A stretch of DNA of 64,000 nucleotides from Candidatus Bathyarchaeota archaeon (GCA_963733095.1 CAVTBV010000012.1:256001-320000); one strand, 5' to 3'. Counted from the first letter of the stretch, positions 1 through 64,000 are shown. Numbers and translations: made by a program. Notes: generated by a model not told the origin, from the sequence alone.

Positions 1-1921
1 AAGTAGTGTTGCATTTGCTTTCAAAATAATTCGTGCAACCCACGAAGCGTTTTCCAGTTTTTTTGGAGCGCAAAATCACCAGTTTCCCATCGCTGCATTT
101 TGGGCATGAGCCGACGGTTCGTTCGTCGAGCCTATTTTTCTGGAGCGGTTGAGTTAGTTGGGCACCTATTTCTGCTTCTTTTTCCTTAAGCTCAGATGTG
201 ACTATTTTTAGGGTTTCAGTAGCATTTTGCAACACATTTTGTTTTGTTTCTTTTCCTTGCTGGATTGCCTCCATTTTTTCTTCGAGTGCTCGAGTCATTT
301 CTGAAGAGACTATTGTTGGGCAGTATTTTGTGAGGACTTCGATGACTTCGAAGCCCAAGTCGCTGACCGAGAGATTGTCTGTTCCGCGCAGGTATTTGCG
401 GTCGTAGAGTGTTTGGATAGTAGCTGCCCGAGTGGCTTTAGTGCCTATTTCTTCTCTTTCCATTTTCAACAGTAAGCTACGAGGGTTGTATCGAGCCGGC
501 GGTTTAGTGAAATGGGCCCTTAAAACGACTCGTTTAACGGCGACTTTTTGCCCTTGAATCAGGGGCGGCAGCGAAGCCTCTTTTGAGTGCACGTAGGGTT
601 TGTAAAATCGCATCCACCCGTCCATCAACGTTCGCACGGCATTTAGAATGAAAAAGTTCCCGTTGATGTTGATTTTCACGTTGATGCTTTGTTGAATTGC
701 TGGTTCGCCGAAAACCGCTAAAAAGCGTTTAACAATCAAATCCAAGATGTTTCTTTCCGCGGAGTCAAGGGGTTTTTCAGGCAGATTCCCTGTGGGGTAG
801 ATGGCAGGGTGGGCGGGGTCATATTTTTTGCCCTCGTTAGGTTTCAAGGCAGGTTTGGAGAGGAGTTCAGCAGCGTGTTTAGCGTATACGGGTGCTTTTC
901 CAAGTTTTTTGAGGATGTTTTTGTAGCCGATTGAGGGCGGAATCTTTTGGCTACTGGTTCTTGGGTAAGAAATCAAAGCATTCAGGTAAAGTCTTTGTGC
1001 GATACTTGAGGTACGCATGGGAGTGTACTTGAAGATGCGGTATGCTTCACTCTGTAGGGCGCCAAGGTCGAAGGGCACAGGGGGATTCTGCAAAAACTCT
1101 TTCACATCCACCGTTTCTATTTGACCTTCTTTTGTTTTGCACGAATCCTTTAATGCCATAGCTTGGGTTTTGTTTTCGAGGGTTTTTTGGTATTCAACGT
1201 CGAAATCGGAGTCGCCTATAGTTATTTTTGCGGTCAGAATCCAGTAGGGTGTGGGCACAAAGCAGTTTATGGTTTTTTCGCGGATTTCAACGAATCTCAA
1301 CGTGGGTCCTTGCACTCTTCCCGTGCTAAGGGTCGCATATTTTCCGCTGCAGTTTTTTGCTGCGGTGGTTAGGGCTCGTGAAAGGTTTATGCCGTATAAC
1401 CAATCAACTTCATGGCGGGTTAATCCTGCTTCGATTTGCGCAAAATCCAAAGTTGGCAACAGATGACTGTAGGATTCTTGGAGTTCTTCGCGGGTAAGGG
1501 TTGAGTACTTCATTCGTTTAGCCGACGCTTCTTTGTTGCCGCAGGCATACTTTAGGATGGTGTAGCCGATGATGCTGCCTTCAATATCAAAGTCGCAGGC
1601 ATCCACAAATCCTTCTGCATCAACAGCAAGCTGCGCGATGACTTTTAACCAAACCCGAATCCTTGAGACTCCGCGCTCAGCCAGATACCTTGGAACCCAC
1701 TGGTAATCTAACACTGGATAACCTCGTCCCTTCTGTTTGCTTGTAATTGTGTAAAGGTGTCCCAGCGCTGGAACTACTACTAAGTTGCAGTCTCGATATG
1801 CTTGGTAGTAGGGTACGCCGTTGCTGACCTTTTTTTGGGGTTTACCTTCAGCATCTAGCGCGGTTGCTATTCGGTTTGCCGCATCAGGTTTTTCAGTTAT
1901 GATCAAAGTGTATTTTCCCAC
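1..1921 (-). CDS. topA: DNA topoisomerase I (type IA), runs off the left window edge
   Basis: Not in the ORF track because there is no stop in the window. Manual translation from GTG 1921 gives MGKYTLIITEKPDAANRIA (TOPRIM EKP), ALGHLY, DACDFDIEG and a C-terminal zinc ribbon CPKCSDGKLVILRSKKTGKRFVGCTNY. Confidence 0.95.
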   Translation of the reverse strand, partial: MGKYTLIITEKPDAANRIATALDAEGKPQKKVSNGVPYYQAYRDCNLVVVPALGHLYTITSKQKGRGYPVLDYQWVPRYLAERGVSRIRVWLKVIAQLAVDAEGFVDACDFDIEGSIIGYTILKYACGNKEASAKRMKYSTLTREELQESYSHLLPTLDFAQIEAGLTRHEVDWLYGINLSRALTTAAKNCSGKYATLSTGRVQGPTLRFVEIREKTINCFVPTPYWILTAKITIGDSDFDVEYQKTLENKTQAMALKDSCKTKEGQIETVDVKEFLQNPPVPFDLGALQSEAYRIFKYTPMRTSSIAQRLYLNALISYPRTSSQKIPPSIGYKNILKKLGKAPVYAKHAAELLSKPALKPNEGKKYDPAHPAIYPTGNLPEKPLDSAERNILDLIVKRFLAVFGEPAIQQSINVKININGNFFILNAVRTLMDGWMRFYKPYVHSKEASLPPLIQGQKVAVKRVVLRAHFTKPPARYNPRSLLLKMEREEIGTKATRAATIQTLYDRKYLRGTDNLSVSDLGFEVIEVLTKYCPTIVSSEMTRALEEKMEAIQQGKETKQNVLQNATETLKIVTSELKEKEAEIGAQLTQPLQKNRLDERTVGSCPKCSDGKLVILRSKKTGKRFVGCTNYFESKCNTT

Positions 1922-2057
1922 TACTCTTAGCCACACCTTAACAGTCCAAAGAGGATTTGCTGTTTAAAGGTTTACAGTAACATGTGATAAGCTGGGTTTT
2001 ATAATTTTTTAGCAACCATTAAATATACCACATCTATGTAAATACTGGGGAATTTGG

Positions 2058-2228
2058 GTGCCACAACGAGTTATTTGCCACGGTTGCAACCACATTTTAT
2101 ATGAAGGCAAAGACCTAAAACCACCAGACGAAATTATTACGCTGCATGGTGGAAAATGCCCGAAATGTAACAGAAAACTATCATTGTTACCCATGGATGT
2201 GGAAGTTAAACCTTTAAACAAACGTTGA
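2058..2228 (+). CDS. 56-aa zinc-ribbon microprotein
   Basis: Manual translation from GTG: MPQRVICHGCNHILYEGKDLKPPDEIITLHGGKCPKCNRKLSLLPMDVEVKPLNKR*. Two CxxC pairs; divergent from topA. Confidence 0.75.
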   Translation: MPQRVICHGCNHILYEGKDLKPPDEIITLHGGKCPKCNRKLSLLPMDVEVKPLNKR

Positions 2229-2469
2229 GAACAACTTTTATGCTTCAAAGAGTTACGACCTAGTTTATTATTCTCAGAGTTGTTTTTAATTCACACAACT
2301 TAATTGAGTGACTTATATGCTGCAAATTCTTATTTAGGGCAACTCTGTGCCACGGTTCACGTAACTTAAGGCTTGAAGTCATCCTGGGGGGTTTTGGAAA
2401 GCCATAAATAAATCACCCATGTGTAAAATAGTACAATTGCAATATACGTTTGGAAGAGAGATGTCTTAA

Positions 2470-4761
2470 ATGGGCGAAGGAATTAAGGAAAGACTCGGTA
2501 GCTTATCAGTTTTTAGCAGGCTAAGACTTCAGGTAAGCCACAGTTCAATTATAGCTTTTGCAGCAATAATCATTATTCTGTTTGTTGCTTTTACAGTTCG
2601 TATTTTACCCCTACGCTGGGAAAACCTTACACAAGGAACTGCACTCCTAAACGAGTTTGACCCCTACTACCAATTCAGCATCACCCAACACATGGTACAA
2701 CACGGTTTACTTTCACCCTACTGGCCAACCCACTGGGTAAACACGATGAAATGGTATCCAGACGGATTAGACATGTCCACTTCGCTACCAGCCTTACCCA
2801 TGACAGCTGCGGTACTCTACCAAATTGTCTCATTCTTCGGCGCAAACATCGACTTAATGACATTCACCTCAATACTTCCAGCCGCCATAGCAGTTGTCTC
2901 CTGCCTCATTCTCTACTTCATCGGCAAAGACATGGGCGGAAAAACAGTTGGCTTATTCGCAGCGTTGTTCCTCGCGTTAGCGCCATCATTTTTACAGAGA
3001 AGCTCATTGGGATTCTTCGATACAGAAGTGCCCGGTGTTCTTGGATTGGTACTTTTCATATTCTTGTTCCTAAGGTCACTAGACGCCAACAGGTCCCTGC
3101 GCGGATCAATATTTTACTCTCTTGGTGCAGCGGCGGCTTTGGGTTATTTCATCGCAGGTTGGGGAGCAGCATACTACCTAATTGCCCTATCAGTCCTGTT
3201 CGTGTTTGTCCTAGTTCTACTAAAGAGATACACCCCAAGAATGCTGATTAACTACAGCATAACCTTCGGCTTAGCACTGTTTATCGGAACAAAAGTGCCC
3301 TACATCTCGCTTAGCTATCTGATTTCAGGTGCAGTCGTTCCAGTAGCCGCAGTGTTTATTGTGCTTGTAGTCGCAGAGATTCTGCGAAACAACGTATCCA
3401 TAAAAACCAAACTGTCAATGGCGATCGGAACATTGATAGTGGTTGTAGGCGGAATTACTGTTTTAGCATTAACCGATAAACTTGGCGGAATAACTGGAAA
3501 ATTCGTGACGGTATTAGATCCCTTCATCAGAGCTGCTTCGCCCCTCGTCGATTCAGTCGCAGAACAAAGAATCACGGCATGGGGAAACCTCTACCTTGAA
3601 TTCGGCGTAGCCATACTATTCTTCCTATTAGGAATGTACTTTGTTCTGAGAAACCCCACTAACAGAAACATCTTCTTGCTCCTATTCGCAGTAACTGGAC
3701 TCTACTTCGCAGCTTCAATGATTCGACTACTGGTCCTCTTCGCTCCAGCATTCGCCATAATAGCAGGCATCGGCATCATCAGCCTACTAAAGCCATTCTT
3801 CACCCTGCTGCAGGAAGCACCAAAAACTCTTGCCAAATCAAAGCGGAGAATGGCACGGGTAAGCAAGGAGTACAGCGGCGTTGCCGTATTCATCATCCTA
3901 ATGATTATGGTAACGAACTTGGCGTTTTCGCCACAAACAGGCGGAATGCCAAGAGCAATAGAGCAAGCTTATGTACCAACAGCAATCAGCGCTTCAAGCC
4001 TTCCAGTAGGCGGAGCAAGCCTAACAGGACCAGTAACCGCATGGCGCGAGGCACTACAGTGGATGCAAACTAACGTTGGCTCAACTAATGCTGTTGTAAT
4101 GTGGTGGGACTATGGAAACTGGTTAAGTGACCTTGGAAACGTAACTAGTTTAGCTGATAACACCACCACAAACGCCACCCAAATAGAGAACGTAGGGTTC
4201 ATATTCATGGGCAACGAGAACCAATCGATGACAATGCTCAGCAGTTATGGCCAGTCACGTGTACAGTACATCGCCGTCTTTGAAGTCCTCGGAATATCTC
4301 AATCCAGCAGCGGATCTTCATCATACGTTGCGAGCCCAGCAGGATACGGAGACGAAGGCAAATGGGTATGGATGGCAAGAATCTCGGGACAAGCAAAAGA
4401 CAGATTGATAAACGAAGGCTTCATGAATCCAGGAACAGCATGGACAGATGAAACTCAATTCGGCTCCAGCGACCCAACAACGGGCAGATGGCAATGGAAC
4501 GATCAAGGCTTAAACTGCACCGTATTCGAACTGCTCAACTTCGCAGAAGTAGACTACTGCAACACAATTACCGCCGCTACAAACAACCAAATCACCGTTA
4601 CCCCAGACCAAACAACCACCCTGCCAACCTACTTCCAAAAAGCATACTTCGCAGGCGAAAACATATCCCCAGGCCAATACGGCGGCTTAGTCCCCATAAT
4701 TGCAATCTACAAGATTGACTGGGCATCATACGACGCACAGATGGGCATAACTCCGCCCTAA
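2470..4761 (+). CDS. aglB: Oligosaccharyltransferase AglB (STT3 family)
   Basis: EFDPYY, GFFDTE, SVAEQ, WWDYG, DNTT and DEGK motifs; many TM helices. Confidence 0.95.
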   Translation: MGEGIKERLGSLSVFSRLRLQVSHSSIIAFAAIIIILFVAFTVRILPLRWENLTQGTALLNEFDPYYQFSITQHMVQHGLLSPYWPTHWVNTMKWYPDGLDMSTSLPALPMTAAVLYQIVSFFGANIDLMTFTSILPAAIAVVSCLILYFIGKDMGGKTVGLFAALFLALAPSFLQRSSLGFFDTEVPGVLGLVLFIFLFLRSLDANRSLRGSIFYSLGAAAALGYFIAGWGAAYYLIALSVLFVFVLVLLKRYTPRMLINYSITFGLALFIGTKVPYISLSYLISGAVVPVAAVFIVLVVAEILRNNVSIKTKLSMAIGTLIVVVGGITVLALTDKLGGITGKFVTVLDPFIRAASPLVDSVAEQRITAWGNLYLEFGVAILFFLLGMYFVLRNPTNRNIFLLLFAVTGLYFAASMIRLLVLFAPAFAIIAGIGIISLLKPFFTLLQEAPKTLAKSKRRMARVSKEYSGVAVFIILMIMVTNLAFSPQTGGMPRAIEQAYVPTAISASSLPVGGASLTGPVTAWREALQWMQTNVGSTNAVVMWWDYGNWLSDLGNVTSLADNTTTNATQIENVGFIFMGNENQSMTMLSSYGQSRVQYIAVFEVLGISQSSSGSSSYVASPAGYGDEGKWVWMARISGQAKDRLINEGFMNPGTAWTDETQFGSSDPTTGRWQWNDQGLNCTVFELLNFAEVDYCNTITAATNNQITVTPDQTTTLPTYFQKAYFAGENISPGQYGGLVPIIAIYKIDWASYDAQMGITPP

Positions 4762-4776
4762 GCAGGAAGCGCTACA

Positions 4777-5667
4777 GTGTTCCCAAAGGTCCCAGACCAG
4801 CATAAAGTTGGCCGACCTTTAATCCCCAACGGTTTAGGCGTTCTTTTTGTCCTAACCACCACCGTTTACCTTTTTTCGATTTACTTCTCAAACAGAGTCT
4901 TCAATCTAGGCTTGGATACATCGGTTAGCGGCGTCTCTGCTGCTTTGACCTTGGCAGTTTGCGTACTTTTCGGTGGATTCATGGGACTTCTCGACGATTT
5001 TATGGATTTGAAGTGGCGTTACAAGGCTTTCATGCCCCTGATTGCGGCATTGCCTTTAATGTACTACGTGTTTGAAGGTTTACAGATTGGCGCCATCCGA
5101 ACATCCATAGCGCTTCCTTTCGCTGGGTCTTTACATTTCGGCGCATATTACGTATTCCTCATTGTTCCGTTCATCGTCATGATTGTCACAAACACAGTTA
5201 ACCAGCTTGGTGGCTTAAACGGGCTTGAAACCGTTTGTCCTGCCATAGTTATATTGGGCTTGATGGCTTTTTCCCCTTCTTACATCCTAATGGTTGGACC
5301 CCTATTCTTCTGGCTAATCTTGGCTTTCTTCAATGTGCGAGGCAAGATTTTCGTAGGCAACGCAGGCTCATTTGCTATCGGAATAACAATAGCTTCATTC
5401 GCTGTGATTTCAGACCTAAAAGTAGACTTGTTAATTTCCATCTTGCCATTCATCTTTAACTCATCAATCATCCTCCTCGCTGTATTCTTCACGAAGAAAC
5501 GTGCAAAAGTCAAATTCGACGGAGTAAAACTCAGCTCCGACGCAAGAAAAAGTTTAGTTACAATAATCTGTTACCATCGCCCCTTAACCGAGAGACAGAT
5601 TGTTCAAATAATTGCAGTTATAGTTGCCCTCTTCACATTGTTGGGGGCACTAATCCAGTTTTTTTAA
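4777..5667 (+). CDS. aglH: UDP-GlcNAc:dolichol-phosphate GlcNAc-1-P transferase (MraY/DPAGT family)
   Basis: GLLDD, NTVNQLGGLNGLE and FNVRGKIFVGNAG motifs; directly downstream of aglB. Confidence 0.8.
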   Translation: MFPKVPDQHKVGRPLIPNGLGVLFVLTTTVYLFSIYFSNRVFNLGLDTSVSGVSAALTLAVCVLFGGFMGLLDDFMDLKWRYKAFMPLIAALPLMYYVFEGLQIGAIRTSIALPFAGSLHFGAYYVFLIVPFIVMIVTNTVNQLGGLNGLETVCPAIVILGLMAFSPSYILMVGPLFFWLILAFFNVRGKIFVGNAGSFAIGITIASFAVISDLKVDLLISILPFIFNSSIILLAVFFTKKRAKVKFDGVKLSSDARKSLVTIICYHRPLTERQIVQIIAVIVALFTLLGALIQFF

Positions 5668-5670
5668 TAA

Positions 5671-8400
5671 TTAAGCCCCAAGGAAACTTTCAAGCCTTGT
5701 TAACCCAATAATTTCCTCAAAATTCAAGCCCAAAGCATCCAAAACCTGGTCAAAGGTCGATTGTAAATACGCGATGTACTTGTCAACGTCTACTTCATTT
5801 CTTGAGGCTAACTCGACGGGTTTTACGCGGTCTTTGTTACTATTAACTTTAACAAAGCTAATGAGGTCGCCTGCGCGAAGTTCCTTTCCGCTTGCCTGCA
5901 AAATCTTGGCGGCTTTCACATGCTGCGGCGTCGTTTTGGTGTAACTCGCAACCTCATCGCCCAGCACAACGTGGAAGGCAAGGTCGCTCATTTCACCCCA
6001 TTCTCGGCGTTTGAGGATGTTGTAGCGTTCGCGAACGATAGCAGCGATATCTTTTCTTGCTTTTTCGAAGTCTTCAGGATTCTTAACTTTTGCAAGCCGC
6101 TCTTTCATCTGGTTGAAGGCGTCTTTTATGAATATGGGGATGTGTTTTTTCTTGCCAGTTAACCCTTTAACGTCGACGGTGCCGTCCTCGAGAACTCCGA
6201 GGTAGTTCTTTTTGCGGGAACTAAACACTGCGTACCGGTAGGTTTTTTCCATGTCGATGCCCATGTTTAGCTCGTGTTCGGTGTAGCGGATGACTTCTTC
6301 AATTTGTTCTTTAGTGGGGTTTTTGAGGAAAAGGCTATCTGTGTCACCGTAGAGAACCTTGACGCCTACTGTTTCGGCATGCTTTAAGATTTGAGTGATG
6401 GAGTATCTTCCGATGGCTGCTGTTGCTTCTGCCACTGGTGGGCAATAGAGGTCAAAGCTGTCAGCTCCAAAAACTCCGTAACTGGCGTTCAAAATGACTT
6501 TAAGCGCACCCTGAGCGATACTGTACCAACTGCGCAACTCAGGCGGCAGGGTTTTATCTTTGGCGCGACTTTTGTACCATCGGACACGCAAATCGCGCAG
6601 GGAACCGATGAGAAGACTTTCGAGCGCTCGTTTTTCTGTGCAGACCCAATGTGGTGTATCAGGGATCATGTGTCCTTTACAATTAGGGTGGCTACAGCAT
6701 ATGGATTGGTACCCAAGATTCCAAACTTTAATGATAGAGGGGTACAGACTCGGAAAATCCATAACCGCTACGTTAAAGTGCACGCCGGGCGTCGGCTCAA
6801 CTACGATGGCGCCCTTGTATTTTTTGCCCTTAATTACGGCGGTTGAGGTGGTTTTGCCTTTCTTAGTCAGGATATCTTCGGCGTTTGGGATAAGGTAGTT
6901 ACGTTTGCGGTGTTCGCGGTGCATGAAGTTGCGTATCCAGCGGCTCACACCCTGTCGGCTAACGTCTTCCATGGGCATGCTGCTTATGCGGGCAAGGACC
7001 AGAATGAGTTTCATTGCAGAATCATTATCAAAACTTGTCAGCTTGTAGGTTATTTCTGAATCTCTCAGGCAATATGCTGCAAGTTCGCTGTAGTTGAGGT
7101 CGCCGAAGGCTTTTTCAAGGTGCATTTTTTGTGTGCCGATTAAGGCGGTGCCGACGTCGTCTAGACTGACGTCTTTGTAGCGGTTGCCGTATGCGTAGAT
7201 TTGTACGCTGCGGTTGAAGAAGAACTTGTAGAGGTCAATGTGTACACCGTACCGAAGGAGGCAGACTCGCTTACCGATTTCTATTGGGATATCGCGTTTG
7301 CTAAAGCCCAAGTTTGCAGCCCGATGGGCTAGGTATCTGAGGTCAAAGTCGTCGCCGTTAAACGTTAAGATGAAGGGATAATCGTATAGGACATCGAAAA
7401 CTTTTCTGAGTAACTCCTCTTCAGTTTCGCAGTACTCTACGTCGATGCCTGATGTCAAGGCGGCGTCGCCCCTTTGCATTCCTTCGCGCTTAAGAACAAG
7501 CACCTTTTTTTCTCCGTCGGAACTGTACACTGAGCATGCAATTACCGGGCAGGCACCTTCACGCGCGTCAGGAACTCTTGTGGAGAGAGGCGAGTAAACT
7601 TCTATGTCTATGGCTGCCCGACGGAACTTTGGGGCAGGGTACTCGAGAAGTTTAGCCCACATCTCAGCATAATCGCGTTCCTCGGCGCTGCATTCTTGGA
7701 AGAGGCTCTTGATCTTGTTGAGGTTCTCGGTTGCTTCTTCAAGCACTTTAGGCACAAGGTTGCCGTCCTTCACCTCATAGATCATGCCTGGCAAAAGTTT
7801 TTGGTCGTAGATGTAGGTTTGGTAGTATTTTATTTTTGATTCCCAAACTTTAGTGTCACTGTCATGAATTCCACATCCGAAAACCCGCGGGTAATCTTCA
7901 GGAATAATGTCTCTGATAGTGCCTGCTGGTCTTCCGCCAATGGCTAAAGGGTCTTTAGCTATGATTTTAGTTACTTTGACGTTTTCGTTCTTTAAAGGAT
8001 CAAACTTTATTTCTTCCACAAAACTGTCAAAGCCCTCATGATTTACGATGCGACCGAATCTCTTCAAATCACCCGTAGACAAGTTGGTTAGACAATAAGG
8101 TTTGTGACCCGTGTTATCATACCAGAAATAAAGGTTTCCAGAGACAGGCTCATAGAGTTTAACCACCACCTTCTTTTGGCGCCCATCATAGAAGGCCGAG
8201 ACAAAGTAGGAGGGAGGCAGGTTTGGCGGGGCGATTGGGGGGAACGGTTGTCTCGGTCTTTTTTTGGGCTCGATAACTTGAACTTCTTGCACTTCGCTTG
8301 GTGTGAGTTCGGCTGGCGCTTGCGCTTTAGCCTCCTCTGTAACAGGCGGCTTAGGTTGTTCGCTTATGCAGAAATCTAAGAGAGTACGCGCCATCCCCAT
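5671..8400 (-). CDS. polB1: Family B DNA polymerase, crenarchaeal PolB1 type
   Basis: Exonuclease DIEV and TFNGDDFD; polymerase DFPSLYPS, KVILNASYG, YGDTDS and KKNY; N-terminal YDG...WYDNTGHKPY typical of B1. Confidence 0.93.
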   Translation of the reverse strand: MGMARTLLDFCISEQPKPPVTEEAKAQAPAELTPSEVQEVQVIEPKKRPRQPFPPIAPPNLPPSYFVSAFYDGRQKKVVVKLYEPVSGNLYFWYDNTGHKPYCLTNLSTGDLKRFGRIVNHEGFDSFVEEIKFDPLKNENVKVTKIIAKDPLAIGGRPAGTIRDIIPEDYPRVFGCGIHDSDTKVWESKIKYYQTYIYDQKLLPGMIYEVKDGNLVPKVLEEATENLNKIKSLFQECSAEERDYAEMWAKLLEYPAPKFRRAAIDIEVYSPLSTRVPDAREGACPVIACSVYSSDGEKKVLVLKREGMQRGDAALTSGIDVEYCETEEELLRKVFDVLYDYPFILTFNGDDFDLRYLAHRAANLGFSKRDIPIEIGKRVCLLRYGVHIDLYKFFFNRSVQIYAYGNRYKDVSLDDVGTALIGTQKMHLEKAFGDLNYSELAAYCLRDSEITYKLTSFDNDSAMKLILVLARISSMPMEDVSRQGVSRWIRNFMHREHRKRNYLIPNAEDILTKKGKTTSTAVIKGKKYKGAIVVEPTPGVHFNVAVMDFPSLYPSIIKVWNLGYQSICCSHPNCKGHMIPDTPHWVCTEKRALESLLIGSLRDLRVRWYKSRAKDKTLPPELRSWYSIAQGALKVILNASYGVFGADSFDLYCPPVAEATAAIGRYSITQILKHAETVGVKVLYGDTDSLFLKNPTKEQIEEVIRYTEHELNMGIDMEKTYRYAVFSSRKKNYLGVLEDGTVDVKGLTGKKKHIPIFIKDAFNQMKERLAKVKNPEDFEKARKDIAAIVRERYNILKRREWGEMSDLAFHVVLGDEVASYTKTTPQHVKAAKILQASGKELRAGDLISFVKVNSNKDRVKPVELASRNEVDVDKYIAYLQSTFDQVLDALGLNFEEIIGLTRLESFLGA

Positions 8401-8507
8401 TTAACCTTAGCCAACTATGGTACAGGGAGACTAAAATGTTTAGTGACTAAAATCTAACAAAATAACCCTTGAGGTTTCTACATCAAAAACAGTGACAAAA
8501 AGAAAAA

Positions 8508-8651
8508 CTATGCATTGAGGAAGGTTTCATGCCTACTTCGAAGGTGGCTGTCTACTTCTTTTTTGGTGTCAAATATTTTTCCGCATTCAGAGCACATGTA
8601 TTGCCCAGCACGGGTTTGCGGAGTGCTTCTGCGTTTGACGATTTCCTTCAT
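8508..8651 (-). CDS. 47-aa C2H2 zinc-finger microprotein
   Basis: Manual translation: MKEIVKRRSTPQTRAGQYMCSECGKIFDTKKEVDSHLRSRHETFLNA*, pattern Y-x-C-x2-C-x3-F-x8-H-x4-H. Confidence 0.7.
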   Translation of the reverse strand: MKEIVKRRSTPQTRAGQYMCSECGKIFDTKKEVDSHLRSRHETFLNA

Positions 8652-8711
8652 TTTTCTCACTCTAATAAGAAATGGCGAAGGCCGCTTATGCTGGTGTGTG
8701 CGATAGTTTTG

Positions 8712-8866
8712 TTACGCACCTATTTCGTCTTCGTGTTGCTTTCCTTCCTCGATGAGTTTACGTACTCGTGGACCACCCTGTGCACCACCCAACCTTCCTT
8801 CCTCTTGACAGTCATCTTTCCTTTATTCGAGTCCGTGTTCTCGTTTCGATTTCGCCTTCTTGACAA
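8712..8866 (-). pseudogene. Frameshifted KGG-type (GsiB/Em-like) small stress protein
   Basis: TTG start gives ...SNKGKMTV; after a 1-nt shift near 8806 it reads EEGRLGGAQGGPRVRKLIEEGKQHEDEIGA*, resembling the KMTVxEAGRxGG stress motif. Confidence 0.5.
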
Positions 8867-9017
8867 AGACTGCACCCTTCCATAATTGATGGTTTATGGG
8901 ATGGTCTAGCATGGATGAATTACTCATAAGGATATGTGGCTGTTAACATGCAGTAACATAGCTGCCAGGTTTGAATTCTTATTAAGTTCCCCGTGTTTTC
9001 ATTGCTGTGAACCAGAT

Positions 9018-10367
9018 TTGTTACGTGACGCTTGGACTGTTGCCCTAGAGACTCTCAGTTGGATAGAAATGCGCCGACTCAACGAGCGTTCAGCTTTGAT
9101 GCGGACGGTAAAACAGCTAGGCATCAAGGACCCAAGCGCTATACGTTTTGCTTACGGGTTAGTGATTGAAACAGAAAGAAGAAAAAACCTCATAGACAAA
9201 TTCATCAACGAAGTGGTTTCGCCCAAAAAAATCGGTGAGTACACCATGGGCCTACAGGCTTTTTTGCGACTCTACGTTTACCAGACGCGTGTCGTTAAAA
9301 ACTGGGAAAGAATCAGCCTAAAAGAAGCCGAAAGTATCGCAAGCATGGGCAGAGCCATACTAGGCTGGCAAACCATGCGCGAGGTAGAAGGGATTTTGGG
9401 CTTTTTACTTACCAAACAGTTGGCGCCAATCATCCAAGCAGCAAGCGACGTAGAGAAGGTTAGCCTGCATACTTTCCATCCCCAGTGGCTTGTGGAGTAC
9501 TGTTTTAAGCTCTTTGGAGAGAACGATGCCATCGCGTTCTTGAACGGTAGCATGACGCCGCCTCCCATCTACATCCGAGCCAACACCTTAGCCGCAATCG
9601 AAGAATCAACCCTGCAAAAACTCAAAGAAGAAGGGGTGGAACTGGAAAAAACCTCGTCGCTAAATTACACCTACAAGGTTTTATCATCCAAAAAACCGTT
9701 AAATGCTCTACCAAGCTACGCAGAAGGCTTATTCTATGTACAAGACAAAGCAAGCTGCTTTGCCACCCAAGCCGCCGCACCCAAACCCGGCAACACAGTG
9801 TTTGATGTTTGTGCTGCTCCAGGCGCCAAAACAACCTTCATAGCTCAACTAATGCAGAACCAAGGTGCAATTTACTCAGTCGATTTCTCGGCTAAACGCA
9901 TGAAAACATGGATAAAAGAGACACGCCGCATGGGCGCCAAAATTGCGGAACCTTTAGTTGCGGATGCCCGACTCTCAGTGCCGCTGCTGGGTAAAGCGGA
10001 CCTTCTGATTCTGGATCCGCCTTGCACCAGCACAGGTGTTTTTGCCAAGCAACCCTCGTCGAAGTGGCGTTTGAGCCCCAACTCGATTAGGAACATGTCG
10101 GAGCTTCAGTGGCAAATGATTAACAACGCTGCAGAAAAAGTCACCGCTGGCGGCATCTTAGCCTATTCAACCTGCAGCATAACCCTCGAAGAAAACGAAG
10201 GAATAATCGAGCGGTTCCTAAAAGAACACCCAGAATTCACTCTGATGGATATCGAACCCAAAATCGGTATGCCAGGACTAAATGGCTTAACCAAATGCCA
10301 ACGCCTCTACCCACACATCCACCAATGCAACGGCTTCTTCATAGCAAAACTACAAAAAACAAGCTAA
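9018..10367 (+). CDS. RsmB/NOP2/NSUN family RNA cytosine-C5 methyltransferase
   Basis: DVCAAPGAKT, DPPCTSTG and YSTCS motifs; N-terminal NusB-like region. Probable start TTG 9018 (track start 8934). Confidence 0.9.
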   Translation: MLRDAWTVALETLSWIEMRRLNERSALMRTVKQLGIKDPSAIRFAYGLVIETERRKNLIDKFINEVVSPKKIGEYTMGLQAFLRLYVYQTRVVKNWERISLKEAESIASMGRAILGWQTMREVEGILGFLLTKQLAPIIQAASDVEKVSLHTFHPQWLVEYCFKLFGENDAIAFLNGSMTPPPIYIRANTLAAIEESTLQKLKEEGVELEKTSSLNYTYKVLSSKKPLNALPSYAEGLFYVQDKASCFATQAAAPKPGNTVFDVCAAPGAKTTFIAQLMQNQGAIYSVDFSAKRMKTWIKETRRMGAKIAEPLVADARLSVPLLGKADLLILDPPCTSTGVFAKQPSSKWRLSPNSIRNMSELQWQMINNAAEKVTAGGILAYSTCSITLEENEGIIERFLKEHPEFTLMDIEPKIGMPGLNGLTKCQRLYPHIHQCNGFFIAKLQKTS

Positions 10368-10435
10368 ATATCAGTTGCCAGTTGTAACAAACTAAAAAAC
10401 CTCCCTTGCTTATTTATCTATAAAGGTCTTTTTTT

Positions 10436-10651
10436 ATGCAAAATCCTAAATTAATCATATTTATCGTCTCGCTTGCAGGCGCAGTGGGCGGAATCTACTT
10501 TACCGCAATAGCAAACCCACCTGAAGATTTCCCGAATTGGATAGGATTGTTTGCAATCCTTGGAGTAATAGCTGCAAACCTGATATTTCTAGTAATATAC
10601 GAAATAGCAAAGACCACTGAGCCGCCCGAAAAAGCGTCAGAAATCGCTTAG
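10436..10651 (+). CDS. Small 2-TM membrane protein
   Basis: 71 aa with two hydrophobic helices; ATG start. Confidence 0.6.
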   Translation: MQNPKLIIFIVSLAGAVGGIYFTAIANPPEDFPNWIGLFAILGVIAANLIFLVIYEIAKTTEPPEKASEIA

Positions 10652-11218
10652 AGTTCTTTGAGGGGTCTCTTTAATGAATAGTGGGTAAGTTATTTTTGTT
10701 CCTTCGATGTGAGCAAGTTCGTTGAGTTCGTGATTGATGGCGCTGTCTTTACTGATTATATGTTCGACTTTTACGTGGTGCACTACTAATGCGTCGGAGA
10801 GGAGGTTTCGGTGGCACCGCCAAGGCAGCGCTTCCGCACACATCAACACCAAACGGTTCTCCCTTGCCAACGCCACAATTTTCAGTAAATGAACGTTGAA
10901 TTCTGGGGTCTGCATATAGTCGGCATAACCGCGAAAGCCGCTGTTTTTCCATGCGGTGTTGATAGAATCGTGTTTGGGGTGACGTAAGCCGCCGATTTCG
11001 GGCATATAGATGTATTTTACGCCATAGTGTTTGAGGGTGTCTGGCAGGGTTTCCTTGTTGAATTGCGGGTTGTGTCTACTGCGGGGAACCGATCGCACAT
11101 CAACAAGCAAAGTTACGTCGTAGGCCTCAAGTAACTGGATGAATTCTTCGAGGGTTCGGGTTGAGTGCCCAATCGTTAGAACCACCGCTACTTCTGATGC
11201 TTTAGTCAAGTCGCTCAA
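10637..11218 (-). CDS. DUF488 family protein
   Basis: TIGHS, LVDVRSVP, GGLR and LMCAEALPWRCHR motifs. Confidence 0.9.
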   Translation of the reverse strand: MSDLTKASEVAVVLTIGHSTRTLEEFIQLLEAYDVTLLVDVRSVPRSRHNPQFNKETLPDTLKHYGVKYIYMPEIGGLRHPKHDSINTAWKNSGFRGYADYMQTPEFNVHLLKIVALARENRLVLMCAEALPWRCHRNLLSDALVVHHVKVEHIISKDSAINHELNELAHIEGTKITYPLFIKETPQRTLSDF

Positions 11219-11553
11219 CCCTCAAACATATTATGTTCGGTAAAATATAAGAATCCAAGCTTCCTGCCAACTAAAGCCAGTCAGATTTTTCCCCAACCTA
11301 TTAGGATCCTAATATCATATCATTGCAGAAACTATAGAGGGGATCTACTTCCCTAAAGAGGGTAGGTCGTATTAGCAGAAAACAAGCGCATTAGCAGGTT
11401 GAAAGCTGTACCGAAGAAATAGACATGACACAAACTCCGTAAACATCAAACCTTTGGTTTTGAGCAAATACATTAAATTTATTAGTGATAATACTCAGAG
11501 TATTGTTTATATTCAACTCTGAACAGTAATATCTAATGAGAGAGATGATAAGT

Positions 11554-12675
11554 ATGAATATCTTGGAAGAGCCAACGATCAAGGAATGGCTTAACAGTTT
11601 TAGCAAGCGAAGTACTTACAATCAATACAGTAGTAGAATAAAGAAATTCTTTGATGACATAGGCAAAACTCCACAAGACATTCAAGCGATGAATGTTAAA
11701 GACCTTAAAAATCTGGTCCTACAATATCAATCAGATCAGCGTAAACAAGGATTAACCAATAACAGCATTCTCGGTGAAATTACAACAATTAGAAGCTATT
11801 TAATCTCAATAGAGAAGCCTTTAGCTTTTAGAAGAGGTCAATTACTTAATCTCGAAGCTGACAACAGTAGCCATGTTTTCACCAACGGAGACCTTAAGAT
11901 GCTCTTTGAGGTTGGCAATACATTCGAGAAAGCTTTACTAGCTACTGCTGTTAGCGAAGGTTGGGAAATATCTGCATTCTTAGACCAAGACAGAGAGATT
12001 ATACAAAACAGAATAGCTCATGCCAAACAGAATAATGAGAAGTTTATTTTCTTCACTAACACAAGACAAAAAACAGGAGTAGCGAGATTCTGTGTTCTTA
12101 ACCCCTTAGCGATAGAGTGGTTAAGCAAATACTTGGAGACAAGGAAAGACAAGAGTGATAGATTATTCCCAATTACTCAAGATGGCGTACAAAAGATGCT
12201 TCAACGATTAGCTAAACAGTCAGGGCTAAAAACTACAGGGAACCTGAGATTTCACAATATTAGAAAGTGGCTCATGTCTCGATTAAGTAGATGTGGATTT
12301 AACGAGTTTCAAATTAAGTACTTAATGGGTAAAAGCATAGGGGTATCAGATGGCACTTACTTGCAGACGTTGCAGATAGAAATAGAAGAAAAGTATCCCA
12401 AGGTCTACAACGATTATCTTAACATCTATTTTCAAGGGACAGAAAGCAGCAAAGAACAGGTAAAGAAACTTAGTGAATTAGAATCTAAGTTTAATGACAT
12501 GCAAAAGGAAATGGAAAAGAAGTATCTCCATGCCGATTTAGTTTCGTATGCCTTAATTTCCACATTTAAAAAACGGAAACTATTACCAGAAGATTTCAAT
12601 GCAGAGGAATTTTTGTCTGAGTGGAAGCAACAAGAGGAAGAAGAACAATCACGACTTGACGAAGGGAATCAGTAG
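11554..12675 (+). CDS. Tyrosine recombinase/integrase (atypical active-site residues)
   Basis: N-terminal SAM-like region (WLNSF...STYNQY...FF), RQKTG, FHNIRK, LMGK and TY. Track start 11536; ATG 11554 also plausible. Confidence 0.85.
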   Translation: MNILEEPTIKEWLNSFSKRSTYNQYSSRIKKFFDDIGKTPQDIQAMNVKDLKNLVLQYQSDQRKQGLTNNSILGEITTIRSYLISIEKPLAFRRGQLLNLEADNSSHVFTNGDLKMLFEVGNTFEKALLATAVSEGWEISAFLDQDREIIQNRIAHAKQNNEKFIFFTNTRQKTGVARFCVLNPLAIEWLSKYLETRKDKSDRLFPITQDGVQKMLQRLAKQSGLKTTGNLRFHNIRKWLMSRLSRCGFNEFQIKYLMGKSIGVSDGTYLQTLQIEIEEKYPKVYNDYLNIYFQGTESSKEQVKKLSELESKFNDMQKEMEKKYLHADLVSYALISTFKKRKLLPEDFNAEEFLSEWKQQEEEEQSRLDEGNQ

Positions 12676-12676
12676 A

Positions 12677-13027
12677 ATGGTAAACTTTGATAAGTTTAGT
12701 CTACTTTATAAGAAGAGGTCTAAAGAGCAGAAAGAAAAAGAGATCTCTGGGACATTCGAAACACCTAACAACATAACTGTTTTCGATCTTAGAAATGTGG
12801 AAGAAACTTTGACTCACGAAATAGAACACTCATTACTGTATGATCTAACAGTAAAAGTGGGATGTAATGAAAAAACAGCCAAGTTTGCTTATTTCTTTGT
12901 AAGTGACCCTTCCAATGGAGATCTAGACGCAATTAATGTTTCATTAGCCCTTGAAGGTGTACACTGGAAGAGAAGGCAGAAGATAATTAACACATTCAAA
13001 GTCTCACCTTTCAAGTTAGTATATTAG
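12677..13027 (+). CDS. Small HExxH putative metallopeptidase (ImmA/IrrE-like)
   Basis: ETLTHEIEHSLL; ATG begins after a 1-nt gap following the integrase stop. Confidence 0.55.
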   Translation: MVNFDKFSLLYKKRSKEQKEKEISGTFETPNNITVFDLRNVEETLTHEIEHSLLYDLTVKVGCNEKTAKFAYFFVSDPSNGDLDAINVSLALEGVHWKRRQKIINTFKVSPFKLVY

Positions 13028-13895
13028 GATTATAACGTAACTGAAAAATCAGCTTCTATACTATTACTAGCACCTACTGTCCCTTCTCGTTTTGCTGATT
13101 GCTCTAAGGAACGGTGCTAGATTTTTATGCTAAAGGTAACTGTGGGAACTTCGACTTTACTACGACTTTATTCAATTACTATTCCATGCTAATTTTTGGA
13201 ACCTTATAAAATGATGCAATTAAGGTTAAGATTTCTTCACAAGCAGTTCTTACTATTGGATTAGAGATTTTCAAAGGTGTTAAGCATTCATTTCCCACCT
13301 CATTATTCAAGGTTGATTATGGATAATTATCTATCTTGGTATTGATACTACCTAATATCGAGATAGCAGGTATTGAAATATAAACTTAGTATTCGTCAAA
13401 GTTTCCTCATGAATTCTTTGAAGAGTGCCCACACGAATTATTTCATTGTGAAGAGAATTATTGTTATTTTGCCAATACGAACCTGAATTAGCCTCATCTC
13501 TATGGAAAGTATGTATGCTGTGAAACCCTAAAACTAAGTTATCCATCGAATAACCTCGAAGCACCAGCACTATTTAAACGATTTAAACAATTGTTCAATA
13601 GTCATACATCTTAATCGCTATAGTACTATACATATGTTCACTTTTTTAAATATTCATTCGATATCCAAAAACAATGCTCAATCGAACAGTGACGAAAATC
13701 CTACTATATAAAATAATAATTATACTTCATTGTACTTGATTAATAAAAATAGTCCTTTAGAATAGTGATTTTATTTGCTATATGGTAAAAAGGGTACCCA
13801 TCAAACTTGGGTTATATTATGAATTATTTCCCCTTACCCCAGAAGGTACCATACGCATCGGAGATATTTAGAATAATTTTCTCTCAGGGTTTTAA

Positions 13896-14348
13896 CTAGT
13901 CCTTCCAACCAATAACTTGTTTGGGTTCTTCTTTTTTTTCAATAGGAATATCTTGATAGCCTATCTCTTCTAGCTCAACATGCTCGATCTCTAAGTATCT
14001 TAACATAAACTCTACATTGTGATAGTAAGAGTAAATCAATCGTTTCCTGAATGTTCTCTTGTCTCCTTTAGCTCTAAGTTCTCTCTCTAGTTTCTTCCAA
14101 TGTCTTTTGTAGCCATTTAATTTACCAATATTGAGATAACTATTTTCATTCCAGTTAGTAATTTCCAATCCTATTACCACATAGATGTTTTCAGCTATCA
14201 TGTCGATGTTCTCGGGATCTGAGATATCAAAGACTGTAACCTTGTACCCTAACATCTCAAGCCATTTCTTGATTTTGTTAACCCTGACCTCTGCCTTCCT
14301 CAAATTCTCAGTGGGGTATTCATTATCAGAAGCATAACCACTTCTCAA
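13896..14348 (-). CDS. Putative PD-(D/E)xK-like nuclease
   Basis: KWLEMLGYKV...ENIDMIAE...IGLEITNW resembles the helix/D/E-x-K core, with T-N in place of K. Confidence 0.45.
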   Translation of the reverse strand: MRSGYASDNEYPTENLRKAEVRVNKIKKWLEMLGYKVTVFDISDPENIDMIAENIYVVIGLEITNWNENSYLNIGKLNGYKRHWKKLERELRAKGDKRTFRKRLIYSYYHNVEFMLRYLEIEHVELEEIGYQDIPIEKKEEPKQVIGWKD

Positions 14349-14821
14349 AATAAATAACCCCTAAAAGAGCTTCTTCTTACTATAGGACTATTATAATTAA
14401 ATGGTATACACGTATGAATGATAAAATAATTCTTATTCAGTTTAGAAAAATATTGATAAACAGATTTACTAGATTTATGTTGTTCACACGATTTTAGGTT
14501 TAAACAATGATTTTTCATTTTAGACGACTCTTCTAATTCGACTCTAAGTAGCATGAAATCAATACAGGGTTGAGCTGGAGTCGAAGCAGCTTACCTGTAA
14601 TGAATCAGACTAATTAGTTACTTATTATATATGAACTAGACCTATTAATAATGTTTTCGAAGTAGCGTACACGATGTTACATTATGGAAAACATATGGGA
14701 TTTAGTACTAACTCGAAGAAACTCTTCGAAATATTGACCCTAATCCTTATTAACTACATACCTACCTAATATATTCCTATAAGAATATTCAGCTCATAAA
14801 TTATTCACGTTGGAATATTAA

Positions 14822-14974
14822 ATGATTGTTAACGAAGTAATAGAACCTGAGAAAATATCATGTAAATGTGGAAGTTCCCACATCATTAAGGCAGGAAAAC
14901 AGATCACGAGGCAAGGAAAACGTCAAAGATTTCTTTGTTGCTGTTGTGGTCGCATAATTCTAGAGGAGCAATAA
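14822..14974 (+). CDS. 50-aa InsA-like zinc-ribbon protein
   Basis: Manual translation: MIVNEVIEPEKISCKCGSSHIIKAGKQITRQGKRQRFLCCCCGRIILEEQ*. First gene of a coupled operon. Confidence 0.7.
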   Translation: MIVNEVIEPEKISCKCGSSHIIKAGKQITRQGKRQRFLCCCCGRIILEEQ

Positions 14975-14976
14975 TT

Positions 14977-15363
14977 ATGGGTAGAAAAGCTCACTGGAAA
15001 GACGCTTCAGAAAAACAGTCAGCATATAGATCTAGAATAAAAGATAAAGCTGAAAAACTTAGACTGTTGAAACTTTCATTCGATGATTATCTCGATGAGC
15101 AGTTAAGCATAGAGGACTCAAAAAGACAAGACAGAAGTAAGTGTATTTGGGATGCCGAAATCGCTTATTCTGAAAAGCAAATCAAGATTAATTATTTAAA
15201 AGCGATAAACCATGAACCTTTAGATTTCGGTATGTCTTATGCAAGGTTTGTATACCTTAGCTCTAAAAATGCATGGATTTGCATAGGCGATAACTGCAAT
15301 ATTGTAAATTTTCGTTTTGAAGAAAAATGCATTGGTTGTGGGAGCAAGAATCATCATGCCTAA
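14977..15363 (+). CDS. Hypothetical protein with C-terminal RanBP2-type zinc finger
   Basis: WICIGDNCNIVNFRFEEKCIGC = W-x-C-x4-C-x3-N-x6-C-x2-C; ATG 14977. Confidence 0.7.
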   Translation: MGRKAHWKDASEKQSAYRSRIKDKAEKLRLLKLSFDDYLDEQLSIEDSKRQDRSKCIWDAEIAYSEKQIKINYLKAINHEPLDFGMSYARFVYLSSKNAWICIGDNCNIVNFRFEEKCIGCGSKNHHA

Positions 15364-15508
15364 ATGCGAAAGGTGCAACGAATTGTTCATTCCAAGTAAG
15401 CATGCTGGTAAAAATCAGAAATATTGCAGCTATGTATGTTGTTCTAAAATGTGCCATAAAATACAGAGGGCAAGAAAAGATGAATATCAAATTTCATGTG
15501 GGATTTAA
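15356..15508 (+). CDS. Small zinc-finger protein (CxxC...YCSxxC)
   Basis: MPKCERCNELFIPSKHAGKNQKYCSYVC; overlaps the previous gene's end. Confidence 0.65.
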   Translation: MPKCERCNELFIPSKHAGKNQKYCSYVCCSKMCHKIQRARKDEYQISCGI

Positions 15509-15510
15509 TT

Positions 15511-15843
15511 ATGGGTGAGAAACCAGTAACCGAAATTGAAGAACTTTTCTTCGATAAAGAAATACTTGAAAATGAACGCAAAAGAATCAATCAGAAAGTG
15601 ATGGATACTTATCTTGCAAGCATCGAGACAGCAATAGAGTCTATAGAGTTTTCAGCGAATTTGCTTGAAAAATCTCTCGGAATTATGAAGGTTAGGGCAG
15701 AACTTCAATTAGATGTGAATCAGCAAAAGAAAGTTCATTCAGCAATTAAATTGGTAGTCGATCACTTTAAAAAAATAATACATGATGCCGAATATACCAC
15801 TCTTTACCTAACTGAAAATAACAGTCATGAATATACTCGGTGA
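15511..15843 (+). CDS. Hypothetical helical/coiled-coil protein
   Basis: ATG begins 2 nt after the previous stop; heptad-like pattern. Confidence 0.65.
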   Translation: MGEKPVTEIEELFFDKEILENERKRINQKVMDTYLASIETAIESIEFSANLLEKSLGIMKVRAELQLDVNQQKKVHSAIKLVVDHFKKIIHDAEYTTLYLTENNSHEYTR

Positions 15844-15851
15844 TTCCTAAA

Positions 15852-15989
15852 ATGTTGGAAAGAAAACTTTGTGAAATATCTTTTGAGAGAAGGCTAACAA
15901 GAGGAGAAAAAATTATGGAAGAAATGAGATATGATTCCAGAGAGTCTCTTAATTTTAATGAAGTAATTAGTCAAAAAGGAAGAAAGTAA
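15852..15989 (+). CDS. 45-aa hypothetical protein
   Basis: MLERKLCEISFERRLTRGEKIMEEMRYDSRESLNFNEVISQKGRK* fills the gap in the operon. Confidence 0.45.
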   Translation: MLERKLCEISFERRLTRGEKIMEEMRYDSRESLNFNEVISQKGRK

Positions 15990-15992
15990 AAT

Positions 15993-16538
15993 ATGTCAAG
16001 TATAGAAAACAATAATCGAAGAGTAGAAATACAAAAAAGAATTGTTAGTTTAGCCGATAAACTGAATAGAGTAAAAGCCGATTTATATCAGGATACAAAA
16101 AAAGAGATTAAAGTATTAGAAGATGAACTCAAAAGTCTTCCACCAGTAACTTTGGAAGGTGGAAACGTCTATCTAAAAACCAAGATTTCTTATGCAAATG
16201 ATAGGTACAAAGTTGTCAATTTCAAAGGAAAATTCCACTTCTATGATGATACAGAATGCCTTTCTTCTCAGGTAATCGTTGATGAAAATGGTAAACCATG
16301 CAAGGCTATAGTGAGTAGAATTAACTCTGAAACTCACGGAGAACTTGTAAACATTGTTTATAATCTAAAGATCGATGCCGAGGAGCCAAAAGCACCTGTG
16401 GGTAAACCTATCAGATTAAAATTTGGTAGACCAGATGATTGGAAATGTCCTCTCTGCTTATTTGAAAACCCAGTTGAATATGATGCTTGTTTTGGATGCA
16501 GACATCCAAGACCAGAAAACTTGGCAATAAAACTGTAA
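15993..16538 (+). CDS. Coiled-coil protein with C-terminal RanBP2/NZF-type zinc finger
   Basis: GRPDDWKCPLCLFENPVEYDACFGCRHPRP = W-x-C-x2-C-x3-N-x6-C-x2-C. Confidence 0.75.
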   Translation: MSSIENNNRRVEIQKRIVSLADKLNRVKADLYQDTKKEIKVLEDELKSLPPVTLEGGNVYLKTKISYANDRYKVVNFKGKFHFYDDTECLSSQVIVDENGKPCKAIVSRINSETHGELVNIVYNLKIDAEEPKAPVGKPIRLKFGRPDDWKCPLCLFENPVEYDACFGCRHPRPENLAIKL

Positions 16539-16573
16539 TTGATAATTTGTGATTACTTAAGGTGGTGATTGTT

Positions 16574-16687
16574 TTGGATAAAGCTATTATTGCAATAGGT
16601 AAGGATACTCAAGCAAAATTAAATGATCTAAAGACTAACAAAGCAGAGCACTATGATGTAGTTATTCAAAGACTACTCAAAAAATAA
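16574..16687 (+). CDS. 37-aa ribbon-helix-helix/antitoxin-like DNA-binding protein
   Basis: GGTGGTGA RBS, then TTG: MDKAIIAIGKDTQAKLNDLKTNKAEHYDVVIQRLLKK*. Confidence 0.6.
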   Translation: MDKAIIAIGKDTQAKLNDLKTNKAEHYDVVIQRLLKK

Positions 16688-16963
16688 GTCAAGTTTCTTT
16701 TGTTTAATTGGATGGAGTATTAGGGTTCTCTTAACTCACCTTTGTGCTTCCATCCCAAAATAAATCTAATTTTTAGACAAGTTCTCTTATCTTCTTTTTA
16801 TGTGACAAACAGTATATGAAGAATCAATAAACCTTAAATGAATGTTTGATGGTTTTTCTTATTGTTTGCCCGATGAAGGGTTTCCCCTTCTACCCGTCCC
16901 CTATCTCTCTAAAAGAACCCTGAGAGCAGACTGCTCACAGACATTTTCTTTTCTTATTGTTTC

Positions 16964-17179
16964 TTAAGGCTTGAAAATAACTAAGTATTTTCTTTCTTTA
17001 TCCTCTTCAAGCTTTAAGCCATGTTTTTTAGCAAACATTTCTATTTCTTTATTATAATCACATTTAATCTGAATCTGGTAATCATCAAGTTTTCTCAGTG
17101 AGACATGAATATATGTTGGCTCTACAAGATTGTTAGCCACTAATTCTTTTAGCATCGACATAGCTTCTAGCCGATTCAA
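16964..17179 (-). CDS. Small hypothetical protein
   Basis: Probable TTG start (MNRLEAMSMLKEL...YLVIFKP); track start 17227. Confidence 0.55.
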   Translation of the reverse strand: MNRLEAMSMLKELVANNLVEPTYIHVSLRKLDDYQIQIKCDYNKEIEMFAKKHGLKLEEDKERKYLVIFKP

Positions 17180-17353
17180 GTGTAAATTCCCCCTAAACCG
17201 AGTTAACGCTATTATAGGATTTAACATTTCTTAAAAATGAACTATTAAGATTCAGCGTTGAACATAAAAGCAAGAGAGCAAAATATTCACGGAAAACGCA
17301 ATAATATTCTTAAGCAAGTTAGTAATCTAAGGAAGATTATAGCGGTGTTATAA

Positions 17354-17506
17354 TTGGTTCAATGTGAAAACTCTTTAGGTAAAGAGCAGTGCGATGGCGA
17401 ACTGATATTTGACCGACAGATAAAAATGTACAAGTGCCCAAAGTGCGAATATCTTTATGACATAGAATGGTATGAACGTTTGTTAGACCAACATTTCGAA
17501 ATTTAA
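17354..17506 (+). CDS. 50-aa zinc-ribbon microprotein
   Basis: GCGGTG RBS, then TTG: MVQCENSLGKEQCDGELIFDRQIKMYKCPKCEYLYDIEWYERLLDQHFEI*. Confidence 0.6.
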   Translation: MVQCENSLGKEQCDGELIFDRQIKMYKCPKCEYLYDIEWYERLLDQHFEI

Positions 17507-17605
17507 GTTCAGACACTTTGCATTCCATCGAGGAAAAGCTAAGAGAATCTTCTTTCCTCTCTTTTTTTGAAAAAATCGGTTAATGAGAACTAAAGCAAAA
17601 AAAAC

Positions 17606-18058
17606 TTATGATAGAGCATTGATTGCTTCATTTATAATCGCTATAACTTTATCAACGGTGTGAACAAAAACAACTGCTTCAAAAGTGTCGAGCATAATGT
17701 ATCCTCTTGGGTCATCTTTATTATTAATATTCAATTCCTTGATATGCACATATGCCTTGTTTAGAGATGCAAGACTCTTAGGTTTTAGCGATGAAGCAAG
17801 TTCAACCTTCAAACAATCATAAGCATCACAAACAAAAGGAAAATTATTAGTTGAAACCGTGTATATATCTCCCTCTTTTTTAGCATTTAATAGGCTATCC
17901 TTGACGACTTTAAGTTCATTACTTACCGCTTTCTTAGCTTGTCGTTTACGATTTCGACTTTTAATAAAATCGGTAAGTTGTGAGAGTGTAAATCCTACTA
18001 CGACACCAACAATAGCTCCAACAATTGCAAATATTGAGGTTAGAGGTATCTCACTCAT
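17606..18058 (-). CDS. N-terminal TM-anchored hypothetical protein
   Basis: MSEIPLTSIFAIVGAIVGVVVGFTL followed by a basic patch and a helical domain. Confidence 0.7.
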   Translation of the reverse strand: MSEIPLTSIFAIVGAIVGVVVGFTLSQLTDFIKSRNRKRQAKKAVSNELKVVKDSLLNAKKEGDIYTVSTNNFPFVCDAYDCLKVELASSLKPKSLASLNKAYVHIKELNINNKDDPRGYIMLDTFEAVVFVHTVDKVIAIINEAINALS

Positions 18059-18197
18059 GTCTATTACATGCTCTTCAATCATCGGTTTTATCTTTAATAT
18101 CTTTGGGAGAAGAAGGATATGGCAAAAAAGCGGAAGAGAGAGAAAGCAAAAATCTAATAGCTGGATTACCTGAATATAGAAAACGGTTGTGATAATT

Positions 18198-18437
18198 ATG
18201 GAAAACAAAGAAGTTTATAAAGGCAAGATTATTGAGACGGAAACTTTAGCAGGTAAAACTCTTTATCTTGATATGCCCCGTAAAGCTGAAGATGATGCTT
18301 TTCCCTTATTTGGTGCATTTGGTACTCTGACTATGGACAAAATATTCAAGCCATATCTAGGAAAAGATATTAGCATAACAATTGAAAAGAAAGAAGGAAA
18401 AGTACACGATATTATTATCCAAGAGGAACAAAAATGA
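18198..18437 (+). CDS. Hypothetical protein
   Basis: ATG-start ORF whose stop overlaps the next ATG (ATGA). Confidence 0.6.
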   Translation: MENKEVYKGKIIETETLAGKTLYLDMPRKAEDDAFPLFGAFGTLTMDKIFKPYLGKDISITIEKKEGKVHDIIIQEEQK

Positions 18438-18738
18438 GCTCAAGGGAAGAAACTAAACAATTATTAACGGATGAAGAAATTCATATGAAATACATAAGAT
18501 TTTAAGAAGTCGAATAGAAAAAGCGATTGAGAACAAGTTCAATGGAATCCCTTTGCGTAATGATGAGGGAATATTCTATATTGCCCAAAGTCAAATAGCG
18601 AATCCATCTCAGGTAATTAATGATATTGTCAATTACCTAATAGACGAGCTATCCGAGAAAGCCATCTTATTGAATGACCCAGAGCCAATAAAACGACAGA
18701 GTAAGCCTAAAGTTGGATATTCAGGACAAGTATTCTAA
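18434..18738 (+). pseudogene. Frameshifted hypothetical gene
   Basis: ATG 18434 gives MSSREETKQLLTDEEI; a 1-nt shift near 18480 continues SYEIHKILRSRIEK...EPIKRQSKPKVGYSGQVF*. Confidence 0.55.
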
Positions 18739-18800
18739 TAATTCAAATCTTTCAGACGATGGCAAAACTTAAAACCTCATTGAGTAGAAATAGCTTAAGC

Positions 18801-19220
18801 ATGGCTAATGAAAAACAAAAAGATGTGGTTGTCGATAGCGAGATAGAGATACAAAGAGTCCAGGCTTTAATGAGCTATTTTCAAACAAGGGTGAACATAT
18901 CTTATTCGATTCGTTACGGTTTTATCGTTGGATATCTTATTTTTCTTGCAACTTTATTTTTTCAGGGAACAATATATTCACAATTAATTAATTTAAAAGC
19001 TAGTTCCGAATTAGCAAGTATTCTAAATCTTTTTATTTTTATGATATTGGCTTATACCCTTGTTTATTTTATGAAGCCTAGAATAATACAGCTAAATGCG
19101 CAGAGAGATAACTGCCTAAAAATAGTTGATGAATTATTTCAAAAAATAAATCAAGGCATTCCGATACCTTCTTTGATAGAATTAAAAGAATGCCAATATC
19201 CAGCTCAAAACAACAAATAA
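18801..19220 (+). CDS. 2-TM membrane protein
   Basis: Two hydrophobic helices flanked by helical regions; track start 18759. Confidence 0.65.
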   Translation: MANEKQKDVVVDSEIEIQRVQALMSYFQTRVNISYSIRYGFIVGYLIFLATLFFQGTIYSQLINLKASSELASILNLFIFMILAYTLVYFMKPRIIQLNAQRDNCLKIVDELFQKINQGIPIPSLIELKECQYPAQNNK

Positions 19221-19690
19221 TGAAAACTATTAGTTTCTTAGTCTTTGAAGACTACAAGAACATGGAAACAAGGGAAACTACGGTTAAAAATAATCTTGAA
19301 GTATCTACGACTTTTTCTGGATTTAGAAATTTAGCATCAAATATCAATAATTCACCATTAAATTGGTCGACAGCTTTATCAGCATTCCAAGTATTATTTC
19401 ATATACTGAATGTTCCAATAAATGATGGTGGCGAGGATTTGAATCCTACAGCCACTATGGAACATTAACATAAAATGTTACTCTAACCTAGTAACAAAAA
19501 ACTAACTAACATGATTTTTAAGAACTAAAAACTCGTATGCTTACAATTTTTTATGTCAGGTACAAGCTAGACTCAGCCCCGAACGTCACGGTTTGAAGCG
19601 TAAAATAAATCAAAATCAGAAATTAGATTTCCCCCACAATAATCATTTCCAGCATAACACGGAGTAAACCTATGTTTTGGAATTAAAGGC

Positions 19691-19871
19691 AAACTGCTAG
19701 TTAGTTGCTAGGTAGTGACATACAGAAATGGTATAAAGCATACTGCGAACATCGAAGCACTCTCCATGTATTAATAAAGAGAAAACTTAGCCATTTACTA
19801 CATTGAAATTTGAAGCTGTATTCACAAAGATAACTCTTAAATCTGCATAGCATAGAAATAGACTAAACATG
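19691..19871 (+). repeat. ~175-bp non-coding intergenic repeat, copy A
   Basis: GCTAGTTAGTTGCTAGGTAGTGACAT...CATCGAAGCA...ATAGACTAA, collinear with copy B. Confidence 0.85.
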
Positions 19872-20766
19872 AGAGAGAACCAACCCATCAAGAAATTAAG
19901 TTCCTCAAAATTCTGAGGAAAATGAATACCAAATAGGTTTCTGGATAAAGGGATTATCTACACCAGAAGAAAAAATAGTTTTTAATGATGCGCTTATTGT
20001 TAAAGGAGAACCTAAGAAAGCAGTAACTAAAATATTTTTTAAAACTACAAATAAAAATACTAAAGATAAATTTGAAATCAAAGAGAAGAAAATTCTAGGG
20101 AATATTTTTCAGATATATGGATTAGTCTCCAATAGTAGTATTGAAGTGCCATCAGGTTATTGCGCTTCTCCAATTACAAAGGATATTCCATTTGGAACCA
20201 TGAAGTTTACGTTTATTACTTCTGAAGATATACCTGATGAAAAAAGGAAACAAAGAAACAAGTCATTTATTGAAAAGGCAGTTATAAAATATTACGCTTT
20301 AAGCAGTATCTTTGAAAACAAAGATAGAGTATTCTTGAGAAATTCTATTGATTATTATAACCGTTCTTTAAAAGACGATAGATTGGAAGAAAAGCTAATC
20401 GATCTTATGATTGCTCTAGAATCTTTAGTTTCTAACAATGAGAAAGATGAATTAGCCTTGAGATATTCGCTTAGAATTGCATTTCTTGTAAGCGTTGGAA
20501 ATGAGACTAATCGCCCAGAAATTTTCAAGATGGTTAAAACACTATATGATAAACGAAGCAAAATCGTTCATGGAGAGAGTGAAGTGAAATTGGATTTTAC
20601 TGAAGTATATGCATTCCAAGAAATAATTAATCGCGCTATACGAAGGCTCATCTACATTAAACAGTCAAAAGATGATTTCTATAAACTATTAGATCAAGCA
20701 ATTTATGATCAAAGTAAAAAACAAGTTTTTGATGAAGTGGTCAAAGAAGCTATTAGGCAATGGTAA
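19869..20766 (+). pseudogene. Apea-like HEPN domain protein with 5' frameshift
   Basis: LMIALESLV and LYDKRSKIVHG (RxxxxH). The frame is open from 19900, but ATG 19869 is in another frame and stops after 15 codons. Confidence 0.75.
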
Positions 20767-20940
20767 AAACTCGCTAGTTAGTTCCTAGGTAGTGATATGT
20801 ATAGTAGTGCTATGGGCAGTACTTCGAGGCATCGAAGCATCAATCCACGTATAGATAAATGGGAAACTTTGCTTATTTCAGCATAGATTTGAGATTACTT
20901 TCACAGAGCATAAACGCTTTAAGCAAACGATAGACTAAGA
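20767..20940 (+). repeat. ~175-bp non-coding intergenic repeat, copy B
   Basis: GCTAGTTAGTTCCTAGGTAGTGATAT...CATCGAAGCA...ATAGACTAA; starts right after the HEPN stop codon. Confidence 0.85.
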
Positions 20941-20957
20941 ATGAGGTTGAGTAAGGC

Positions 20958-21404
20958 ATGTCTCTAATCGATGCATTAACTATCTCTGTGGCTGTAGCCA
21001 GTGGAATAATTATACCAGTAGCTTTAGCGTATAGACCAGAGGACATTCCCTTTAAACTCATAAGGCACGATAGCTCAGTGGACAAACCCATTAAGAGCAA
21101 AACAGCCATTGAAGTTTCTCACCCAGATAAAGCCATAACAAAATGTAGGGTACTCTACAAAGGGCATGCGCTTTTGTGTGATGAAAGTAATCAGCTATAC
21201 GTCACTGTTTTAGCTCAGGGATCAGCACTTTTCCGTATCCCATTAAACTTAGAGGATAATGAAGCAAAGATTATAGTGAAAAATGGAAGGCATGTTTTAA
21301 GAAAAGAAAAACTGAAAAACTTAGAGAAAATAGTGGAGCCGATAAAACCAGAGCCTAAGAAACCAAAGATCGGAAGATCACCATATCAAGGGATTGTATT
21401 TTAA
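20958..21404 (+). CDS. N-terminal TM-anchored beta-rich hypothetical protein
   Basis: Hydrophobic N-terminus, beta-strand pattern, Pro/Lys-rich tail. Confidence 0.7.
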   Translation: MSLIDALTISVAVASGIIIPVALAYRPEDIPFKLIRHDSSVDKPIKSKTAIEVSHPDKAITKCRVLYKGHALLCDESNQLYVTVLAQGSALFRIPLNLEDNEAKIIVKNGRHVLRKEKLKNLEKIVEPIKPEPKKPKIGRSPYQGIVF

Positions 21405-21726
21405 ACTGATCTATCTTTGGTCCCTAATCTAAATTAAAAAACTAGATGTGGGCATTTTGAGTGTATTTTTCCAATATTCAAATACATACCTGAAACGATC
21501 ATTTTACTGCCTCACACTCAATTCCGAGTATATAAGAACATAGACTTTAAGCAAGAAAAAACTACAGTTAGCTATCAAGTTGAAAGAGAGAGTATTTATT
21601 AGCAACAGGTTAGTATTTTGCTTAATTAAACAGTATAATTAGTCAATGAGTAGTAAAGATTTCAATACTGAGGTTCTTACTACTTATTAATTAAACCCAT
21701 ACTGCATAAGGTAAAGGCGAACAACT

Positions 21727-22068
21727 GTGTCCATAGCAACCAAACTAAAAACCTTCAAGACTCTCGAACTGGCATCCTTAGCCTTCTTTGCCCTCTCAGG
21801 CTTAATCCTGCTGGTTTCACTACCCCTTACAAGTTATCCACCGCACCTTGCCTTCTTGGGAATCCTAAGCTTGATAACCGCTTACTGCCTCTTCACCAAA
21901 CGGGCGTGGGCACCCTGGTTAGTCGCCATCCTGTTAATCACCAACACCGCATTTTCGCTAGACATCCTGATTTCAGCGGGCTTTAGCAACATTCTTGTTG
22001 GGTTAAGTATGATAGCTTACGCTGTTTTAACATGGATAGTTACGGCTTATCTGCTACTGAAAAGATAA
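21727..22068 (+). CDS. 4-TM membrane protein
   Basis: Four hydrophobic helices; composition returns to host-like. Confidence 0.75.
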   Translation: MSIATKLKTFKTLELASLAFFALSGLILLVSLPLTSYPPHLAFLGILSLITAYCLFTKRAWAPWLVAILLITNTAFSLDILISAGFSNILVGLSMIAYAVLTWIVTAYLLLKR

Positions 22069-22069
22069 G

Positions 22070-23320
22070 CTAAGTTTTAGCGACGGCCCCCCGAAAGAGC
22101 ACGACCGCTACTTCTTGGTCCGAATCTACGAACTGCTCGTTTTCAGCTATCTCCACAAACCCATCAGCGTTAGCTAAAGTGGTAATTGCACCTGAAGCCC
22201 CAACCTCCAGAGGCTGCGCAATTAAGCGGCATTCTTTATCAAACTCTAAACGCACCATCACAAAGGTTCGCCTGCCCTTGGCACTAAACATTCGCAACCC
22301 GGCAAACGCCCTAACCACCTTCATGGCGCCTGCAGGTCTACCTGCTAACCTTTGAATCAGTGGTCTTGCAAGCAAATAGAAAATCAGCAAAGCCGACGTA
22401 GGGTGACCAGGCAACGAAAACACTGGTTTGCCGTCGACGAATCCGACGGTTGTGGGTTTGCCAGGCTTCACCGCTATACCATAAACAACGATGCCGGGCT
22501 TGCCAAGCGAATCCACAATTTGGGGAGTATAGTCGCGGGGACCAACTGAGACTCCGCCCGAGGTAATCAGCATATCCGCTGAAGCTACCGCCGTGTGCAA
22601 AGCTTTAGCCAATGCGGCTTTGTCGTCGGGGACCACGCCGAAGTAGACGGGTTTTCCGCCGCTTTCGATGACGGCGGTGCTTATGCTGTAGGCGTTGATG
22701 TCGTAGATTTTTCCTGGCGGCAAAGGTTTGCCAGGCTCCGTGACTTCCCCACCAGTTGACAACACCGCGACTATCGGGATTTTCAGAACTTTAACTTGAG
22801 TCAAGCCCAAAGCGGCTAAAACCCCAATTTCAGAAGAACCCAAAACCTGCCCCTTCTTTAGCACCACGGAGCCCTTCTTGAGGTCTGAGCCCTTCTTCAT
22901 AACATTCTCGTTTGCCGTAACCGCGCCAAAAACCTGCAAATCTGCATCTTCCCGCTCAGTATCCTCCACCATGACCACCGCGTCTGCACCCTCAGGAATC
23001 GGAGCACCAGTAGCGATTTCAACCGCCTCACCCTTAGCCACTTTAACGTTGGGTTGCTCACCAGCAATGACGGCGCCAGAAATCTTGAGGATTACAGGCT
23101 GGTTTTCGTCTGCTCCAAACGTATCCCCAGCTCTCACGGCGTAGCCATCCACGGTTGAACGGTTAAACGGCGGAATATCCAGCAACGAAACCACATCCTC
23201 ACTTAGCACGCGGTTGTAAGCTTCCAAAAGCACCGCCTCTTCTTCACCCAAAAAAACCGGCTTAAACTCCTCATCTATCTTTCTTTTGGCTTCATCAAAA
23301 GTCATGAGTTTTCTAAACAT
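22070..23320 (-). CDS. moeA: Molybdopterin molybdenumtransferase MoeA (copy 2)
   Basis: PPFNRSTVDGYAV, IATGAPIPEGADAVVMVE, TSGGVSVG and LPGHP motifs. Confidence 0.93.
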   Translation of the reverse strand: MFRKLMTFDEAKRKIDEEFKPVFLGEEEAVLLEAYNRVLSEDVVSLLDIPPFNRSTVDGYAVRAGDTFGADENQPVILKISGAVIAGEQPNVKVAKGEAVEIATGAPIPEGADAVVMVEDTEREDADLQVFGAVTANENVMKKGSDLKKGSVVLKKGQVLGSSEIGVLAALGLTQVKVLKIPIVAVLSTGGEVTEPGKPLPPGKIYDINAYSISTAVIESGGKPVYFGVVPDDKAALAKALHTAVASADMLITSGGVSVGPRDYTPQIVDSLGKPGIVVYGIAVKPGKPTTVGFVDGKPVFSLPGHPTSALLIFYLLARPLIQRLAGRPAGAMKVVRAFAGLRMFSAKGRRTFVMVRLEFDKECRLIAQPLEVGASGAITTLANADGFVEIAENEQFVDSDQEVAVVLFRGAVAKT

Positions 23321-24560
23321 CGTTTGTTTCCCCTAAACTGCCGAACATTTGCACAATTACAGCTTCGCCTTCCAATATGCCCTCGCGGTTTTCAGGAACA
23401 ACCACGTAACCGTTGCTCTGCGTCATTGTGGAAATAGAACCCGACCCCTTCGCACTGACTGGTTCAGCAACCAACTCACCATTTTTCATAGCAACCCGAA
23501 CACGGACGTAGGTTTTTCTTCCCAAAACACTCGTAATTCTTCTCGCCAAAACTGCTTTAACGATTGGTCTTGGCTCGGTTTGGCTCATTCCAAGCATCTT
23601 GCAGATTAGGGGTCTACCGAAGACTTCAAAGCCGATAACAGCAGCCACAGGATTGCCCGACAAAATCAAAACAGGCTTACTCTCCAACACGCCGACAGCA
23701 GTAGGCATCGCAGGACGCAACGCAACGCCATGAATGACGACGCCTGGTTTCCCAAGCCCATCTACCACATCGGGCACCAAGTCAAATCCACCAACACTTG
23801 TTCCACCCGTGGTGATGACAATATCATGGTTTTCGAGACCATTCTGGATTTTTTGGGAGATCTCGTCGGTGTTGTCTTTGGCTATTCCAAGGTCAGTTGT
23901 TTGGGCACCAAGTTCATTGCACATGGCCGATACCATGGTTTTGTTTGAATCGTAAATTTGATTTTTCGCACGTTCTGTGCCGACTTCAGCTATTTCGTTG
24001 CCTGTTGCTATGATGGCGATTTTGGGTTTTTCTGCGACTTTTAACTGGGTGTGTCCCAGTGCTGCAGCTAAACCTAAATGGTATGGGTTTAAGCGCGTAC
24101 CCCCTTTAACAATGAGGTTGCCCTCTTTGATGTCTTCACCTACCTTGGAAACGTTGGTCCAAGGTGCAAGTTGACTCCAAACCTCCAATTGCTCATCTAT
24201 CTTCTGTGTTTTTTCAATCATAACAACTACATCTGCACCGTCAGGGATTGGATGTCCAGTCCAAATTTGCTTGGCTTGTCCAAAGTTAATCTGGTCTGCT
24301 TGAGTTAGTTGAAGAATTACTGGCTTAGATTGGGAAGCACCCATTAAATCGGCTGATTTTACAGCATAGCCATCCATGGCCGACTTGTCAAAGCGCGGCA
24401 ATGCCTCTTGAGCCGTAAGGTCTTCGGTTAAGACGCGTCCGAGTGCGTCCTGCAGACTTACCAGAGTTTCTTTGGGTTTGCCAATCTGCAGGACACTAAA
24501 CCAAGTTTGTAGGGCTTGGTCAGTTAATGTTAGTTTTTGGAATCCTTTGAGTTTCACCAA
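23313..24560 (-). CDS. moeA: Molybdopterin molybdenumtransferase MoeA (copy 1)
   Basis: PRFDKSAMDGYAV, TGGTSVG and LSGNP motifs; tandem pair typical of archaea. Confidence 0.93.
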   Translation of the reverse strand: MVKLKGFQKLTLTDQALQTWFSVLQIGKPKETLVSLQDALGRVLTEDLTAQEALPRFDKSAMDGYAVKSADLMGASQSKPVILQLTQADQINFGQAKQIWTGHPIPDGADVVVMIEKTQKIDEQLEVWSQLAPWTNVSKVGEDIKEGNLIVKGGTRLNPYHLGLAAALGHTQLKVAEKPKIAIIATGNEIAEVGTERAKNQIYDSNKTMVSAMCNELGAQTTDLGIAKDNTDEISQKIQNGLENHDIVITTGGTSVGGFDLVPDVVDGLGKPGVVIHGVALRPAMPTAVGVLESKPVLILSGNPVAAVIGFEVFGRPLICKMLGMSQTEPRPIVKAVLARRITSVLGRKTYVRVRVAMKNGELVAEPVSAKGSGSISTMTQSNGYVVVPENREGILEGEAVIVQMFGSLGETNDV

Positions 24561-24696
24561 AACGGTTCCCTTAACAAAGCACTAGCGAATTAACGTAAAA
24601 AAACATATCGAACCAAAAACACCGTAAACATCAGGTTTTAGAAAAGCCCATTACGTGGAGCCTTCAGCAGTTGTTTTCTTCACTTTCTAAAAAGAA

Positions 24697-26001
24697 TTAA
24701 CCAGAAGTTGTGGGTCCAACAACTGTCGCTGAACTTTCAGTCAAGGATAAAAGCCAAGCTGAAACCACCAAGCAAGCGGCAGAAATGATGAAGGTGATAT
24801 AGAACCCCAAGTAGAATGAAAGGAACCCCGACAAGAATGAACCCATCATCGCTGCTGCACCAGCCAAAGCGCTGTAGACGCCTAAGGATGAACCGTTACG
24901 TCTTGGACTAAGTGAATTAAAAACCATGGTGTTTGATGCGGTATAGTAAATTGAATAAGCAATGCCTGAAGCTAAGGGATAAAAAATTAAAACTGGAAGT
25001 AAAAACCAAAACCCAGTTAAAAAGTAGGCAAAGACACCCATCATTCCGTATGCACCAGCTCGGAGTACTAATCCCCAAATGGCGCTTTTAACAGGCGACT
25101 TTTTCTCAGTGTACGGTCCAGCAAACTTAAAAGAAATTATCTGCACAACCATTCCCAGCATTATGACCGAAAAAATCAGCAAGTTAGAAATCCCAATGGC
25201 ATCCAAAGCGGGTACCAATGAAGTGTTGAAGATCCCCGAAGATAAGAAAAAGGCAAAAATGGCGAGGTAAAGCAGGGCAGTGTGCCGGATAAGTTCATGC
25301 CGAAGGCTTCTAAATAAGCGCTCAAAATCGTTTGGATGCGGAATTTTCAAAAACAAGTAGGGAGATTGCCGGAGTCTGTGGAAGAAACCTTGCTTGTGCA
25401 TAACTAAAACTTGGCGTTCGAAAACAATTTGTGGTTCTTTAATCAGAAATGTTGCTAGCCCGGCTGAAATCAACGATGAAACAGCTAAAGGAATTACCAA
25501 AAAGTCCAGAGGAATGTAAAATGACCAGACCATGCCCAAGAGTAAGCCAAGTGTTTGTCCGACACTGGATATCATAGAAAACTTGGCAAACGCTGAAGCC
25601 CACTTAGGTTTCTGCTCAGTCTCCATAACCAGCAAGTTAAGCGGCGTAGTTGAAGCTGTGGTCGCGAAAGAAAATAGTGCATACAGAAAAGAAAGCCAAT
25701 AGCCTGTTCTTGCAAACAAAAACAACGCGAGAAGTAAGGGTGTTACCAGAAAACTAGCCAGAATCAGGGGGCGGCGTTGCTGGAAACGGTCCGTTACAAA
25801 GCCCCAGAATAATGCTGCAGGAACACTTACAGCGTTAAACAAGGTCAATGCTAGTCCGACTTCCACGACGGTTCCGTTGAAATTCAAGATTAGCAGTTGA
25901 ACCAGAGTGCTTACGGGTCCCAGTGCGATGTTAAAGGGTAGAACCGAGTTTACCCACGCTGACCTGCTCCCACCCTTGGAAGTCCCAGAATTCAAGGTCA
26001 A
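24697..26001 (-). CDS. MFS transporter
   Basis: About 12 TM helices; WGFVTDRFQQRR motif A. Confidence 0.88.
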   Translation of the reverse strand: MTLNSGTSKGGSRSAWVNSVLPFNIALGPVSTLVQLLILNFNGTVVEVGLALTLFNAVSVPAALFWGFVTDRFQQRRPLILASFLVTPLLLALFLFARTGYWLSFLYALFSFATTASTTPLNLLVMETEQKPKWASAFAKFSMISSVGQTLGLLLGMVWSFYIPLDFLVIPLAVSSLISAGLATFLIKEPQIVFERQVLVMHKQGFFHRLRQSPYLFLKIPHPNDFERLFRSLRHELIRHTALLYLAIFAFFLSSGIFNTSLVPALDAIGISNLLIFSVIMLGMVVQIISFKFAGPYTEKKSPVKSAIWGLVLRAGAYGMMGVFAYFLTGFWFLLPVLIFYPLASGIAYSIYYTASNTMVFNSLSPRRNGSSLGVYSALAGAAAMMGSFLSGFLSFYLGFYITFIISAACLVVSAWLLSLTESSATVVGPTTSG

Positions 26002-26194
26002 ATGAAAGATGTACCCTCCACAAAGAATAGGACAACTTGCTCAGTAGCTAAGACTAAATCTGAACTCATGAACAGAAACACATCTAAACAACGTAAAAAG
26101 AATTATCATCCTAATGACATTATTTTCGCATAATCAACAATTGTAGTAGGTAACCTATAGAACAGAAAGGGAATGTAGCGAACAACGAAAAAAA

Positions 26195-26707
26195 TTATTT
26201 TTTAGCTGCTTCGCTGGTCATTTTCTTGAGGAATTCTTTTATCCCATCAGGCTGACCGTAAACAACCAGGCGCCCATCTTTTTGGGGATTAACTGCGAGG
26301 TTTTGTGTCTTGGCCATTTGCAGTATTCGGTCAGTTGGCAGAGTCTGGATTGGTTCCACGCGGACCCATTTTTGGTCTCTGGGAACACCCGTGACAAATT
26401 TGTTTTCTGATTCTTCTTCGCAGATTCCAGCATTGGCTTCCTCCAGACGCCTAAGCCATGCGTCAACTTTTTCTACCCCAAAAATTTTTTGAGCTTCCGT
26501 CACTAGGAAAGCCTCCACATTTGCGGACAATTCTTCAGCTTTTTCGAGAGCGTCGCCAACGCCTATGGCTTGAGTGCAATGGAGTTTTATCATGGATTTT
26601 GCTGACCTCAAATCCCCCAGAATATTTTCTGGGACAACTACGCCTTGTTTCTTTAGGTCGATAGTCATTTCTTCAAGAAGTTTCCAATATGCCATGTTAT
26701 GACCCAT
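26195..26707 (-). CDS. DUF2096-like archaeal conserved protein
   Basis: WKLLEEM...DLRSAKSMI...FVTGVPRDQKWVRV...LVVYG pattern. Confidence 0.7.
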   Translation of the reverse strand: MGHNMAYWKLLEEMTIDLKKQGVVVPENILGDLRSAKSMIKLHCTQAIGVGDALEKAEELSANVEAFLVTEAQKIFGVEKVDAWLRRLEEANAGICEEESENKFVTGVPRDQKWVRVEPIQTLPTDRILQMAKTQNLAVNPQKDGRLVVYGQPDGIKEFLKKMTSEAAKK

Positions 26708-26858
26708 AACTGATACCTAAAGTATGTTAGGCTTTTTCGTTATTAAGGATTTTATTAGGGGTTATTGGAAAGGAATAAATCAGCTCAGTGATTTGTAATA
26801 TTTGGCGAAGTCACTTTGCCGGCAGGAACTTAGTTTTTGGGATTTTGAGGAATTGTAG

Positions 26859-28235
26859 ATGAAAGTAAAAATTGTCAAGTCTGAGGGTTTGGCCCACAAC
26901 AGTTACTTTTTAGTTGACCGGGATGAAGCGGTTGTTATTGACCCACGTCGTGATTGTGAAATTTACACGCAGCTTGCCAAAGAAGAATGCGCAAAAATAA
27001 GGTATATCCTTGAAACCCACAGAAATGAGGATTATGTGGTGGGTTCGTTTGAGCTGCAGAATATGACGGAAGCAGAAATCGGACACAGCCACAAATTGCC
27101 GTTCAAGTATGGAGAACACAACTTGGCGGACGGCGACAGCTTAAACGTGGGCAACCTCACAATCAAAGCTCTATTCACGCCGGGGCACACAAACGAATCC
27201 CTAAGCTACCCTATTTATGTACCCGGAAACAGTGAAGCTCTGATGGTTTTTATTGGTGACACTCTCTTTGCTGGCTCTGTGGGACGAACCGACCTCTACG
27301 GCAAAACAGTCCAGCCCGCACAAGCCGAAAAACTATACAGCAGCCTACACGAAAAACTACTCCCACTCGGCGATCACGTTCTCGTTTACCCCTCGCATGG
27401 AGCGGGTAGCGTTTGCGGTCATGGTATAGGTGGGATGGAGCCAACCACGTTGGGTTATGAGAAGAAAACCAATCCCTACCTGCAGCTGAGCGAGGAAAAT
27501 TTCATCAAAAAAGTGTCCGCCGAAGAGTTGGTTGTGCCTCGCTACTTCAAGAAGATGGAAGAATTCAACTTGAACGGTCCACCGCTACTAAGCGAGCTAT
27601 CTTACCCCAAACCGCTCTCGCTGCTTGAGTTTGAGGAAGAAATGCATGAACAAAACATTGTATGTATGGACACACGTTTGCCCTACGCTTTTGCAGGGTC
27701 CCACATTCCTGATTCACTTAGTATGTGGCTTGGCGGAACCAGCGTCTACCCCGGGTGGCTCCTTGACACCAACCAATACATCATCTTTATCCATGAACGC
27801 CCGAGCGACATAGATATTGTAGCTCCGAGGTTAAGGCGACTAGGGTTTGATAACATGTGTGGGTACCTTTGCGGTGGTATGAACGAGTGGCAGGAAGCAG
27901 GTAAACCCATCAGCAGTTTCGGCACAATGTCGGCGACGGAGCTCAAGGAGAAGTTGGGCAAAAACGAGGTTTTGCTTTTGGACGTGAGGGACCCGCCAGA
28001 ATGGACAGAAGACGGTTACACTAAAGAAGCGACCAGAATCTTTTTTGCTGATTTACCAGAAAAGACAGATTCTCTGCCAAAAAACAAACCGATTGCAGTG
28101 ACTTGCTCTGTGGGCAACCGCTCCAGCATCGGCGCAAGCATACTTGAGAGAAAAGGCTTCCAGAACATTAGTAATGTCCTTGGCGGAATGACTGCTTGGA
28201 ATAACCTTGGCTATCCACTAAAGAATGAACTTTAG
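26859..28235 (+). CDS. MBL-fold hydrolase with two rhodanese domains (persulfide dioxygenase-like)
   Basis: ETHRNEDY, TPGHT, GDTLF, HGAGS; C-terminal LDVR...CSVGNRS...GGMTAW. Confidence 0.9.
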   Translation: MKVKIVKSEGLAHNSYFLVDRDEAVVIDPRRDCEIYTQLAKEECAKIRYILETHRNEDYVVGSFELQNMTEAEIGHSHKLPFKYGEHNLADGDSLNVGNLTIKALFTPGHTNESLSYPIYVPGNSEALMVFIGDTLFAGSVGRTDLYGKTVQPAQAEKLYSSLHEKLLPLGDHVLVYPSHGAGSVCGHGIGGMEPTTLGYEKKTNPYLQLSEENFIKKVSAEELVVPRYFKKMEEFNLNGPPLLSELSYPKPLSLLEFEEEMHEQNIVCMDTRLPYAFAGSHIPDSLSMWLGGTSVYPGWLLDTNQYIIFIHERPSDIDIVAPRLRRLGFDNMCGYLCGGMNEWQEAGKPISSFGTMSATELKEKLGKNEVLLLDVRDPPEWTEDGYTKEATRIFFADLPEKTDSLPKNKPIAVTCSVGNRSSIGASILERKGFQNISNVLGGMTAWNNLGYPLKNEL

Positions 28236-28945
28236 CTTTCTTCTTTGGTTTTTAGGGTTTTAGCAATTCTTTTAGAGGCTTCTTTGGGTTCCAAGAGTTC
28301 CTTCAAAAGGTTGTATTGGCGTTGGTAGATGTGGCAGTTTTTTGAATGGAAAATTAACTTTCCGGTTTTCAGTGATAGGTTGCCGCGTTCGTTTATTTCG
28401 TTTACGAAAGCTTCATTGAAAATTTGGAGCCCTGCAATGTTGGCTGGCAAACCGCCGTAGGCGTCCCAGCTGCGGAAGTAGCATGTTAGGTGCATATGGT
28501 TGTCGAGAATTTCCGTGTCGATTAGGCTTAAGCAGGGCGGTTCGCTTTTTTTGTGGTTTTCATCGAATTTTTTTATGTCACTTGGAAGCCTGATAACCAT
28601 TGTAACTTGTCGGTCTCTTTGTTCTTCGACGTATCTTTTTATGGCTTCCTCAACCTGGTTAACAGGGTGATTTAGCCTGCTGCCGTAGGTATAGGTTTCA
28701 TCCTCTTGCTTTTCCCCGCACCACAAATATTCCAACGCGTAACCCTGAACATACTTAAAATCGCATGGTGCTTTATCGCTTACAAGCGGTCGATTCGCAG
28801 GGTTTGTTATTTCGATTGTAAGATTCAGCTTTCTGGTTTCAGTCTCTTCTGAGCCAAAACCCACACGAAAAACATCGCCGTCTTTCCATATGCTGCTTAA
28901 TGTTTTGAACCATGCGTCAGGGCAATCGAAGGCTGAAATCTTCAC
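28232..28945 (-). CDS. thyA: Archaeal thymidylate synthase (ThyA-like)
   Basis: YTYGSRL, PPCL, FRSWD, PAN and HIY motifs. Confidence 0.8.
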   Translation of the reverse strand: MKISAFDCPDAWFKTLSSIWKDGDVFRVGFGSEETETRKLNLTIEITNPANRPLVSDKAPCDFKYVQGYALEYLWCGEKQEDETYTYGSRLNHPVNQVEEAIKRYVEEQRDRQVTMVIRLPSDIKKFDENHKKSEPPCLSLIDTEILDNHMHLTCYFRSWDAYGGLPANIAGLQIFNEAFVNEINERGNLSLKTGKLIFHSKNCHIYQRQYNLLKELLEPKEASKRIAKTLKTKEES

Positions 28946-29493
28946 GTGTTTTATTCAAATCTTCCCCGAATAATGTTACGTGTGTTCATAGTTTAATTGT
29001 TTTTGTATAAGCCCTCAATAGACTGCTTTGCGCTGTCTGGCTACTGCTACTAAATAGAATAATGTGGCAAGTTTAATCAACCAGGCTGACCTCAAAGGAT
29101 AGCGAAGAAAGGAGGGGCTACTTAAAGCAAGTAACCCTCCACAAGAAGGAAGAAATCTTGAGCGACATTATACCTAGAATAATTATTTGTGCACAAACTA
29201 AAGTTCAGAACGAACTAAAAGAGAGGGAGTCATTTGACGAAACCTCTGCGGCTGATGCTGAAGAAGCAAGATAAACTTTAAGGTAATATTGGATTTAATG
29301 GAGAGGAACCGTTTAATCAGCAGAACCCTGTGAAGACAAAGTCTTCATAACGCGGAAAGGTCGAGAAAAATCAGTTGAGAACCCAAAATCCTAAATGTCA
29401 AAGACGCTGCTTGGAAAAATTTAATAAAACTGTTACAGAAATTTGACCAGAACTTGTTTTAAAATTAAATAAAGAAAAGAAAGGTTGGGATGC

Positions 29494-31167
29494 TTAGTAG
29501 GGCATTCCGCCCATACCGCCCATTCCACCCATGCCTCCCATACCGCCCATTCCTCCTGGGGGCATTGGGGGCATCTTGCTGCCGCCTTTGATGCTGATTA
29601 AGTCGTCGATTTTCAGTATCATGTTGGTTGCTTCGGTTGCAGATTTTATGACTTGCTGTTTAACGCGGAGTGGTTCAATAACCATTTTGTCGCACATGTT
29701 TACAATTTTTCCTGTGGTTACGTCGATGCCGAAGGTTTCGCTCTTTGGCTTCTCATGTTGAGCGCGTAGAGCGACCATTATGTCTATTGGGTCTAAGCCT
29801 GCGTTCTCGGCGAGTGTTAGCGGAATTTCTTCGATTGCGTCTGCGAATGCTTCGACCGCGAGTTGTTCACGTCCGCCGACTTTCACTGCGAAAGCTCGTA
29901 GGTTTTTTGAGAGTTCTGCTTCGGGTGCGCCGCCGCCTGCAACGATTTTTCCATCTTCAATAGCGTTGCGTACTACGCAGAGCCCGTCGTGTAGGCTACG
30001 TTCTGCTTCGTCGATGACGTGGTTGGATGCTCCTCTGATAACGATGGTTACTGCTTTGGGGTTTTTGCAGTCGCGGATGTAGATTAGTTTGTCATCGCCG
30101 ATTTTGACTTCTTCCACGCGTTTAGCCTTGCCAAGAGAGTCAGGGGTCAAGTCTTTTACGCTTGCACCGATGCTGCCGCCTGTGGCACGGGAGAGTTTTT
30201 CCATGTCGCTACTGCTGACGCTCTTAACTGCTAAAACACCTGCTTTACCCAAAAAGTGTAGTACCATGTCGTCGATGCCTTTCTCGCAGAAAATAACGTT
30301 TGCGCCTGACTTAGTAATGGAGGTAACCATGTCTTTTAGCATACGTTCTTCTTCGTCGAGGAACATCTTCATCTGGTCGGGGCTTTCAATGTTGATTTTT
30401 GCGTCAAACTCTGTCTTTTCAATTTCAAGTTTAGCGTTTAACAGGGCGATTTTTGCTCCATCGACAAGTTTGGGCATGCCTGAACTTGCAACTTCCTTGT
30501 CTAAGACCATTCCTTTAACGAGTTCTGTTTCATCTAGACTCTGACCGTGCTTCTTAACGACCTTGATTAGGTCGATGTCCGCAACATATTTTTTGTCAAC
30601 TTTTTCAGAGACCTGTTTTACAGCGTCTACGATTATTTTTGCAAAGTGGTCTTCTGCTACGTTGATGCTTTTGCTTGAGATGGATGTTATTGCTACTTCC
30701 CGAAGTGTTTTTTCGTCTTCAAACGAGATGGGAATTGCGATTTTATCTAAAATTTCCTGCGCTTTCTCAGAGGCTTTCTTGTAACCCTCGATTATGACTG
30801 TTGGGTGTACGTTTTTGTCAAGTAAGCTTTCTGCTTTTGCAAGTAGTTCTCCGGCTAAGATTACTGCGGTTGTAGTGCCGTCGCCTACTTCGTTGTCTTG
30901 GGCTTTTGCTACTTCAACGAGCATCTTTGCCGCTGGATGCTGAACATCAAGCTCTTTCATGATGGTTGCGCCGTCGTTAGTTATGGCGACATCACCCATG
31001 CTGCTGACGAGCATTTTATCCATGCCGCATGGACCAAGCGTTGACTTTACAGCTTCAGCCACCATCTTTGCAGCCATGATGTTGTTTTTTTGTGCTTCGC
31101 GGCCACTTGAGCGGCCTGTACCTTCTTTTAATACTAGAACTGGAATATTTCCTCCACCTTGAGACAT
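29494..31167 (-). CDS. ths: Thermosome (group II chaperonin) subunit
   Basis: TNDGATI, GDGTTT and GGGAPE motifs; C-terminal GGM repeats. Confidence 0.97.
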
Positions 31168-31302
31168 ATTTTTTCACCAAATATTTCCTGTTTGAATTAT
31201 TAGAGATTCTAAACGGAACAATCAGACATTTAGATATAAATTTTTCTCAGAGCTCAAGCCATAAATCGACCAAACAGCAACATCAGAACCACAAAAACAG
31301 GG

Positions 31303-31461
31303 TTAGCTTTCTGTTTCACCCTTTTCGCGCCTCATTCTATTGGTTGTTGCAGCGGCGATGCGTTCAGCATCTTCTTCAGATGCGCCCCGCGCAAGCTCAG
31401 ATTCCTTGATATATTCATACTGCCGTTTTCTCGCATCACTTTCAACGCCTCTCGGAGGCAA
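31303..31461 (-). CDS. 52-aa small helical protein (ChaB/'plasmid stabilization'-like stress microprotein)
   Basis: GGTGGTGA RBS, then TTG: MPPRGVESDARKRQYEYIKESELARGASEEDAERIAAATTNRMRREKGETES*. Confidence 0.65.
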   Translation of the reverse strand: MPPRGVESDARKRQYEYIKESELARGASEEDAERIAAATTNRMRREKGETES

Positions 31462-31499
31462 ACAATCACCACCTAAAAGTATATTTTTTAAAAAAAATC

Positions 31500-31700
31500 T
31501 GAGATTTCACCTGCCATTTGTCGGCAGATTCAGCACACCATCTGCACACTCGAGCACATTCCTTCATGAATTCTTCTTCGAACCTTTCGCAAGTGTCAGA
31601 AAACATTCATCACAAATGTCAGCGGTTATTTCGCATGTCTGCGGATAGTAGGGTGAGTTTCTTAGCATAAAATCCGCGTTTGTGTTGCATATTTTGGCGC
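31500..31700 (-). pseudogene. Remnant of four-helix copper-storage protein (DUF326/YhjQ/Csp3-like)
   Basis: AKICNTNADFMLRNSPYYPQTCEITADICDEC / SDTCERFEEEFMKECARVCRWCAES / RQMAG with two frameshifts and no 5' end. Confidence 0.65.
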
Positions 31701-31864
31701 CCAAAGAAGATTATGAGCGCTTCGGCAAAGTCCCCAACGAAGTTTTTAGCTGTGGCAACGTGGGTTTTGGCGACCGACGCTTCGTGTATTATGGCGGACC
31801 GGACAACGATTCCTGTGCTGCCACGATAAGCATGGATAATGCTCTCTCGCTAATACAACGATAA
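31682..31864 (+). pseudogene. C-terminal remnant of a GH130/DUF377 glycosidase
   Basis: ILAPKEDYERFGKVPNEVFSCG...VYYGGPD matches the family C-terminal blade (PNVVF...YYGxAD); the rest of the gene is absent. Confidence 0.6.
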
Positions 31865-31865
31865 A

Positions 31866-32924
31866 CTATTCTGCCTTGACTATGTGGTAGCCTGAAGCTT
31901 TGCGCAACCTGTTCATTACAGCCAAACCAAGCCCCTCAGAAGAGACGCCCTCCGCGATTATAACATCAACGTTTTCAGCATCAACTTCCCGCAGGAGGCG
32001 AAAAAGGTTTTGGGCAACAGTTGCCAAGTTGGAGCGGCTACCCAGAGATTTGACAACGCCTGCTCGGTAGGAATTTTGGGTTTCGTCTGTGGCGAGGATA
32101 CCTACTTTTTCGCCTTTAAGCCTGTATGATTCGGCTAATTCCTTGACTTTAGCTTTGACTGCTTGAACTTTTCCTTCGACAAGGATTACCTCGGCCTTGG
32201 GCGCATAATGTTTATGCTTCATACCGGGCGACCGAATCTCCTTTAGCGACAACTCCTGTTCGGTTTCTACAAAGGCATGAAGTTTCAGGTCGTCGAGGAC
32301 CTTTTTTAAAGCTTCAAATGGTGTACCCCCGGGGCGTAGAAGCATGGGAGGGTCAACGCTTAGGTCAACGACGGTGGATTCTACGCCTATGTTTGTTGAA
32401 CCACCGTCGAGGATAGCGTCGATTCTGCCGTTTAGGTCTTCAAAAACGTGTTGGGCAGCGGTTGGGCTGGGTTTGCCTGCGAGGTTTGCACTTGGAGCCG
32501 CGATGGGTCGACAGCTTTGCCTGATTAGCTCCAAGGCAACTTTGTGCTGTGGCATTCGGATAGCGATGGTTTCTAAACCTGCAACTGTGACATTTGGAAC
32601 AATTTTTGAGTGCTTGAAAACCAAGGTTAATGGTCCGGGCCAAAACCTATCCATCAGCACCCGAGCCTTTGCAGAAACCTGTTCAACTAACCTGAAGACT
32701 TCCGTGGGATCTGCAACATGGACAATTGGCGGATTATCCAAAGGACGCATCTTAGCCTCAAACAAAGCCAACACCGCCTCAGGGTTTAGTGCGTCAGCGC
32801 CTAAACCATAAACCGTCTCGGTTGGAAATGCCACCAACCCGCCACGCTGAATAATTTCTGCTGTCGTCTGAATTTTTGTTGCATCTGGGTTTTCTGGGTC
32901 AACTTTTAGACAAAGGGTTTTCAT
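31866..32924 (-). CDS. sua5: L-threonylcarbamoyladenylate synthase Sua5
   Basis: VAFPTETVYGLGAD, KMRPLDNP, PSAN and PGMKHKHYAP motifs plus a SUA5 C-terminal domain. Confidence 0.95.
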   Translation of the reverse strand: MKTLCLKVDPENPDATKIQTTAEIIQRGGLVAFPTETVYGLGADALNPEAVLALFEAKMRPLDNPPIVHVADPTEVFRLVEQVSAKARVLMDRFWPGPLTLVFKHSKIVPNVTVAGLETIAIRMPQHKVALELIRQSCRPIAAPSANLAGKPSPTAAQHVFEDLNGRIDAILDGGSTNIGVESTVVDLSVDPPMLLRPGGTPFEALKKVLDDLKLHAFVETEQELSLKEIRSPGMKHKHYAPKAEVILVEGKVQAVKAKVKELAESYRLKGEKVGILATDETQNSYRAGVVKSLGSRSNLATVAQNLFRLLREVDAENVDVIIAEGVSSEGLGLAVMNRLRKASGYHIVKAE

Positions 32925-33415
32925 TTGGGTTGCCTTTTAAGTTCAAGTACAATTGAGGTTTCAACCTGCCGCGAGGGAATATTCCAGTATTTCCTTAGCA
33001 GCTTATTTGTTTCTTGCCTCGAAAGCAACATAAACCCATGTTTTTCGTAGAATTTTATTGCCCATGGCGCGGTTTCCCATGTGCCAACCAGAATTCGTTC
33101 ATTTTTTGCTAAGGGTAGGAGGTGGGTTAGAAGTTTTTCTCCGATGCCCTTGCGCTGGTAACTTGTAAGGGTGTAGGCATGCCTGATAAGGGTAACGTCG
33201 TTGACGGGTTGGATTCCCATCACTGCAATCAAAAGGTTGTTTTCTGTGTAACCATAAAAGTGGACGCCACTATGGATTTCTTCTTTGAGTTCTTGGGGGG
33301 GCATGTAGGGTTCTTTCCATCTGTCTGCGGGAATTTTTCCTCTGTAGGCGATGGCGGCATCGTTAACTACCGTCAAGATAGCCTTGAAGTCATCGTCCGT
33401 TAGTTTGAGAATCAT
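32921..33415 (-). CDS. GNAT family acetyltransferase
   Basis: YQRKGIGEKLL and AIKFYEKHGF motifs. Confidence 0.88.
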   Translation of the reverse strand: MILKLTDDDFKAILTVVNDAAIAYRGKIPADRWKEPYMPPQELKEEIHSGVHFYGYTENNLLIAVMGIQPVNDVTLIRHAYTLTSYQRKGIGEKLLTHLLPLAKNERILVGTWETAPWAIKFYEKHGFMLLSRQETNKLLRKYWNIPSRQVETSIVLELKRQPK

Positions 33416-33437
33416 TTAGCGCCACTTGATGTTGATG

Positions 33438-33809
33438 TTAGATTGCTGTGGGCTCTTTTTGGCTCTCACTCTTAATCAACTTGTCAATCAAATGCATAAA
33501 GAACGCTTGAGCATGCATTTCATTAACCGTCTCGACGTAAACGGAGACCATGGCGATTTTGCCCTTCTTAGAGGCCACATACTCAGCGAACATTCGCGCA
33601 GAAATCATGTTCTTGTCGCCCAAAAGCACAGAGGAAGTAACTGAGCCTAAGAGGTCTTTGGGTTTTGGAACTGCAATTGCCAAGGTGCCTAGTTTGTCTT
33701 CTTTTTCGCTAAGCATAATCATGACAGAGTTTTTTGCTTCCACATATACTGCTAGAAAATTGATGCCTTGTTGTTCAACTTCTTCTTTTATGACTTTGGC
33801 ACGTTCCAC
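33438..33809 (-). CDS. Proteasome assembly chaperone PAC4-like protein
   Basis: LGTLAIAVP...TSSVLLG...ARMFAEYVASKKGKIAMVSV resembles the PAC3/PAC4 fold signature. Confidence 0.55.
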   Translation of the reverse strand: MERAKVIKEEVEQQGINFLAVYVEAKNSVMIMLSEKEDKLGTLAIAVPKPKDLLGSVTSSVLLGDKNMISARMFAEYVASKKGKIAMVSVYVETVNEMHAQAFFMHLIDKLIKSESQKEPTAI

Positions 33810-33984
33810 TTGAACTTCGCCCCTATGTGTGCTTAGTGTTTTTGGTGCTTAAAAAGACTTCATAGCTGCCAACATCAAGCCAAATGATGAATTCACAATG
33901 TTTTCCCATTCATTCTATTTGGAAGCGATTTGGGACAATGCTTAAGGATGGATAAAACCATATTGTATAGGAAGGTTTGAGAGC

Positions 33985-35274
33985 ATGAGTAGCTCTAATT
34001 GGGTTAGGAAATTTTTGGTTCCAGCCTTCCTGATAGCGATTTTAGCAGTCTCCATGTTAGCTGTTTACATGTCAAGTTCTAAAACAAGCGCTGCCAAAAT
34101 TGACCCAAACGCCTACGTCGGTGTTGCTTTTGGAGGAAACACCACAGACGAAGCCGAAGCACTAATCGACAAAGTGCAGACTTACACGAACCTGTTTATC
34201 TTGGACGTTGGCAGAAACCCCATAAGTGAAAACCAATCCAAAGTTGAGGAGATCTGTGATTATGCGGTTGCTCGCAACTTAAGTGTGATTGTTAATGTGG
34301 GAATCAAAGACCAAAGCAACAGTTCTTCGTGGGGTTGGTTTTGGGATCAACCTTCACTTGACGCCATAAAGCAGCATTGGACCGATATGTGGGGAAACAA
34401 GTTCTTGGGTATCTACTACAACGATGAACCGGGCGGGGTTCAACTTGACGCTTCTTGGCGACGATTCTACGAATCCGTTGGAGACAACCTAACAAAAGTC
34501 GACTTCCCCGCTGCAAAATCGCTTGAGGAAATCCGCCTAAAACTGCTCGAGTACATCCAAAACGGAACCAGACCAACACCAGACGACTACGACTTAGAAG
34601 CCAACTTCTTCATACAACAAGTTATCATGGGAGACCCCGGAATCCAAAACCTCACCGCCGCAAACATCACGTCGTTCACCTCGGATTACGGCTTGTACTG
34701 GTGGGATTATATGGGCGGATACAACGTTATGCTTGCCGAGCTTGGCTGGAACGCCAGCGTAGCTGAGCAGATAGATTTAGTTAAAGGCGCAGCAAGGCTG
34801 CAGGATAAAGATTGGGGCACCATGATTACTTGGAAGTATGATACGCCACCATATCTTGACAGCGGAGAACAAATCTACAACCAAATGCTTGAGTCCTACC
34901 AGGCAGGAGCAAAATACATAGCCATATTCAACTACCCCTACAACGGAAGCGCCTATGGGACCCTGACCGATGACCAATTCAATGCGATGCAACAGTTTTG
35001 GAAAGACATAACGACCAAGTCATTTGAGGATTTTAGTGCCCCAGATGCCGCTTTGGTGTTGCCTAAAAACTTCGGTTGGGGGCTGCGTAACCCAAACGAT
35101 ACCATATGGGGCTTCTGGACAACCGACAACCGAACCTTACAAGTTGCCACAGTTACCAGCATGTTGCTAAGCTACTACGGCACCCAACTCGACATAGTAT
35201 ACAACGACCCCCTTTTCCCAACAGCTCATGCTGACTACCAACACATCTACTACTGGAACTCAACAGGTCCCTAA
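33985..35274 (+). CDS. Membrane-anchored extracellular protein of unknown function
   Basis: N-terminal signal/TM; aromatic-rich; GIYYNDEPGG; many NxS/T sequons. Confidence 0.8.
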   Translation: MSSSNWVRKFLVPAFLIAILAVSMLAVYMSSSKTSAAKIDPNAYVGVAFGGNTTDEAEALIDKVQTYTNLFILDVGRNPISENQSKVEEICDYAVARNLSVIVNVGIKDQSNSSSWGWFWDQPSLDAIKQHWTDMWGNKFLGIYYNDEPGGVQLDASWRRFYESVGDNLTKVDFPAAKSLEEIRLKLLEYIQNGTRPTPDDYDLEANFFIQQVIMGDPGIQNLTAANITSFTSDYGLYWWDYMGGYNVMLAELGWNASVAEQIDLVKGAARLQDKDWGTMITWKYDTPPYLDSGEQIYNQMLESYQAGAKYIAIFNYPYNGSAYGTLTDDQFNAMQQFWKDITTKSFEDFSAPDAALVLPKNFGWGLRNPNDTIWGFWTTDNRTLQVATVTSMLLSYYGTQLDIVYNDPLFPTAHADYQHIYYWNSTGP

Positions 35275-35500
35275 GCAACCCTAACCATTTTGCAACTTAG
35301 TGCTGCTGATTATGATGGCGGATTCCACAGCCTGAATGCAACCTTAAATAAACTTACAATAAATCAACACAAGCAGGATAATCTGTTGGTTGTTGTATAG
35401 GGAGCTTTCGGCTACAACTACCAAAGAAAAATACCATTGTTTTGGCTTGGAAATGCTTAATTAAGAGCTTATCTTATTGCTGGTACGGAAGGTATAAAAT

Positions 35501-35875
35501 TTGAGTGACGATATTTCAAAGTTACCGCCTAACGTTCAAGAAAGGCTCTTAAGGCTCCAACAGCTTCAGCAGACTCTGCAGTCGATTTTGGCGCAAAAAC
35601 AGCAGGTTGAAATGGAGAAAACCGAAGTTGACCAAACAATCGCTGAACTGCAGAAAACCGCTGACGACGCAGTCATCTACAAGGCAATAGGCTCCTTGCT
35701 GGTTAAGGCAGAAAAAGCCAAAGTTAACGAGGAACTAGCAGAGCGCAAATCACTACTAGACACCCGAGGCACTGTTATGGCAAGACAAGAAGAGCGCATA
35801 CGCAGCCAAGTTAAAGAAGCGCAAACCAAGCTACAAGAAGACCTAAGCCCCGTCTCTGGTCAACCCCTATCATAG
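35501..35875 (+). CDS. pfdB: Prefoldin beta subunit
   Basis: LPPNVQ...QQLQQTLQ...IYKAIGSLLVK coiled-coil/hairpin. Confidence 0.93.
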   Translation: MSDDISKLPPNVQERLLRLQQLQQTLQSILAQKQQVEMEKTEVDQTIAELQKTADDAVIYKAIGSLLVKAEKAKVNEELAERKSLLDTRGTVMARQEERIRSQVKEAQTKLQEDLSPVSGQPLS

Positions 35876-35881
35876 AGGTGA

Positions 35882-36175
35882 ATGCTTGTGGTTGAGCTCG
35901 GATTTCCAGAGCTAACCACCGAGCAAATCGAACTTTTATGTCAAACAGCCGAAGCAGCCGCCAGAAAATATGTGTTATCCAAGGTTTCCCAAAAAAATGT
36001 TGACCATTTAGACATTAGCGTGGAAGCCGACGGATCCAAACCCGTAAACGTAACAGTTGAAATCAACCTTATCTTAGCCTCCCAAACAAAAGACGTTGAC
36101 GCCGATACATTGGTTAAGGAAGCTGTTGATGTTGCACATAAAGCAATTGAAAACTTTTTGAGAAAGATAAAATGA
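35882..36175 (+). CDS. DUF3194 family protein
   Basis: LTTEQIELLCQTAEAAARKYVLSKV pattern; conserved position after pfdB. Confidence 0.7.
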   Translation: MLVVELGFPELTTEQIELLCQTAEAAARKYVLSKVSQKNVDHLDISVEADGSKPVNVTVEINLILASQTKDVDADTLVKEAVDVAHKAIENFLRKIK

Positions 36176-37167
36176 GCTTCAAAGAACTAATACAGGCTTT
36201 AGAGCAGCATCAGGCATCGTTTGTTCTACTTCTTTGTCATCGAAGTGCAGATGCTGATGCGATTTGTTCAGCTTATGCGTTACAGGGATTGTTGAAGCGG
36301 TTTTTGCCGGATGTGGTTGTTGAGATTGGGTGTCCGCAGGGTGTTAACAAACCGGCTAAGCAACTGTTTGAACACTTGCCCATAACCGTGAACCTTAAAC
36401 CCAACATCGACTCGGCAGAGGTCATCGTTCTCCTAGATATGAACACCGTTGAGCAGCTTGATGAAGTTGCGGATATTATAAAAAAGTCGCCTGCTCCAAA
36501 AATAATCATCGACCACCACGCACCAAGCCCAGAAACCATGCAAATCTGCAAAGTCTGCATGGTGGATGAGAAGGCAGCTGCAAACTGCGAATTGATCTAT
36601 CGGCTATTCAGTCAAGCCGGAGTTGAACCTAACCTCAACGAAGCAAAAGCGTTGTTTGTCGGCATCGCATTTGATACACGTCATTTTGCGTTAGCTAATT
36701 CGCCGACATTTGAGATTCTTGCCAAATTGGTTGCAACGGGGATAGATCCCCAACCAACGTTGGCGTTGTTTGCCATGCCCATCGACCCTTCAGAGCGTAT
36801 GGCTAAGTTGAAGGCTTGCAAGAGAGCAAAAATCGTAAAGGTTGAAGGGTGGATTATTGCGCTTTCGCATGTAAGTGCCTACCAGGCGCCTGCTGCCAAA
36901 TCCTTGGTGGATTTGGGTGCGCATATGTCGGCAGTTGCAGGCAAAAAAAACGGAAAAGTTGAGTTGAGCCTGCGTTGTACGCGTCAGTTTAATGAGCTGG
37001 CAGGTGTCCATTTGGGAGTGGATATTGCTGCGCCGCTGGGGGAGTTCTTGGGCGGTGTGGGCGGAGGCCACGCAATGGCTTCGGGCGTGAGCGGCAAAGG
37101 TGAGATCAATGATGCCCTCAAACAATGCCTCGTGCTTCTGAAACAGAAAATAGCCAAAAATGCGTAG
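36172..37167 (+). CDS. DHH family phosphoesterase
   Basis: HRSADADA, LLD, IIDHH and GGGH motifs. Confidence 0.9.
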   Translation: MSFKELIQALEQHQASFVLLLCHRSADADAICSAYALQGLLKRFLPDVVVEIGCPQGVNKPAKQLFEHLPITVNLKPNIDSAEVIVLLDMNTVEQLDEVADIIKKSPAPKIIIDHHAPSPETMQICKVCMVDEKAAANCELIYRLFSQAGVEPNLNEAKALFVGIAFDTRHFALANSPTFEILAKLVATGIDPQPTLALFAMPIDPSERMAKLKACKRAKIVKVEGWIIALSHVSAYQAPAAKSLVDLGAHMSAVAGKKNGKVELSLRCTRQFNELAGVHLGVDIAAPLGEFLGGVGGGHAMASGVSGKGEINDALKQCLVLLKQKIAKNA

Positions 37168-37216
37168 CTACGCTTAAATGAACAAACTCTAACGCTTAAG
37201 ATAGCAGGCATAAAAA

Positions 37217-38068
37217 ATGGCCATAATTGAAACAAAAAACCTCACCTACTCCTATCCGGGAGCGCCGAAACCGTCGATTGTGGATGTGTCGATTAAGGTG
37301 GAGAAGGGCGAGTTTGTTTTAATTACAGGTCCAAGCGGCTGCGGAAAAACAACGTTGTGCCGAACCTTTAATGGGCTCGTGCCGCATTTTTATCAGGGCG
37401 AGTTAAAAGGCGAAATCTCCGTTGCCGGAATCGATACGCTCACTCATCACACTTACGAAATGGCAAAACACGTCGGTCTAGTATTCCAGAACCCCGAAAA
37501 CCAACTCTTCGCACTATCCATCGAAAAAGACGTCGCGTTCGGCTTGGAAAACGTTGGCGTGCCTAGAGAAGAAATGCGCAGAAAAGTCGATTGGGCACTA
37601 AACCAAACAGGCATCTATGACATACGCGAGCGTTCACCCCACGAAATCTCGGGAGGACAGCAGCAGCGCGTAGCAATTGCATCTGTGCTAGCAATGGAGC
37701 CTGACGTTATCGTACTAGATGAGCCAACTTCTTTTCTTGATCCCCTGAGTGCCGAGAAAATTTTTGAAGTCATCCACAAATTAAACAAGGAACAAGGAAT
37801 CACCGTCATTCTTGTAGAGCACCGTTTGGACCTAACAGCCAAGTACGCTAACCACCTTATTGTTATGGAAGAAGGAAAAGTCCGTTTCGAAGGCGACCCA
37901 CGACAAATCCTCAGCAGTGAAGAAACACGCTTAATCGGTGTGGGAATCCCAAAAGCCACGCTACTGTACCAGATGCTCAAAAAAGAAGGCTTAAGTCTGG
38001 GAGACAAAACGCCGCTGTCTTCTGAGGAATTAGCGGATCAACTGTTGGAGGCACTTAAGCCGCAATGA
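37217..38068 (+). CDS. ecfA1: ECF transporter ATPase EcfA1
   Basis: GPSGCGKT, FQNPENQ, SGGQQQR and LDEP motifs. Confidence 0.9.
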   Translation: MAIIETKNLTYSYPGAPKPSIVDVSIKVEKGEFVLITGPSGCGKTTLCRTFNGLVPHFYQGELKGEISVAGIDTLTHHTYEMAKHVGLVFQNPENQLFALSIEKDVAFGLENVGVPREEMRRKVDWALNQTGIYDIRERSPHEISGGQQQRVAIASVLAMEPDVIVLDEPTSFLDPLSAEKIFEVIHKLNKEQGITVILVEHRLDLTAKYANHLIVMEEGKVRFEGDPRQILSSEETRLIGVGIPKATLLYQMLKKEGLSLGDKTPLSSEELADQLLEALKPQ

Positions 38069-38886
38069 TTGAAGCCCAAGACATACGCTACGCCTACTCC
38101 AACAAAGTTGAAGCCCTAAAAGGTGTCTCATTAACCATAAAAGACGGCGAATTCGTTGCCATAATGGGACAGAACGGCGCAGGAAAATCCACCCTCGTCA
38201 AACACTTCAATGGGCTCCTAAAACCCTCACAAGGCAAAGTCCTCGTTGACGGCGTAGAAACCACAAAGTCAAGCGTAGCAGCCCTGTCCCGAAACGTCGG
38301 CTTCGTCTTCCAGAACCCCGACCACCAACTCTTCAGCGAAACCGTCGAAGAAGAAATCGGGTTTGCCCTCAAAAACTTCGGTTTCACCCCAGAAGTCATC
38401 GAGCAGCGAGTCGTTTGGGCATTGAACCTTCTATCGCTAACACAGTACCGTAAAACATCCCCTTTCCTGCTTAGCGGCGGAGAACGTAAACGTGTGGCAT
38501 TGGCTTCTGTTCTGGCTTGGGATCCGCAAATGTTGGTTCTGGATGAACCTACCATCGGGCAGGACCATGAGCAGAAAGAGAAGTTGCGCCAATTCATTTT
38601 GCAGATGCAAACCCAGAAAAAAACAGTGGTAACCGTCACCCATGATGTGGAGTTTGTGGCGGAATGCAATCCCCGAGTCATATTAATGAAGGAAGGAAAA
38701 ATCGTTGCCGACGGGGAAGGAAAAAAAATCCTCACCGACCCCGCGCTACTGGAGTTGTCATCTATTGTTCTTCCGCAAATCGCGCAGGTCTTCACGAAGC
38801 TGTCGTCTTTGGGTTTCCCAAAAGATGTCATTGACATTTACGAAGCCAAACAAATCATCTTAAAATCAAAGGAGAGACAGGTCTGA
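38065..38886 (+). CDS. ecfA2: ECF transporter ATPase EcfA2
   Basis: GQNGAGKS, FQNPDHQ and LSGGERKR motifs. Confidence 0.9.
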   Translation: MIEAQDIRYAYSNKVEALKGVSLTIKDGEFVAIMGQNGAGKSTLVKHFNGLLKPSQGKVLVDGVETTKSSVAALSRNVGFVFQNPDHQLFSETVEEEIGFALKNFGFTPEVIEQRVVWALNLLSLTQYRKTSPFLLSGGERKRVALASVLAWDPQMLVLDEPTIGQDHEQKEKLRQFILQMQTQKKTVVTVTHDVEFVAECNPRVILMKEGKIVADGEGKKILTDPALLELSSIVLPQIAQVFTKLSSLGFPKDVIDIYEAKQIILKSKERQV

Positions 38887-38887
38887 A

Positions 38888-39676
38888 ATGAGCGTTTTTG
38901 ACGGCTTAAGGTTCAGAAAAGTCTCCTCGCCCATCCACAACTTAGACCCTAGAATAAAATTCGTCTATGTTATAGCCATCTTTGTGGCGGCGATCATTTT
39001 TTCTCAGATTATTCCATTGCTGATTTTGTTCTTCATGCAGGTTCCCTTTGTTCTGTTGGCACGTGTTCAACGGCAGTGGCTGCGGTCGTTGCGTGGAGCG
39101 GCGTTTTTGGCGTTCTTTATTTTCGTGGTTAACGTGGGAACGACCTTTTTCACTTCAGGCTACCACATATATGCTTTCAACATTGAAAATGCGGCGGCGA
39201 TGACTCTGAGGTTTGTCGTGCTTGTCGAATCGTTCTCGGTTTTCTTCTTAACCACTTCACCCGACCACTTAGGCTTAGCCCTAGAGGAATCACGCGTTCC
39301 ATACGAATTCGCCTTCGCATTCACAACCGCCGTCAGATTTGTCCCCGTTCTCGCCGAGGAAGCCCAAACAATCATGGATGCCCAAAAAGCCCGAGGATTG
39401 GAACTAGAAAAGGGCGGCTTGCTCAAACGAATCAGAAACTATGTGCCCGTGCTTATCCCGTTGATTGTCAGCGCCATACGGAGAAGCCTTGAGTTGGCTG
39501 AGGCAATGGAATCCCGGGCTTGGGGTGCAACAAAAAAACGCACCAACCTCTATTTGCTCAAACTACACAGAGGAGACTACGGTTTAGTTGCAATTACCGT
39601 CGGAATATTAATTGTTTCCATTTACATCCGCTTGTTCTTTTTTAGTTTCATTCCAACCATAGCAAGTTTGCTTTAG
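38888..39676 (+). CDS. ecfT: ECF transporter transmembrane component EcfT
   Basis: LDPRIK, RFVP, AQKARG and AMESRA motifs. Confidence 0.92.
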   Translation: MSVFDGLRFRKVSSPIHNLDPRIKFVYVIAIFVAAIIFSQIIPLLILFFMQVPFVLLARVQRQWLRSLRGAAFLAFFIFVVNVGTTFFTSGYHIYAFNIENAAAMTLRFVVLVESFSVFFLTTSPDHLGLALEESRVPYEFAFAFTTAVRFVPVLAEEAQTIMDAQKARGLELEKGGLLKRIRNYVPVLIPLIVSAIRRSLELAEAMESRAWGATKKRTNLYLLKLHRGDYGLVAITVGILIVSIYIRLFFFSFIPTIASLL

Positions 39677-39758
39677 AAATGACCGCTCAGAGTACAATCA
39701 AAGCACTGCAACTTTTAAAAGAGAAAACAACCAGAAACTAACAAGCAGAGAAAATCAA

Positions 39759-40640
39759 ATGTCTGAGCACACCCGTTTTGGTCCAGCAGGCGTTCCGCCA
39801 ATGTTTAGGTTAATGGGCGCAACCACATCTGACGTCCCCAAGCTCTTGCATGAAGAGGGACTGGATGCTTTTGAATACCAAGCCTCAAGGTGGGGACCAA
39901 AACCACAAATAAACCCCGATGACGCCAGAAAACTGGGTGAAGAAGCCAGAAAAAACGACGTTAAACTCAGCATGCATGGTTCCTATTTTGTTAATTTGTC
40001 CGGCAAGAAAGAGGTTGTGGAAGCAAGCAAACGTCGCTTAATAGCCTGCGCAACCGCCGCGGATTGGATGGGCGCGTACGTCGTGGTTTTCCACACAGGC
40101 TTCTATGGAAAATTCGAAAAAGACTACGCATTCAAAACCTGTCTAACTGCCCTAAAAGAACTTAGAACAGAAATGAAAAGGTTGGACTTAAAGGTGAAGC
40201 TTGGACCAGAAACGATGGGTAGAAAATTCCAAGTCGGCACCCTAGAAGAAATCCTCAAAATAAATCAAGAAGTTGAAGGCACACAACTCGTCATTGATTG
40301 GGGACATCTCCATGCCCTGCACTTGGGAACACTAAAAAAAGTGGAAGATTTCCGGGCAATAGCCGAGAAAGTTGAGCAAGAACTCGGAACTGATGCCCTC
40401 AAAAACATGCATTGTCATTTCTCAAAAATCGAGTTCAGCAGTCAAGGGGAAAAGCGTCACCACACTCTCGACGAAGAAAGGTATGGACCAGAATTCCACA
40501 TGCTAGCCGAGGTGATCGTGGATTTTGGGTTGCATCCGACGATGATTTGTGAGTCACCAATCCTTGATGTTGATGCAAGAAAGATGAAAGCTACACTCAA
40601 CGAGGTTTTGGAAAGCAAGCAACAGAACCCTCAATCATAG
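39759..40640 (+). CDS. nfo: Endonuclease IV (AP endonuclease family 2)
   Basis: FGPAG, HGSYFVNL, FHTG, ETMG, DWGH, HCHFS and ICESP motifs. Confidence 0.85.
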   Translation: MSEHTRFGPAGVPPMFRLMGATTSDVPKLLHEEGLDAFEYQASRWGPKPQINPDDARKLGEEARKNDVKLSMHGSYFVNLSGKKEVVEASKRRLIACATAADWMGAYVVVFHTGFYGKFEKDYAFKTCLTALKELRTEMKRLDLKVKLGPETMGRKFQVGTLEEILKINQEVEGTQLVIDWGHLHALHLGTLKKVEDFRAIAEKVEQELGTDALKNMHCHFSKIEFSSQGEKRHHTLDEERYGPEFHMLAEVIVDFGLHPTMICESPILDVDARKMKATLNEVLESKQQNPQS

Positions 40641-40742
40641 CTGCCAATGGCCTATTTGGATTCTAATAGGGGTCTACGTTGAAACATTTAGAGGAGGTCA
40701 GTATTGACAAAATGGTTCGATTGGCAAATTGAAAGTTGATAT

Positions 40743-41351
40743 TCATTTTTGAGATAACAATCTTTCCGCAAGCTGGAGTTCTGACACCGTGTTTATGTTC
40801 ACGGCCAATTCCTCGTTGTTCATGAGGAATATGTCTTGGTCGAGCCATTCGTCACCATACCGTTTGTGTCCGTCGATAACGTTGATCCCTACTGGAACGA
40901 CGTCTTTGTTGTCGGCTTTGAATGAGTATTCGATACACATACCCAACTTTGCTTTGGTTTCAAGCGGAACCGCAACGGTTAGGGCAGGTTTGCCGCATTG
41001 CTCGTAACGTTCCACGACGGCATCTATCATTTTGCCCGTCACCAAGGGTAAGTCAGCTGCGACCGCTAAGAAAACGCCTAGCTTGAGCGTTTGAACGGCG
41101 TAGCCCATGTCGGAAACATAGTCTTTGCCCGGAGTTTCAAGATATTTGACCCTGAGATGTTTCATGAGTTGGGTTGTATTGGGTGTACAACTGGATGTTG
41201 CAACGATTACTGAATCGATTTTTTTGGCTTGCTTGAGCGCAGCGAGCACGTATTCAATGACGTGTTTGCCGCAAACCTTTATGAGCGGTTTTTCCTCGGC
41301 GATTTTCATGCGAGTTCCTTTGCCGCCAGCCATAACAAGCGCAACTATCAT
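40743..41351 (-). CDS. cobY: GTP:adenosylcobinamide-phosphate guanylyltransferase CobY (copy 1)
   Basis: MAGGKGTRM...EKPL, ADLP, VGINVI and NINT motifs; ATG overlaps the cobS stop. Confidence 0.85.
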   Translation of the reverse strand: MIVALVMAGGKGTRMKIAEEKPLIKVCGKHVIEYVLAALKQAKKIDSVIVATSSCTPNTTQLMKHLRVKYLETPGKDYVSDMGYAVQTLKLGVFLAVAADLPLVTGKMIDAVVERYEQCGKPALTVAVPLETKAKLGMCIEYSFKADNKDVVPVGINVIDGHKRYGDEWLDQDIFLMNNEELAVNINTVSELQLAERLLSQK

Positions 41352-42124
41352 CAAATCACCGCCAACAAAACAATAACACAAACCATCCGCGTCAACTCGT
41401 TAGTAGCACCAAAAACGTCCCCTGTAACTCCGTTGAAGTGCTTGTGGGCAACCCCAACCATAACTAAACCAGTTATTACTGCTGATAGAATGGTAAAGAC
41501 ACCTGCCCAACCCAGCAGTGGAAAAGCAATCAACACTGAAAGCACCAACGCTAAAACCAAACGCATTTTACCTATACTTCCATGCATAGCTTCAAGAAAC
41601 GATGAGTTCATGCCTTGATGGACGGATTTGCCTGCCCAAGCAGCTACCACCATTGACAGCTTTGCACACAACTCAACAACAATTAAAGCGGGAAAAATCA
41701 GGGGAACCGCGAAATTCAAAATAAATATGTGCCTTCCGAGTTCAGCGAAAGCAAACGCCGTAATTAGGTAAGTCATTACGGATAAGCCGATGGCTCCTGC
41801 ACCCGTTAACTGGTCATGCATGACCTCAATTTTATGTTCAGATGATCCATGCACCATGACGCCGTCACCGAAATCCAAAAGCCCGTCTGTATGATGTAGC
41901 CCAGTCATTAACAATAACAGAGCCAAAGCCAAAGCGCCGACCACAAGACCTGGCAAAAACTCAAGAACCACCCAGCTGAACGAACCTGCCAACAAACCGA
42001 GAAAAGCGCCGAGTAATGGGAAAGCCCACATGTTTCGGGCGCAGTCAGTAAGCAGGTCTTTGTCCATAGCAACTGGAAAAACGGTTAAGAAGGATAGGAG
42101 GTTCTTTAGTTCTTTAACAGCCAA
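41351..42124 (-). CDS. cobS: Adenosylcobinamide-GDP ribazoletransferase CobS (copy 1)
   Basis: FLT, TGLHHTDGLLDFGDG, MHD..TGAG and GVTGDVFGA motifs. Confidence 0.92.
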   Translation of the reverse strand: MAVKELKNLLSFLTVFPVAMDKDLLTDCARNMWAFPLLGAFLGLLAGSFSWVVLEFLPGLVVGALALALLLLMTGLHHTDGLLDFGDGVMVHGSSEHKIEVMHDQLTGAGAIGLSVMTYLITAFAFAELGRHIFILNFAVPLIFPALIVVELCAKLSMVVAAWAGKSVHQGMNSSFLEAMHGSIGKMRLVLALVLSVLIAFPLLGWAGVFTILSAVITGLVMVGVAHKHFNGVTGDVFGATNELTRMVCVIVLLAVI

Positions 42125-42131
42125 GCGCGTG

Positions 42132-43220
42132 TCACTTTATGCCCATCAGTAGAGCATAGTTACGCTCTATTTCCTTAAGAAGTATATCCTTGGTGATTGC
42201 GCTGCCTGTCTTGGCCATCGCTGCGATTGATGCACCGCCAGCGCCAACACCTTCCTTGACCAAGCCTGTTTCGTAGATTTGAAGGCCTGGATACTTTGAG
42301 GGACCAAAATCCAAGTCGGCTGCTAAAACTGGCACTTCACAGAACTGTTTTGCGATGCCACAGATGTCTGAGTTCTTGTCTTTTACAACCCACCTTGTGG
42401 TGCCAACAGCTACGTTACAGAGCGATTTGGGAGCCAAAGCGCTAATTATTGCTAAAACCGCGGTCATCTGGGTGCCGCCAGCCATCAGAACAGGTCCCTG
42501 TCTTGCGCCGCCTATGACTAATCCAGCCATCGCCGCCATCATGGGGTCGCCAACACAGGAAACTGCTTTTAGAGGGTTGTTTTTTAGGCTGCCGAATTTT
42601 TCTTTTGCCGCCTTCAAACCTGCCTCAACCACTTCTGCCTTGAGGCTATGGGGGTTTTGGGGCAGGGTGCTGCTGACTTTTCCCTGCGCATCCACACCTA
42701 ACGCTGAGAGAACGCCAAGCGCAGTTGTAGTTCCGCCTGGAATACTCTCGCCGATAACCAAATAATCAGACGCTTTCGCGAGTTGTTCGCCTAAAATCTT
42801 AGCGCGCTCCACGACTTCTTCGACGTTGTCAACTGAGTCGCCGCTTCGGATGTCTCTGCCGGAGCTGCCGCCTAAATCCACATAAGGAATCTGCGGCTTA
42901 ACCTTCACACCTCCATTAACCACCAACACTGGGATGTCACCTAAATGCAACGCCGACATCGTGATTAAGCCAGGTGTCGGAATCCCATCAGGGGTAATTG
43001 GGACACCTGCTATAGATTTGCATTTACCAAGCAAAAGCAGCTCCGCATCTGCAGGAGGCGTAAAATCTGTAAAATCCGGGTTCATCCCGGCGGCAGATAA
43101 ACCGGGGATTTTCGCCGTTTCTGTAGTTGCAATGGTGCAGAGGAATAGGGGTTTTTTGCCTTCGATTTCGTCTAAAAAGGCTTTTGCTTTAAGTTCATTA
43201 TTCGCAATCAGGACATCCAT
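42132..43220 (-). CDS. cobT: Nicotinate-nucleotide:base phosphoribosyltransferase, archaeal CobT
   Basis: IPGLSAAG, GESIPGGTTTA, AGGTQM and KEGVGAGG motifs. Confidence 0.9.
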   Translation of the reverse strand: MDVLIANNELKAKAFLDEIEGKKPLFLCTIATTETAKIPGLSAAGMNPDFTDFTPPADAELLLLGKCKSIAGVPITPDGIPTPGLITMSALHLGDIPVLVVNGGVKVKPQIPYVDLGGSSGRDIRSGDSVDNVEEVVERAKILGEQLAKASDYLVIGESIPGGTTTALGVLSALGVDAQGKVSSTLPQNPHSLKAEVVEAGLKAAKEKFGSLKNNPLKAVSCVGDPMMAAMAGLVIGGARQGPVLMAGGTQMTAVLAIISALAPKSLCNVAVGTTRWVVKDKNSDICGIAKQFCEVPVLAADLDFGPSKYPGLQIYETGLVKEGVGAGGASIAAMAKTGSAITKDILLKEIERNYALLMGIK

Positions 43221-43231
43221 ATAGTTTCCCT

Positions 43232-43903
43232 TTACTTGGGCACAACTTTGAATTCCTTAATCTCTAAGTACCCAAAGCCGCCGTCAAGCTTAAGTCTCTG
43301 TGATTCAACAATTTCAACCTTTTTCTTGAAACCTGGCCCATCAGTTATGACTGTATGATATTCACCGCCTTCTCCGCAAGCATCTACATTGCCAAGTTTT
43401 AGGATATCGTCGTAGAATTGCCTATCGAGTACGCGTCCAAGCCAATCCACGCCAAGCAGTTCCAATTTGGTGCGGACTACAGTGGCTTTGAAGCCTGTTT
43501 TGAGGTAGTCGAGATAGATTTGTTTTGTGTCGCCCATCCACAGTGGCTTGACGGGTGTTAAGCCAACTTCTTTGCAGATGCGTCCAAGCCAACCTTCTTC
43601 ATGCCCAGCGACTTCATAGATGTCGCCAGTAACTAAGCCTTCCGCGCCTCGGGACTTGCACTCATAGAGCACGGCTTTGAAGTCGTTCTCGTAGGTCTGG
43701 GGGGATGTGGGTTTTTTTATCAGGGGAATCCCGATAGCTTCAGCTTGTGCGTCTAGGATGCCTGAGGGTATCATATGGAAGTTTGATTTGGTTTCGCTCA
43801 TCATCATAGTTAACAGGTTGATTACTTGGTGGCCTTGCTGGGTGGCCAGGTAGAATGCGTAGGCGCTGTCTTTGCCCCCACTCCATGAAGCAATAACTTT
43901 CAT
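43232..43903 (-). CDS. DUF71/COG2102 (Dph6-family) PP-loop ATP-binding protein
   Basis: SWSGGKDS, PLW and CGEGGEYHT motifs; first gene of the cob operon. Confidence 0.85.
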   Translation of the reverse strand: MKVIASWSGGKDSAYAFYLATQQGHQVINLLTMMMSETKSNFHMIPSGILDAQAEAIGIPLIKKPTSPQTYENDFKAVLYECKSRGAEGLVTGDIYEVAGHEEGWLGRICKEVGLTPVKPLWMGDTKQIYLDYLKTGFKATVVRTKLELLGVDWLGRVLDRQFYDDILKLGNVDACGEGGEYHTVITDGPGFKKKVEIVESQRLKLDGGFGYLEIKEFKVVPK

Positions 43904-43923
43904 CTTAAATTTTCCTCCTATGT

Positions 43924-43970
43924 ATCTTCACCGTTATCCGTTATTTGGGTTACGGGTTCAGGTGAAAGAT
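43924..43970 (-). promoter_or_regulatory. Stem-loop in the 5' leader of the DUF71-cobT-cobS-cobY operon
   Basis: ATCTTCACC...CCGT / ACGG...GGTGAAAGAT inverted repeat, a few nt upstream of the GGAGG RBS on the minus strand. Confidence 0.35.
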
Positions 43971-44211
43971 GAAACTACATATTTATTGTAAACACACTTG
44001 TATAAATAACTGAGCTTTTACTATGCAAACAGCCACTTAACTTCCTTTTCGATAAAAGTTTGATTGGAATAACCCAAGTTTTATTGATGTTCAGCAAATC
44101 ACCATGCAGAGCATTTGGTAGTCAATGCACCCTTTTCCATGAGAGCAAGTGTAAACCACTCCGCACAACCCTTAAAACAGACTGCGTCTCTAAAAAATGA
44201 GGTTAAAACCC

Positions 44212-44694
44212 ATGACAAACCAAACCTCACCAATGTTAACTTACCTCGAAGGCAAAGGCATCACCCTAAAAAGCCTCATCGACAGCGCCCTCGAAATGTA
44301 TGTTCCCCACCCGGGCGTAGAAAACTTTGAAAAAGCAACACAAATGCTCAAAGAAGAATTCCTCGATATACTCACAGACGTCAACGTTAACACGCTCATT
44401 GTTGCCGCTTTCCATGCTCAGGAAGAAGCTGAGAACGGTCGGATTCCAGGCTTAACGAAGGAGAGGTTTTTGGGCAGACCCGGATTGGTTGCAGATGAAC
44501 TCATCGGCATAGCCATAGCAACATACATCGGAGGTTCCAAGGGTATGTTTGAGTTTGTACGGTTTGATCAAACAAAACCAGGCATCCTAAAGGAGTTGCC
44601 GCCGCTCACTAATGATGCAATCGGCGCGTTGGTAGCGGGTGCATCCTCGAATGTCTATACCAGAGCCCTGAAAAGTGCAGGCCTTCCACCGTAG
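44212..44694 (+). CDS. cobZ: Alpha-ribazole phosphatase CobZ (PgpA-like)
   Basis: ALEMYVPHPG, DVNV, LVADELIG..IATYIGG and FVRFDQTKPGIL motifs. Confidence 0.85.
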   Translation: MTNQTSPMLTYLEGKGITLKSLIDSALEMYVPHPGVENFEKATQMLKEEFLDILTDVNVNTLIVAAFHAQEEAENGRIPGLTKERFLGRPGLVADELIGIAIATYIGGSKGMFEFVRFDQTKPGILKELPPLTNDAIGALVAGASSNVYTRALKSAGLPP

Positions 44695-44805
44695 AGACCA
44701 TTTTTTTCTCTTGACCGTGCAAGTCCCAGTTTCAGCAGCGCTTGCAATGGGTTTACCATAAGATTATAATACTATGTCGATTGAGGAACTACTTGTTGGG
44801 CTTCC

Positions 44806-45963
44806 ATGGTTCAAACTCAGCTCTGCATTGTTACACACACTTTTCTGCCGCATGTAGGCGGGATAGAGAAGGTGGTTAATGAACAAAGCAAGCGGCTGCG
44901 AACAAAAAACTTTGAGCCCACGGTAGTTACTAACAGGATAGGCACTCCCAAAAACTACAAGGTTGACGGGGTACCCGTCGAATGCTATGAATCCCTCAAC
45001 ACTGGCTTTAGGCTGGGAATTCCATATTCGATTCCAACTATTGCAAGTTTTCCAACTTTTATTAAAACAGTAAACAAGAGCAAAATAATCCACGCACACG
45101 GACACCCCTACCTAACCTCGCTCATCGCGGGTAAACTTGCCAAAATTTACGCTAAACCCTTGGTTTTAACCCAGCATAACACCTTCATCGAGTACAACAA
45201 CATGTTTGACACAGTCGAAAACTTGAACGACTTCACCGTTGGAAAACAAAACCTAAAAAACGCCGACAAAATAATCGCCATCAGCAACGCTACAAAAGAG
45301 TATGTTCTAAGGCTAGGTGCAAAACCAAAGAAGATAAGAGTTGTCTACAACGGTGTTGATTTGGTTAGGTTTCGACCCATAGCGGGAAAACGTGAGGAAA
45401 TGCAAAAAAAACTCGGAATCCCCAAAAACGCCATCGTCGTGTTGACTGTGCGACGGTTGGTTTACAAGAACGGTATTGACACATTAATCGACAGTGCGAA
45501 CATTGTGATTAAAAAGAATCGGCGGATTGTGTTTTTGGCTGTTGGGAAAGGTCCTGATTCGGACGATGTCAAGTTGAGGATACAGCAGTTGGGGATTGAC
45601 GGAAACTTCAAGCTCGCAGGCTTTGTCAGTGATGAGGATTTGCCGTTCTACTACAACGCGGCGGACTTGTTTGTGTTGCCTTCTAAGTCGGGTGAAGGGT
45701 TGCCTTTGGTCGCGATGGAAGCCATGGCATGTGGGCTACCGGTTGTCGCTACAGATGTGGGGGGAATACGAGAAGTGTTGATAAATGATTACGGAAAACT
45801 GGTGCCGCCCAACCAGCCAGAGCTGCTTGCAAGGGCAATTTTGGATTTTGCAGCGCTTGATTTTTCTTCACGCAAAAAAGACCTCCGTGCTATGATGGAA
45901 GAAAAGTTTAGTTGGGACACAAATGTTGCGAGACTTGTGGAAATATACGAAGAACTTATTTAA
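44806..45963 (+). CDS. GT4 glycosyltransferase
   Basis: PHVGGIE, YNGVD and EGLPLVAMEAMACG motifs. Confidence 0.9.
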   Translation: MVQTQLCIVTHTFLPHVGGIEKVVNEQSKRLRTKNFEPTVVTNRIGTPKNYKVDGVPVECYESLNTGFRLGIPYSIPTIASFPTFIKTVNKSKIIHAHGHPYLTSLIAGKLAKIYAKPLVLTQHNTFIEYNNMFDTVENLNDFTVGKQNLKNADKIIAISNATKEYVLRLGAKPKKIRVVYNGVDLVRFRPIAGKREEMQKKLGIPKNAIVVLTVRRLVYKNGIDTLIDSANIVIKKNRRIVFLAVGKGPDSDDVKLRIQQLGIDGNFKLAGFVSDEDLPFYYNAADLFVLPSKSGEGLPLVAMEAMACGLPVVATDVGGIREVLINDYGKLVPPNQPELLARAILDFAALDFSSRKKDLRAMMEEKFSWDTNVARLVEIYEELI

Positions 45964-46007
45964 CCATGTAACGGAAACATATTAGCCTTTGAAATGGAAG
46001 TTAACTG

Positions 46008-46742
46008 ATGACGTCAAAAGTTGAAATGGTTTCGGTGGTAATTCCAACACTCAATGAAGCAGGAAACATTCAGGAAGCAATAGAAACCATCCAAAGCGAC
46101 CTTACCTATCCTAAAGAAATCATAGTTGTGGACGGTAATTCTACGGACGGGACCAAAGAAATCGTTCAGTCCCTGGGCTATTGCAGGCTTATCGTGGAGC
46201 CTCGCCGCGGGTACGGTTTAGCTTTGATGACTGGGATGAAGAACGCTAAGGGTAACATCATCATAATGGTGGATGGAGACGGCACATACGAGTTTCGTCA
46301 CATGAATCGCTTAATAGATGCCATGCTTGAAAAAAACGCTGACATGGTTTTAGCCACCCGCATGTACGACCCCAACAAAGCCATGGGACTCATGAACTTT
46401 ATCGGCAACAAAGTAATCACAACCTTCTACGATTTCTTCTTTAGCCAATTCCTCAGCGACACCCAATCAGGTTTCCGAGCTATATCCCATGAAGCCATCA
46501 ACAAGGTGGAACTCAAAGCATACGACATGGCTTACGCAACAGAGATGCTTATCCAATTCGCCAAGGAAGGCTACAGCATGATTGAGGTTCCCACAACCTA
46601 CAAAACCCGTAAGTATGGGAAACCTAAACTGAGAAGATTTAAGTCTGGAATAGAGATATTTAGCACTATGTTTAGAGGATTTCTGGATGCGGATACGTTT
46701 AGAAAGTGCCAGGAGAATTGGAAGCAAAATCGGGTTAAATGA
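46008..46742 (+). CDS. GT2 glycosyltransferase (DPM1-like)
   Basis: VVIPTLNE, VVDGNSTDGT, DGDGT and DTQSGFR motifs. Confidence 0.9.
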   Translation: MTSKVEMVSVVIPTLNEAGNIQEAIETIQSDLTYPKEIIVVDGNSTDGTKEIVQSLGYCRLIVEPRRGYGLALMTGMKNAKGNIIIMVDGDGTYEFRHMNRLIDAMLEKNADMVLATRMYDPNKAMGLMNFIGNKVITTFYDFFFSQFLSDTQSGFRAISHEAINKVELKAYDMAYATEMLIQFAKEGYSMIEVPTTYKTRKYGKPKLRRFKSGIEIFSTMFRGFLDADTFRKCQENWKQNRVK

Positions 46743-47208
46743 AGAAAAAGGCTATGCAGTCGCCATTTTTCTTGCTTTAATCATCGTTTCCGCGACAGTC
46801 TTAGGCTACTATTTTGTGCTAAGGCCACAGGCTGCACCCTACAATACCATCTATCTGTTGGACGCTGACAAAAAAGCTGTGGATTATCCGCAAACTTTAG
46901 TAGCGAACCAAAACAGTACTTTTAGCGTATATGTCGATGTAGAAAACCACATGACTACAACCGCAAGCTATCAAGTGCAAGTAAAAATTGCACAGAACCT
47001 CTCCACTTTCCCAGTGGATAATCAACCCATTCAAATCATAGAAACAGGCAATGTTAACAACAACGGAAAACCAATAGAAAAAACAGCAACTATCACAATA
47101 AACACGCTTGGAAGCTACTCTGTGGTCTTTGAACTCTGGCAACATAAAGACGGCACCCTCGAGTTCACTCAAGACTACTGCGTTCTAAACATTCAAGTGA
47201 TAAGCTAA
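46687..47208 (+). CDS. DUF1616-like membrane-anchored Ig-fold protein
   Basis: TM helix, then YNTIYLL...DYP...VENH...FELW pattern. Confidence 0.65.
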   Translation: MRIRLESARRIGSKIGLNEEKGYAVAIFLALIIVSATVLGYYFVLRPQAAPYNTIYLLDADKKAVDYPQTLVANQNSTFSVYVDVENHMTTTASYQVQVKIAQNLSTFPVDNQPIQIIETGNVNNNGKPIEKTATITINTLGSYSVVFELWQHKDGTLEFTQDYCVLNIQVIS

Positions 47209-47295
47209 TTTTGCTTGCCTAATCTTTAAAACCCTAATAAGGTAGCTGTAGTTTTTTCGGAGATATGGGCATGTTAAGTCTTTTTCATAAAAGAA

Positions 47296-48765
47296 TTAGG
47301 ATGGCTTTTTGTGTCTTTGCGCATAAGCTTTCTCGATGGCTACTCGGTGGACGTTGTTATAGGCGCAGAACGGAATAATCTTGAGGTCTGGCGTAATATA
47401 ATGAACGACGCATCGGCGGACGCGGTTAACGTCGAAATTATAGGAATCCATGAATGCCATGCAACCCAACAAGAAGATTCTTCTTCGGATTTTGCCCAGC
47501 GACTGGTAAGAAGGCGCAAGATGCATACGCATAATTGACTTCATCAGAGTTGGCATGCCAACTTCTTTGGTAACCAGTAACATATCCATTGAAAGCATTG
47601 AAGCCATAAACAGCGATGAGAGAAGAGACATTTTGCCCTTAGATTCAGCTGTTTCGGCGGTTTTGCGGATGCTGTTGAAGAAGCGGTCAAAGTTTACGAA
47701 GCGGTTGATTGGGAACATTTTGCCGCTCTTGGAAACGTACACCCAGTTGACGATTCCGCATTGGGGACTGCAGGAGAAGAGGGGCCAGGGTTTCTGCATA
47801 AACTTACGCATGATTTTAATCGGCGAAGTCATCACGGACATGGGATATAGGTCAGTGGCTTTTACTTCACCGTTTGTTTGTTTTTCCACATCTTCGGCAA
47901 AGCTCCATTCGCGGAAGTTTTCTCGGAATGGGTTCTCGGTTGCTCTGCCCGTGAAGGCGATGGGTTGGAAGATTAAGCCGCGAACGATGTCAGTGTTTTT
48001 GGCGGCGAAATGTATCATGTCGCCGACTTCTGTGTCGTTGAGGCTTTTCATGAGGGTATTGACAAGGATGATTTCCATGTCGTATTTGCGGCAAACATCG
48101 ATTGCTTTGAGTTTCATATCTAAGAGTTCTCGTCCTCTAACTTTGCGGTTGAACTCTTCATGGAAACTGTCGAAGGACAAGTAAACGATGTTTAAGCCGC
48201 TGTCTTTGAGCCTCTTTGCTAAACCTGGTGTGTCAACGAGATGTGTCCCATTGGTTGCCAGAATAGTCATGAACTTTAATTGATGAGCAGCCGCGATGAT
48301 TTCTGGCATGTCCTCGCGTTCAAGGGGTTCGCCGCCCGAGAAAAGAATTGCAGGAGGTTTGGGGTTTGCTTTGGCTGCGAACTCTAGCATTTTTATGAGG
48401 GCTTCTTTGGTGGGTTCATAGTCTGCTTCTTGATTTGGAAAAGTGCTAAAGCAAACGGCACATTTGAAGTTACAGCGCTTAGTTACGTCGATTACGCCGA
48501 TGACTGTGCCAGATGCGTGTTTGTCGCAGGTTTCACATTTGTAGGGGCACCCTTCGGGGTTTTTGGGTGCAGTTAAGTCGCCAAGGTATTGGAACTGGTC
48601 GTACTTTTGCATGTGGTTGTAGATTGGTACGCTTTGCCAGTGGGTAGCATGGAATTCGCCGTGTTCAGGGCACTGCTTGCTTATTTGGATTTTACCGTTG
48701 GACTGGGCTAGTTGGGCGTCGATTTTCTTTTGGCATTCAGGGCAGATGCTTTTGGTTTCGCTCAT
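47296..48765 (-). CDS. tes: Tetraether lipid synthase (Tes/GDGT-MAS) family radical SAM enzyme
   Basis: TKSICPEC...CPEHG metal domain, CPYKCETCDKH, CNFKCAVC, SGGEP, FSCSPQCG and GCMAFMDSYNFD..RVRRCVVHY...IIPFCAYN. Confidence 0.8.
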   Translation of the reverse strand: MSETKSICPECQKKIDAQLAQSNGKIQISKQCPEHGEFHATHWQSVPIYNHMQKYDQFQYLGDLTAPKNPEGCPYKCETCDKHASGTVIGVIDVTKRCNFKCAVCFSTFPNQEADYEPTKEALIKMLEFAAKANPKPPAILFSGGEPLEREDMPEIIAAAHQLKFMTILATNGTHLVDTPGLAKRLKDSGLNIVYLSFDSFHEEFNRKVRGRELLDMKLKAIDVCRKYDMEIILVNTLMKSLNDTEVGDMIHFAAKNTDIVRGLIFQPIAFTGRATENPFRENFREWSFAEDVEKQTNGEVKATDLYPMSVMTSPIKIMRKFMQKPWPLFSCSPQCGIVNWVYVSKSGKMFPINRFVNFDRFFNSIRKTAETAESKGKMSLLSSLFMASMLSMDMLLVTKEVGMPTLMKSIMRMHLAPSYQSLGKIRRRIFLLGCMAFMDSYNFDVNRVRRCVVHYITPDLKIIPFCAYNNVHRVAIEKAYAQRHKKPS

Positions 48766-49673
48766 ATTAACCATCCAAGGACAGCCTCAACGATGAGTGC
48801 AAGCGGCAACAGCATCATTGACATCGTTACCAAGCGTTCATACTTGCGTATATCTGCTATGGTTGAACTTGAAACGAATAACCGTATGGACGAGTAAATT
48901 AGCAGTACGCTCCAGAGTAGAATTAGCGGCAAGTAATAAAGTGTGAAATGCCCGGTGAATAAGGGAAGAGCAGGCAATGGCGCAAGCAATCCTGTGAGAA
49001 AGAAGAATATGCCACCAATTTTCGCTGCGCTAATCGCGCCGATTTTTTGGGGCAGTGTTGGGTAACCGACTTTTGAGTCGCCCTCCATGCTTAAAACGTC
49101 GCGGAGAACGTTGCCTCCTATGGTTCCGAGCGCGATTGGGTAGAGACTCAGGGAAACTAGAGTTATTGTGCCTGAAACGGTTGCTTGACCAAATATGAAA
49201 GCTGTACCAGTCAAGATGCCCATCAACAGGTTAGCTGCAAACCCTGACTTGCGTTTCACCATGTAAGAGTAAACCAAAAGCAGAAAGGAGTCCACAGCGA
49301 TTATGGCAAAACTCAACCAATTTATGAAAGCTGCCAAAAGCAAGCCTGATGCAAAGAGTGCACTGGTAACTGCAATGACTTGCTTCAATGTGAGGGCGCC
49401 TGATGGAATAGGTCGTTTGGGTTTGATGATTGCATCGCTTTCGCGGTCAAAATAATCATTTATGGCAAACCCTGCGGACGCGATTAACGCCATAGAAAAG
49501 AAGGTCAATAACTCCACAATCCCAAAGCCCAGACTGCCTATTGTGGTTTGTATGCTTGAAAAGTTGCCTTTTAGGATGGCGAATGCCGTTAGCACTGCCA
49601 AACCGCCGGTCATTAGCCAGTAGGGAAGCCGCAGCAGAGCAACTAAGGCTCTAGCTGACCTGGCAGAACTCAT
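48762..49673 (-). CDS. UbiA prenyltransferase, DGGGP-synthase-like
   Basis: NDYFDRESD..KPKRPIPSG and EGD..G..TLP motifs; multi-TM; ATGA-coupled to both neighbours. Confidence 0.8.
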   Translation of the reverse strand: MSSARSARALVALLRLPYWLMTGGLAVLTAFAILKGNFSSIQTTIGSLGFGIVELLTFFSMALIASAGFAINDYFDRESDAIIKPKRPIPSGALTLKQVIAVTSALFASGLLLAAFINWLSFAIIAVDSFLLLVYSYMVKRKSGFAANLLMGILTGTAFIFGQATVSGTITLVSLSLYPIALGTIGGNVLRDVLSMEGDSKVGYPTLPQKIGAISAAKIGGIFFFLTGLLAPLPALPLFTGHFTLYYLPLILLWSVLLIYSSIRLFVSSSTIADIRKYERLVTMSMMLLPLALIVEAVLGWLI

Positions 49674-50605
49674 TGCTTAATTTTCCTGTCAGCGATGACT
49701 TCTTTGATGCTGTCTTCTAGGGTGACTTTGGGGGTCCAGCCGAGTTCTTTTTTGGCTTTGGATATGTCAAACCAAATTTTTGTTACGTCTCCCTGCCATG
49801 AGACTCCTGTGGTTGTCACCACGGTTTTGTCTTGGAGATTAAGGATGGTGAGTATCAATTTGGCTAATTCGATTATAGAAGTTGTTTTGCCAAGCCCCAA
49901 GTTGTAGACTTCGCTGTTAACATAATCCTCTGAACCCACCTTAACTAATGCCGCAACCACATCGGACACATGCACAAAATCGCGGCATTGCTGACCGGTA
50001 CCGATGATTTCAAGTTTGTTAGGGTTATTTGCTAGTTTATCAAGAAAGTCGTGGATCACGCCATGACATCGCAGTCCGTAAACGTTGGCAAACCGAGTAA
50101 TCACGATATCTAAGCCGTATTGTTCACGGTACATTTGGCAGTATTCTTCGCCCACCACTTTGGATAAGCCGTAACATGAGAAAGGGTGAAAACCATATGA
50201 TTCGGGAGTTGGAAACATGGTTGGATTTCCGTAAACTGCTGCGCTTGAGGCGAACACTACTTTTGCGTCATCTTTGCGGGCTTTTTCCAAAACACACAGC
50301 GTTCCCTTAGCGTTGGTCTCAAAATCAACAAGAGGGTTCTCCATAGAGTAACCGACGACAACTTGCGCAGCCAAATGATAGATTAAATCGCTCTTTGGTA
50401 GACTGCAGAGGGTTTTGAGGTCCAGTATGTCGCCCTTTACGAAGTTGGCTTTGTGCACATCCTCAACATTTTTCATCAGGCCGCTTGAGAGGTTATCATA
50501 AATCGTTAAATCATCAGTTAACTGAGACAGTTTACTGCAAAGGTGATAGCCTATAAAGCCTGCTCCACCAGTAACGAACACTTTTTTCCCTTTCAAATCA
50601 GCCAT
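49670..50605 (-). CDS. NAD-dependent NDP-sugar epimerase/dehydratase (GalE-like)
   Basis: TGGAGFIG, SSAAVYG, YGLSK, NVYG and RDFVHV motifs. Confidence 0.9.
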   Translation of the reverse strand: MADLKGKKVFVTGGAGFIGYHLCSKLSQLTDDLTIYDNLSSGLMKNVEDVHKANFVKGDILDLKTLCSLPKSDLIYHLAAQVVVGYSMENPLVDFETNAKGTLCVLEKARKDDAKVVFASSAAVYGNPTMFPTPESYGFHPFSCYGLSKVVGEEYCQMYREQYGLDIVITRFANVYGLRCHGVIHDFLDKLANNPNKLEIIGTGQQCRDFVHVSDVVAALVKVGSEDYVNSEVYNLGLGKTTSIIELAKLILTILNLQDKTVVTTTGVSWQGDVTKIWFDISKAKKELGWTPKVTLEDSIKEVIADRKIKQ

Positions 50606-50653
50606 CCAAATCACGACAAAGCCTATATTCCCTATTGGTAAGGTTGTAGGTAT

Positions 50654-51487
50654 ATGTCGCCTGTGAAAACTATAAAAACTTTTAGGGATTTGCTATCTTT
50701 CCTCACCATCATTCCAGTTGGAGGAAAAGAAGATTTCATTTTCACGACGGCAGAGAACGTTTGGCTTTTTCCGTTGCTGGGCGGATTTATTGGTTTACTT
50801 GCTGGATTGTATTTTGTGGGTTCAAGCTTAATTGTGGGTTTTCTTTTAGATTTAATTCGAAGGGGGGTTGCTTTGCCAGTTGGGGTTTTCGCAACTTTGC
50901 TTCCTGCAGCCATGACGATAGCTTTCCTCAGCGTTATAACGGGACTTCAGCATTTCGACGGATTAATCGATTTAGGCAATGCCGTTGGCTTGCGGAATGT
51001 GCATGACCGCAAGATGGTAGCACACGCTTGGACAGTTACCTATTCCGGAGCTGTTTTAGCTTTGGTTGTCGAGTTTACTGCTTTCATAGGGCTATCTCTC
51101 GTTTTTAATCCATGGCTTGCCTTTGCTGCAGTATTGGCAGCTGAAGTGGCAGCCAAATTGTCGATGGTTACGATTGTTTGGGTGGGCAAACCCAGCCACA
51201 AGGGGCTTGGCTCGATTTTCTTGGCAAAAGCCAAAAGGAACCTCAACGCAGTCGCCTACTTGATTGCGGTTCTGGTTGTTTTCCCTGTTTTCACTCTTAT
51301 CGGTAATCCCCTTTTAGGGTTGGCGGGAGTGGGCATAGTTTTGGTCAGCATTCCGGTGGCGTTTGTTATGAGAAAAGTGTCGAATAACGTTTTTGGGGGA
51401 GTTTCGGGAGACATGATTGGAGCAACCAACGAAGTTGCTAGAGCAGTGACGCTGGTTTTGTTTGCGGTGGTGCTGTTGCTGACATGA
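50654..51487 (+). CDS. cobS: CobS-family protein (copy 2, divergent)
   Basis: FLT, TGLQHFDGLIDLGNA and GGVSGDMIGATNE retained; DG and MxD motifs altered. Confidence 0.75.
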   Translation: MSPVKTIKTFRDLLSFLTIIPVGGKEDFIFTTAENVWLFPLLGGFIGLLAGLYFVGSSLIVGFLLDLIRRGVALPVGVFATLLPAAMTIAFLSVITGLQHFDGLIDLGNAVGLRNVHDRKMVAHAWTVTYSGAVLALVVEFTAFIGLSLVFNPWLAFAAVLAAEVAAKLSMVTIVWVGKPSHKGLGSIFLAKAKRNLNAVAYLIAVLVVFPVFTLIGNPLLGLAGVGIVLVSIPVAFVMRKVSNNVFGGVSGDMIGATNEVARAVTLVLFAVVLLLT

Positions 51488-52107
51488 AGGTTCCCGCAGT
51501 GATTATGGCTGGCGGCAAAGGCTCACGAATGGGTTTGCCTGCTGAGAAGCCGCTGCTGCCGTTTTTGGGTAAGCCGCTGATTGACTGGGTGACAGAAGCA
51601 ATCTTGGAAGCAAAAAAGGTTTCCGAGTTCTATGTCATAACCAGCTCTAACACGCCGAACACAGAAAAGCACTGCCAAAACATAGGCTGGAAAATCCTGC
51701 ACACAGACGCAAAAGGCTACCACAACGACCTAAAACAAGCCGTTTCGATGGCAAATTTGACTGGACCAATCCTAACTATACCCTCAGATATTCCAGCCAT
51801 AACCGGAAAAGTCCTCGACAAAATCATCGCCTCATTCGAGGTTTGTGGAAAAGATTTTTTGGCAGTTTTCGTTCCCCTCAAATCGCGGCAGGACTTGGGG
51901 CTGTCGATTTCCTCCACCGACGAATACAAGGGCGTTTGGTACGCGGTTTCAGGAATCAACATCATAAACGGCACAAAAATCCTGTGTGAAGGCAAAATCG
52001 AAACCAGTGCAATCATTACCGAGGAAACTGAGGTTCTGCTAAACATCAACACAACCAAAGACTTGGAAATAGCAGAGAAAATTCTGAGTGAAAAAAGAAA
52101 GATTTAG
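51484..52107 (+). CDS. cobY: CobY-family nucleotidyltransferase (copy 2)
   Basis: MAGGKGSRM..EKPL, SDIP, SGINII and NINT motifs. Confidence 0.75.
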   Translation: MKVPAVIMAGGKGSRMGLPAEKPLLPFLGKPLIDWVTEAILEAKKVSEFYVITSSNTPNTEKHCQNIGWKILHTDAKGYHNDLKQAVSMANLTGPILTIPSDIPAITGKVLDKIIASFEVCGKDFLAVFVPLKSRQDLGLSISSTDEYKGVWYAVSGINIINGTKILCEGKIETSAIITEETEVLLNINTTKDLEIAEKILSEKRKI

Positions 52108-52109
52108 TG

Positions 52110-53445
52110 TTACCCATAAGAAGTTAGTTGCAGGTCCGCCGCTACGAATACTCTGTTATCTGACTCGACTGGTGCAAGAACGATAGTGGTCGAAATGTTG
52201 ATTCTTCACTGTATCTCCGCTTGAGACACCAAAAACCCAAAGCGTATTGTTCTCAGTCAAAAAAACTGATTCTTTATTTACAGTTAATCCTGCTTGGCTT
52301 TGGGTTGAAGTAACGTTGTCCTGGATTTGACGTCTCCAGACAACTTCGCAGGTAGCTAAATCTAGACTCACAATTGTGGCTTTGAATTGGCCTTGTTGGA
52401 TAACTCCAAAGCTCCAATATATGCGCTGGTTTTCTGGGTCAACCTGAATGGGATATGTTGTAAGGTCGGAGCTGGTTTGGTTGAGGACGCTTTGGGTATC
52501 AACCTTGGTCATACAGGATACTTTGCCGCTTATCAGGCTAAGCCCATAAAAGTTGCCGTCTGAGGCACCGAAAAGCAAGACACCTTGGCAGATGGTCGGG
52601 GAATATACAGTAGCACCGATGTCTTTGCTCCAAAGACTTTCGCCTGAGGTTTGGTTGAGGCTCAGGATTTGGGTACCACTTTCTAGGATGACTTGTCCTT
52701 GGTAGTTGCCAACAACACTTGGAATGCCGTTTGAAATGTTAATTGCACTTTTACTTTGCCAAAAAATAGTTCCGTTATCTGTGATTAATTTGAAAATATC
52801 GGGGCTCGACAGGTTGCCGCCTAAAGCATAAACTGAGTTGCCTTCAAACGGGTCGCCTCCCAACACACGTCCACTTGCCTGCCAAGTGTTCAAATCAGTT
52901 ATGTTGCCAAAACTTGTCGTTTCCTCAAAAGCTTCACCTTGCCAGAGGAGCTCGCCACTGGAGGCGTTGTGGGCAGTAACCTCTCGACCAGGACCATCCT
53001 CTATGATGGAATATACAATGTCGTTCTGAACAACAATGTCGTCAGGAGCCCTTTTTGAGTACAGCGAATTGCCCAGCCACCCCATAAAATTCCATTGAAA
53101 TTGACCCGTTTCCTCATCTAAACAGCTAACCGAAGCTAACTCGGAACCGCCATAAACTCTGCCGTTAGACACCGTGAGTCCTGAATCGAAATAACCATCT
53201 ACACTGCCATTCCATACGGGAACGCCAGTTTGGGAGTCATAGCAATTTACGTTACCTGAAATATCCATAGTGAAGACATTTCCGTCGTCAACCGCTAATG
53301 AAGTAGCGAAGTTTTGGATGTTGCGTTGCCAAGCAACCCCAGACCCTTCAGAGTTTAGGATACTGTTTTTGTAAACTATCAACAAGGAAACTGCTATAAC
53401 TGCAATTAAGCCTACGACCACAATCAGCAGGGTGTGTCTTTTCAA
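52110..53445 (-). pseudogene. Membrane-anchored PQQ-like beta-propeller protein with a 3' frameshift
   Basis: Repeated xxxDxxTGxxxW blades. An extra base near 52182 diverts HFDHY from the natural-looking VLAPVESDNRVFVAADLQLTSYG* ending (stop at 52110). Confidence 0.65.
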
Positions 53446-53618
53446 TTTCTTCCCTTAAAGCGGCTGTAAGATAACCGATCATATATGCTTTTGCAAGTTT
53501 AGCTAATTCTTTCAATATCTTGCGTTTTTGCGGCAGTTCAAGTCTGGATTGCGATTAGAGAAATATTTAACATACTCACGCATCCAATTAACTACCAAGA
53601 CCACTTGGAGTAATCTGC

Positions 53619-55046
53619 ATGAGCATCCTCAGCCGCGACAGCTTTTGGAACGCAGTCATCTCTCTGCCTATGACTAAGAAGATGCTCCAGATATCGCTCA
53701 AAAAATGTAGCAGATGCGGCAGAACGGTGCTTGAGGCAGCGCTGGACGATTACGCGGGAAAAACAGACCTTCGATGCAGTAAGTGCAGTGGACTGTACTC
53801 GCAGGTTATCGGTTTCTGGATAGAGTTTCTACGTAGGGGACTTGGTTTTAAGCGGGTTAAGGTCGAGAAGCTCTTATCTGACCGTTACGCTAGAACAGCC
53901 GTAGTGAATTTGGCGCGTTCGTTTGCGTATTTCGGCATCAAAAAACCCATGTCGCTCTCAGCGCCGTTTCTGGTGGTTTGGGATTTCACTCACAAATGCA
54001 ACCTATCCTGCAAACACTGTTACAGCAACAGTGGCCCAGTCAACGAGGAAGAATTAACCACAGAACAAGCCCTCGCAGTCGTAGACCAAATGGCTGAAGT
54101 CGGTGTGACTGCATTGGCGTTCAGCGGAGGCGAACCCTTAACCCGAAAAGACTTCTTCCAAGTTGCACGCTACGCCTCTGACCGCGGGCTCTACGTGTCT
54201 GTTGCTTCAAACGGCACGCTGCTATCAAAAGAGAACGTTCAGAAGCTCAAAGAAGCCAAAGTCAACTACATAGATGTGAGCATCGACGGTGCATCTGCTA
54301 AGACACACGACGACTTCCGAGGCGTCCCCGGCACCTTCGATAAGGCGGTAGCGGGTCTCAAAAACTGTGTCGAAGCAGACCTGTGCGTTTGCATCGCGAC
54401 AACAGTTGGTAAAAACAACATGACGGAGCTGCCCGCCATCATAGATTTAGCTGAAGAAATACATGCTGAAAGGTTTACTTACTTCAATTTTATCCCGACC
54501 GGACGCGGCAAAGCCCACATTGACCAAGACCTGTCCCCAAAGGAGAGGGAGGAAGTGATGCGTTACCTTTTGAACCGTATGTCGGCTGGATGCAAAACCA
54601 CCATCCTTGCAACAGCGCCGCAGCTAGCCCGTGTAGCTCTCCAGTGCCAAGGCATTTCGGGCACAGGTGAAGTAACCCTGTCCATGGCACATATGCAAAC
54701 AGTCAAAGTAACCAAAAAAGCCGTGCCATTGGGCGACTTTATCGGCGGATGCGGCGCAGGCAGACTCTACTGTTCACTATCTCCTCAGGGCGACGTTCAC
54801 CCATGCGTTTTCCTGCCCGTAAAAGTTGGCAACCTGAAAACTGGAAAGTTCCAGGACATTTGGTTAAACGCTTCGCTCTTCAATGCTTTTCGAAACCGGG
54901 CTAACCTGAAGGGGTCATGTGGAAAATGCGATTACAAGTTCATCTGCGGCGGCTGCAGGGCACGTTCAGCAGCATACCATAATGGTGATATGCTCAACGG
55001 AGACCCAGGCTGCCTTCAAGGAGTGAAAGGTGCAAAAAATGCCTAA
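53619..55046 (+). CDS. Radical SAM/SPASM protein with N-terminal Cys-rich domain
   Basis: CSRC...CSKC, CNLSCKHC, FSGGEP, CGAGRLYC..PC and CGKCDYKFICGGCR. Confidence 0.9.
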   Translation: MSILSRDSFWNAVISLPMTKKMLQISLKKCSRCGRTVLEAALDDYAGKTDLRCSKCSGLYSQVIGFWIEFLRRGLGFKRVKVEKLLSDRYARTAVVNLARSFAYFGIKKPMSLSAPFLVVWDFTHKCNLSCKHCYSNSGPVNEEELTTEQALAVVDQMAEVGVTALAFSGGEPLTRKDFFQVARYASDRGLYVSVASNGTLLSKENVQKLKEAKVNYIDVSIDGASAKTHDDFRGVPGTFDKAVAGLKNCVEADLCVCIATTVGKNNMTELPAIIDLAEEIHAERFTYFNFIPTGRGKAHIDQDLSPKEREEVMRYLLNRMSAGCKTTILATAPQLARVALQCQGISGTGEVTLSMAHMQTVKVTKKAVPLGDFIGGCGAGRLYCSLSPQGDVHPCVFLPVKVGNLKTGKFQDIWLNASLFNAFRNRANLKGSCGKCDYKFICGGCRARSAAYHNGDMLNGDPGCLQGVKGAKNA

Positions 55047-56001
55047 CTCTACAACGAAAAACGTTAAGATTTTTCGAGCCCAAGAGGACGTAAGCAACAT
55101 CATAAAAGAGGCAGTCGCCAACTCAGGGTTAAGTGGAAAAAAAAGGATTTTTATCAAACCCAACCTCAGCCACCCCGAATACTTGCCCGGCGTCGTGACA
55201 AACCCCAAGTTGATGCAGCAACTTGTGGGATTACTGCGAGACGCCAACAGTGAAGTAATCGTTGGCGAATCCAACGGCTTCAACTACCCGTGCTGGACTG
55301 CATTTGACAAGACAGGCACTCAAGCAGCTGTCAAAGCGGCAGGCGGCACCGTCATCAACCTCTCAGAAGATAAAGTGGTTGAAGTAAAGTTTCAGGGCAA
55401 CACACCATTGAAACGGCTGTTTCTCCCCAAAACCATCCTCGACGCCGATGCGGTCGTCGATTTGCCCCTTATGAAAACCCATGAGTTCATGGCTTACAGC
55501 GGCGCCATCAAAAATCTCTTTGGCTGTGTACCCAGCAACAAACGCATCTACCTACACCCATACCTCCCTGAAGTCTTCTATCGACTCTACACGCTCTTTA
55601 AGCCAGGGCTAACGATTATGGACGCGCGAACAGGCATCGAGGGCAACGGACCCACCAAAGGCAAACCCGTCAAAATGGGATTAATGCTCACAGGCAATGA
55701 CGCACTAGCCGTGGACATTATCGCTGCTAAAGTGATGATACTGAATTGGAAAGAAACCTACCTCAAATACATCACCCAAAAAACTGGCTTGCTTGAAGAA
55801 GACATCAAGGTTGAGGGACTACAAGTGAATGAGGTGGAGCACAAGTTTGAGCCCCCACGCATCGACTTGCCCGTAAAAGCCCAAATGATGATCTACCAGC
55901 ACGAATACCTAACAAAAGCGCTTTTCTGCTCCCTAGATATCGTTAGGCTGTTCCAGAAAGTAACCATGGCGTACCGTGGCGAAAGCACACAGATCGGCTA
56001 G
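55039..56001 (+). CDS. DUF362 family protein
   Basis: IKPN, TNP, VGES, KTH, KNLFG and IEGNGP motifs. Confidence 0.85.
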   Translation: MPNSTTKNVKIFRAQEDVSNIIKEAVANSGLSGKKRIFIKPNLSHPEYLPGVVTNPKLMQQLVGLLRDANSEVIVGESNGFNYPCWTAFDKTGTQAAVKAAGGTVINLSEDKVVEVKFQGNTPLKRLFLPKTILDADAVVDLPLMKTHEFMAYSGAIKNLFGCVPSNKRIYLHPYLPEVFYRLYTLFKPGLTIMDARTGIEGNGPTKGKPVKMGLMLTGNDALAVDIIAAKVMILNWKETYLKYITQKTGLLEEDIKVEGLQVNEVEHKFEPPRIDLPVKAQMMIYQHEYLTKALFCSLDIVRLFQKVTMAYRGESTQIG

Positions 56002-57194
56002 CGCAATGCTTCATCATAGACTTCCATAGCATCCTTGACGACTATGCGCCAATCATAGTTCTCCACGATTGTCTTCCGTGCCAGTTCACCCATCTCCCGG
56101 GCGAATGCAGGATGCTCAAGCAGGTACAATATTTTTTCGCCAAACATTTTGGGATTGAAGGGCTCTACCAAAAACCCATTCTTGCCGCTCTCAATCGTTT
56201 CGGAAATACCGCCTACCGTAGTTGTGACCACTGGTAAGCCCGTTGAGAGCGCTTCTAAAACAGCGAAGGGATGGTGCTCATAAAAGGTGGAGAACGCGAA
56301 GGCGTCTGCGGCTTGGTAGAGCAGGGGCAGTTTCTTGTCTGGGTAGTAGCCTGTAAAAACGATGTTGTTTTTGACGCCAAGTTTGTCTGCGTGGGCAATG
56401 AGTTTGTGCATTTCGTCGCTTTGCCCCTTCCCCGAGATGATGAATTTGGCGTTTGGAAAACGTTTAACGACGGCAGGCATGCTTTCGATGAGTGCGAATA
56501 AGCCCTTGCGTGCGTAGAGTCTGCCGACGGAGACTATGGCTAAGTCTTCGGGGTTAAACCCGAGTTCCGCTTTGACTTTGCGTTTGTCAGGGGCTGGTTT
56601 AAACTTGTTTATGTCCACGCCGTTGTGGATGACCCGTATCTTGTTTTCGGGAATCTTGTAGTAGTTTGTGAGCTCCCACTTTGTGAAGTGGCTGACCGCG
56701 ATGATTTTCCTTGCTCGCTTGAGCATGCCTTCCTCGAAGAACCGCAAAAACCAGTTGAAACTAACCAGAAACTTTTCGTTGGCGTTTAAGCGGCTGTAGG
56801 GTTCGCCGCGGATGGCTTCGGCTTCGCCTTTCCATGTGGAATGGACAGTGCATACGAGGGCTTTGCCAAAGTTAGGTGGCACTGCAAAGTTGGGGGTTAG
56901 GGGGAGTTGGGGATGGCTGATGTCGACGTTGGCTGTTTCTTTGACCCTTTGGAGTTTGCGGTTGCTGTTGGCTGCAAGGATGAAGGATTTGATGATGGGC
57001 ATTTTTGGGATTTTCAGAAAAGACACGTCGAGCTGTGGGCTAACGTGGATGTCTTGGGCTTGATTTGAACCTGTGACGACGTAGATTTTGTAGCCGTTTT
57101 TCAGGAGTTCGTTGCTGAGGTAGTAAACGTAGGCGCCCGTTCCGCCAGACAGCGGCCAGTATTCAGGTGAGATAAAGCAGACTTTATGCGACAT
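55998..57194 (-). CDS. GT4 glycosyltransferase
   Basis: EYWPLSGG, HNGVD, VGRL..RKG and EHHPFAVLEA motifs. Confidence 0.9.
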   Translation of the reverse strand: MSHKVCFISPEYWPLSGGTGAYVYYLSNELLKNGYKIYVVTGSNQAQDIHVSPQLDVSFLKIPKMPIIKSFILAANSNRKLQRVKETANVDISHPQLPLTPNFAVPPNFGKALVCTVHSTWKGEAEAIRGEPYSRLNANEKFLVSFNWFLRFFEEGMLKRARKIIAVSHFTKWELTNYYKIPENKIRVIHNGVDINKFKPAPDKRKVKAELGFNPEDLAIVSVGRLYARKGLFALIESMPAVVKRFPNAKFIISGKGQSDEMHKLIAHADKLGVKNNIVFTGYYPDKKLPLLYQAADAFAFSTFYEHHPFAVLEALSTGLPVVTTTVGGISETIESGKNGFLVEPFNPKMFGEKILYLLEHPAFAREMGELARKTIVENYDWRIVVKDAMEVYDEALR

Positions 57195-58184
57195 TTACTT
57201 GTTCCTCCCTGATAGATATTTTGCTGTAGTTATAACTGCGCCGACAAACCAAGCTGCCGACCTCACGAAATAGAGCACGAATAAGCGCATAGCTGTCGAG
57301 TCATGGAACTTTACAGATAGGTTCACTGCTGAATAAACAAAGTAAACAACCATAGCCAACAAAATTAACCCTGAAACAACCCACAGCAACCTAAGCAATG
57401 GAACGATTCCCAAAAGGAACGACACGATAACTGCCAAAATGAGCACGGGCTGGACATTCATTCCAACATCCGTAATTTCATCGCCCCGCGCTAGGCGTCC
57501 GTGTTTGAAGTAGAGTTTAAGAGTATTCTTGCCGTACTGCAACTGCTGCCGATAATATGCCTTCAAAGTTGGGCGGTTAAAATGATAGCAGACAGCGCTG
57601 GGTTCATAGGCGATTCTGTAGCCTTTGGCACTTATTCTATATCCAAGGTCGGTGTCGTATTGGCTGGGAAGTTTCTCATCCCATCCGCCTACCTCCTCGA
57701 TTACAGATTTTTTTAGGAGCAGGTTCATGGTTGCTATTCGTCCAGTGTATTTGCCTATGCGTCGGTAGCGGTTTTTTAGTTCATACCCGATGCTTCTTGC
57801 CCACGGATTCTTGTTATTCCATGTCTCTATGCTGCCGCTGACACCTGCCACATGAGGGTCCGCAAGGTTTGGCGAAAGTTTGGTTAGCCATTCAACCTCA
57901 ACCTTGGCGTCTGCATCTATGAATCCCAAAACGGGGTAAACTGCGATTTTCATGGCGTAGTTGTAGGCTGCAGGAGCGTTGAGGCGGATGGAAACAACTT
58001 TTATTGGAAATTTCTCTGCGATTTTGACTGTGGCGTCGTTGCTACCGCCGTCCATAACGATGACTTCAAAACTGTCGCTAGGATAATTTTGAGCCAAGAT
58101 AGATTTGAGGCATTCTTCGATGGTGTCTTGGCTGTTGTAAGCTGCAACTATAATTGAAAACTTGAGGAGTGAGTTGTCAGCCAT
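57195..58184 (-). CDS. GT2 glycosyltransferase with C-terminal TM helices
   Basis: SIIVAAYN, DGGSND, FIDAD and QQLQYG motifs. Confidence 0.9.
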   Translation of the reverse strand: MADNSLLKFSIIVAAYNSQDTIEECLKSILAQNYPSDSFEVIVMDGGSNDATVKIAEKFPIKVVSIRLNAPAAYNYAMKIAVYPVLGFIDADAKVEVEWLTKLSPNLADPHVAGVSGSIETWNNKNPWARSIGYELKNRYRRIGKYTGRIATMNLLLKKSVIEEVGGWDEKLPSQYDTDLGYRISAKGYRIAYEPSAVCYHFNRPTLKAYYRQQLQYGKNTLKLYFKHGRLARGDEITDVGMNVQPVLILAVIVSFLLGIVPLLRLLWVVSGLILLAMVVYFVYSAVNLSVKFHDSTAMRLFVLYFVRSAAWFVGAVITTAKYLSGRNK

Positions 58185-58187
58185 TGT

Positions 58188-58886
58188 TTACCCCTTCATG
58201 TAAGCTAAGATTATTGATAGGAGAATTTTGGAGCCGTCCATCATTGGGTCTACGCCTGAGTGTCCATAAGTGCGTTGTTCAAAACTAATCGGTACCTCGG
58301 CGACTCGGAAGCCTTCTTTGGCGGTTTTTACGAGCATTTCGGATTCGATCTCGTATCCGCCTGACTTTAGTTTTTGTTTGCTTAGGATTTGGCGTTTCAT
58401 GGCGCGGTAGCCTGATTGGGAATCGGTTATGGTTGTGCCTGTTAGGAGTTCGATGAGGAAGTTGAAGATTCGTACGCCAAACGCGTTGAGTTTTCGTGCT
58501 GCCACGTTTTTCTGGTTCAGGTATCTTGAGCCGATGACCATGTCGACCCTGTCGGCTAATACTGGTGTGAGCACACGGGCGAGTTCTTCGGGGCGGTGGG
58601 AAGCGTCGGAGTCAATCGTGATTATTATGTCGCCTTTAGCTTTAGCGAACCCAGCCCGAAGTGCGTAGCCTTTACCGCAATGCTCCTTTAACGTTAAAAG
58701 CCTGCAACCGTGTTTTTTAGCCACTTCAAGCGAGCGGTCGCGAGAATGGTCATCAACAACGATTATCTCATATGGCAAGCCGATTTGCTGCATAGCCATT
58801 TTGGTGCGGTCGATAATGTTGCCTATGGTTAATTCCTCGTTGTACACGGGAATTATGACAGAAAGCAGCATTTCCCTTGGGCTCAT
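58188..58886 (-). CDS. GT2 glycosyltransferase (DPM1-like)
   Basis: VIIPVYNEE, VVDDHS, DSDASH and DSQSGYR motifs. Confidence 0.9.
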   Translation of the reverse strand: MSPREMLLSVIIPVYNEELTIGNIIDRTKMAMQQIGLPYEIIVVDDHSRDRSLEVAKKHGCRLLTLKEHCGKGYALRAGFAKAKGDIIITIDSDASHRPEELARVLTPVLADRVDMVIGSRYLNQKNVAARKLNAFGVRIFNFLIELLTGTTITDSQSGYRAMKRQILSKQKLKSGGYEIESEMLVKTAKEGFRVAEVPISFEQRTYGHSGVDPMMDGSKILLSIILAYMKG

Positions 58887-58969
58887 TTTATTTAAGAAGC
58901 CAATGGAAGAGCTTATAAAGTTTGGCTACCCCAACCTTGTAAGCAATTGAAGGGCAGTTTGAACCTAAA

Positions 58970-59524
58970 ATGGAAACCAAATCCAAACTTAAAGTTGAAG
59001 GGGACCGAAAGGTCTGGTTTTCCATGTGGTTTCTGGGAGCAGTTGTCACTTTTGGCGTCGCATTCTTTCCCATGTTTTATCGTTTAGTCGAGGGCAGAAA
59101 CAGACATTTTCAAAATGAGGCTGAGTTTGAGGAGCACATTGAGGCTTACTCAAAAAGGAAAAGCAAGGAGCCGCCAACAAAAACTGAGCAGTTTAAAGCT
59201 ATGAATTCGAAGGCATGGGCAGCCAGCATTATCATTGTGGTGCCCATTTTTGTTATCGTCTATTTGCTGTCCAGAGATTTAGCAGTTCATGAACGCAACC
59301 AAGATGCTTTTCTTGCATCCGCCCTGCCAGAACGAGTTTTTATGCCACAGACAATACCTATAAAAACTTACATTTTGATAACTGTTATCACCTTGGGCGT
59401 TGGGGTCATCTACTGGCTCTACAAGGTGGTTAACTTGTATAACGCTCACTTTAAAGCGCATCTGCAGGTGGAGAAAGAAATGATTCGGCTGATGGAGGAA
59501 AAAAAAGTTGTCGAGCACATGTAA
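58970..59524 (+). CDS. DUF4234-like membrane protein
   Basis: Repeated VTFGV / ITLGVGVIYWLYK..N.YNAHF helices. Confidence 0.6.
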   Translation: METKSKLKVEGDRKVWFSMWFLGAVVTFGVAFFPMFYRLVEGRNRHFQNEAEFEEHIEAYSKRKSKEPPTKTEQFKAMNSKAWAASIIIVVPIFVIVYLLSRDLAVHERNQDAFLASALPERVFMPQTIPIKTYILITVITLGVGVIYWLYKVVNLYNAHFKAHLQVEKEMIRLMEEKKVVEHM

Positions 59525-60626
59525 AAAACGCAGGTTCGTTAGCCACGGCGGAGACATTTGGGGCTTTAGCAGAAAATACAACCTTCCCCTCGAAGAAGTG
59601 CTTGAGTTCAGCGGACCAATAAACTACCTTGGACCACCCCAAAAAGCCTTAGAGGCAGTAAAGCAGTATGCAAAGTTAATCCGTTATTATCCTGACCCAA
59701 ACCCTGTCGAATTCAAAGAGGAAATAGCAAAGTACGTCGGCAACGGCATTAACGAAGAAAATATCCTCTTGGGCAACGGCTCAATTGAGCTAATTTATAT
59801 GATAACTGAGATTCTGCCGCGCGGTCACAAAGCAGTAATCCCTATACCTTCATTCTCAGAATATGAGAAGGCAACCCTGCGTGTGAGCGGCGAACCCATC
59901 TTTGTCCAGTTACCAGAAGACTTTTCTCTTGACTTAGACAAAATCAAGAAGGCAGTTACCGACGACACAAAAATCATGTGTCTTTGCAACCCCCATAGCC
60001 CTTCAGGTACACTCTACAGCAAAAAAGAACTCTTAGACCTTGTGGAGTTCTGCAACAAAAAAGACATCATCTTCAGCATAGATGAGAACTATATTGAATT
60101 TGCCAACCAGAGCTTGGCCAACACTTTGGCTGGCAGGGTTAAAGACTATGAGAACCTTTTTGTGATTCGTTCTGTCACCAAGTTCTATGGCATGGCAGGC
60201 ATCCGCTTCGGATACGCTATGGCTGCGGGAAACCTAATCGATAAGTTGAAGACTATGCGACTTCCATGGAGCATCAACGGATTAGCATGCCAAGTAACAG
60301 TGGCAGCCATAAACGACACCGAATTCATACAGAACACTAAAGAAACAATCTCTAAGAACCGTCAAGAGCTCACTCAAAACCTCGGTCAAATCCCAGGTCT
60401 ACACGTTTACCCATCAGTTACGAACTTTTTGCTTGTAAAAATAAAGAACCACAAAATCACATCCACCATGCTAAAGGAACTTTTAGCTAAAGAACGCATC
60501 TTAATCCGAGACTGTTGCACGTTCATGGGCATGGACGACAGCTACTTCCGAATCACAGTTCGCTCAGCAAAAGACAACCAACAACTCGTACAAAAAATAA
60601 AACAAATATTGAGTAACGCCCCCTAA
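59508..60626 (+). CDS. cobD: Threonine-phosphate decarboxylase CobD (PLP class I/II)
   Basis: HGG, YPDP, GNGSIELI, CNPHSPSG, DE, RSVTKFYGMAGIRFGY and ILIRDC motifs. Confidence 0.8.
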   Translation: MSSTCKKRRFVSHGGDIWGFSRKYNLPLEEVLEFSGPINYLGPPQKALEAVKQYAKLIRYYPDPNPVEFKEEIAKYVGNGINEENILLGNGSIELIYMITEILPRGHKAVIPIPSFSEYEKATLRVSGEPIFVQLPEDFSLDLDKIKKAVTDDTKIMCLCNPHSPSGTLYSKKELLDLVEFCNKKDIIFSIDENYIEFANQSLANTLAGRVKDYENLFVIRSVTKFYGMAGIRFGYAMAAGNLIDKLKTMRLPWSINGLACQVTVAAINDTEFIQNTKETISKNRQELTQNLGQIPGLHVYPSVTNFLLVKIKNHKITSTMLKELLAKERILIRDCCTFMGMDDSYFRITVRSAKDNQQLVQKIKQILSNAP

Positions 60627-60920
60627 CATTTCGTTTGTCTTTTTCTGATAATAGGGTGAGAGCCTCATCACTTTTGTAGACTATTATGATCTTAATAATG
60701 GTTCTATGCAGAACTATAGAGGATCCACTTCCTATAAGAAGGGTAAAGTCAAATTGGCTGAAAACTAACTCATTAGCATATCGAAAATACCCTGAAAATG
60801 AGGCAATTTTGGCAAGAACATCAAGAACCAGAGATAAACTCTCAGCAGTCCCCTGTTCCGTTAAAGCTATAAAGTGCGCAAACATCAAAAGGAAACAACA
60901 ACTTGCTCAGAGGCAAAACC

Positions 60921-62348
60921 GTGCCCAAGAAATCTCGACCAAAAAATTCTAAGCCCAAGTCCGAAAACAAAACAGTCCTGCTCATGACCACGGCGCCCCC
61001 TGAAAATGGTGCATGGTATCTCGGAAAACGGTTGCCTCCAATCGGCTTAATGTACGTTGCAGCTGCCCTTGAAAAAGCAGGTTTCCAAGTTAGCATGCTT
61101 GACAACTACCTTATGAAAAAGTCGCTTGAGGAAGTCAAACAGTTAGTTACGAGCACAAACCCGGGAATTGTCGGAATTACTTGCGGTTCAGCCACTTATC
61201 GGCGATGCATAGAAACCGCTAGAGCTATCAAAGAAGCTCTGCCGACCTGTAAGATTGTTGTGGGCGGCTGGCATGCGTCTTATGTACCTGATAGTTTACT
61301 TGAGACCCCAGAGATTGACTACGTCGTTATGGGTGAAGGTGAGAGGGCAGTTACGGAGCTTGCCAAATGCATCGTAGGCGACAATGAAGCAGTCGCAATC
61401 ACAATACCTGGCGTAGCATGTAGACGAGCAGGAGCAAACATCAAAAATCCACCCACATTCATAGAAAACATGGATGAGATTCCATATCCTGCAAGGCACC
61501 TTTTGCCGCTCGAACTCTATGACCGCACCATTGAATACTTGGATGCCAAACCCGCCGACGTCATGAGCATCGCCCGAGGATGCGTATTCCATTGTGGCTT
61601 CTGCGAAACCCGCAAGCTGTGGGGAAACATATGCCGAGGTTTCAGCCCACAAAGAGTCATCGGCGAAATCAAAGACCTACAGAAAAAATACGGCACAAAA
61701 GGCATCTACTTCATCAACGACAACTTTACCCTCAGAAAAAAAGAAGCCACCGAACTCTGCAATCTCATGATTGAAAACAAGCTGGATTTGGAATGGGTCT
61801 GCGACACCCGCGTGGACCTTGTTAACGATGATCTTCTAGCGTTGATGAGTAAGGCCGGATGCAAAACTATCTGGTTTGGCGTCGAATCGGGTTCACAGAA
61901 AGTCTTAAACCGCATAGGAAGAGACACAACACTTGCACAAATTGAAACTGCGTTTAAGCTCTGCCGCAAAAATAACATAAAAACCGCATGCTCATTCATG
62001 CTGGGCGTCCCCGATGAAACATTAGAGGACATGGAGGCCTCACTAAAGTTCGCGAAGAAACTGAACCCAGACTGGTGCATATTCAACGTCTTCATCGCCA
62101 ACCCAGACAGCAAGCTGTACCAGGAAGTTTTAGATTCTAAAAAATATGATCAGCTGGACGAGTTTTTGCTTAGTGTAAAAACCGACGAGTACGACTTCAA
62201 GTCGCTTATGGCGGTTCAGCGGCGGTTCTTTAAAGAGTTCAACATGACGTCTAAACAAATCCTTAAACGTGTTCGACGTGAAGGTCCTCTAAACTTTGCT
62301 AAACGCAGACTTCTAGGCGGAACACGCAAAAGCACTGGTGTAGCTTAA
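60921..62348 (+). CDS. Cobalamin-binding (class B) radical SAM protein
   Basis: PPIGLMYVAAAL, VGGWHAS, GEGE, RGCVFHCGFC, NDNF and GVESG motifs. Confidence 0.9.
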   Translation: MPKKSRPKNSKPKSENKTVLLMTTAPPENGAWYLGKRLPPIGLMYVAAALEKAGFQVSMLDNYLMKKSLEEVKQLVTSTNPGIVGITCGSATYRRCIETARAIKEALPTCKIVVGGWHASYVPDSLLETPEIDYVVMGEGERAVTELAKCIVGDNEAVAITIPGVACRRAGANIKNPPTFIENMDEIPYPARHLLPLELYDRTIEYLDAKPADVMSIARGCVFHCGFCETRKLWGNICRGFSPQRVIGEIKDLQKKYGTKGIYFINDNFTLRKKEATELCNLMIENKLDLEWVCDTRVDLVNDDLLALMSKAGCKTIWFGVESGSQKVLNRIGRDTTLAQIETAFKLCRKNNIKTACSFMLGVPDETLEDMEASLKFAKKLNPDWCIFNVFIANPDSKLYQEVLDSKKYDQLDEFLLSVKTDEYDFKSLMAVQRRFFKEFNMTSKQILKRVRREGPLNFAKRRLLGGTRKSTGVA

Positions 62349-62360
62349 AGGGGAACTGTC

Positions 62361-63446
62361 TTGCTGAAGCGAAGGCTGGGCAGAACAAACCTGCAGGTCT
62401 CTCAAGTTGGTTTTGGCGGAACATGGATATCTGAACTCAGCCTGCCTGAAGCTGTTAAGGTAGTTAGAAGAGCTTTTGATTTAGGCATCAACTATTTTGA
62501 CACCGCAAAACTTGATGGCGACAGTGAAGAAAAAATCGGTTTAGCCCTCCAAGAAGTTAGAGACAAATGCATAATTGCCACCAAGACAGGTTCACGAACA
62601 AAAAGAGAATCCCTCGAAGACTTCAAAAGCAGCCTAAACAGACTCAAAACAGACAGACTAGACATCATTCAGCTTCACGGAATAGACGACGAAAAAACCC
62701 TTGCCAAAGCCATCGGAGAGGATGGTTCACTGCAAACCTGCAAAGAAGCACGAAAACAGGGGCTGGTGGATTTTATCGGTATTACGGGGCATAAGCCAAG
62801 GATTCTGGTTAAGGCAGTTTTGAGCGGCGAATTTGATACAGTGCTTGTTCCCTTAAACGTTGTAACCCGCCAGGCGCTTGAGGAGTTGGTGCCAGCCGCG
62901 AAAGCGCATGATGTTGGGATTGTGATTATGAAGCCGCTTTCAGCTAAAACCTCCACCTTAATCACCTGCCTTTACCAACCGTCGCTTTCGCTGGTTTCTG
63001 ATGAACCAGAACTCAAAGCCCTGCTGGGTAATGATGCCAATGAGATGGTTAACAACGCCTTAAGATACGTTCTGTCGCAGGATGTGGCCACTGTGATTCC
63101 CGGGTTAAAATCAGTCAGTGAAGTTGAAACCGCAGCTAAAGCAGGCGAACAATACACAGAATTAACACCCAAAGAAAAAGAACATTTCAGCTTTAGCCTT
63201 GGAACAAGCTACTGTCGAGAATGCGGACAATGCCGCCCCTGCCCCCAAAACCTCAACATCGCGGCAATTCTGCGATTTCATACGCTCTATGAAGCTTATG
63301 GTTTGAAGGGTTGGGCTAAAAAACTCTACAATAGCTTAGAAGTTAAAGCTGACAAATGCACCATATGTGGCGAATGCGAAGTGACATGTCCCTATCAGTT
63401 ACCTATTGTAAAGATGCTAGAAAAAGCAAAACGAGATTTTCAATAG
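62361..63446 (+). CDS. Aldo/keto reductase with C-terminal 4Fe-4S dicluster
   Basis: GINYFDTA, IATK, QLHG and MKPL; CRECGQCRPCP...CTICGECEVTCP. Confidence 0.9.
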   Translation: MLKRRLGRTNLQVSQVGFGGTWISELSLPEAVKVVRRAFDLGINYFDTAKLDGDSEEKIGLALQEVRDKCIIATKTGSRTKRESLEDFKSSLNRLKTDRLDIIQLHGIDDEKTLAKAIGEDGSLQTCKEARKQGLVDFIGITGHKPRILVKAVLSGEFDTVLVPLNVVTRQALEELVPAAKAHDVGIVIMKPLSAKTSTLITCLYQPSLSLVSDEPELKALLGNDANEMVNNALRYVLSQDVATVIPGLKSVSEVETAAKAGEQYTELTPKEKEHFSFSLGTSYCRECGQCRPCPQNLNIAAILRFHTLYEAYGLKGWAKKLYNSLEVKADKCTICGECEVTCPYQLPIVKMLEKAKRDFQ

Positions 63447-63456
63447 CTTTTGGCAA

Positions 63457-64000
63457 CTATTTTTTTGCTATCCAATAACTCATTTCAGGTCTGCATAAAA
63501 GCCTGTAAATCGGAAATAGCGGGTTTGGAATCCATGTGGCATGCGGGTAGTAATCTGTCCGTTTAGAATATTCAAAGCCTTCTTCTTTGAAGACCTTTGC
63601 TATGGCGTGGTGGTTTAGGGCGTGTTCTTTTTTGTGCCAGTAATCTGAGAGGGTGTAGTCGATTGTGGGAACTCGTAAGCCTATGAGTTGGAAGTATAGG
63701 CTGTTTATGATGGGGCTTGAGTGAAAGTATATGCCTTTAACGAGGCTGGCAAGGCTGCTGTGCTCGTTTCCCCAGTAATAGGGCGAGGCTTCATGGTCAA
63801 TGTACATTACGCCGCCCTTCTTTAGGAACCTAGAAAGAGTTTGGAGCGCGGTGAGGTAATCGGGCAAGTGGTGTAGCACCGAATAGAAGGTTACTAAGTC
63901 AAATTTGCCCTCGCTAAAACCCAAGTCCTCAATAGGTGAGTTAAGCACGGTTAACTTTTCTGGTATGCAAGCGTGGTATTTCTTTTTTAGAATGGTGCAC
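63457..64000 (-). CDS. Class I SAM-dependent methyltransferase, 5' end outside the window
   Basis: FDLVTFYSVLHHLPD...LKKGG motif. Confidence 0.8.
   Translation of the reverse strand, partial: CTILKKKYHACIPEKLTVLNSPIEDLGFSEGKFDLVTFYSVLHHLPDYLTALQTLSRFLKKGGVMYIDHEASPYYWGNEHSSLASLVKGIYFHSSPIINSLYFQLIGLRVPTIDYTLSDYWHKKEHALNHHAIAKVFKEEGFEYSKRTDYYPHATWIPNPLFPIYRLLCRPEMSYWIAKK

Follow-up and report, generated by a model that had tools for sequence, protein, structure and literature searches.

A second, altered set of cobamide nucleotide-loop genes among spare lipid and glycosylation genes of Bathyarchaeia may serve a lipid-linked product

Why should genes that complete cobamides be interleaved with genes for tetraether lipids, glycosylation and B12-binding radical SAM (rSAM) enzymes? 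In order to address this question, we analysed a window of 64,000 nucleotides from a soil archaeon, Candidatus Bathyarchaeota archaeon (CAVTBV010000012.1:256001-320000; genome G000). Gene identities were assigned by Pfam and NCBIfam profile searches of the window, and NCBIfam bit scores were compared with the family cut-offs (Table 1). Every gene named in the original prediction was present, its five glycosyltransferases included, and the gene order bore out the alternation of cobamide and lipid/glycosylation sets. The window is the junction of two systems and not a single pathway. The first comprises ordinary cobamide nucleotide-loop and salvage genes, and the second is a lineage-restricted accessory island composed of second copies. 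Blocks A and B of the island are listed in Table 1; block C, beyond the window, contains CbiB2, five to six class B rSAMs, a SPASM rSAM, an amidohydrolase and an Fe-S reductase. The housekeeping Tes1, UbiA1 and CobD1-CbiB1 are located elsewhere in the genome, with family-model scores above those of the island paralogs.

Table 1. Features of the locus, with window coordinates; "canonical" denotes the ordinary cobamide system and A to C the island blocks.
Feature	Position	Strand	Set	Basis
ECF-type transporter module (two ABC ATPases, CbiQ/EcfT)	37217..39676	+	canonical	Pfam ABC_tran x2, CbiQ; upstream of canonical cobamide genes
cobY1, canonical-type adenosylcobinamide-phosphate guanylyltransferase	40743..41381	-	canonical	NTP_transf_3; TIGR00454 153.3, NF045495 117.3, both below cut-offs
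cobS1, canonical cobamide synthase	41351..42124	-	canonical	TIGR00317 156.1, cut-off 110
Archaeal cobT	42132..43220	-	canonical	TIGR00303 396.8, cut-off 240
DUF71/diphthamide-synthase-like ATP pyrophosphatase	43232..43903	-	canonical	PF01902 170.5 bits; conserved cobT neighbour
cobZ-like alpha-ribazole phosphatase	44197..44694	+	canonical	TIGR03161 139.4, below cut-off 152.5
GT4a	44806..45963	+	A	Pfam/NCBIfam
GT2a, AglJ/Dol-P-hexose synthase-like	46008..46742	+	A	156 bits
DUF1616 membrane protein	46687..47208	+	A	Pfam/NCBIfam
Tes2, second tetraether-synthase paralog	47296..48774	-	A	NF045702 465.1, cut-off 450
UbiA2, DGGGPS-like prenyltransferase paralog	48762..49673	-	A	PF01040; PRK12882 148.8, below cut-off 296; 13-nt overlap with Tes2
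SDR (GalE/RmlB-like NAD-dependent epimerase/dehydratase)	49670..50614	-	A	PF01370 176.8 bits; 4-nt overlap with UbiA2
CobS2, divergent CobS subfamily	50654..51487	+	A	TIGR00317 107.7, just below cut-off 110
CobY2, second MobA-like nucleotidyltransferase	51484..52107	+	A	Pfam/NCBIfam; 4-nt overlap with CobS2
PQQ-like beta-propeller protein	52156..53445	-		PF13360
SPASM rSAM, AhbD/NirJ-like	53619..55046	+	B	Pfam/NCBIfam; below all cut-offs
DUF362	55030..56001	+	B	Pfam/NCBIfam
GT4b	55998..57194	-	B	Pfam/NCBIfam
GT2b, AglJ/DPM-like	57195..58184	-	B	Pfam/NCBIfam
GT2c, AglJ/DPM-like	58188..58886	-	B	164.7 bits, AglJ/Dol-P-hexose-synthase-like
Membrane protein, 184 aa, two helices	58970..59524	+	B	
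CobD2, threonine-phosphate-decarboxylase-like PLP enzyme	59508..60626	+	B	TIGR01140 282.6, below cut-off 290.55
Class B (B12-binding) rSAM	60903..62348	+		PF02310, PF04055; top family BchE 207.7, cut-off 481
Aldo/keto reductase, C-terminal 2x[4Fe-4S] domain	62361..63446	+	grouped with C	Pfam
SAM-dependent methyltransferase (270 aa)	63457..64000, continuing past window end	-		Pfam

In the canonical system, cobY1 and cobS1 overlap, and CobS1 has an intact HxDGLxDxxD...MxD motif in the alignment and clusters in the tree with the single-copy CobS of other Bathyarchaeia. One copy of cobT was found in each of the five relatives searched, its adjacency to DUF71 recurs in four loci (L116, L106, L114 and L123) and ecfA homologs border the cobamide cluster in an outgroup genome too (G081, L116). 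The canonical CobD1 (TIGR01140, 303.7 bits) adjoins CbiB1 on a contig other than that of the window (G000:C13). As for the lipid genes of the island, Tes2 matched GDGT-MAS (PDB 7TOL) over its full length (E=8.6e-113), retaining the CxxxCxxC motif and the zinc-ribbon cysteines, and the top PDB match of UbiA2 was the DGGGPS of M. jannaschii (6M31, E=5.8e-26). Their housekeeping counterparts are Tes1 (G000:C1:160462-161883, 668.4 bits) and UbiA1 (G000:C3; PRK12884, 235.5). The SDR met no equivalog cut-off in the NCBIfam scan.

The second CobS departs from the canonical enzyme at conserved positions. CobS2 reads HxDGLxDxGN-A...AHA where the canonical motif is HxDGLxDxxD-G...MxD, the alignment revealed an additional hydrophobic stretch of about 20 aa, and the CobS2 sequences form a monophyletic clade (SH-aLRT 99). 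All 25 clade members examined carry Asn at the third Asp of HxDxxxDxxD, a position that is Asp in each of 27 sequences of the CobS1 type and in the E. coli enzyme. In a global comparison of 129 full-length sequences (the two CobS of the window and the 127 full-length sequences among the best 150 matches in a library of 1.84 billion proteins), 121 carried Asp at this position and 7 carried Asn. In S. Typhimurium CobS, the single substitutions D82A, D86A and D89A are each reported to cause loss of function (PMC8092220); the Asn of CobS2 replaces the residue altered in D89A, and CobS2 also lacks the equivalents of M104 and D106. Judged by these residues, CobS2 falls outside the standard cobamide synthases.

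To determine how far the island extends among relatives, we used a sample of 151 Bathyarchaeia genomes from 79 genera. Tes2, CbiB2, CobD2 and a block C class B rSAM occurred in the same 15 genomes (6 genera of the window's own order, 2 families), where CobS2 was full-length in 14 and a contig-end fragment in one. Calls were made at 470 bits or more for Tes2 (others at most 377), 404 for CbiB2 (at most 245), 323 for CobD2 (at most 302) and 490 for the rSAM (at most 289). Synteny, proposed earlier as a check, was conserved: the unit is kept in both families at 27-54% protein identity with rearranged order, SDR and CobS2 being divergent in f1 and SDR-UbiA-Tes>CobS2 co-directional in g16. Tes-UbiA-SDR lay beside cobS2-cobY in 18 out of 18 same-genus loci retrieved. 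Among 100 assessable CobS2 loci (at least 4 kb on both sides), which are not independent because many come from closely related organisms and some represent one genome retrieved twice by different tools, CobY was within 1 kb of CobS2 in all, Tes2/UbiA2/SDR within 4 kb in 99 (including 8 of the 9 below 45% identity), GT/DUF1616 within 8 kb in 90 and cobS1/cobT within 10 kb in only 53. The single exception, lineage X, had no Tes nearby, yet DUF1616 and GT4 were directly upstream of CobS2. Such an arrangement is far from chance. The canonical set (cobY1, cobS1, cobT and cobZ) is just a variable neighbour of the island, and in the G040 genome cobS1 is 47 kb distant.

The remaining genes differed in how firmly they belong. 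GT4a-GT2a-DUF1616 beside Tes2 is conserved in the genus, the f1 genera and g16, and the segment 55998..59524 keeps its order and content in 15 of the 18 same-genus loci, G040, G132 and metagenome lineages. The SPASM gene is retained in both f1 and g16; DUF362 is absent in G040 and present in g16-like metagenome contigs. The PQQ-like propeller, found here in only 2 out of 18 same-genus loci (L004 and L008), is not a conserved member. Neither is the class B rSAM that the original prediction had included, which adjoins CobD2 in just 3 out of 22 assessable loci and is the first in a run of at least eight such genes (G000:C12:316-352 kb). An ortholog (67%) of the aldo/keto reductase lies within the CbiB2/class B rSAM block of G040 (L118).

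Could these genes be neighbours without coupling? On such a patchwork reading, several distinct accessory pathways (another cobamide branch, an additional pair for the lipid core, glycan synthesis, and rSAM/PQQ-propeller genes) would have been gained or retained in one variable region and inherited en bloc. The surroundings are consistent with it: PQQ-like surface proteins, class B rSAMs, DUF71 paralogs and loop genes are densely intermixed at G000:C12:296-357 kb, blocks A and B are on different contigs in g18 and g22, and CbiB2 is 13-29 kb from CobS2 in many genomes. Furthermore, all carriers belong to one order, so that few independent events are represented and, the lineages being kin, conserved synteny may partly be inheritance. 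However, the adjacency of CobS2-CobY to Tes2-UbiA2-SDR persists through inversions and at identities down to 34-45%, and the five markers share the same 15 genomes. In addition, the divergent SDR and CobS2 genes lie only about 40-48 bp apart and one TATA-like element (TATATT) stands between them, which suggests a shared bidirectional promoter. An uncoupled patchwork is improbable on this evidence.

The other loop paralogs are closer to their canonical counterparts. CobY2 keeps 28 of the 31 columns conserved among CobY1-type sequences. CobD2 matched the CobD structure 1LC5 (E=2.6e-47), retains the Schiff-base Lys, has PHSPSG for PNNPTG and invariably adjoins the 184-aa membrane protein; the sole CobD of G040 is of this type and scored 299.4 bits, above the CobD cut-off of 290.55. 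CbiB2, located 19 kb downstream, scored 233.7 against an NCBIfam equivalog cut-off of 165.9. It is contiguous with blocks A and B in L157 and L222, but in most genomes it lies amid cobamide-dependent class B rSAMs and not amid lipid genes. G040 has one CobY and one CobD versus two CobS and two CbiB, and CobY partner types are swapped in one subclade of the genus, which implies that both branches draw on intermediates of one chemical type.

These similarities bear on the claim that the locus couples cobamide supply to the lipid genes. As originally stated it is not supported, since the genes that travel are the paralogs CobS2, CobY2, CobD2 and CbiB2 and not the supply genes. A cobamide-related role of the second set may still exist because CbiB2 lies among five to six class B rSAMs sharing the island distribution. 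In a refined form, the second set would make a cobamide, either the ordinary one or one with a different linker or lower ligand, for the island class B rSAMs, and these enzymes would methylate or desaturate the Tes2/UbiA2 lipid or form rings in it; the link would then be cofactor demand and not a shared product. The scores of CbiB2 and of the G040 CobD2 and the barely changed CobY2 agree with this, as do the orthologous class B rSAMs flanking CbiB2 in f1 and g16, one of which matches the island distribution exactly. The GDGT-tailoring enzymes Grs and Gmm and the Bathyarchaeota desaturase Ted are described as B12-dependent rSAMs (10.1101/2025.10.20.683597), and Bathy-6 genomes as leaning heavily on B12-rSAM enzymes (PMC11697101). 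The island occurs only in genomes with canonical loop genes, canonical CobS being present wherever CobS2 is; this is what a cobamide role predicts. Yet a second supply line needs a reason when every island genome already has the full canonical loop set. CobS2 has lost an Asp reported as essential in Salmonella, CobS2-CobY is tied to Tes2-UbiA2-SDR and not to cobT/cobS1 and usually not to class B rSAMs, and none of the island class B rSAMs met the NCBIfam cut-off of any characterised family. Altogether, we regard the refined supply role as somewhat unlikely, yet as a live rival.

We tentatively favour, with a probability of roughly 0.4, that the CbiB2/CobS2 branch has been repurposed and attaches a group, linked through aminopropanol phosphate, to a glycolipid made by Tes2 and UbiA2. 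UbiA2 and Tes2 would form a dedicated ether lipid with isoprenoid chains, either membrane-spanning or macrocyclic, and the SDR and the glycosyltransferases would glycosylate it. The duplicated loop enzymes would keep their cobamide-assembly chemistry with different partners: CobD would provide aminopropanol phosphate, CbiB2 would form an amide between it and the carboxylate of a corrinoid or of another acid (e.g. a uronic acid), CobY would activate the phosphate with a nucleotide and CobS2 would move the phospho-group onto a glycolipid hydroxyl instead of alpha-ribazole phosphate. The predicted product is thus a group bound to the lipid via an aminopropanol-phosphate bridge and not an extra cobamide. 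We prefer this reading because of the paralogy, the shared distribution, the adjacency, the nonstandard CobS2 and a precedent in C. jejuni, where Cj1436, Cj1438C and Cj1435 are reported to amidate a sugar acid of a surface glycan with an amino-alcohol phosphate (PMC12409886). Several observations speak against it. The D-to-N change of CobS2 is milder than the D-to-A tested in Salmonella, and three of the four loop paralogs could still use corrinoids, given the CbiB2 and G040 CobD2 scores and the conserved CobY2 columns. The placement of CbiB2 in most genomes, the intermediates shared by the two branches, the confinement of the island to canonical-loop genomes and the kinship of the lineages, with few independent events, also count against it.

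The AglJ-like glycosyltransferases, which resemble N-glycosylation enzymes and could serve proteins, raise a further objection and another possibility. The glycosyltransferases, DUF1616 and the SPASM rSAM might assemble a glycan, linked to dolichol/polyprenol or anchored by a lipid, for the many PQQ-propeller surface proteins encoded nearby, CobD2, CobY2 and CobS2 adding phospho-aminopropanol, whose amine may be the attachment point, and Tes2/UbiA2 supplying the anchor lipid. Such an attachment would resemble GPI, archaeosortase and haloarchaeal lipid anchoring. The similarity of GT2a and GT2c to AglJ and the DUF1616 and GT4 beside CobS2 even without Tes point this way. Likewise, each of six large PQQ-like proteins encoded downstream combines a signal peptide with a Thr/Pro/Ala/Ser linker, a helix at the C-terminus and a basic tail, and the genome contains an exosortase/archaeosortase-family gene (TIGR04178, 55.2; cut-off 23). 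However, this gene is on a different contig, the three surface proteins scanned matched no known CTERM sorting-domain model at E<=0.01, and CbiB2 is left without a role. We regard a role in surface glycans or protein anchoring as very improbable.

The original prediction is therefore upheld in part. The grouping of lipid, glycosylation and "cobamide" genes is indeed conserved as a unit, whereas the supply role in its first form, the membership of the class B rSAM and the link to butanetriol tetraethers (BDGTs) are not supported. BDGTs are reported as biomarkers for a marine genus, Baizosediminiarchaeum (PMC12694404), and the island was found only in six genera of the window's order, in a sample that may not include that genus. 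The finding of a second, altered B12-finishing set amid spare lipid and glycosylation genes suggests that these archaea may make a lipid-linked product, and that the set does not simply supply B12.

The source genome is a 2.84-Mb archaeal assembly of 16 contigs that is 95% complete, in which the window spans C12:256001-320000, and Pfam and NCBIfam scans of the window found each gene listed in the original prediction in its expected place. Profile scans also assigned housekeeping genes (topoisomerase, AglB, PolB, thermosome and Sua5) to the upstream part of the window, and an ECF transporter module was found to directly precede cobY1. When the cluster proteins were compared with the whole genome by tblastn, the lipid genes of the window proved to be second copies, and the genome carried two each of CobS, CobY, CobD, CbiB, Tes and the DGGGPS-like UbiA. 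The first, canonical set of genes for the cobamide nucleotide loop comprises cobY1, cobS1, cobT, DUF71 and cobZ in the window and CobD1-CbiB1 on contig C13, where CobD1 (303.7 bits with TIGR01140, cut-off 290.55) adjoins a CbiB that scored above the TIGR00380 cut-off. The second set consists of CobS2, CobY2 and CobD2 in the window and CbiB2 downstream, with the second copies of two lipid genes, Tes2 and UbiA2, beside CobS2. We refer to the region holding this second set as the island and divided it into blocks A, B and C, whose composition is listed in the table together with the positions of all features discussed here. According to Pfam, all four second-set families are included in cobamide nucleotide-loop assembly (CobD, CbiB, CobY/CobU, CobS, CobT and CobZ/CobC), and the second set shares with the first the cobS-cobY order with overlapping stop and start codons. 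Unlike ordinary cobamide assembly, however, it stands beside a complete first set and has no second cobT, which was present as a single copy in the five relatives searched, and the fixed neighbours of CobS2 are Tes2, UbiA2, a short-chain dehydrogenase-type gene (SDR) and glycosyltransferases instead of cobT. The island glycosyltransferases are separate from the N-glycosylation core, as AglB and an AglH-like family 4 glycosyltransferase adjoin each other ~40 kb upstream of the island. The upstream part also contains two MoeA paralogs in tandem and a stretch of ~10 kb with 33-35% G+C, against ~45% elsewhere, in which all ORFs are short; this stretch starts at a phage-integrase-family gene and probably represents an integrated mobile element or a provirus. 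A search of the window for tRNA genes found none.

Composition of the island blocks and positions of the features discussed, on contigs C1 and C12 of the source genome or in window coordinates
Feature	Position	Content or setting
Block A		GT4a, GT2a, DUF1616, Tes2, UbiA2, SDR, CobS2, CobY2
Block B		SPASM, DUF362, GT4b, GT2b, GT2c, 184-aa protein, CobD2
Block C		CbiB2, five or six class B rSAMs, second SPASM rSAM, amidohydrolase, Fe-S aldo/keto reductase
CbiB2	C12:335805-336806	19 kb past window end
Tes1	C1:160462-161883	housekeeping copy
Class B rSAM of the window	window 60903-62348	
DUF71 gene	window 43232-43903	directly upstream of archaeal cobT
Further DUF71 paralogs	C12:96251; C12:342198; C12:346676	last two adjoin class B rSAMs
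AsnC-type gene	C12:331164-332213	
Six PQQ-like beta-propeller proteins	C12:320398-355504 (L003, L117)	just past the window
Exosortase/archaeosortase-family gene	C1:33047-33844	one in the genome
AglB (STT3) adjoining GT family 4 (AglH-like) gene; two MoeA paralogs in tandem	window 2470-5667 and 22070-24560	
Low-G+C stretch	window 11536-22000	
Phage-integrase-family gene	window 11536-12675	start of the low-G+C stretch

Among the four loop paralogs, CobY2, CbiB2 and CobD2 were less changed than CobS2. Phylogenetic analysis placed CobS2 in a well-supported clade (SH-aLRT 99) with a long stem (0.83), which unites the two families carrying the island, and grouped the window CobS1 with other Bathyarchaeia CobS. 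Twenty-five CobS2 sequences were compared with E. coli CobS and 27 sequences of the CobS1 type. In loop 2, every one of the 25 retains H, D, G, L and D, and all likewise retain the loop 6 motif GxxGDxxG, whose G225, G228, D229 (the essential Asp) and G232 were invariant in an alignment that included four CobS2-type sequences. The third Asp of loop 2 was replaced by Asn in 25/25 CobS2 and kept as Asp in 27/27 CobS1-type sequences and in E. coli CobS, so that loop 2 of CobS2 reads HxDGLxDxGN and departs from HxDxxxDxxD. In addition, the Gly after this position is changed to Ala, the downstream M-x-D Met and Asp (equivalents of M104 and D106) are lost and a hydrophobic insert of ~20 residues is gained. 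A residue count in 129 full-length sequences (the two from the window and 127 among the top 150 matches of the protein search described below) gave 7 Asn, 121 Asp and 1 Glu at the third-Asp position, with all seven Asn inside the CobS2 clade. The motif 80-HxDxxxDxxD-89 is reported in all CobS homologues, and in Salmonella CobS each of the D82A, D86A and D89A substitutions abolishes cobamide-dependent growth while M104A is rescued by DMB (PMC8092220). Taken together with these mutant data, the change of the third Asp to Asn indicates that CobS2 fails one defining feature of a cobamide synthase. At the sequence level, the 34 clade-specific conserved columns that CobS2 keeps are the pattern of a changed function, not of decay. 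The window CobS2 scored 92.3 bits with PF02654 and 107.7 with TIGR00317, below the cut-off of 110 (CobS1, 156.1); the copy from G040, a complete genome of the other family, had no family match at E<=1e-30, and that of lineage X, known from metagenome contigs, scored 114.6 with TIGR00317. A search of CobS2 against 1.84 billion representative proteins returned 821 matches at E<=0.001 and only 16 at E<=1e-30. The ESM Atlas gave generic CobS clusters only, and no solved CobS relative was found in the PDB. Horizontal transfer of a whole foreign cobamide set was rejected as a simple explanation, given that close CobS2 matches are few and that the Asn signature is confined to a small clade.

The distribution of the island was determined in 151 Bathyarchaeia genomes from 79 genera, the source genome included. 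Unlike usual Tes, some form of which was present in 132 of the 151, Tes2-type matches (at least 470 bits) were limited to 15 genomes, all remaining Tes matches scoring at most 377 bits. The same 15 genomes carried the CbiB2-type (at least 404 bits; others at most 245), the CobD2-type (at least 323 bits; others at most 302) and the class B rSAM, a B12-binding radical SAM protein, that follows CbiB2 (at least 490 bits; others at most 289). CobS2-type matches (at least 145 bits) were full-length in 14 of them, and in the fifteenth (G179) CobS2 was a contig-end fragment adjoining CobD2. Five of the carrier genera belong to the window's family and the sixth, g16, to a second family in the same order; with the queries used, neither second-set markers nor canonical CobS/CbiB gave a match in four more genera of the window's family or in one more genus of the second. 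Elsewhere in the class, many genomes have the canonical set alone as a single cluster, with the order cobZ, cbiB, cobD, DUF71, cobT, cobS, cobY, ecfA in G081.

Conservation of synteny across Bathyarchaeia had been put forward as a check in the original prediction, and the Tes2/UbiA2/SDR-CobS2 unit was indeed kept across two families. Tes-UbiA-SDR adjoined cobS2-cobY in the 18 same-genus loci fetched, and GT4b-GT2b-GT2c lay inside the fetched 20 kb in 15 of them. In G040, whose island proteins are 27-54% identical, a single 17-kb stretch bounded by GatB contains the SPASM rSAM, GT4b, GT2b, GT2c, a small membrane protein, CobD2, CobY, CobS2, Tes2, UbiA2, SDR, DUF1616 and GT4a in a different gene order. 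Blocks A and B were on separate contigs in two genera, CbiB2 was contiguous with both on contigs L157 and L222, and block C orthologs showed 50-67% identity between families. The gap between SDR and CobS2 (~40-48 bp) has a single TATATT element and would fit a shared bidirectional promoter. From genome and metagenome contigs we collected 184 CobS2-type loci, of which 100 had at least 4 kb on both sides and were assessable; because the loci are related and some genomes are represented twice, the counts are a measure of conservation and should not be read as independent trials. Tes, UbiA or SDR was present within 4 kb of CobS2 in 99 of the 100, CobY within 1 kb in all 100, a glycosyltransferase or DUF1616 within 8 kb in 90, and cobS1 or cobT within 10 kb in 53. 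When loci were sorted by the identity of CobS2 to the window copy, lipid genes adjoined in 22/22 (at least 80%), 62/62 (60-80%), 7/7 (45-60%) and 8/9 (below 45%). Mere co-inheritance of neighbouring genes is, in our view, an unlikely account of this arrangement. The sole locus without adjoining lipid genes, L156, belongs to lineage X (contigs L150, L152 and L156) and carries an operon of CobS2-type, CobY and canonical CobS preceded by DUF1616 and GT4, which in the sister contig L152 is followed by CbiB and another GT4; Tes and UbiA were absent from the available flanks of the three contigs. The operon genes of lineage X overlap, and a PQQ-like propeller also occurs in the flanks.

Regarding the lipid genes, Tes2 scored 465.1 with NF045702 (cut-off 450; G040 Tes2, 493.9), aligned over its full length with GDGT-MAS (PDB 7TOL, residues 6-484, E=8.6e-113) and keeps both the radical SAM CxxxCxxC and an N-terminal zinc ribbon (PF23545) with its cysteines, and by sequence it qualifies as a member of the tetraether lipid synthase (Tes) family. 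The housekeeping Tes1 is 37-39% identical to Tes2 and scored 668.4 with the same model. MA_1114 of Methanosarcina acetivorans is, like Tes2, a second Tes copy; two copies are reported in 22 of 322 methanogen genomes, and MA_1114 is reported to have yielded no GDGT and macrocyclic archaeol only in traces (PMC8941075). UbiA2 scored 148.8 and 147.3, below the DGGGPS cut-offs (PRK12882, 296; PRK12884, 269), as did G040 UbiA2 (153.8 and 167.6) and the housekeeping UbiA1 on contig C3 (235.5 and 182.6), which outscored UbiA2 on these DGGGPS-type models. Among solved structures MjDGGGPS (6M31) is the best match to UbiA2, which we therefore consider DGGGPS-like and not an established family member.

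The remaining loop paralogs stayed closer to their families. CobY2 keeps 28 of 31 conserved columns. CbiB2 scored 233.7 with TIGR00380 and its G040 counterpart 240.6, both above the cut-off of 165.9; of the 61 columns with at least 90% conservation among CbiB1-type sequences, 18 differ in CbiB2. The window CobD2 fell below the TIGR01140 cut-off (282.6) and its G040 ortholog above it (299.4); CobD2 keeps the PLP Schiff-base Lys and reads PHSPSG where CobD1 and solved CobD read PNNPTG. G040 carries two CobS and two CbiB but only single copies of CobY and CobD, and in a subclade of the genus (G017:C105, G006:C212 and G008) a CobY1-type gene lies beside CobS2 and a CobY2-type gene beside CobS1, the reverse of the window, as recombination at the cobS/cobY junctions could produce. 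These two observations suggest that the soluble steps are shared or interchangeable; CbiB and CobS, both membrane enzymes, are always duplicated. As for the canonical pathway, the DUF71 gene (a diphthamide-synthase-like ATP pyrophosphatase) was also found beside cobT in L116, L106, L114 and L123, as far as another family, and may be an unrecognised cobamide gene. CobQ/CbiP (TIGR00313) gave no match above the cut-off in G000 (the source genome), G040, G132, G173 or G081 (best 51 against 309.9) in a search in which control genomes did give matches, and either a divergent enzyme does this step or the genomes salvage corrinoids.

From the observed composition, paralogy, distribution and adjacency of these genes and the motif change in CobS2, our preferred reading, to which we give a probability of roughly 40%, is that the island makes a glycosylated isoprenoid ether lipid to which the CbiB2/CobS2 branch links a group through an aminopropanol-phosphate bridge. 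UbiA2, Tes2, SDR and the glycosyltransferases would produce the specialised lipid, CobD would supply aminopropanol phosphate and CobY nucleotide activation, and CbiB2/CobS2 would join the group to the lipid. The proposed chemistry is like that of cobamide assembly (formation of an aminopropanol-phosphate amide, nucleotide activation and then a phosphodiester), and a change of CobS acceptor would be a modest chemical step, given that the enzyme normally transfers to a ribose hydroxyl within a glycoside. A bacterial precedent for an amide-linked amino-alcohol phosphate on a sugar acid is the glucuronamide decoration of C. jejuni, made by Cj1436, which we take to be a CobD homolog, Cj1438C and Cj1435. 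In the HS:2 capsule, a decarboxylase makes ethanolamine phosphate from serine phosphate and an ATP-dependent enzyme couples this amino-alcohol phosphate through an amide bond to the carboxylate of a sugar within the surface glycan (PMC12409886). Unlike the island proposal, the C. jejuni amide ligase is not CbiB, and the phosphate is removed instead of being activated and re-linked. A surface-glycan or protein-anchoring role for the island itself seems to us highly improbable.

The original prediction that the locus couples B12 supply to lipid modification survives in a refined form, in which the second set would give a dedicated or variant cobamide for the island class B rSAMs, which would tailor the Tes2 lipid. 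Three of the four loop paralogs are still cobamide-like by score, CbiB2 usually lies among cobamide-dependent rSAMs and the island was never present without canonical loop genes in the sampled genomes; such a supply would also fit known B12-rSAM lipid tailoring and the report that Bathy-6 genomes contain 7-20 B12-rSAM genes and many PQQ-domain membrane proteins (PMC11697101). It leaves unexplained, however, why CobS2 lacks a residue on which the reaction depends and why it is tied to Tes2/UbiA2 and not to cobT, and we consider it rather doubtful. Alternatively, CbiB2 and CobS2 could still act on a corrinoid, with CobS2 transferring adenosylcobinamide phosphate not to alpha-ribazole but to a hydroxyl on the sugar or the glycerol of the Tes2/UbiA2 glycolipid, which would give a base-less cobamide covalently anchored to the lipid. 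This would account for CbiB2, CobD2 and CobY2 staying canonical while only CobS2 changes, for the sharing of CobY and CobD with the normal pathway, for the tie of CobS2 to lipid and glycosyltransferase genes and for the co-distribution of the island with 5-6 B12-dependent rSAMs. If true, such a cobamide would sit in the membrane and serve the membrane-associated class B rSAMs of the island, a possibility that we judge improbable.

These class B rSAMs lie next to the island lipid genes and have the same B12-binding and radical SAM architecture as Grs, Gmm and Ted, the B12-dependent lipid-tailoring rSAMs, of which Ted provides a Bathyarchaeota precedent (10.1101/2025.10.20.683597). None of them reached the cut-off of any family, the best models being BchE or HpnJ at about half the cut-off. 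Two other assignments were rejected: BzaD/E lower-ligand enzymes, since all class B rSAMs tested scored 97-151 bits against a cut-off of 450, and the siroheme decarboxylase AhbA/B for the AsnC-type gene, which only regulator models matched. We found no evidence for the link to BDGT or GMGT that had originally been raised, and of 22 assessable loci only 3 had the class B rSAM of the window adjoining the block, beside CobD2. The narrow distribution of the island (6 of 79 genera, all of the window's order, the 79 possibly not including Baizosediminiarchaeum) does not suggest a BDGT link either. BDGTs in Bathyarchaeia have been credited, with reference to Dong et al. 2025, to the marine Bathy-8 genus Baizosediminiarchaeum, with subgroup 6 placed in another genus (PMC12694404, PMC13003381), and the accessible part of a 2025 preprint names no BDGT enzyme (10.1101/2025.10.20.683597). 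Just past the window, genes for six large PQQ-like beta-propeller proteins of 845-1019 aa alternate with those for class B rSAMs, SPASM rSAMs and DUF71 paralogs. All six proteins combine a signal peptide and a linker rich in Thr, Pro, Ala and Ser with a hydrophobic C-terminal helix and a basic tail, which is RKRP, RKHP or RKR in five and longer in the sixth. Known CTERM sorting-domain models gave no match in the three of these surface proteins scanned, and the genome has one exosortase/archaeosortase-family gene.

To our knowledge, CobS and CbiB have no role other than in late cobamide assembly, where they are the two membrane-bound enzymes. In our partial coverage of the literature, which does not amount to proof, we found neither a CobS paralog associated with lipids nor a second Tes in Bathyarchaeia described. 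For annotation, the cobS, cobY, cobD and cbiB calls made in these genomes span two different branches, and the completeness of the B12 pathway may be misjudged. Bathy-6 Bathyarchaeia are abundant uncultured archaea of soil, peat and termite gut, and we know of no account of their lipids; the island constitutes a candidate locus for a polar lipid in this group. If our reading of CobS2 is true, it would be the first sign that the chemistry of the nucleotide-activated aminopropanol-phosphate bridge has been reused outside B12 synthesis.
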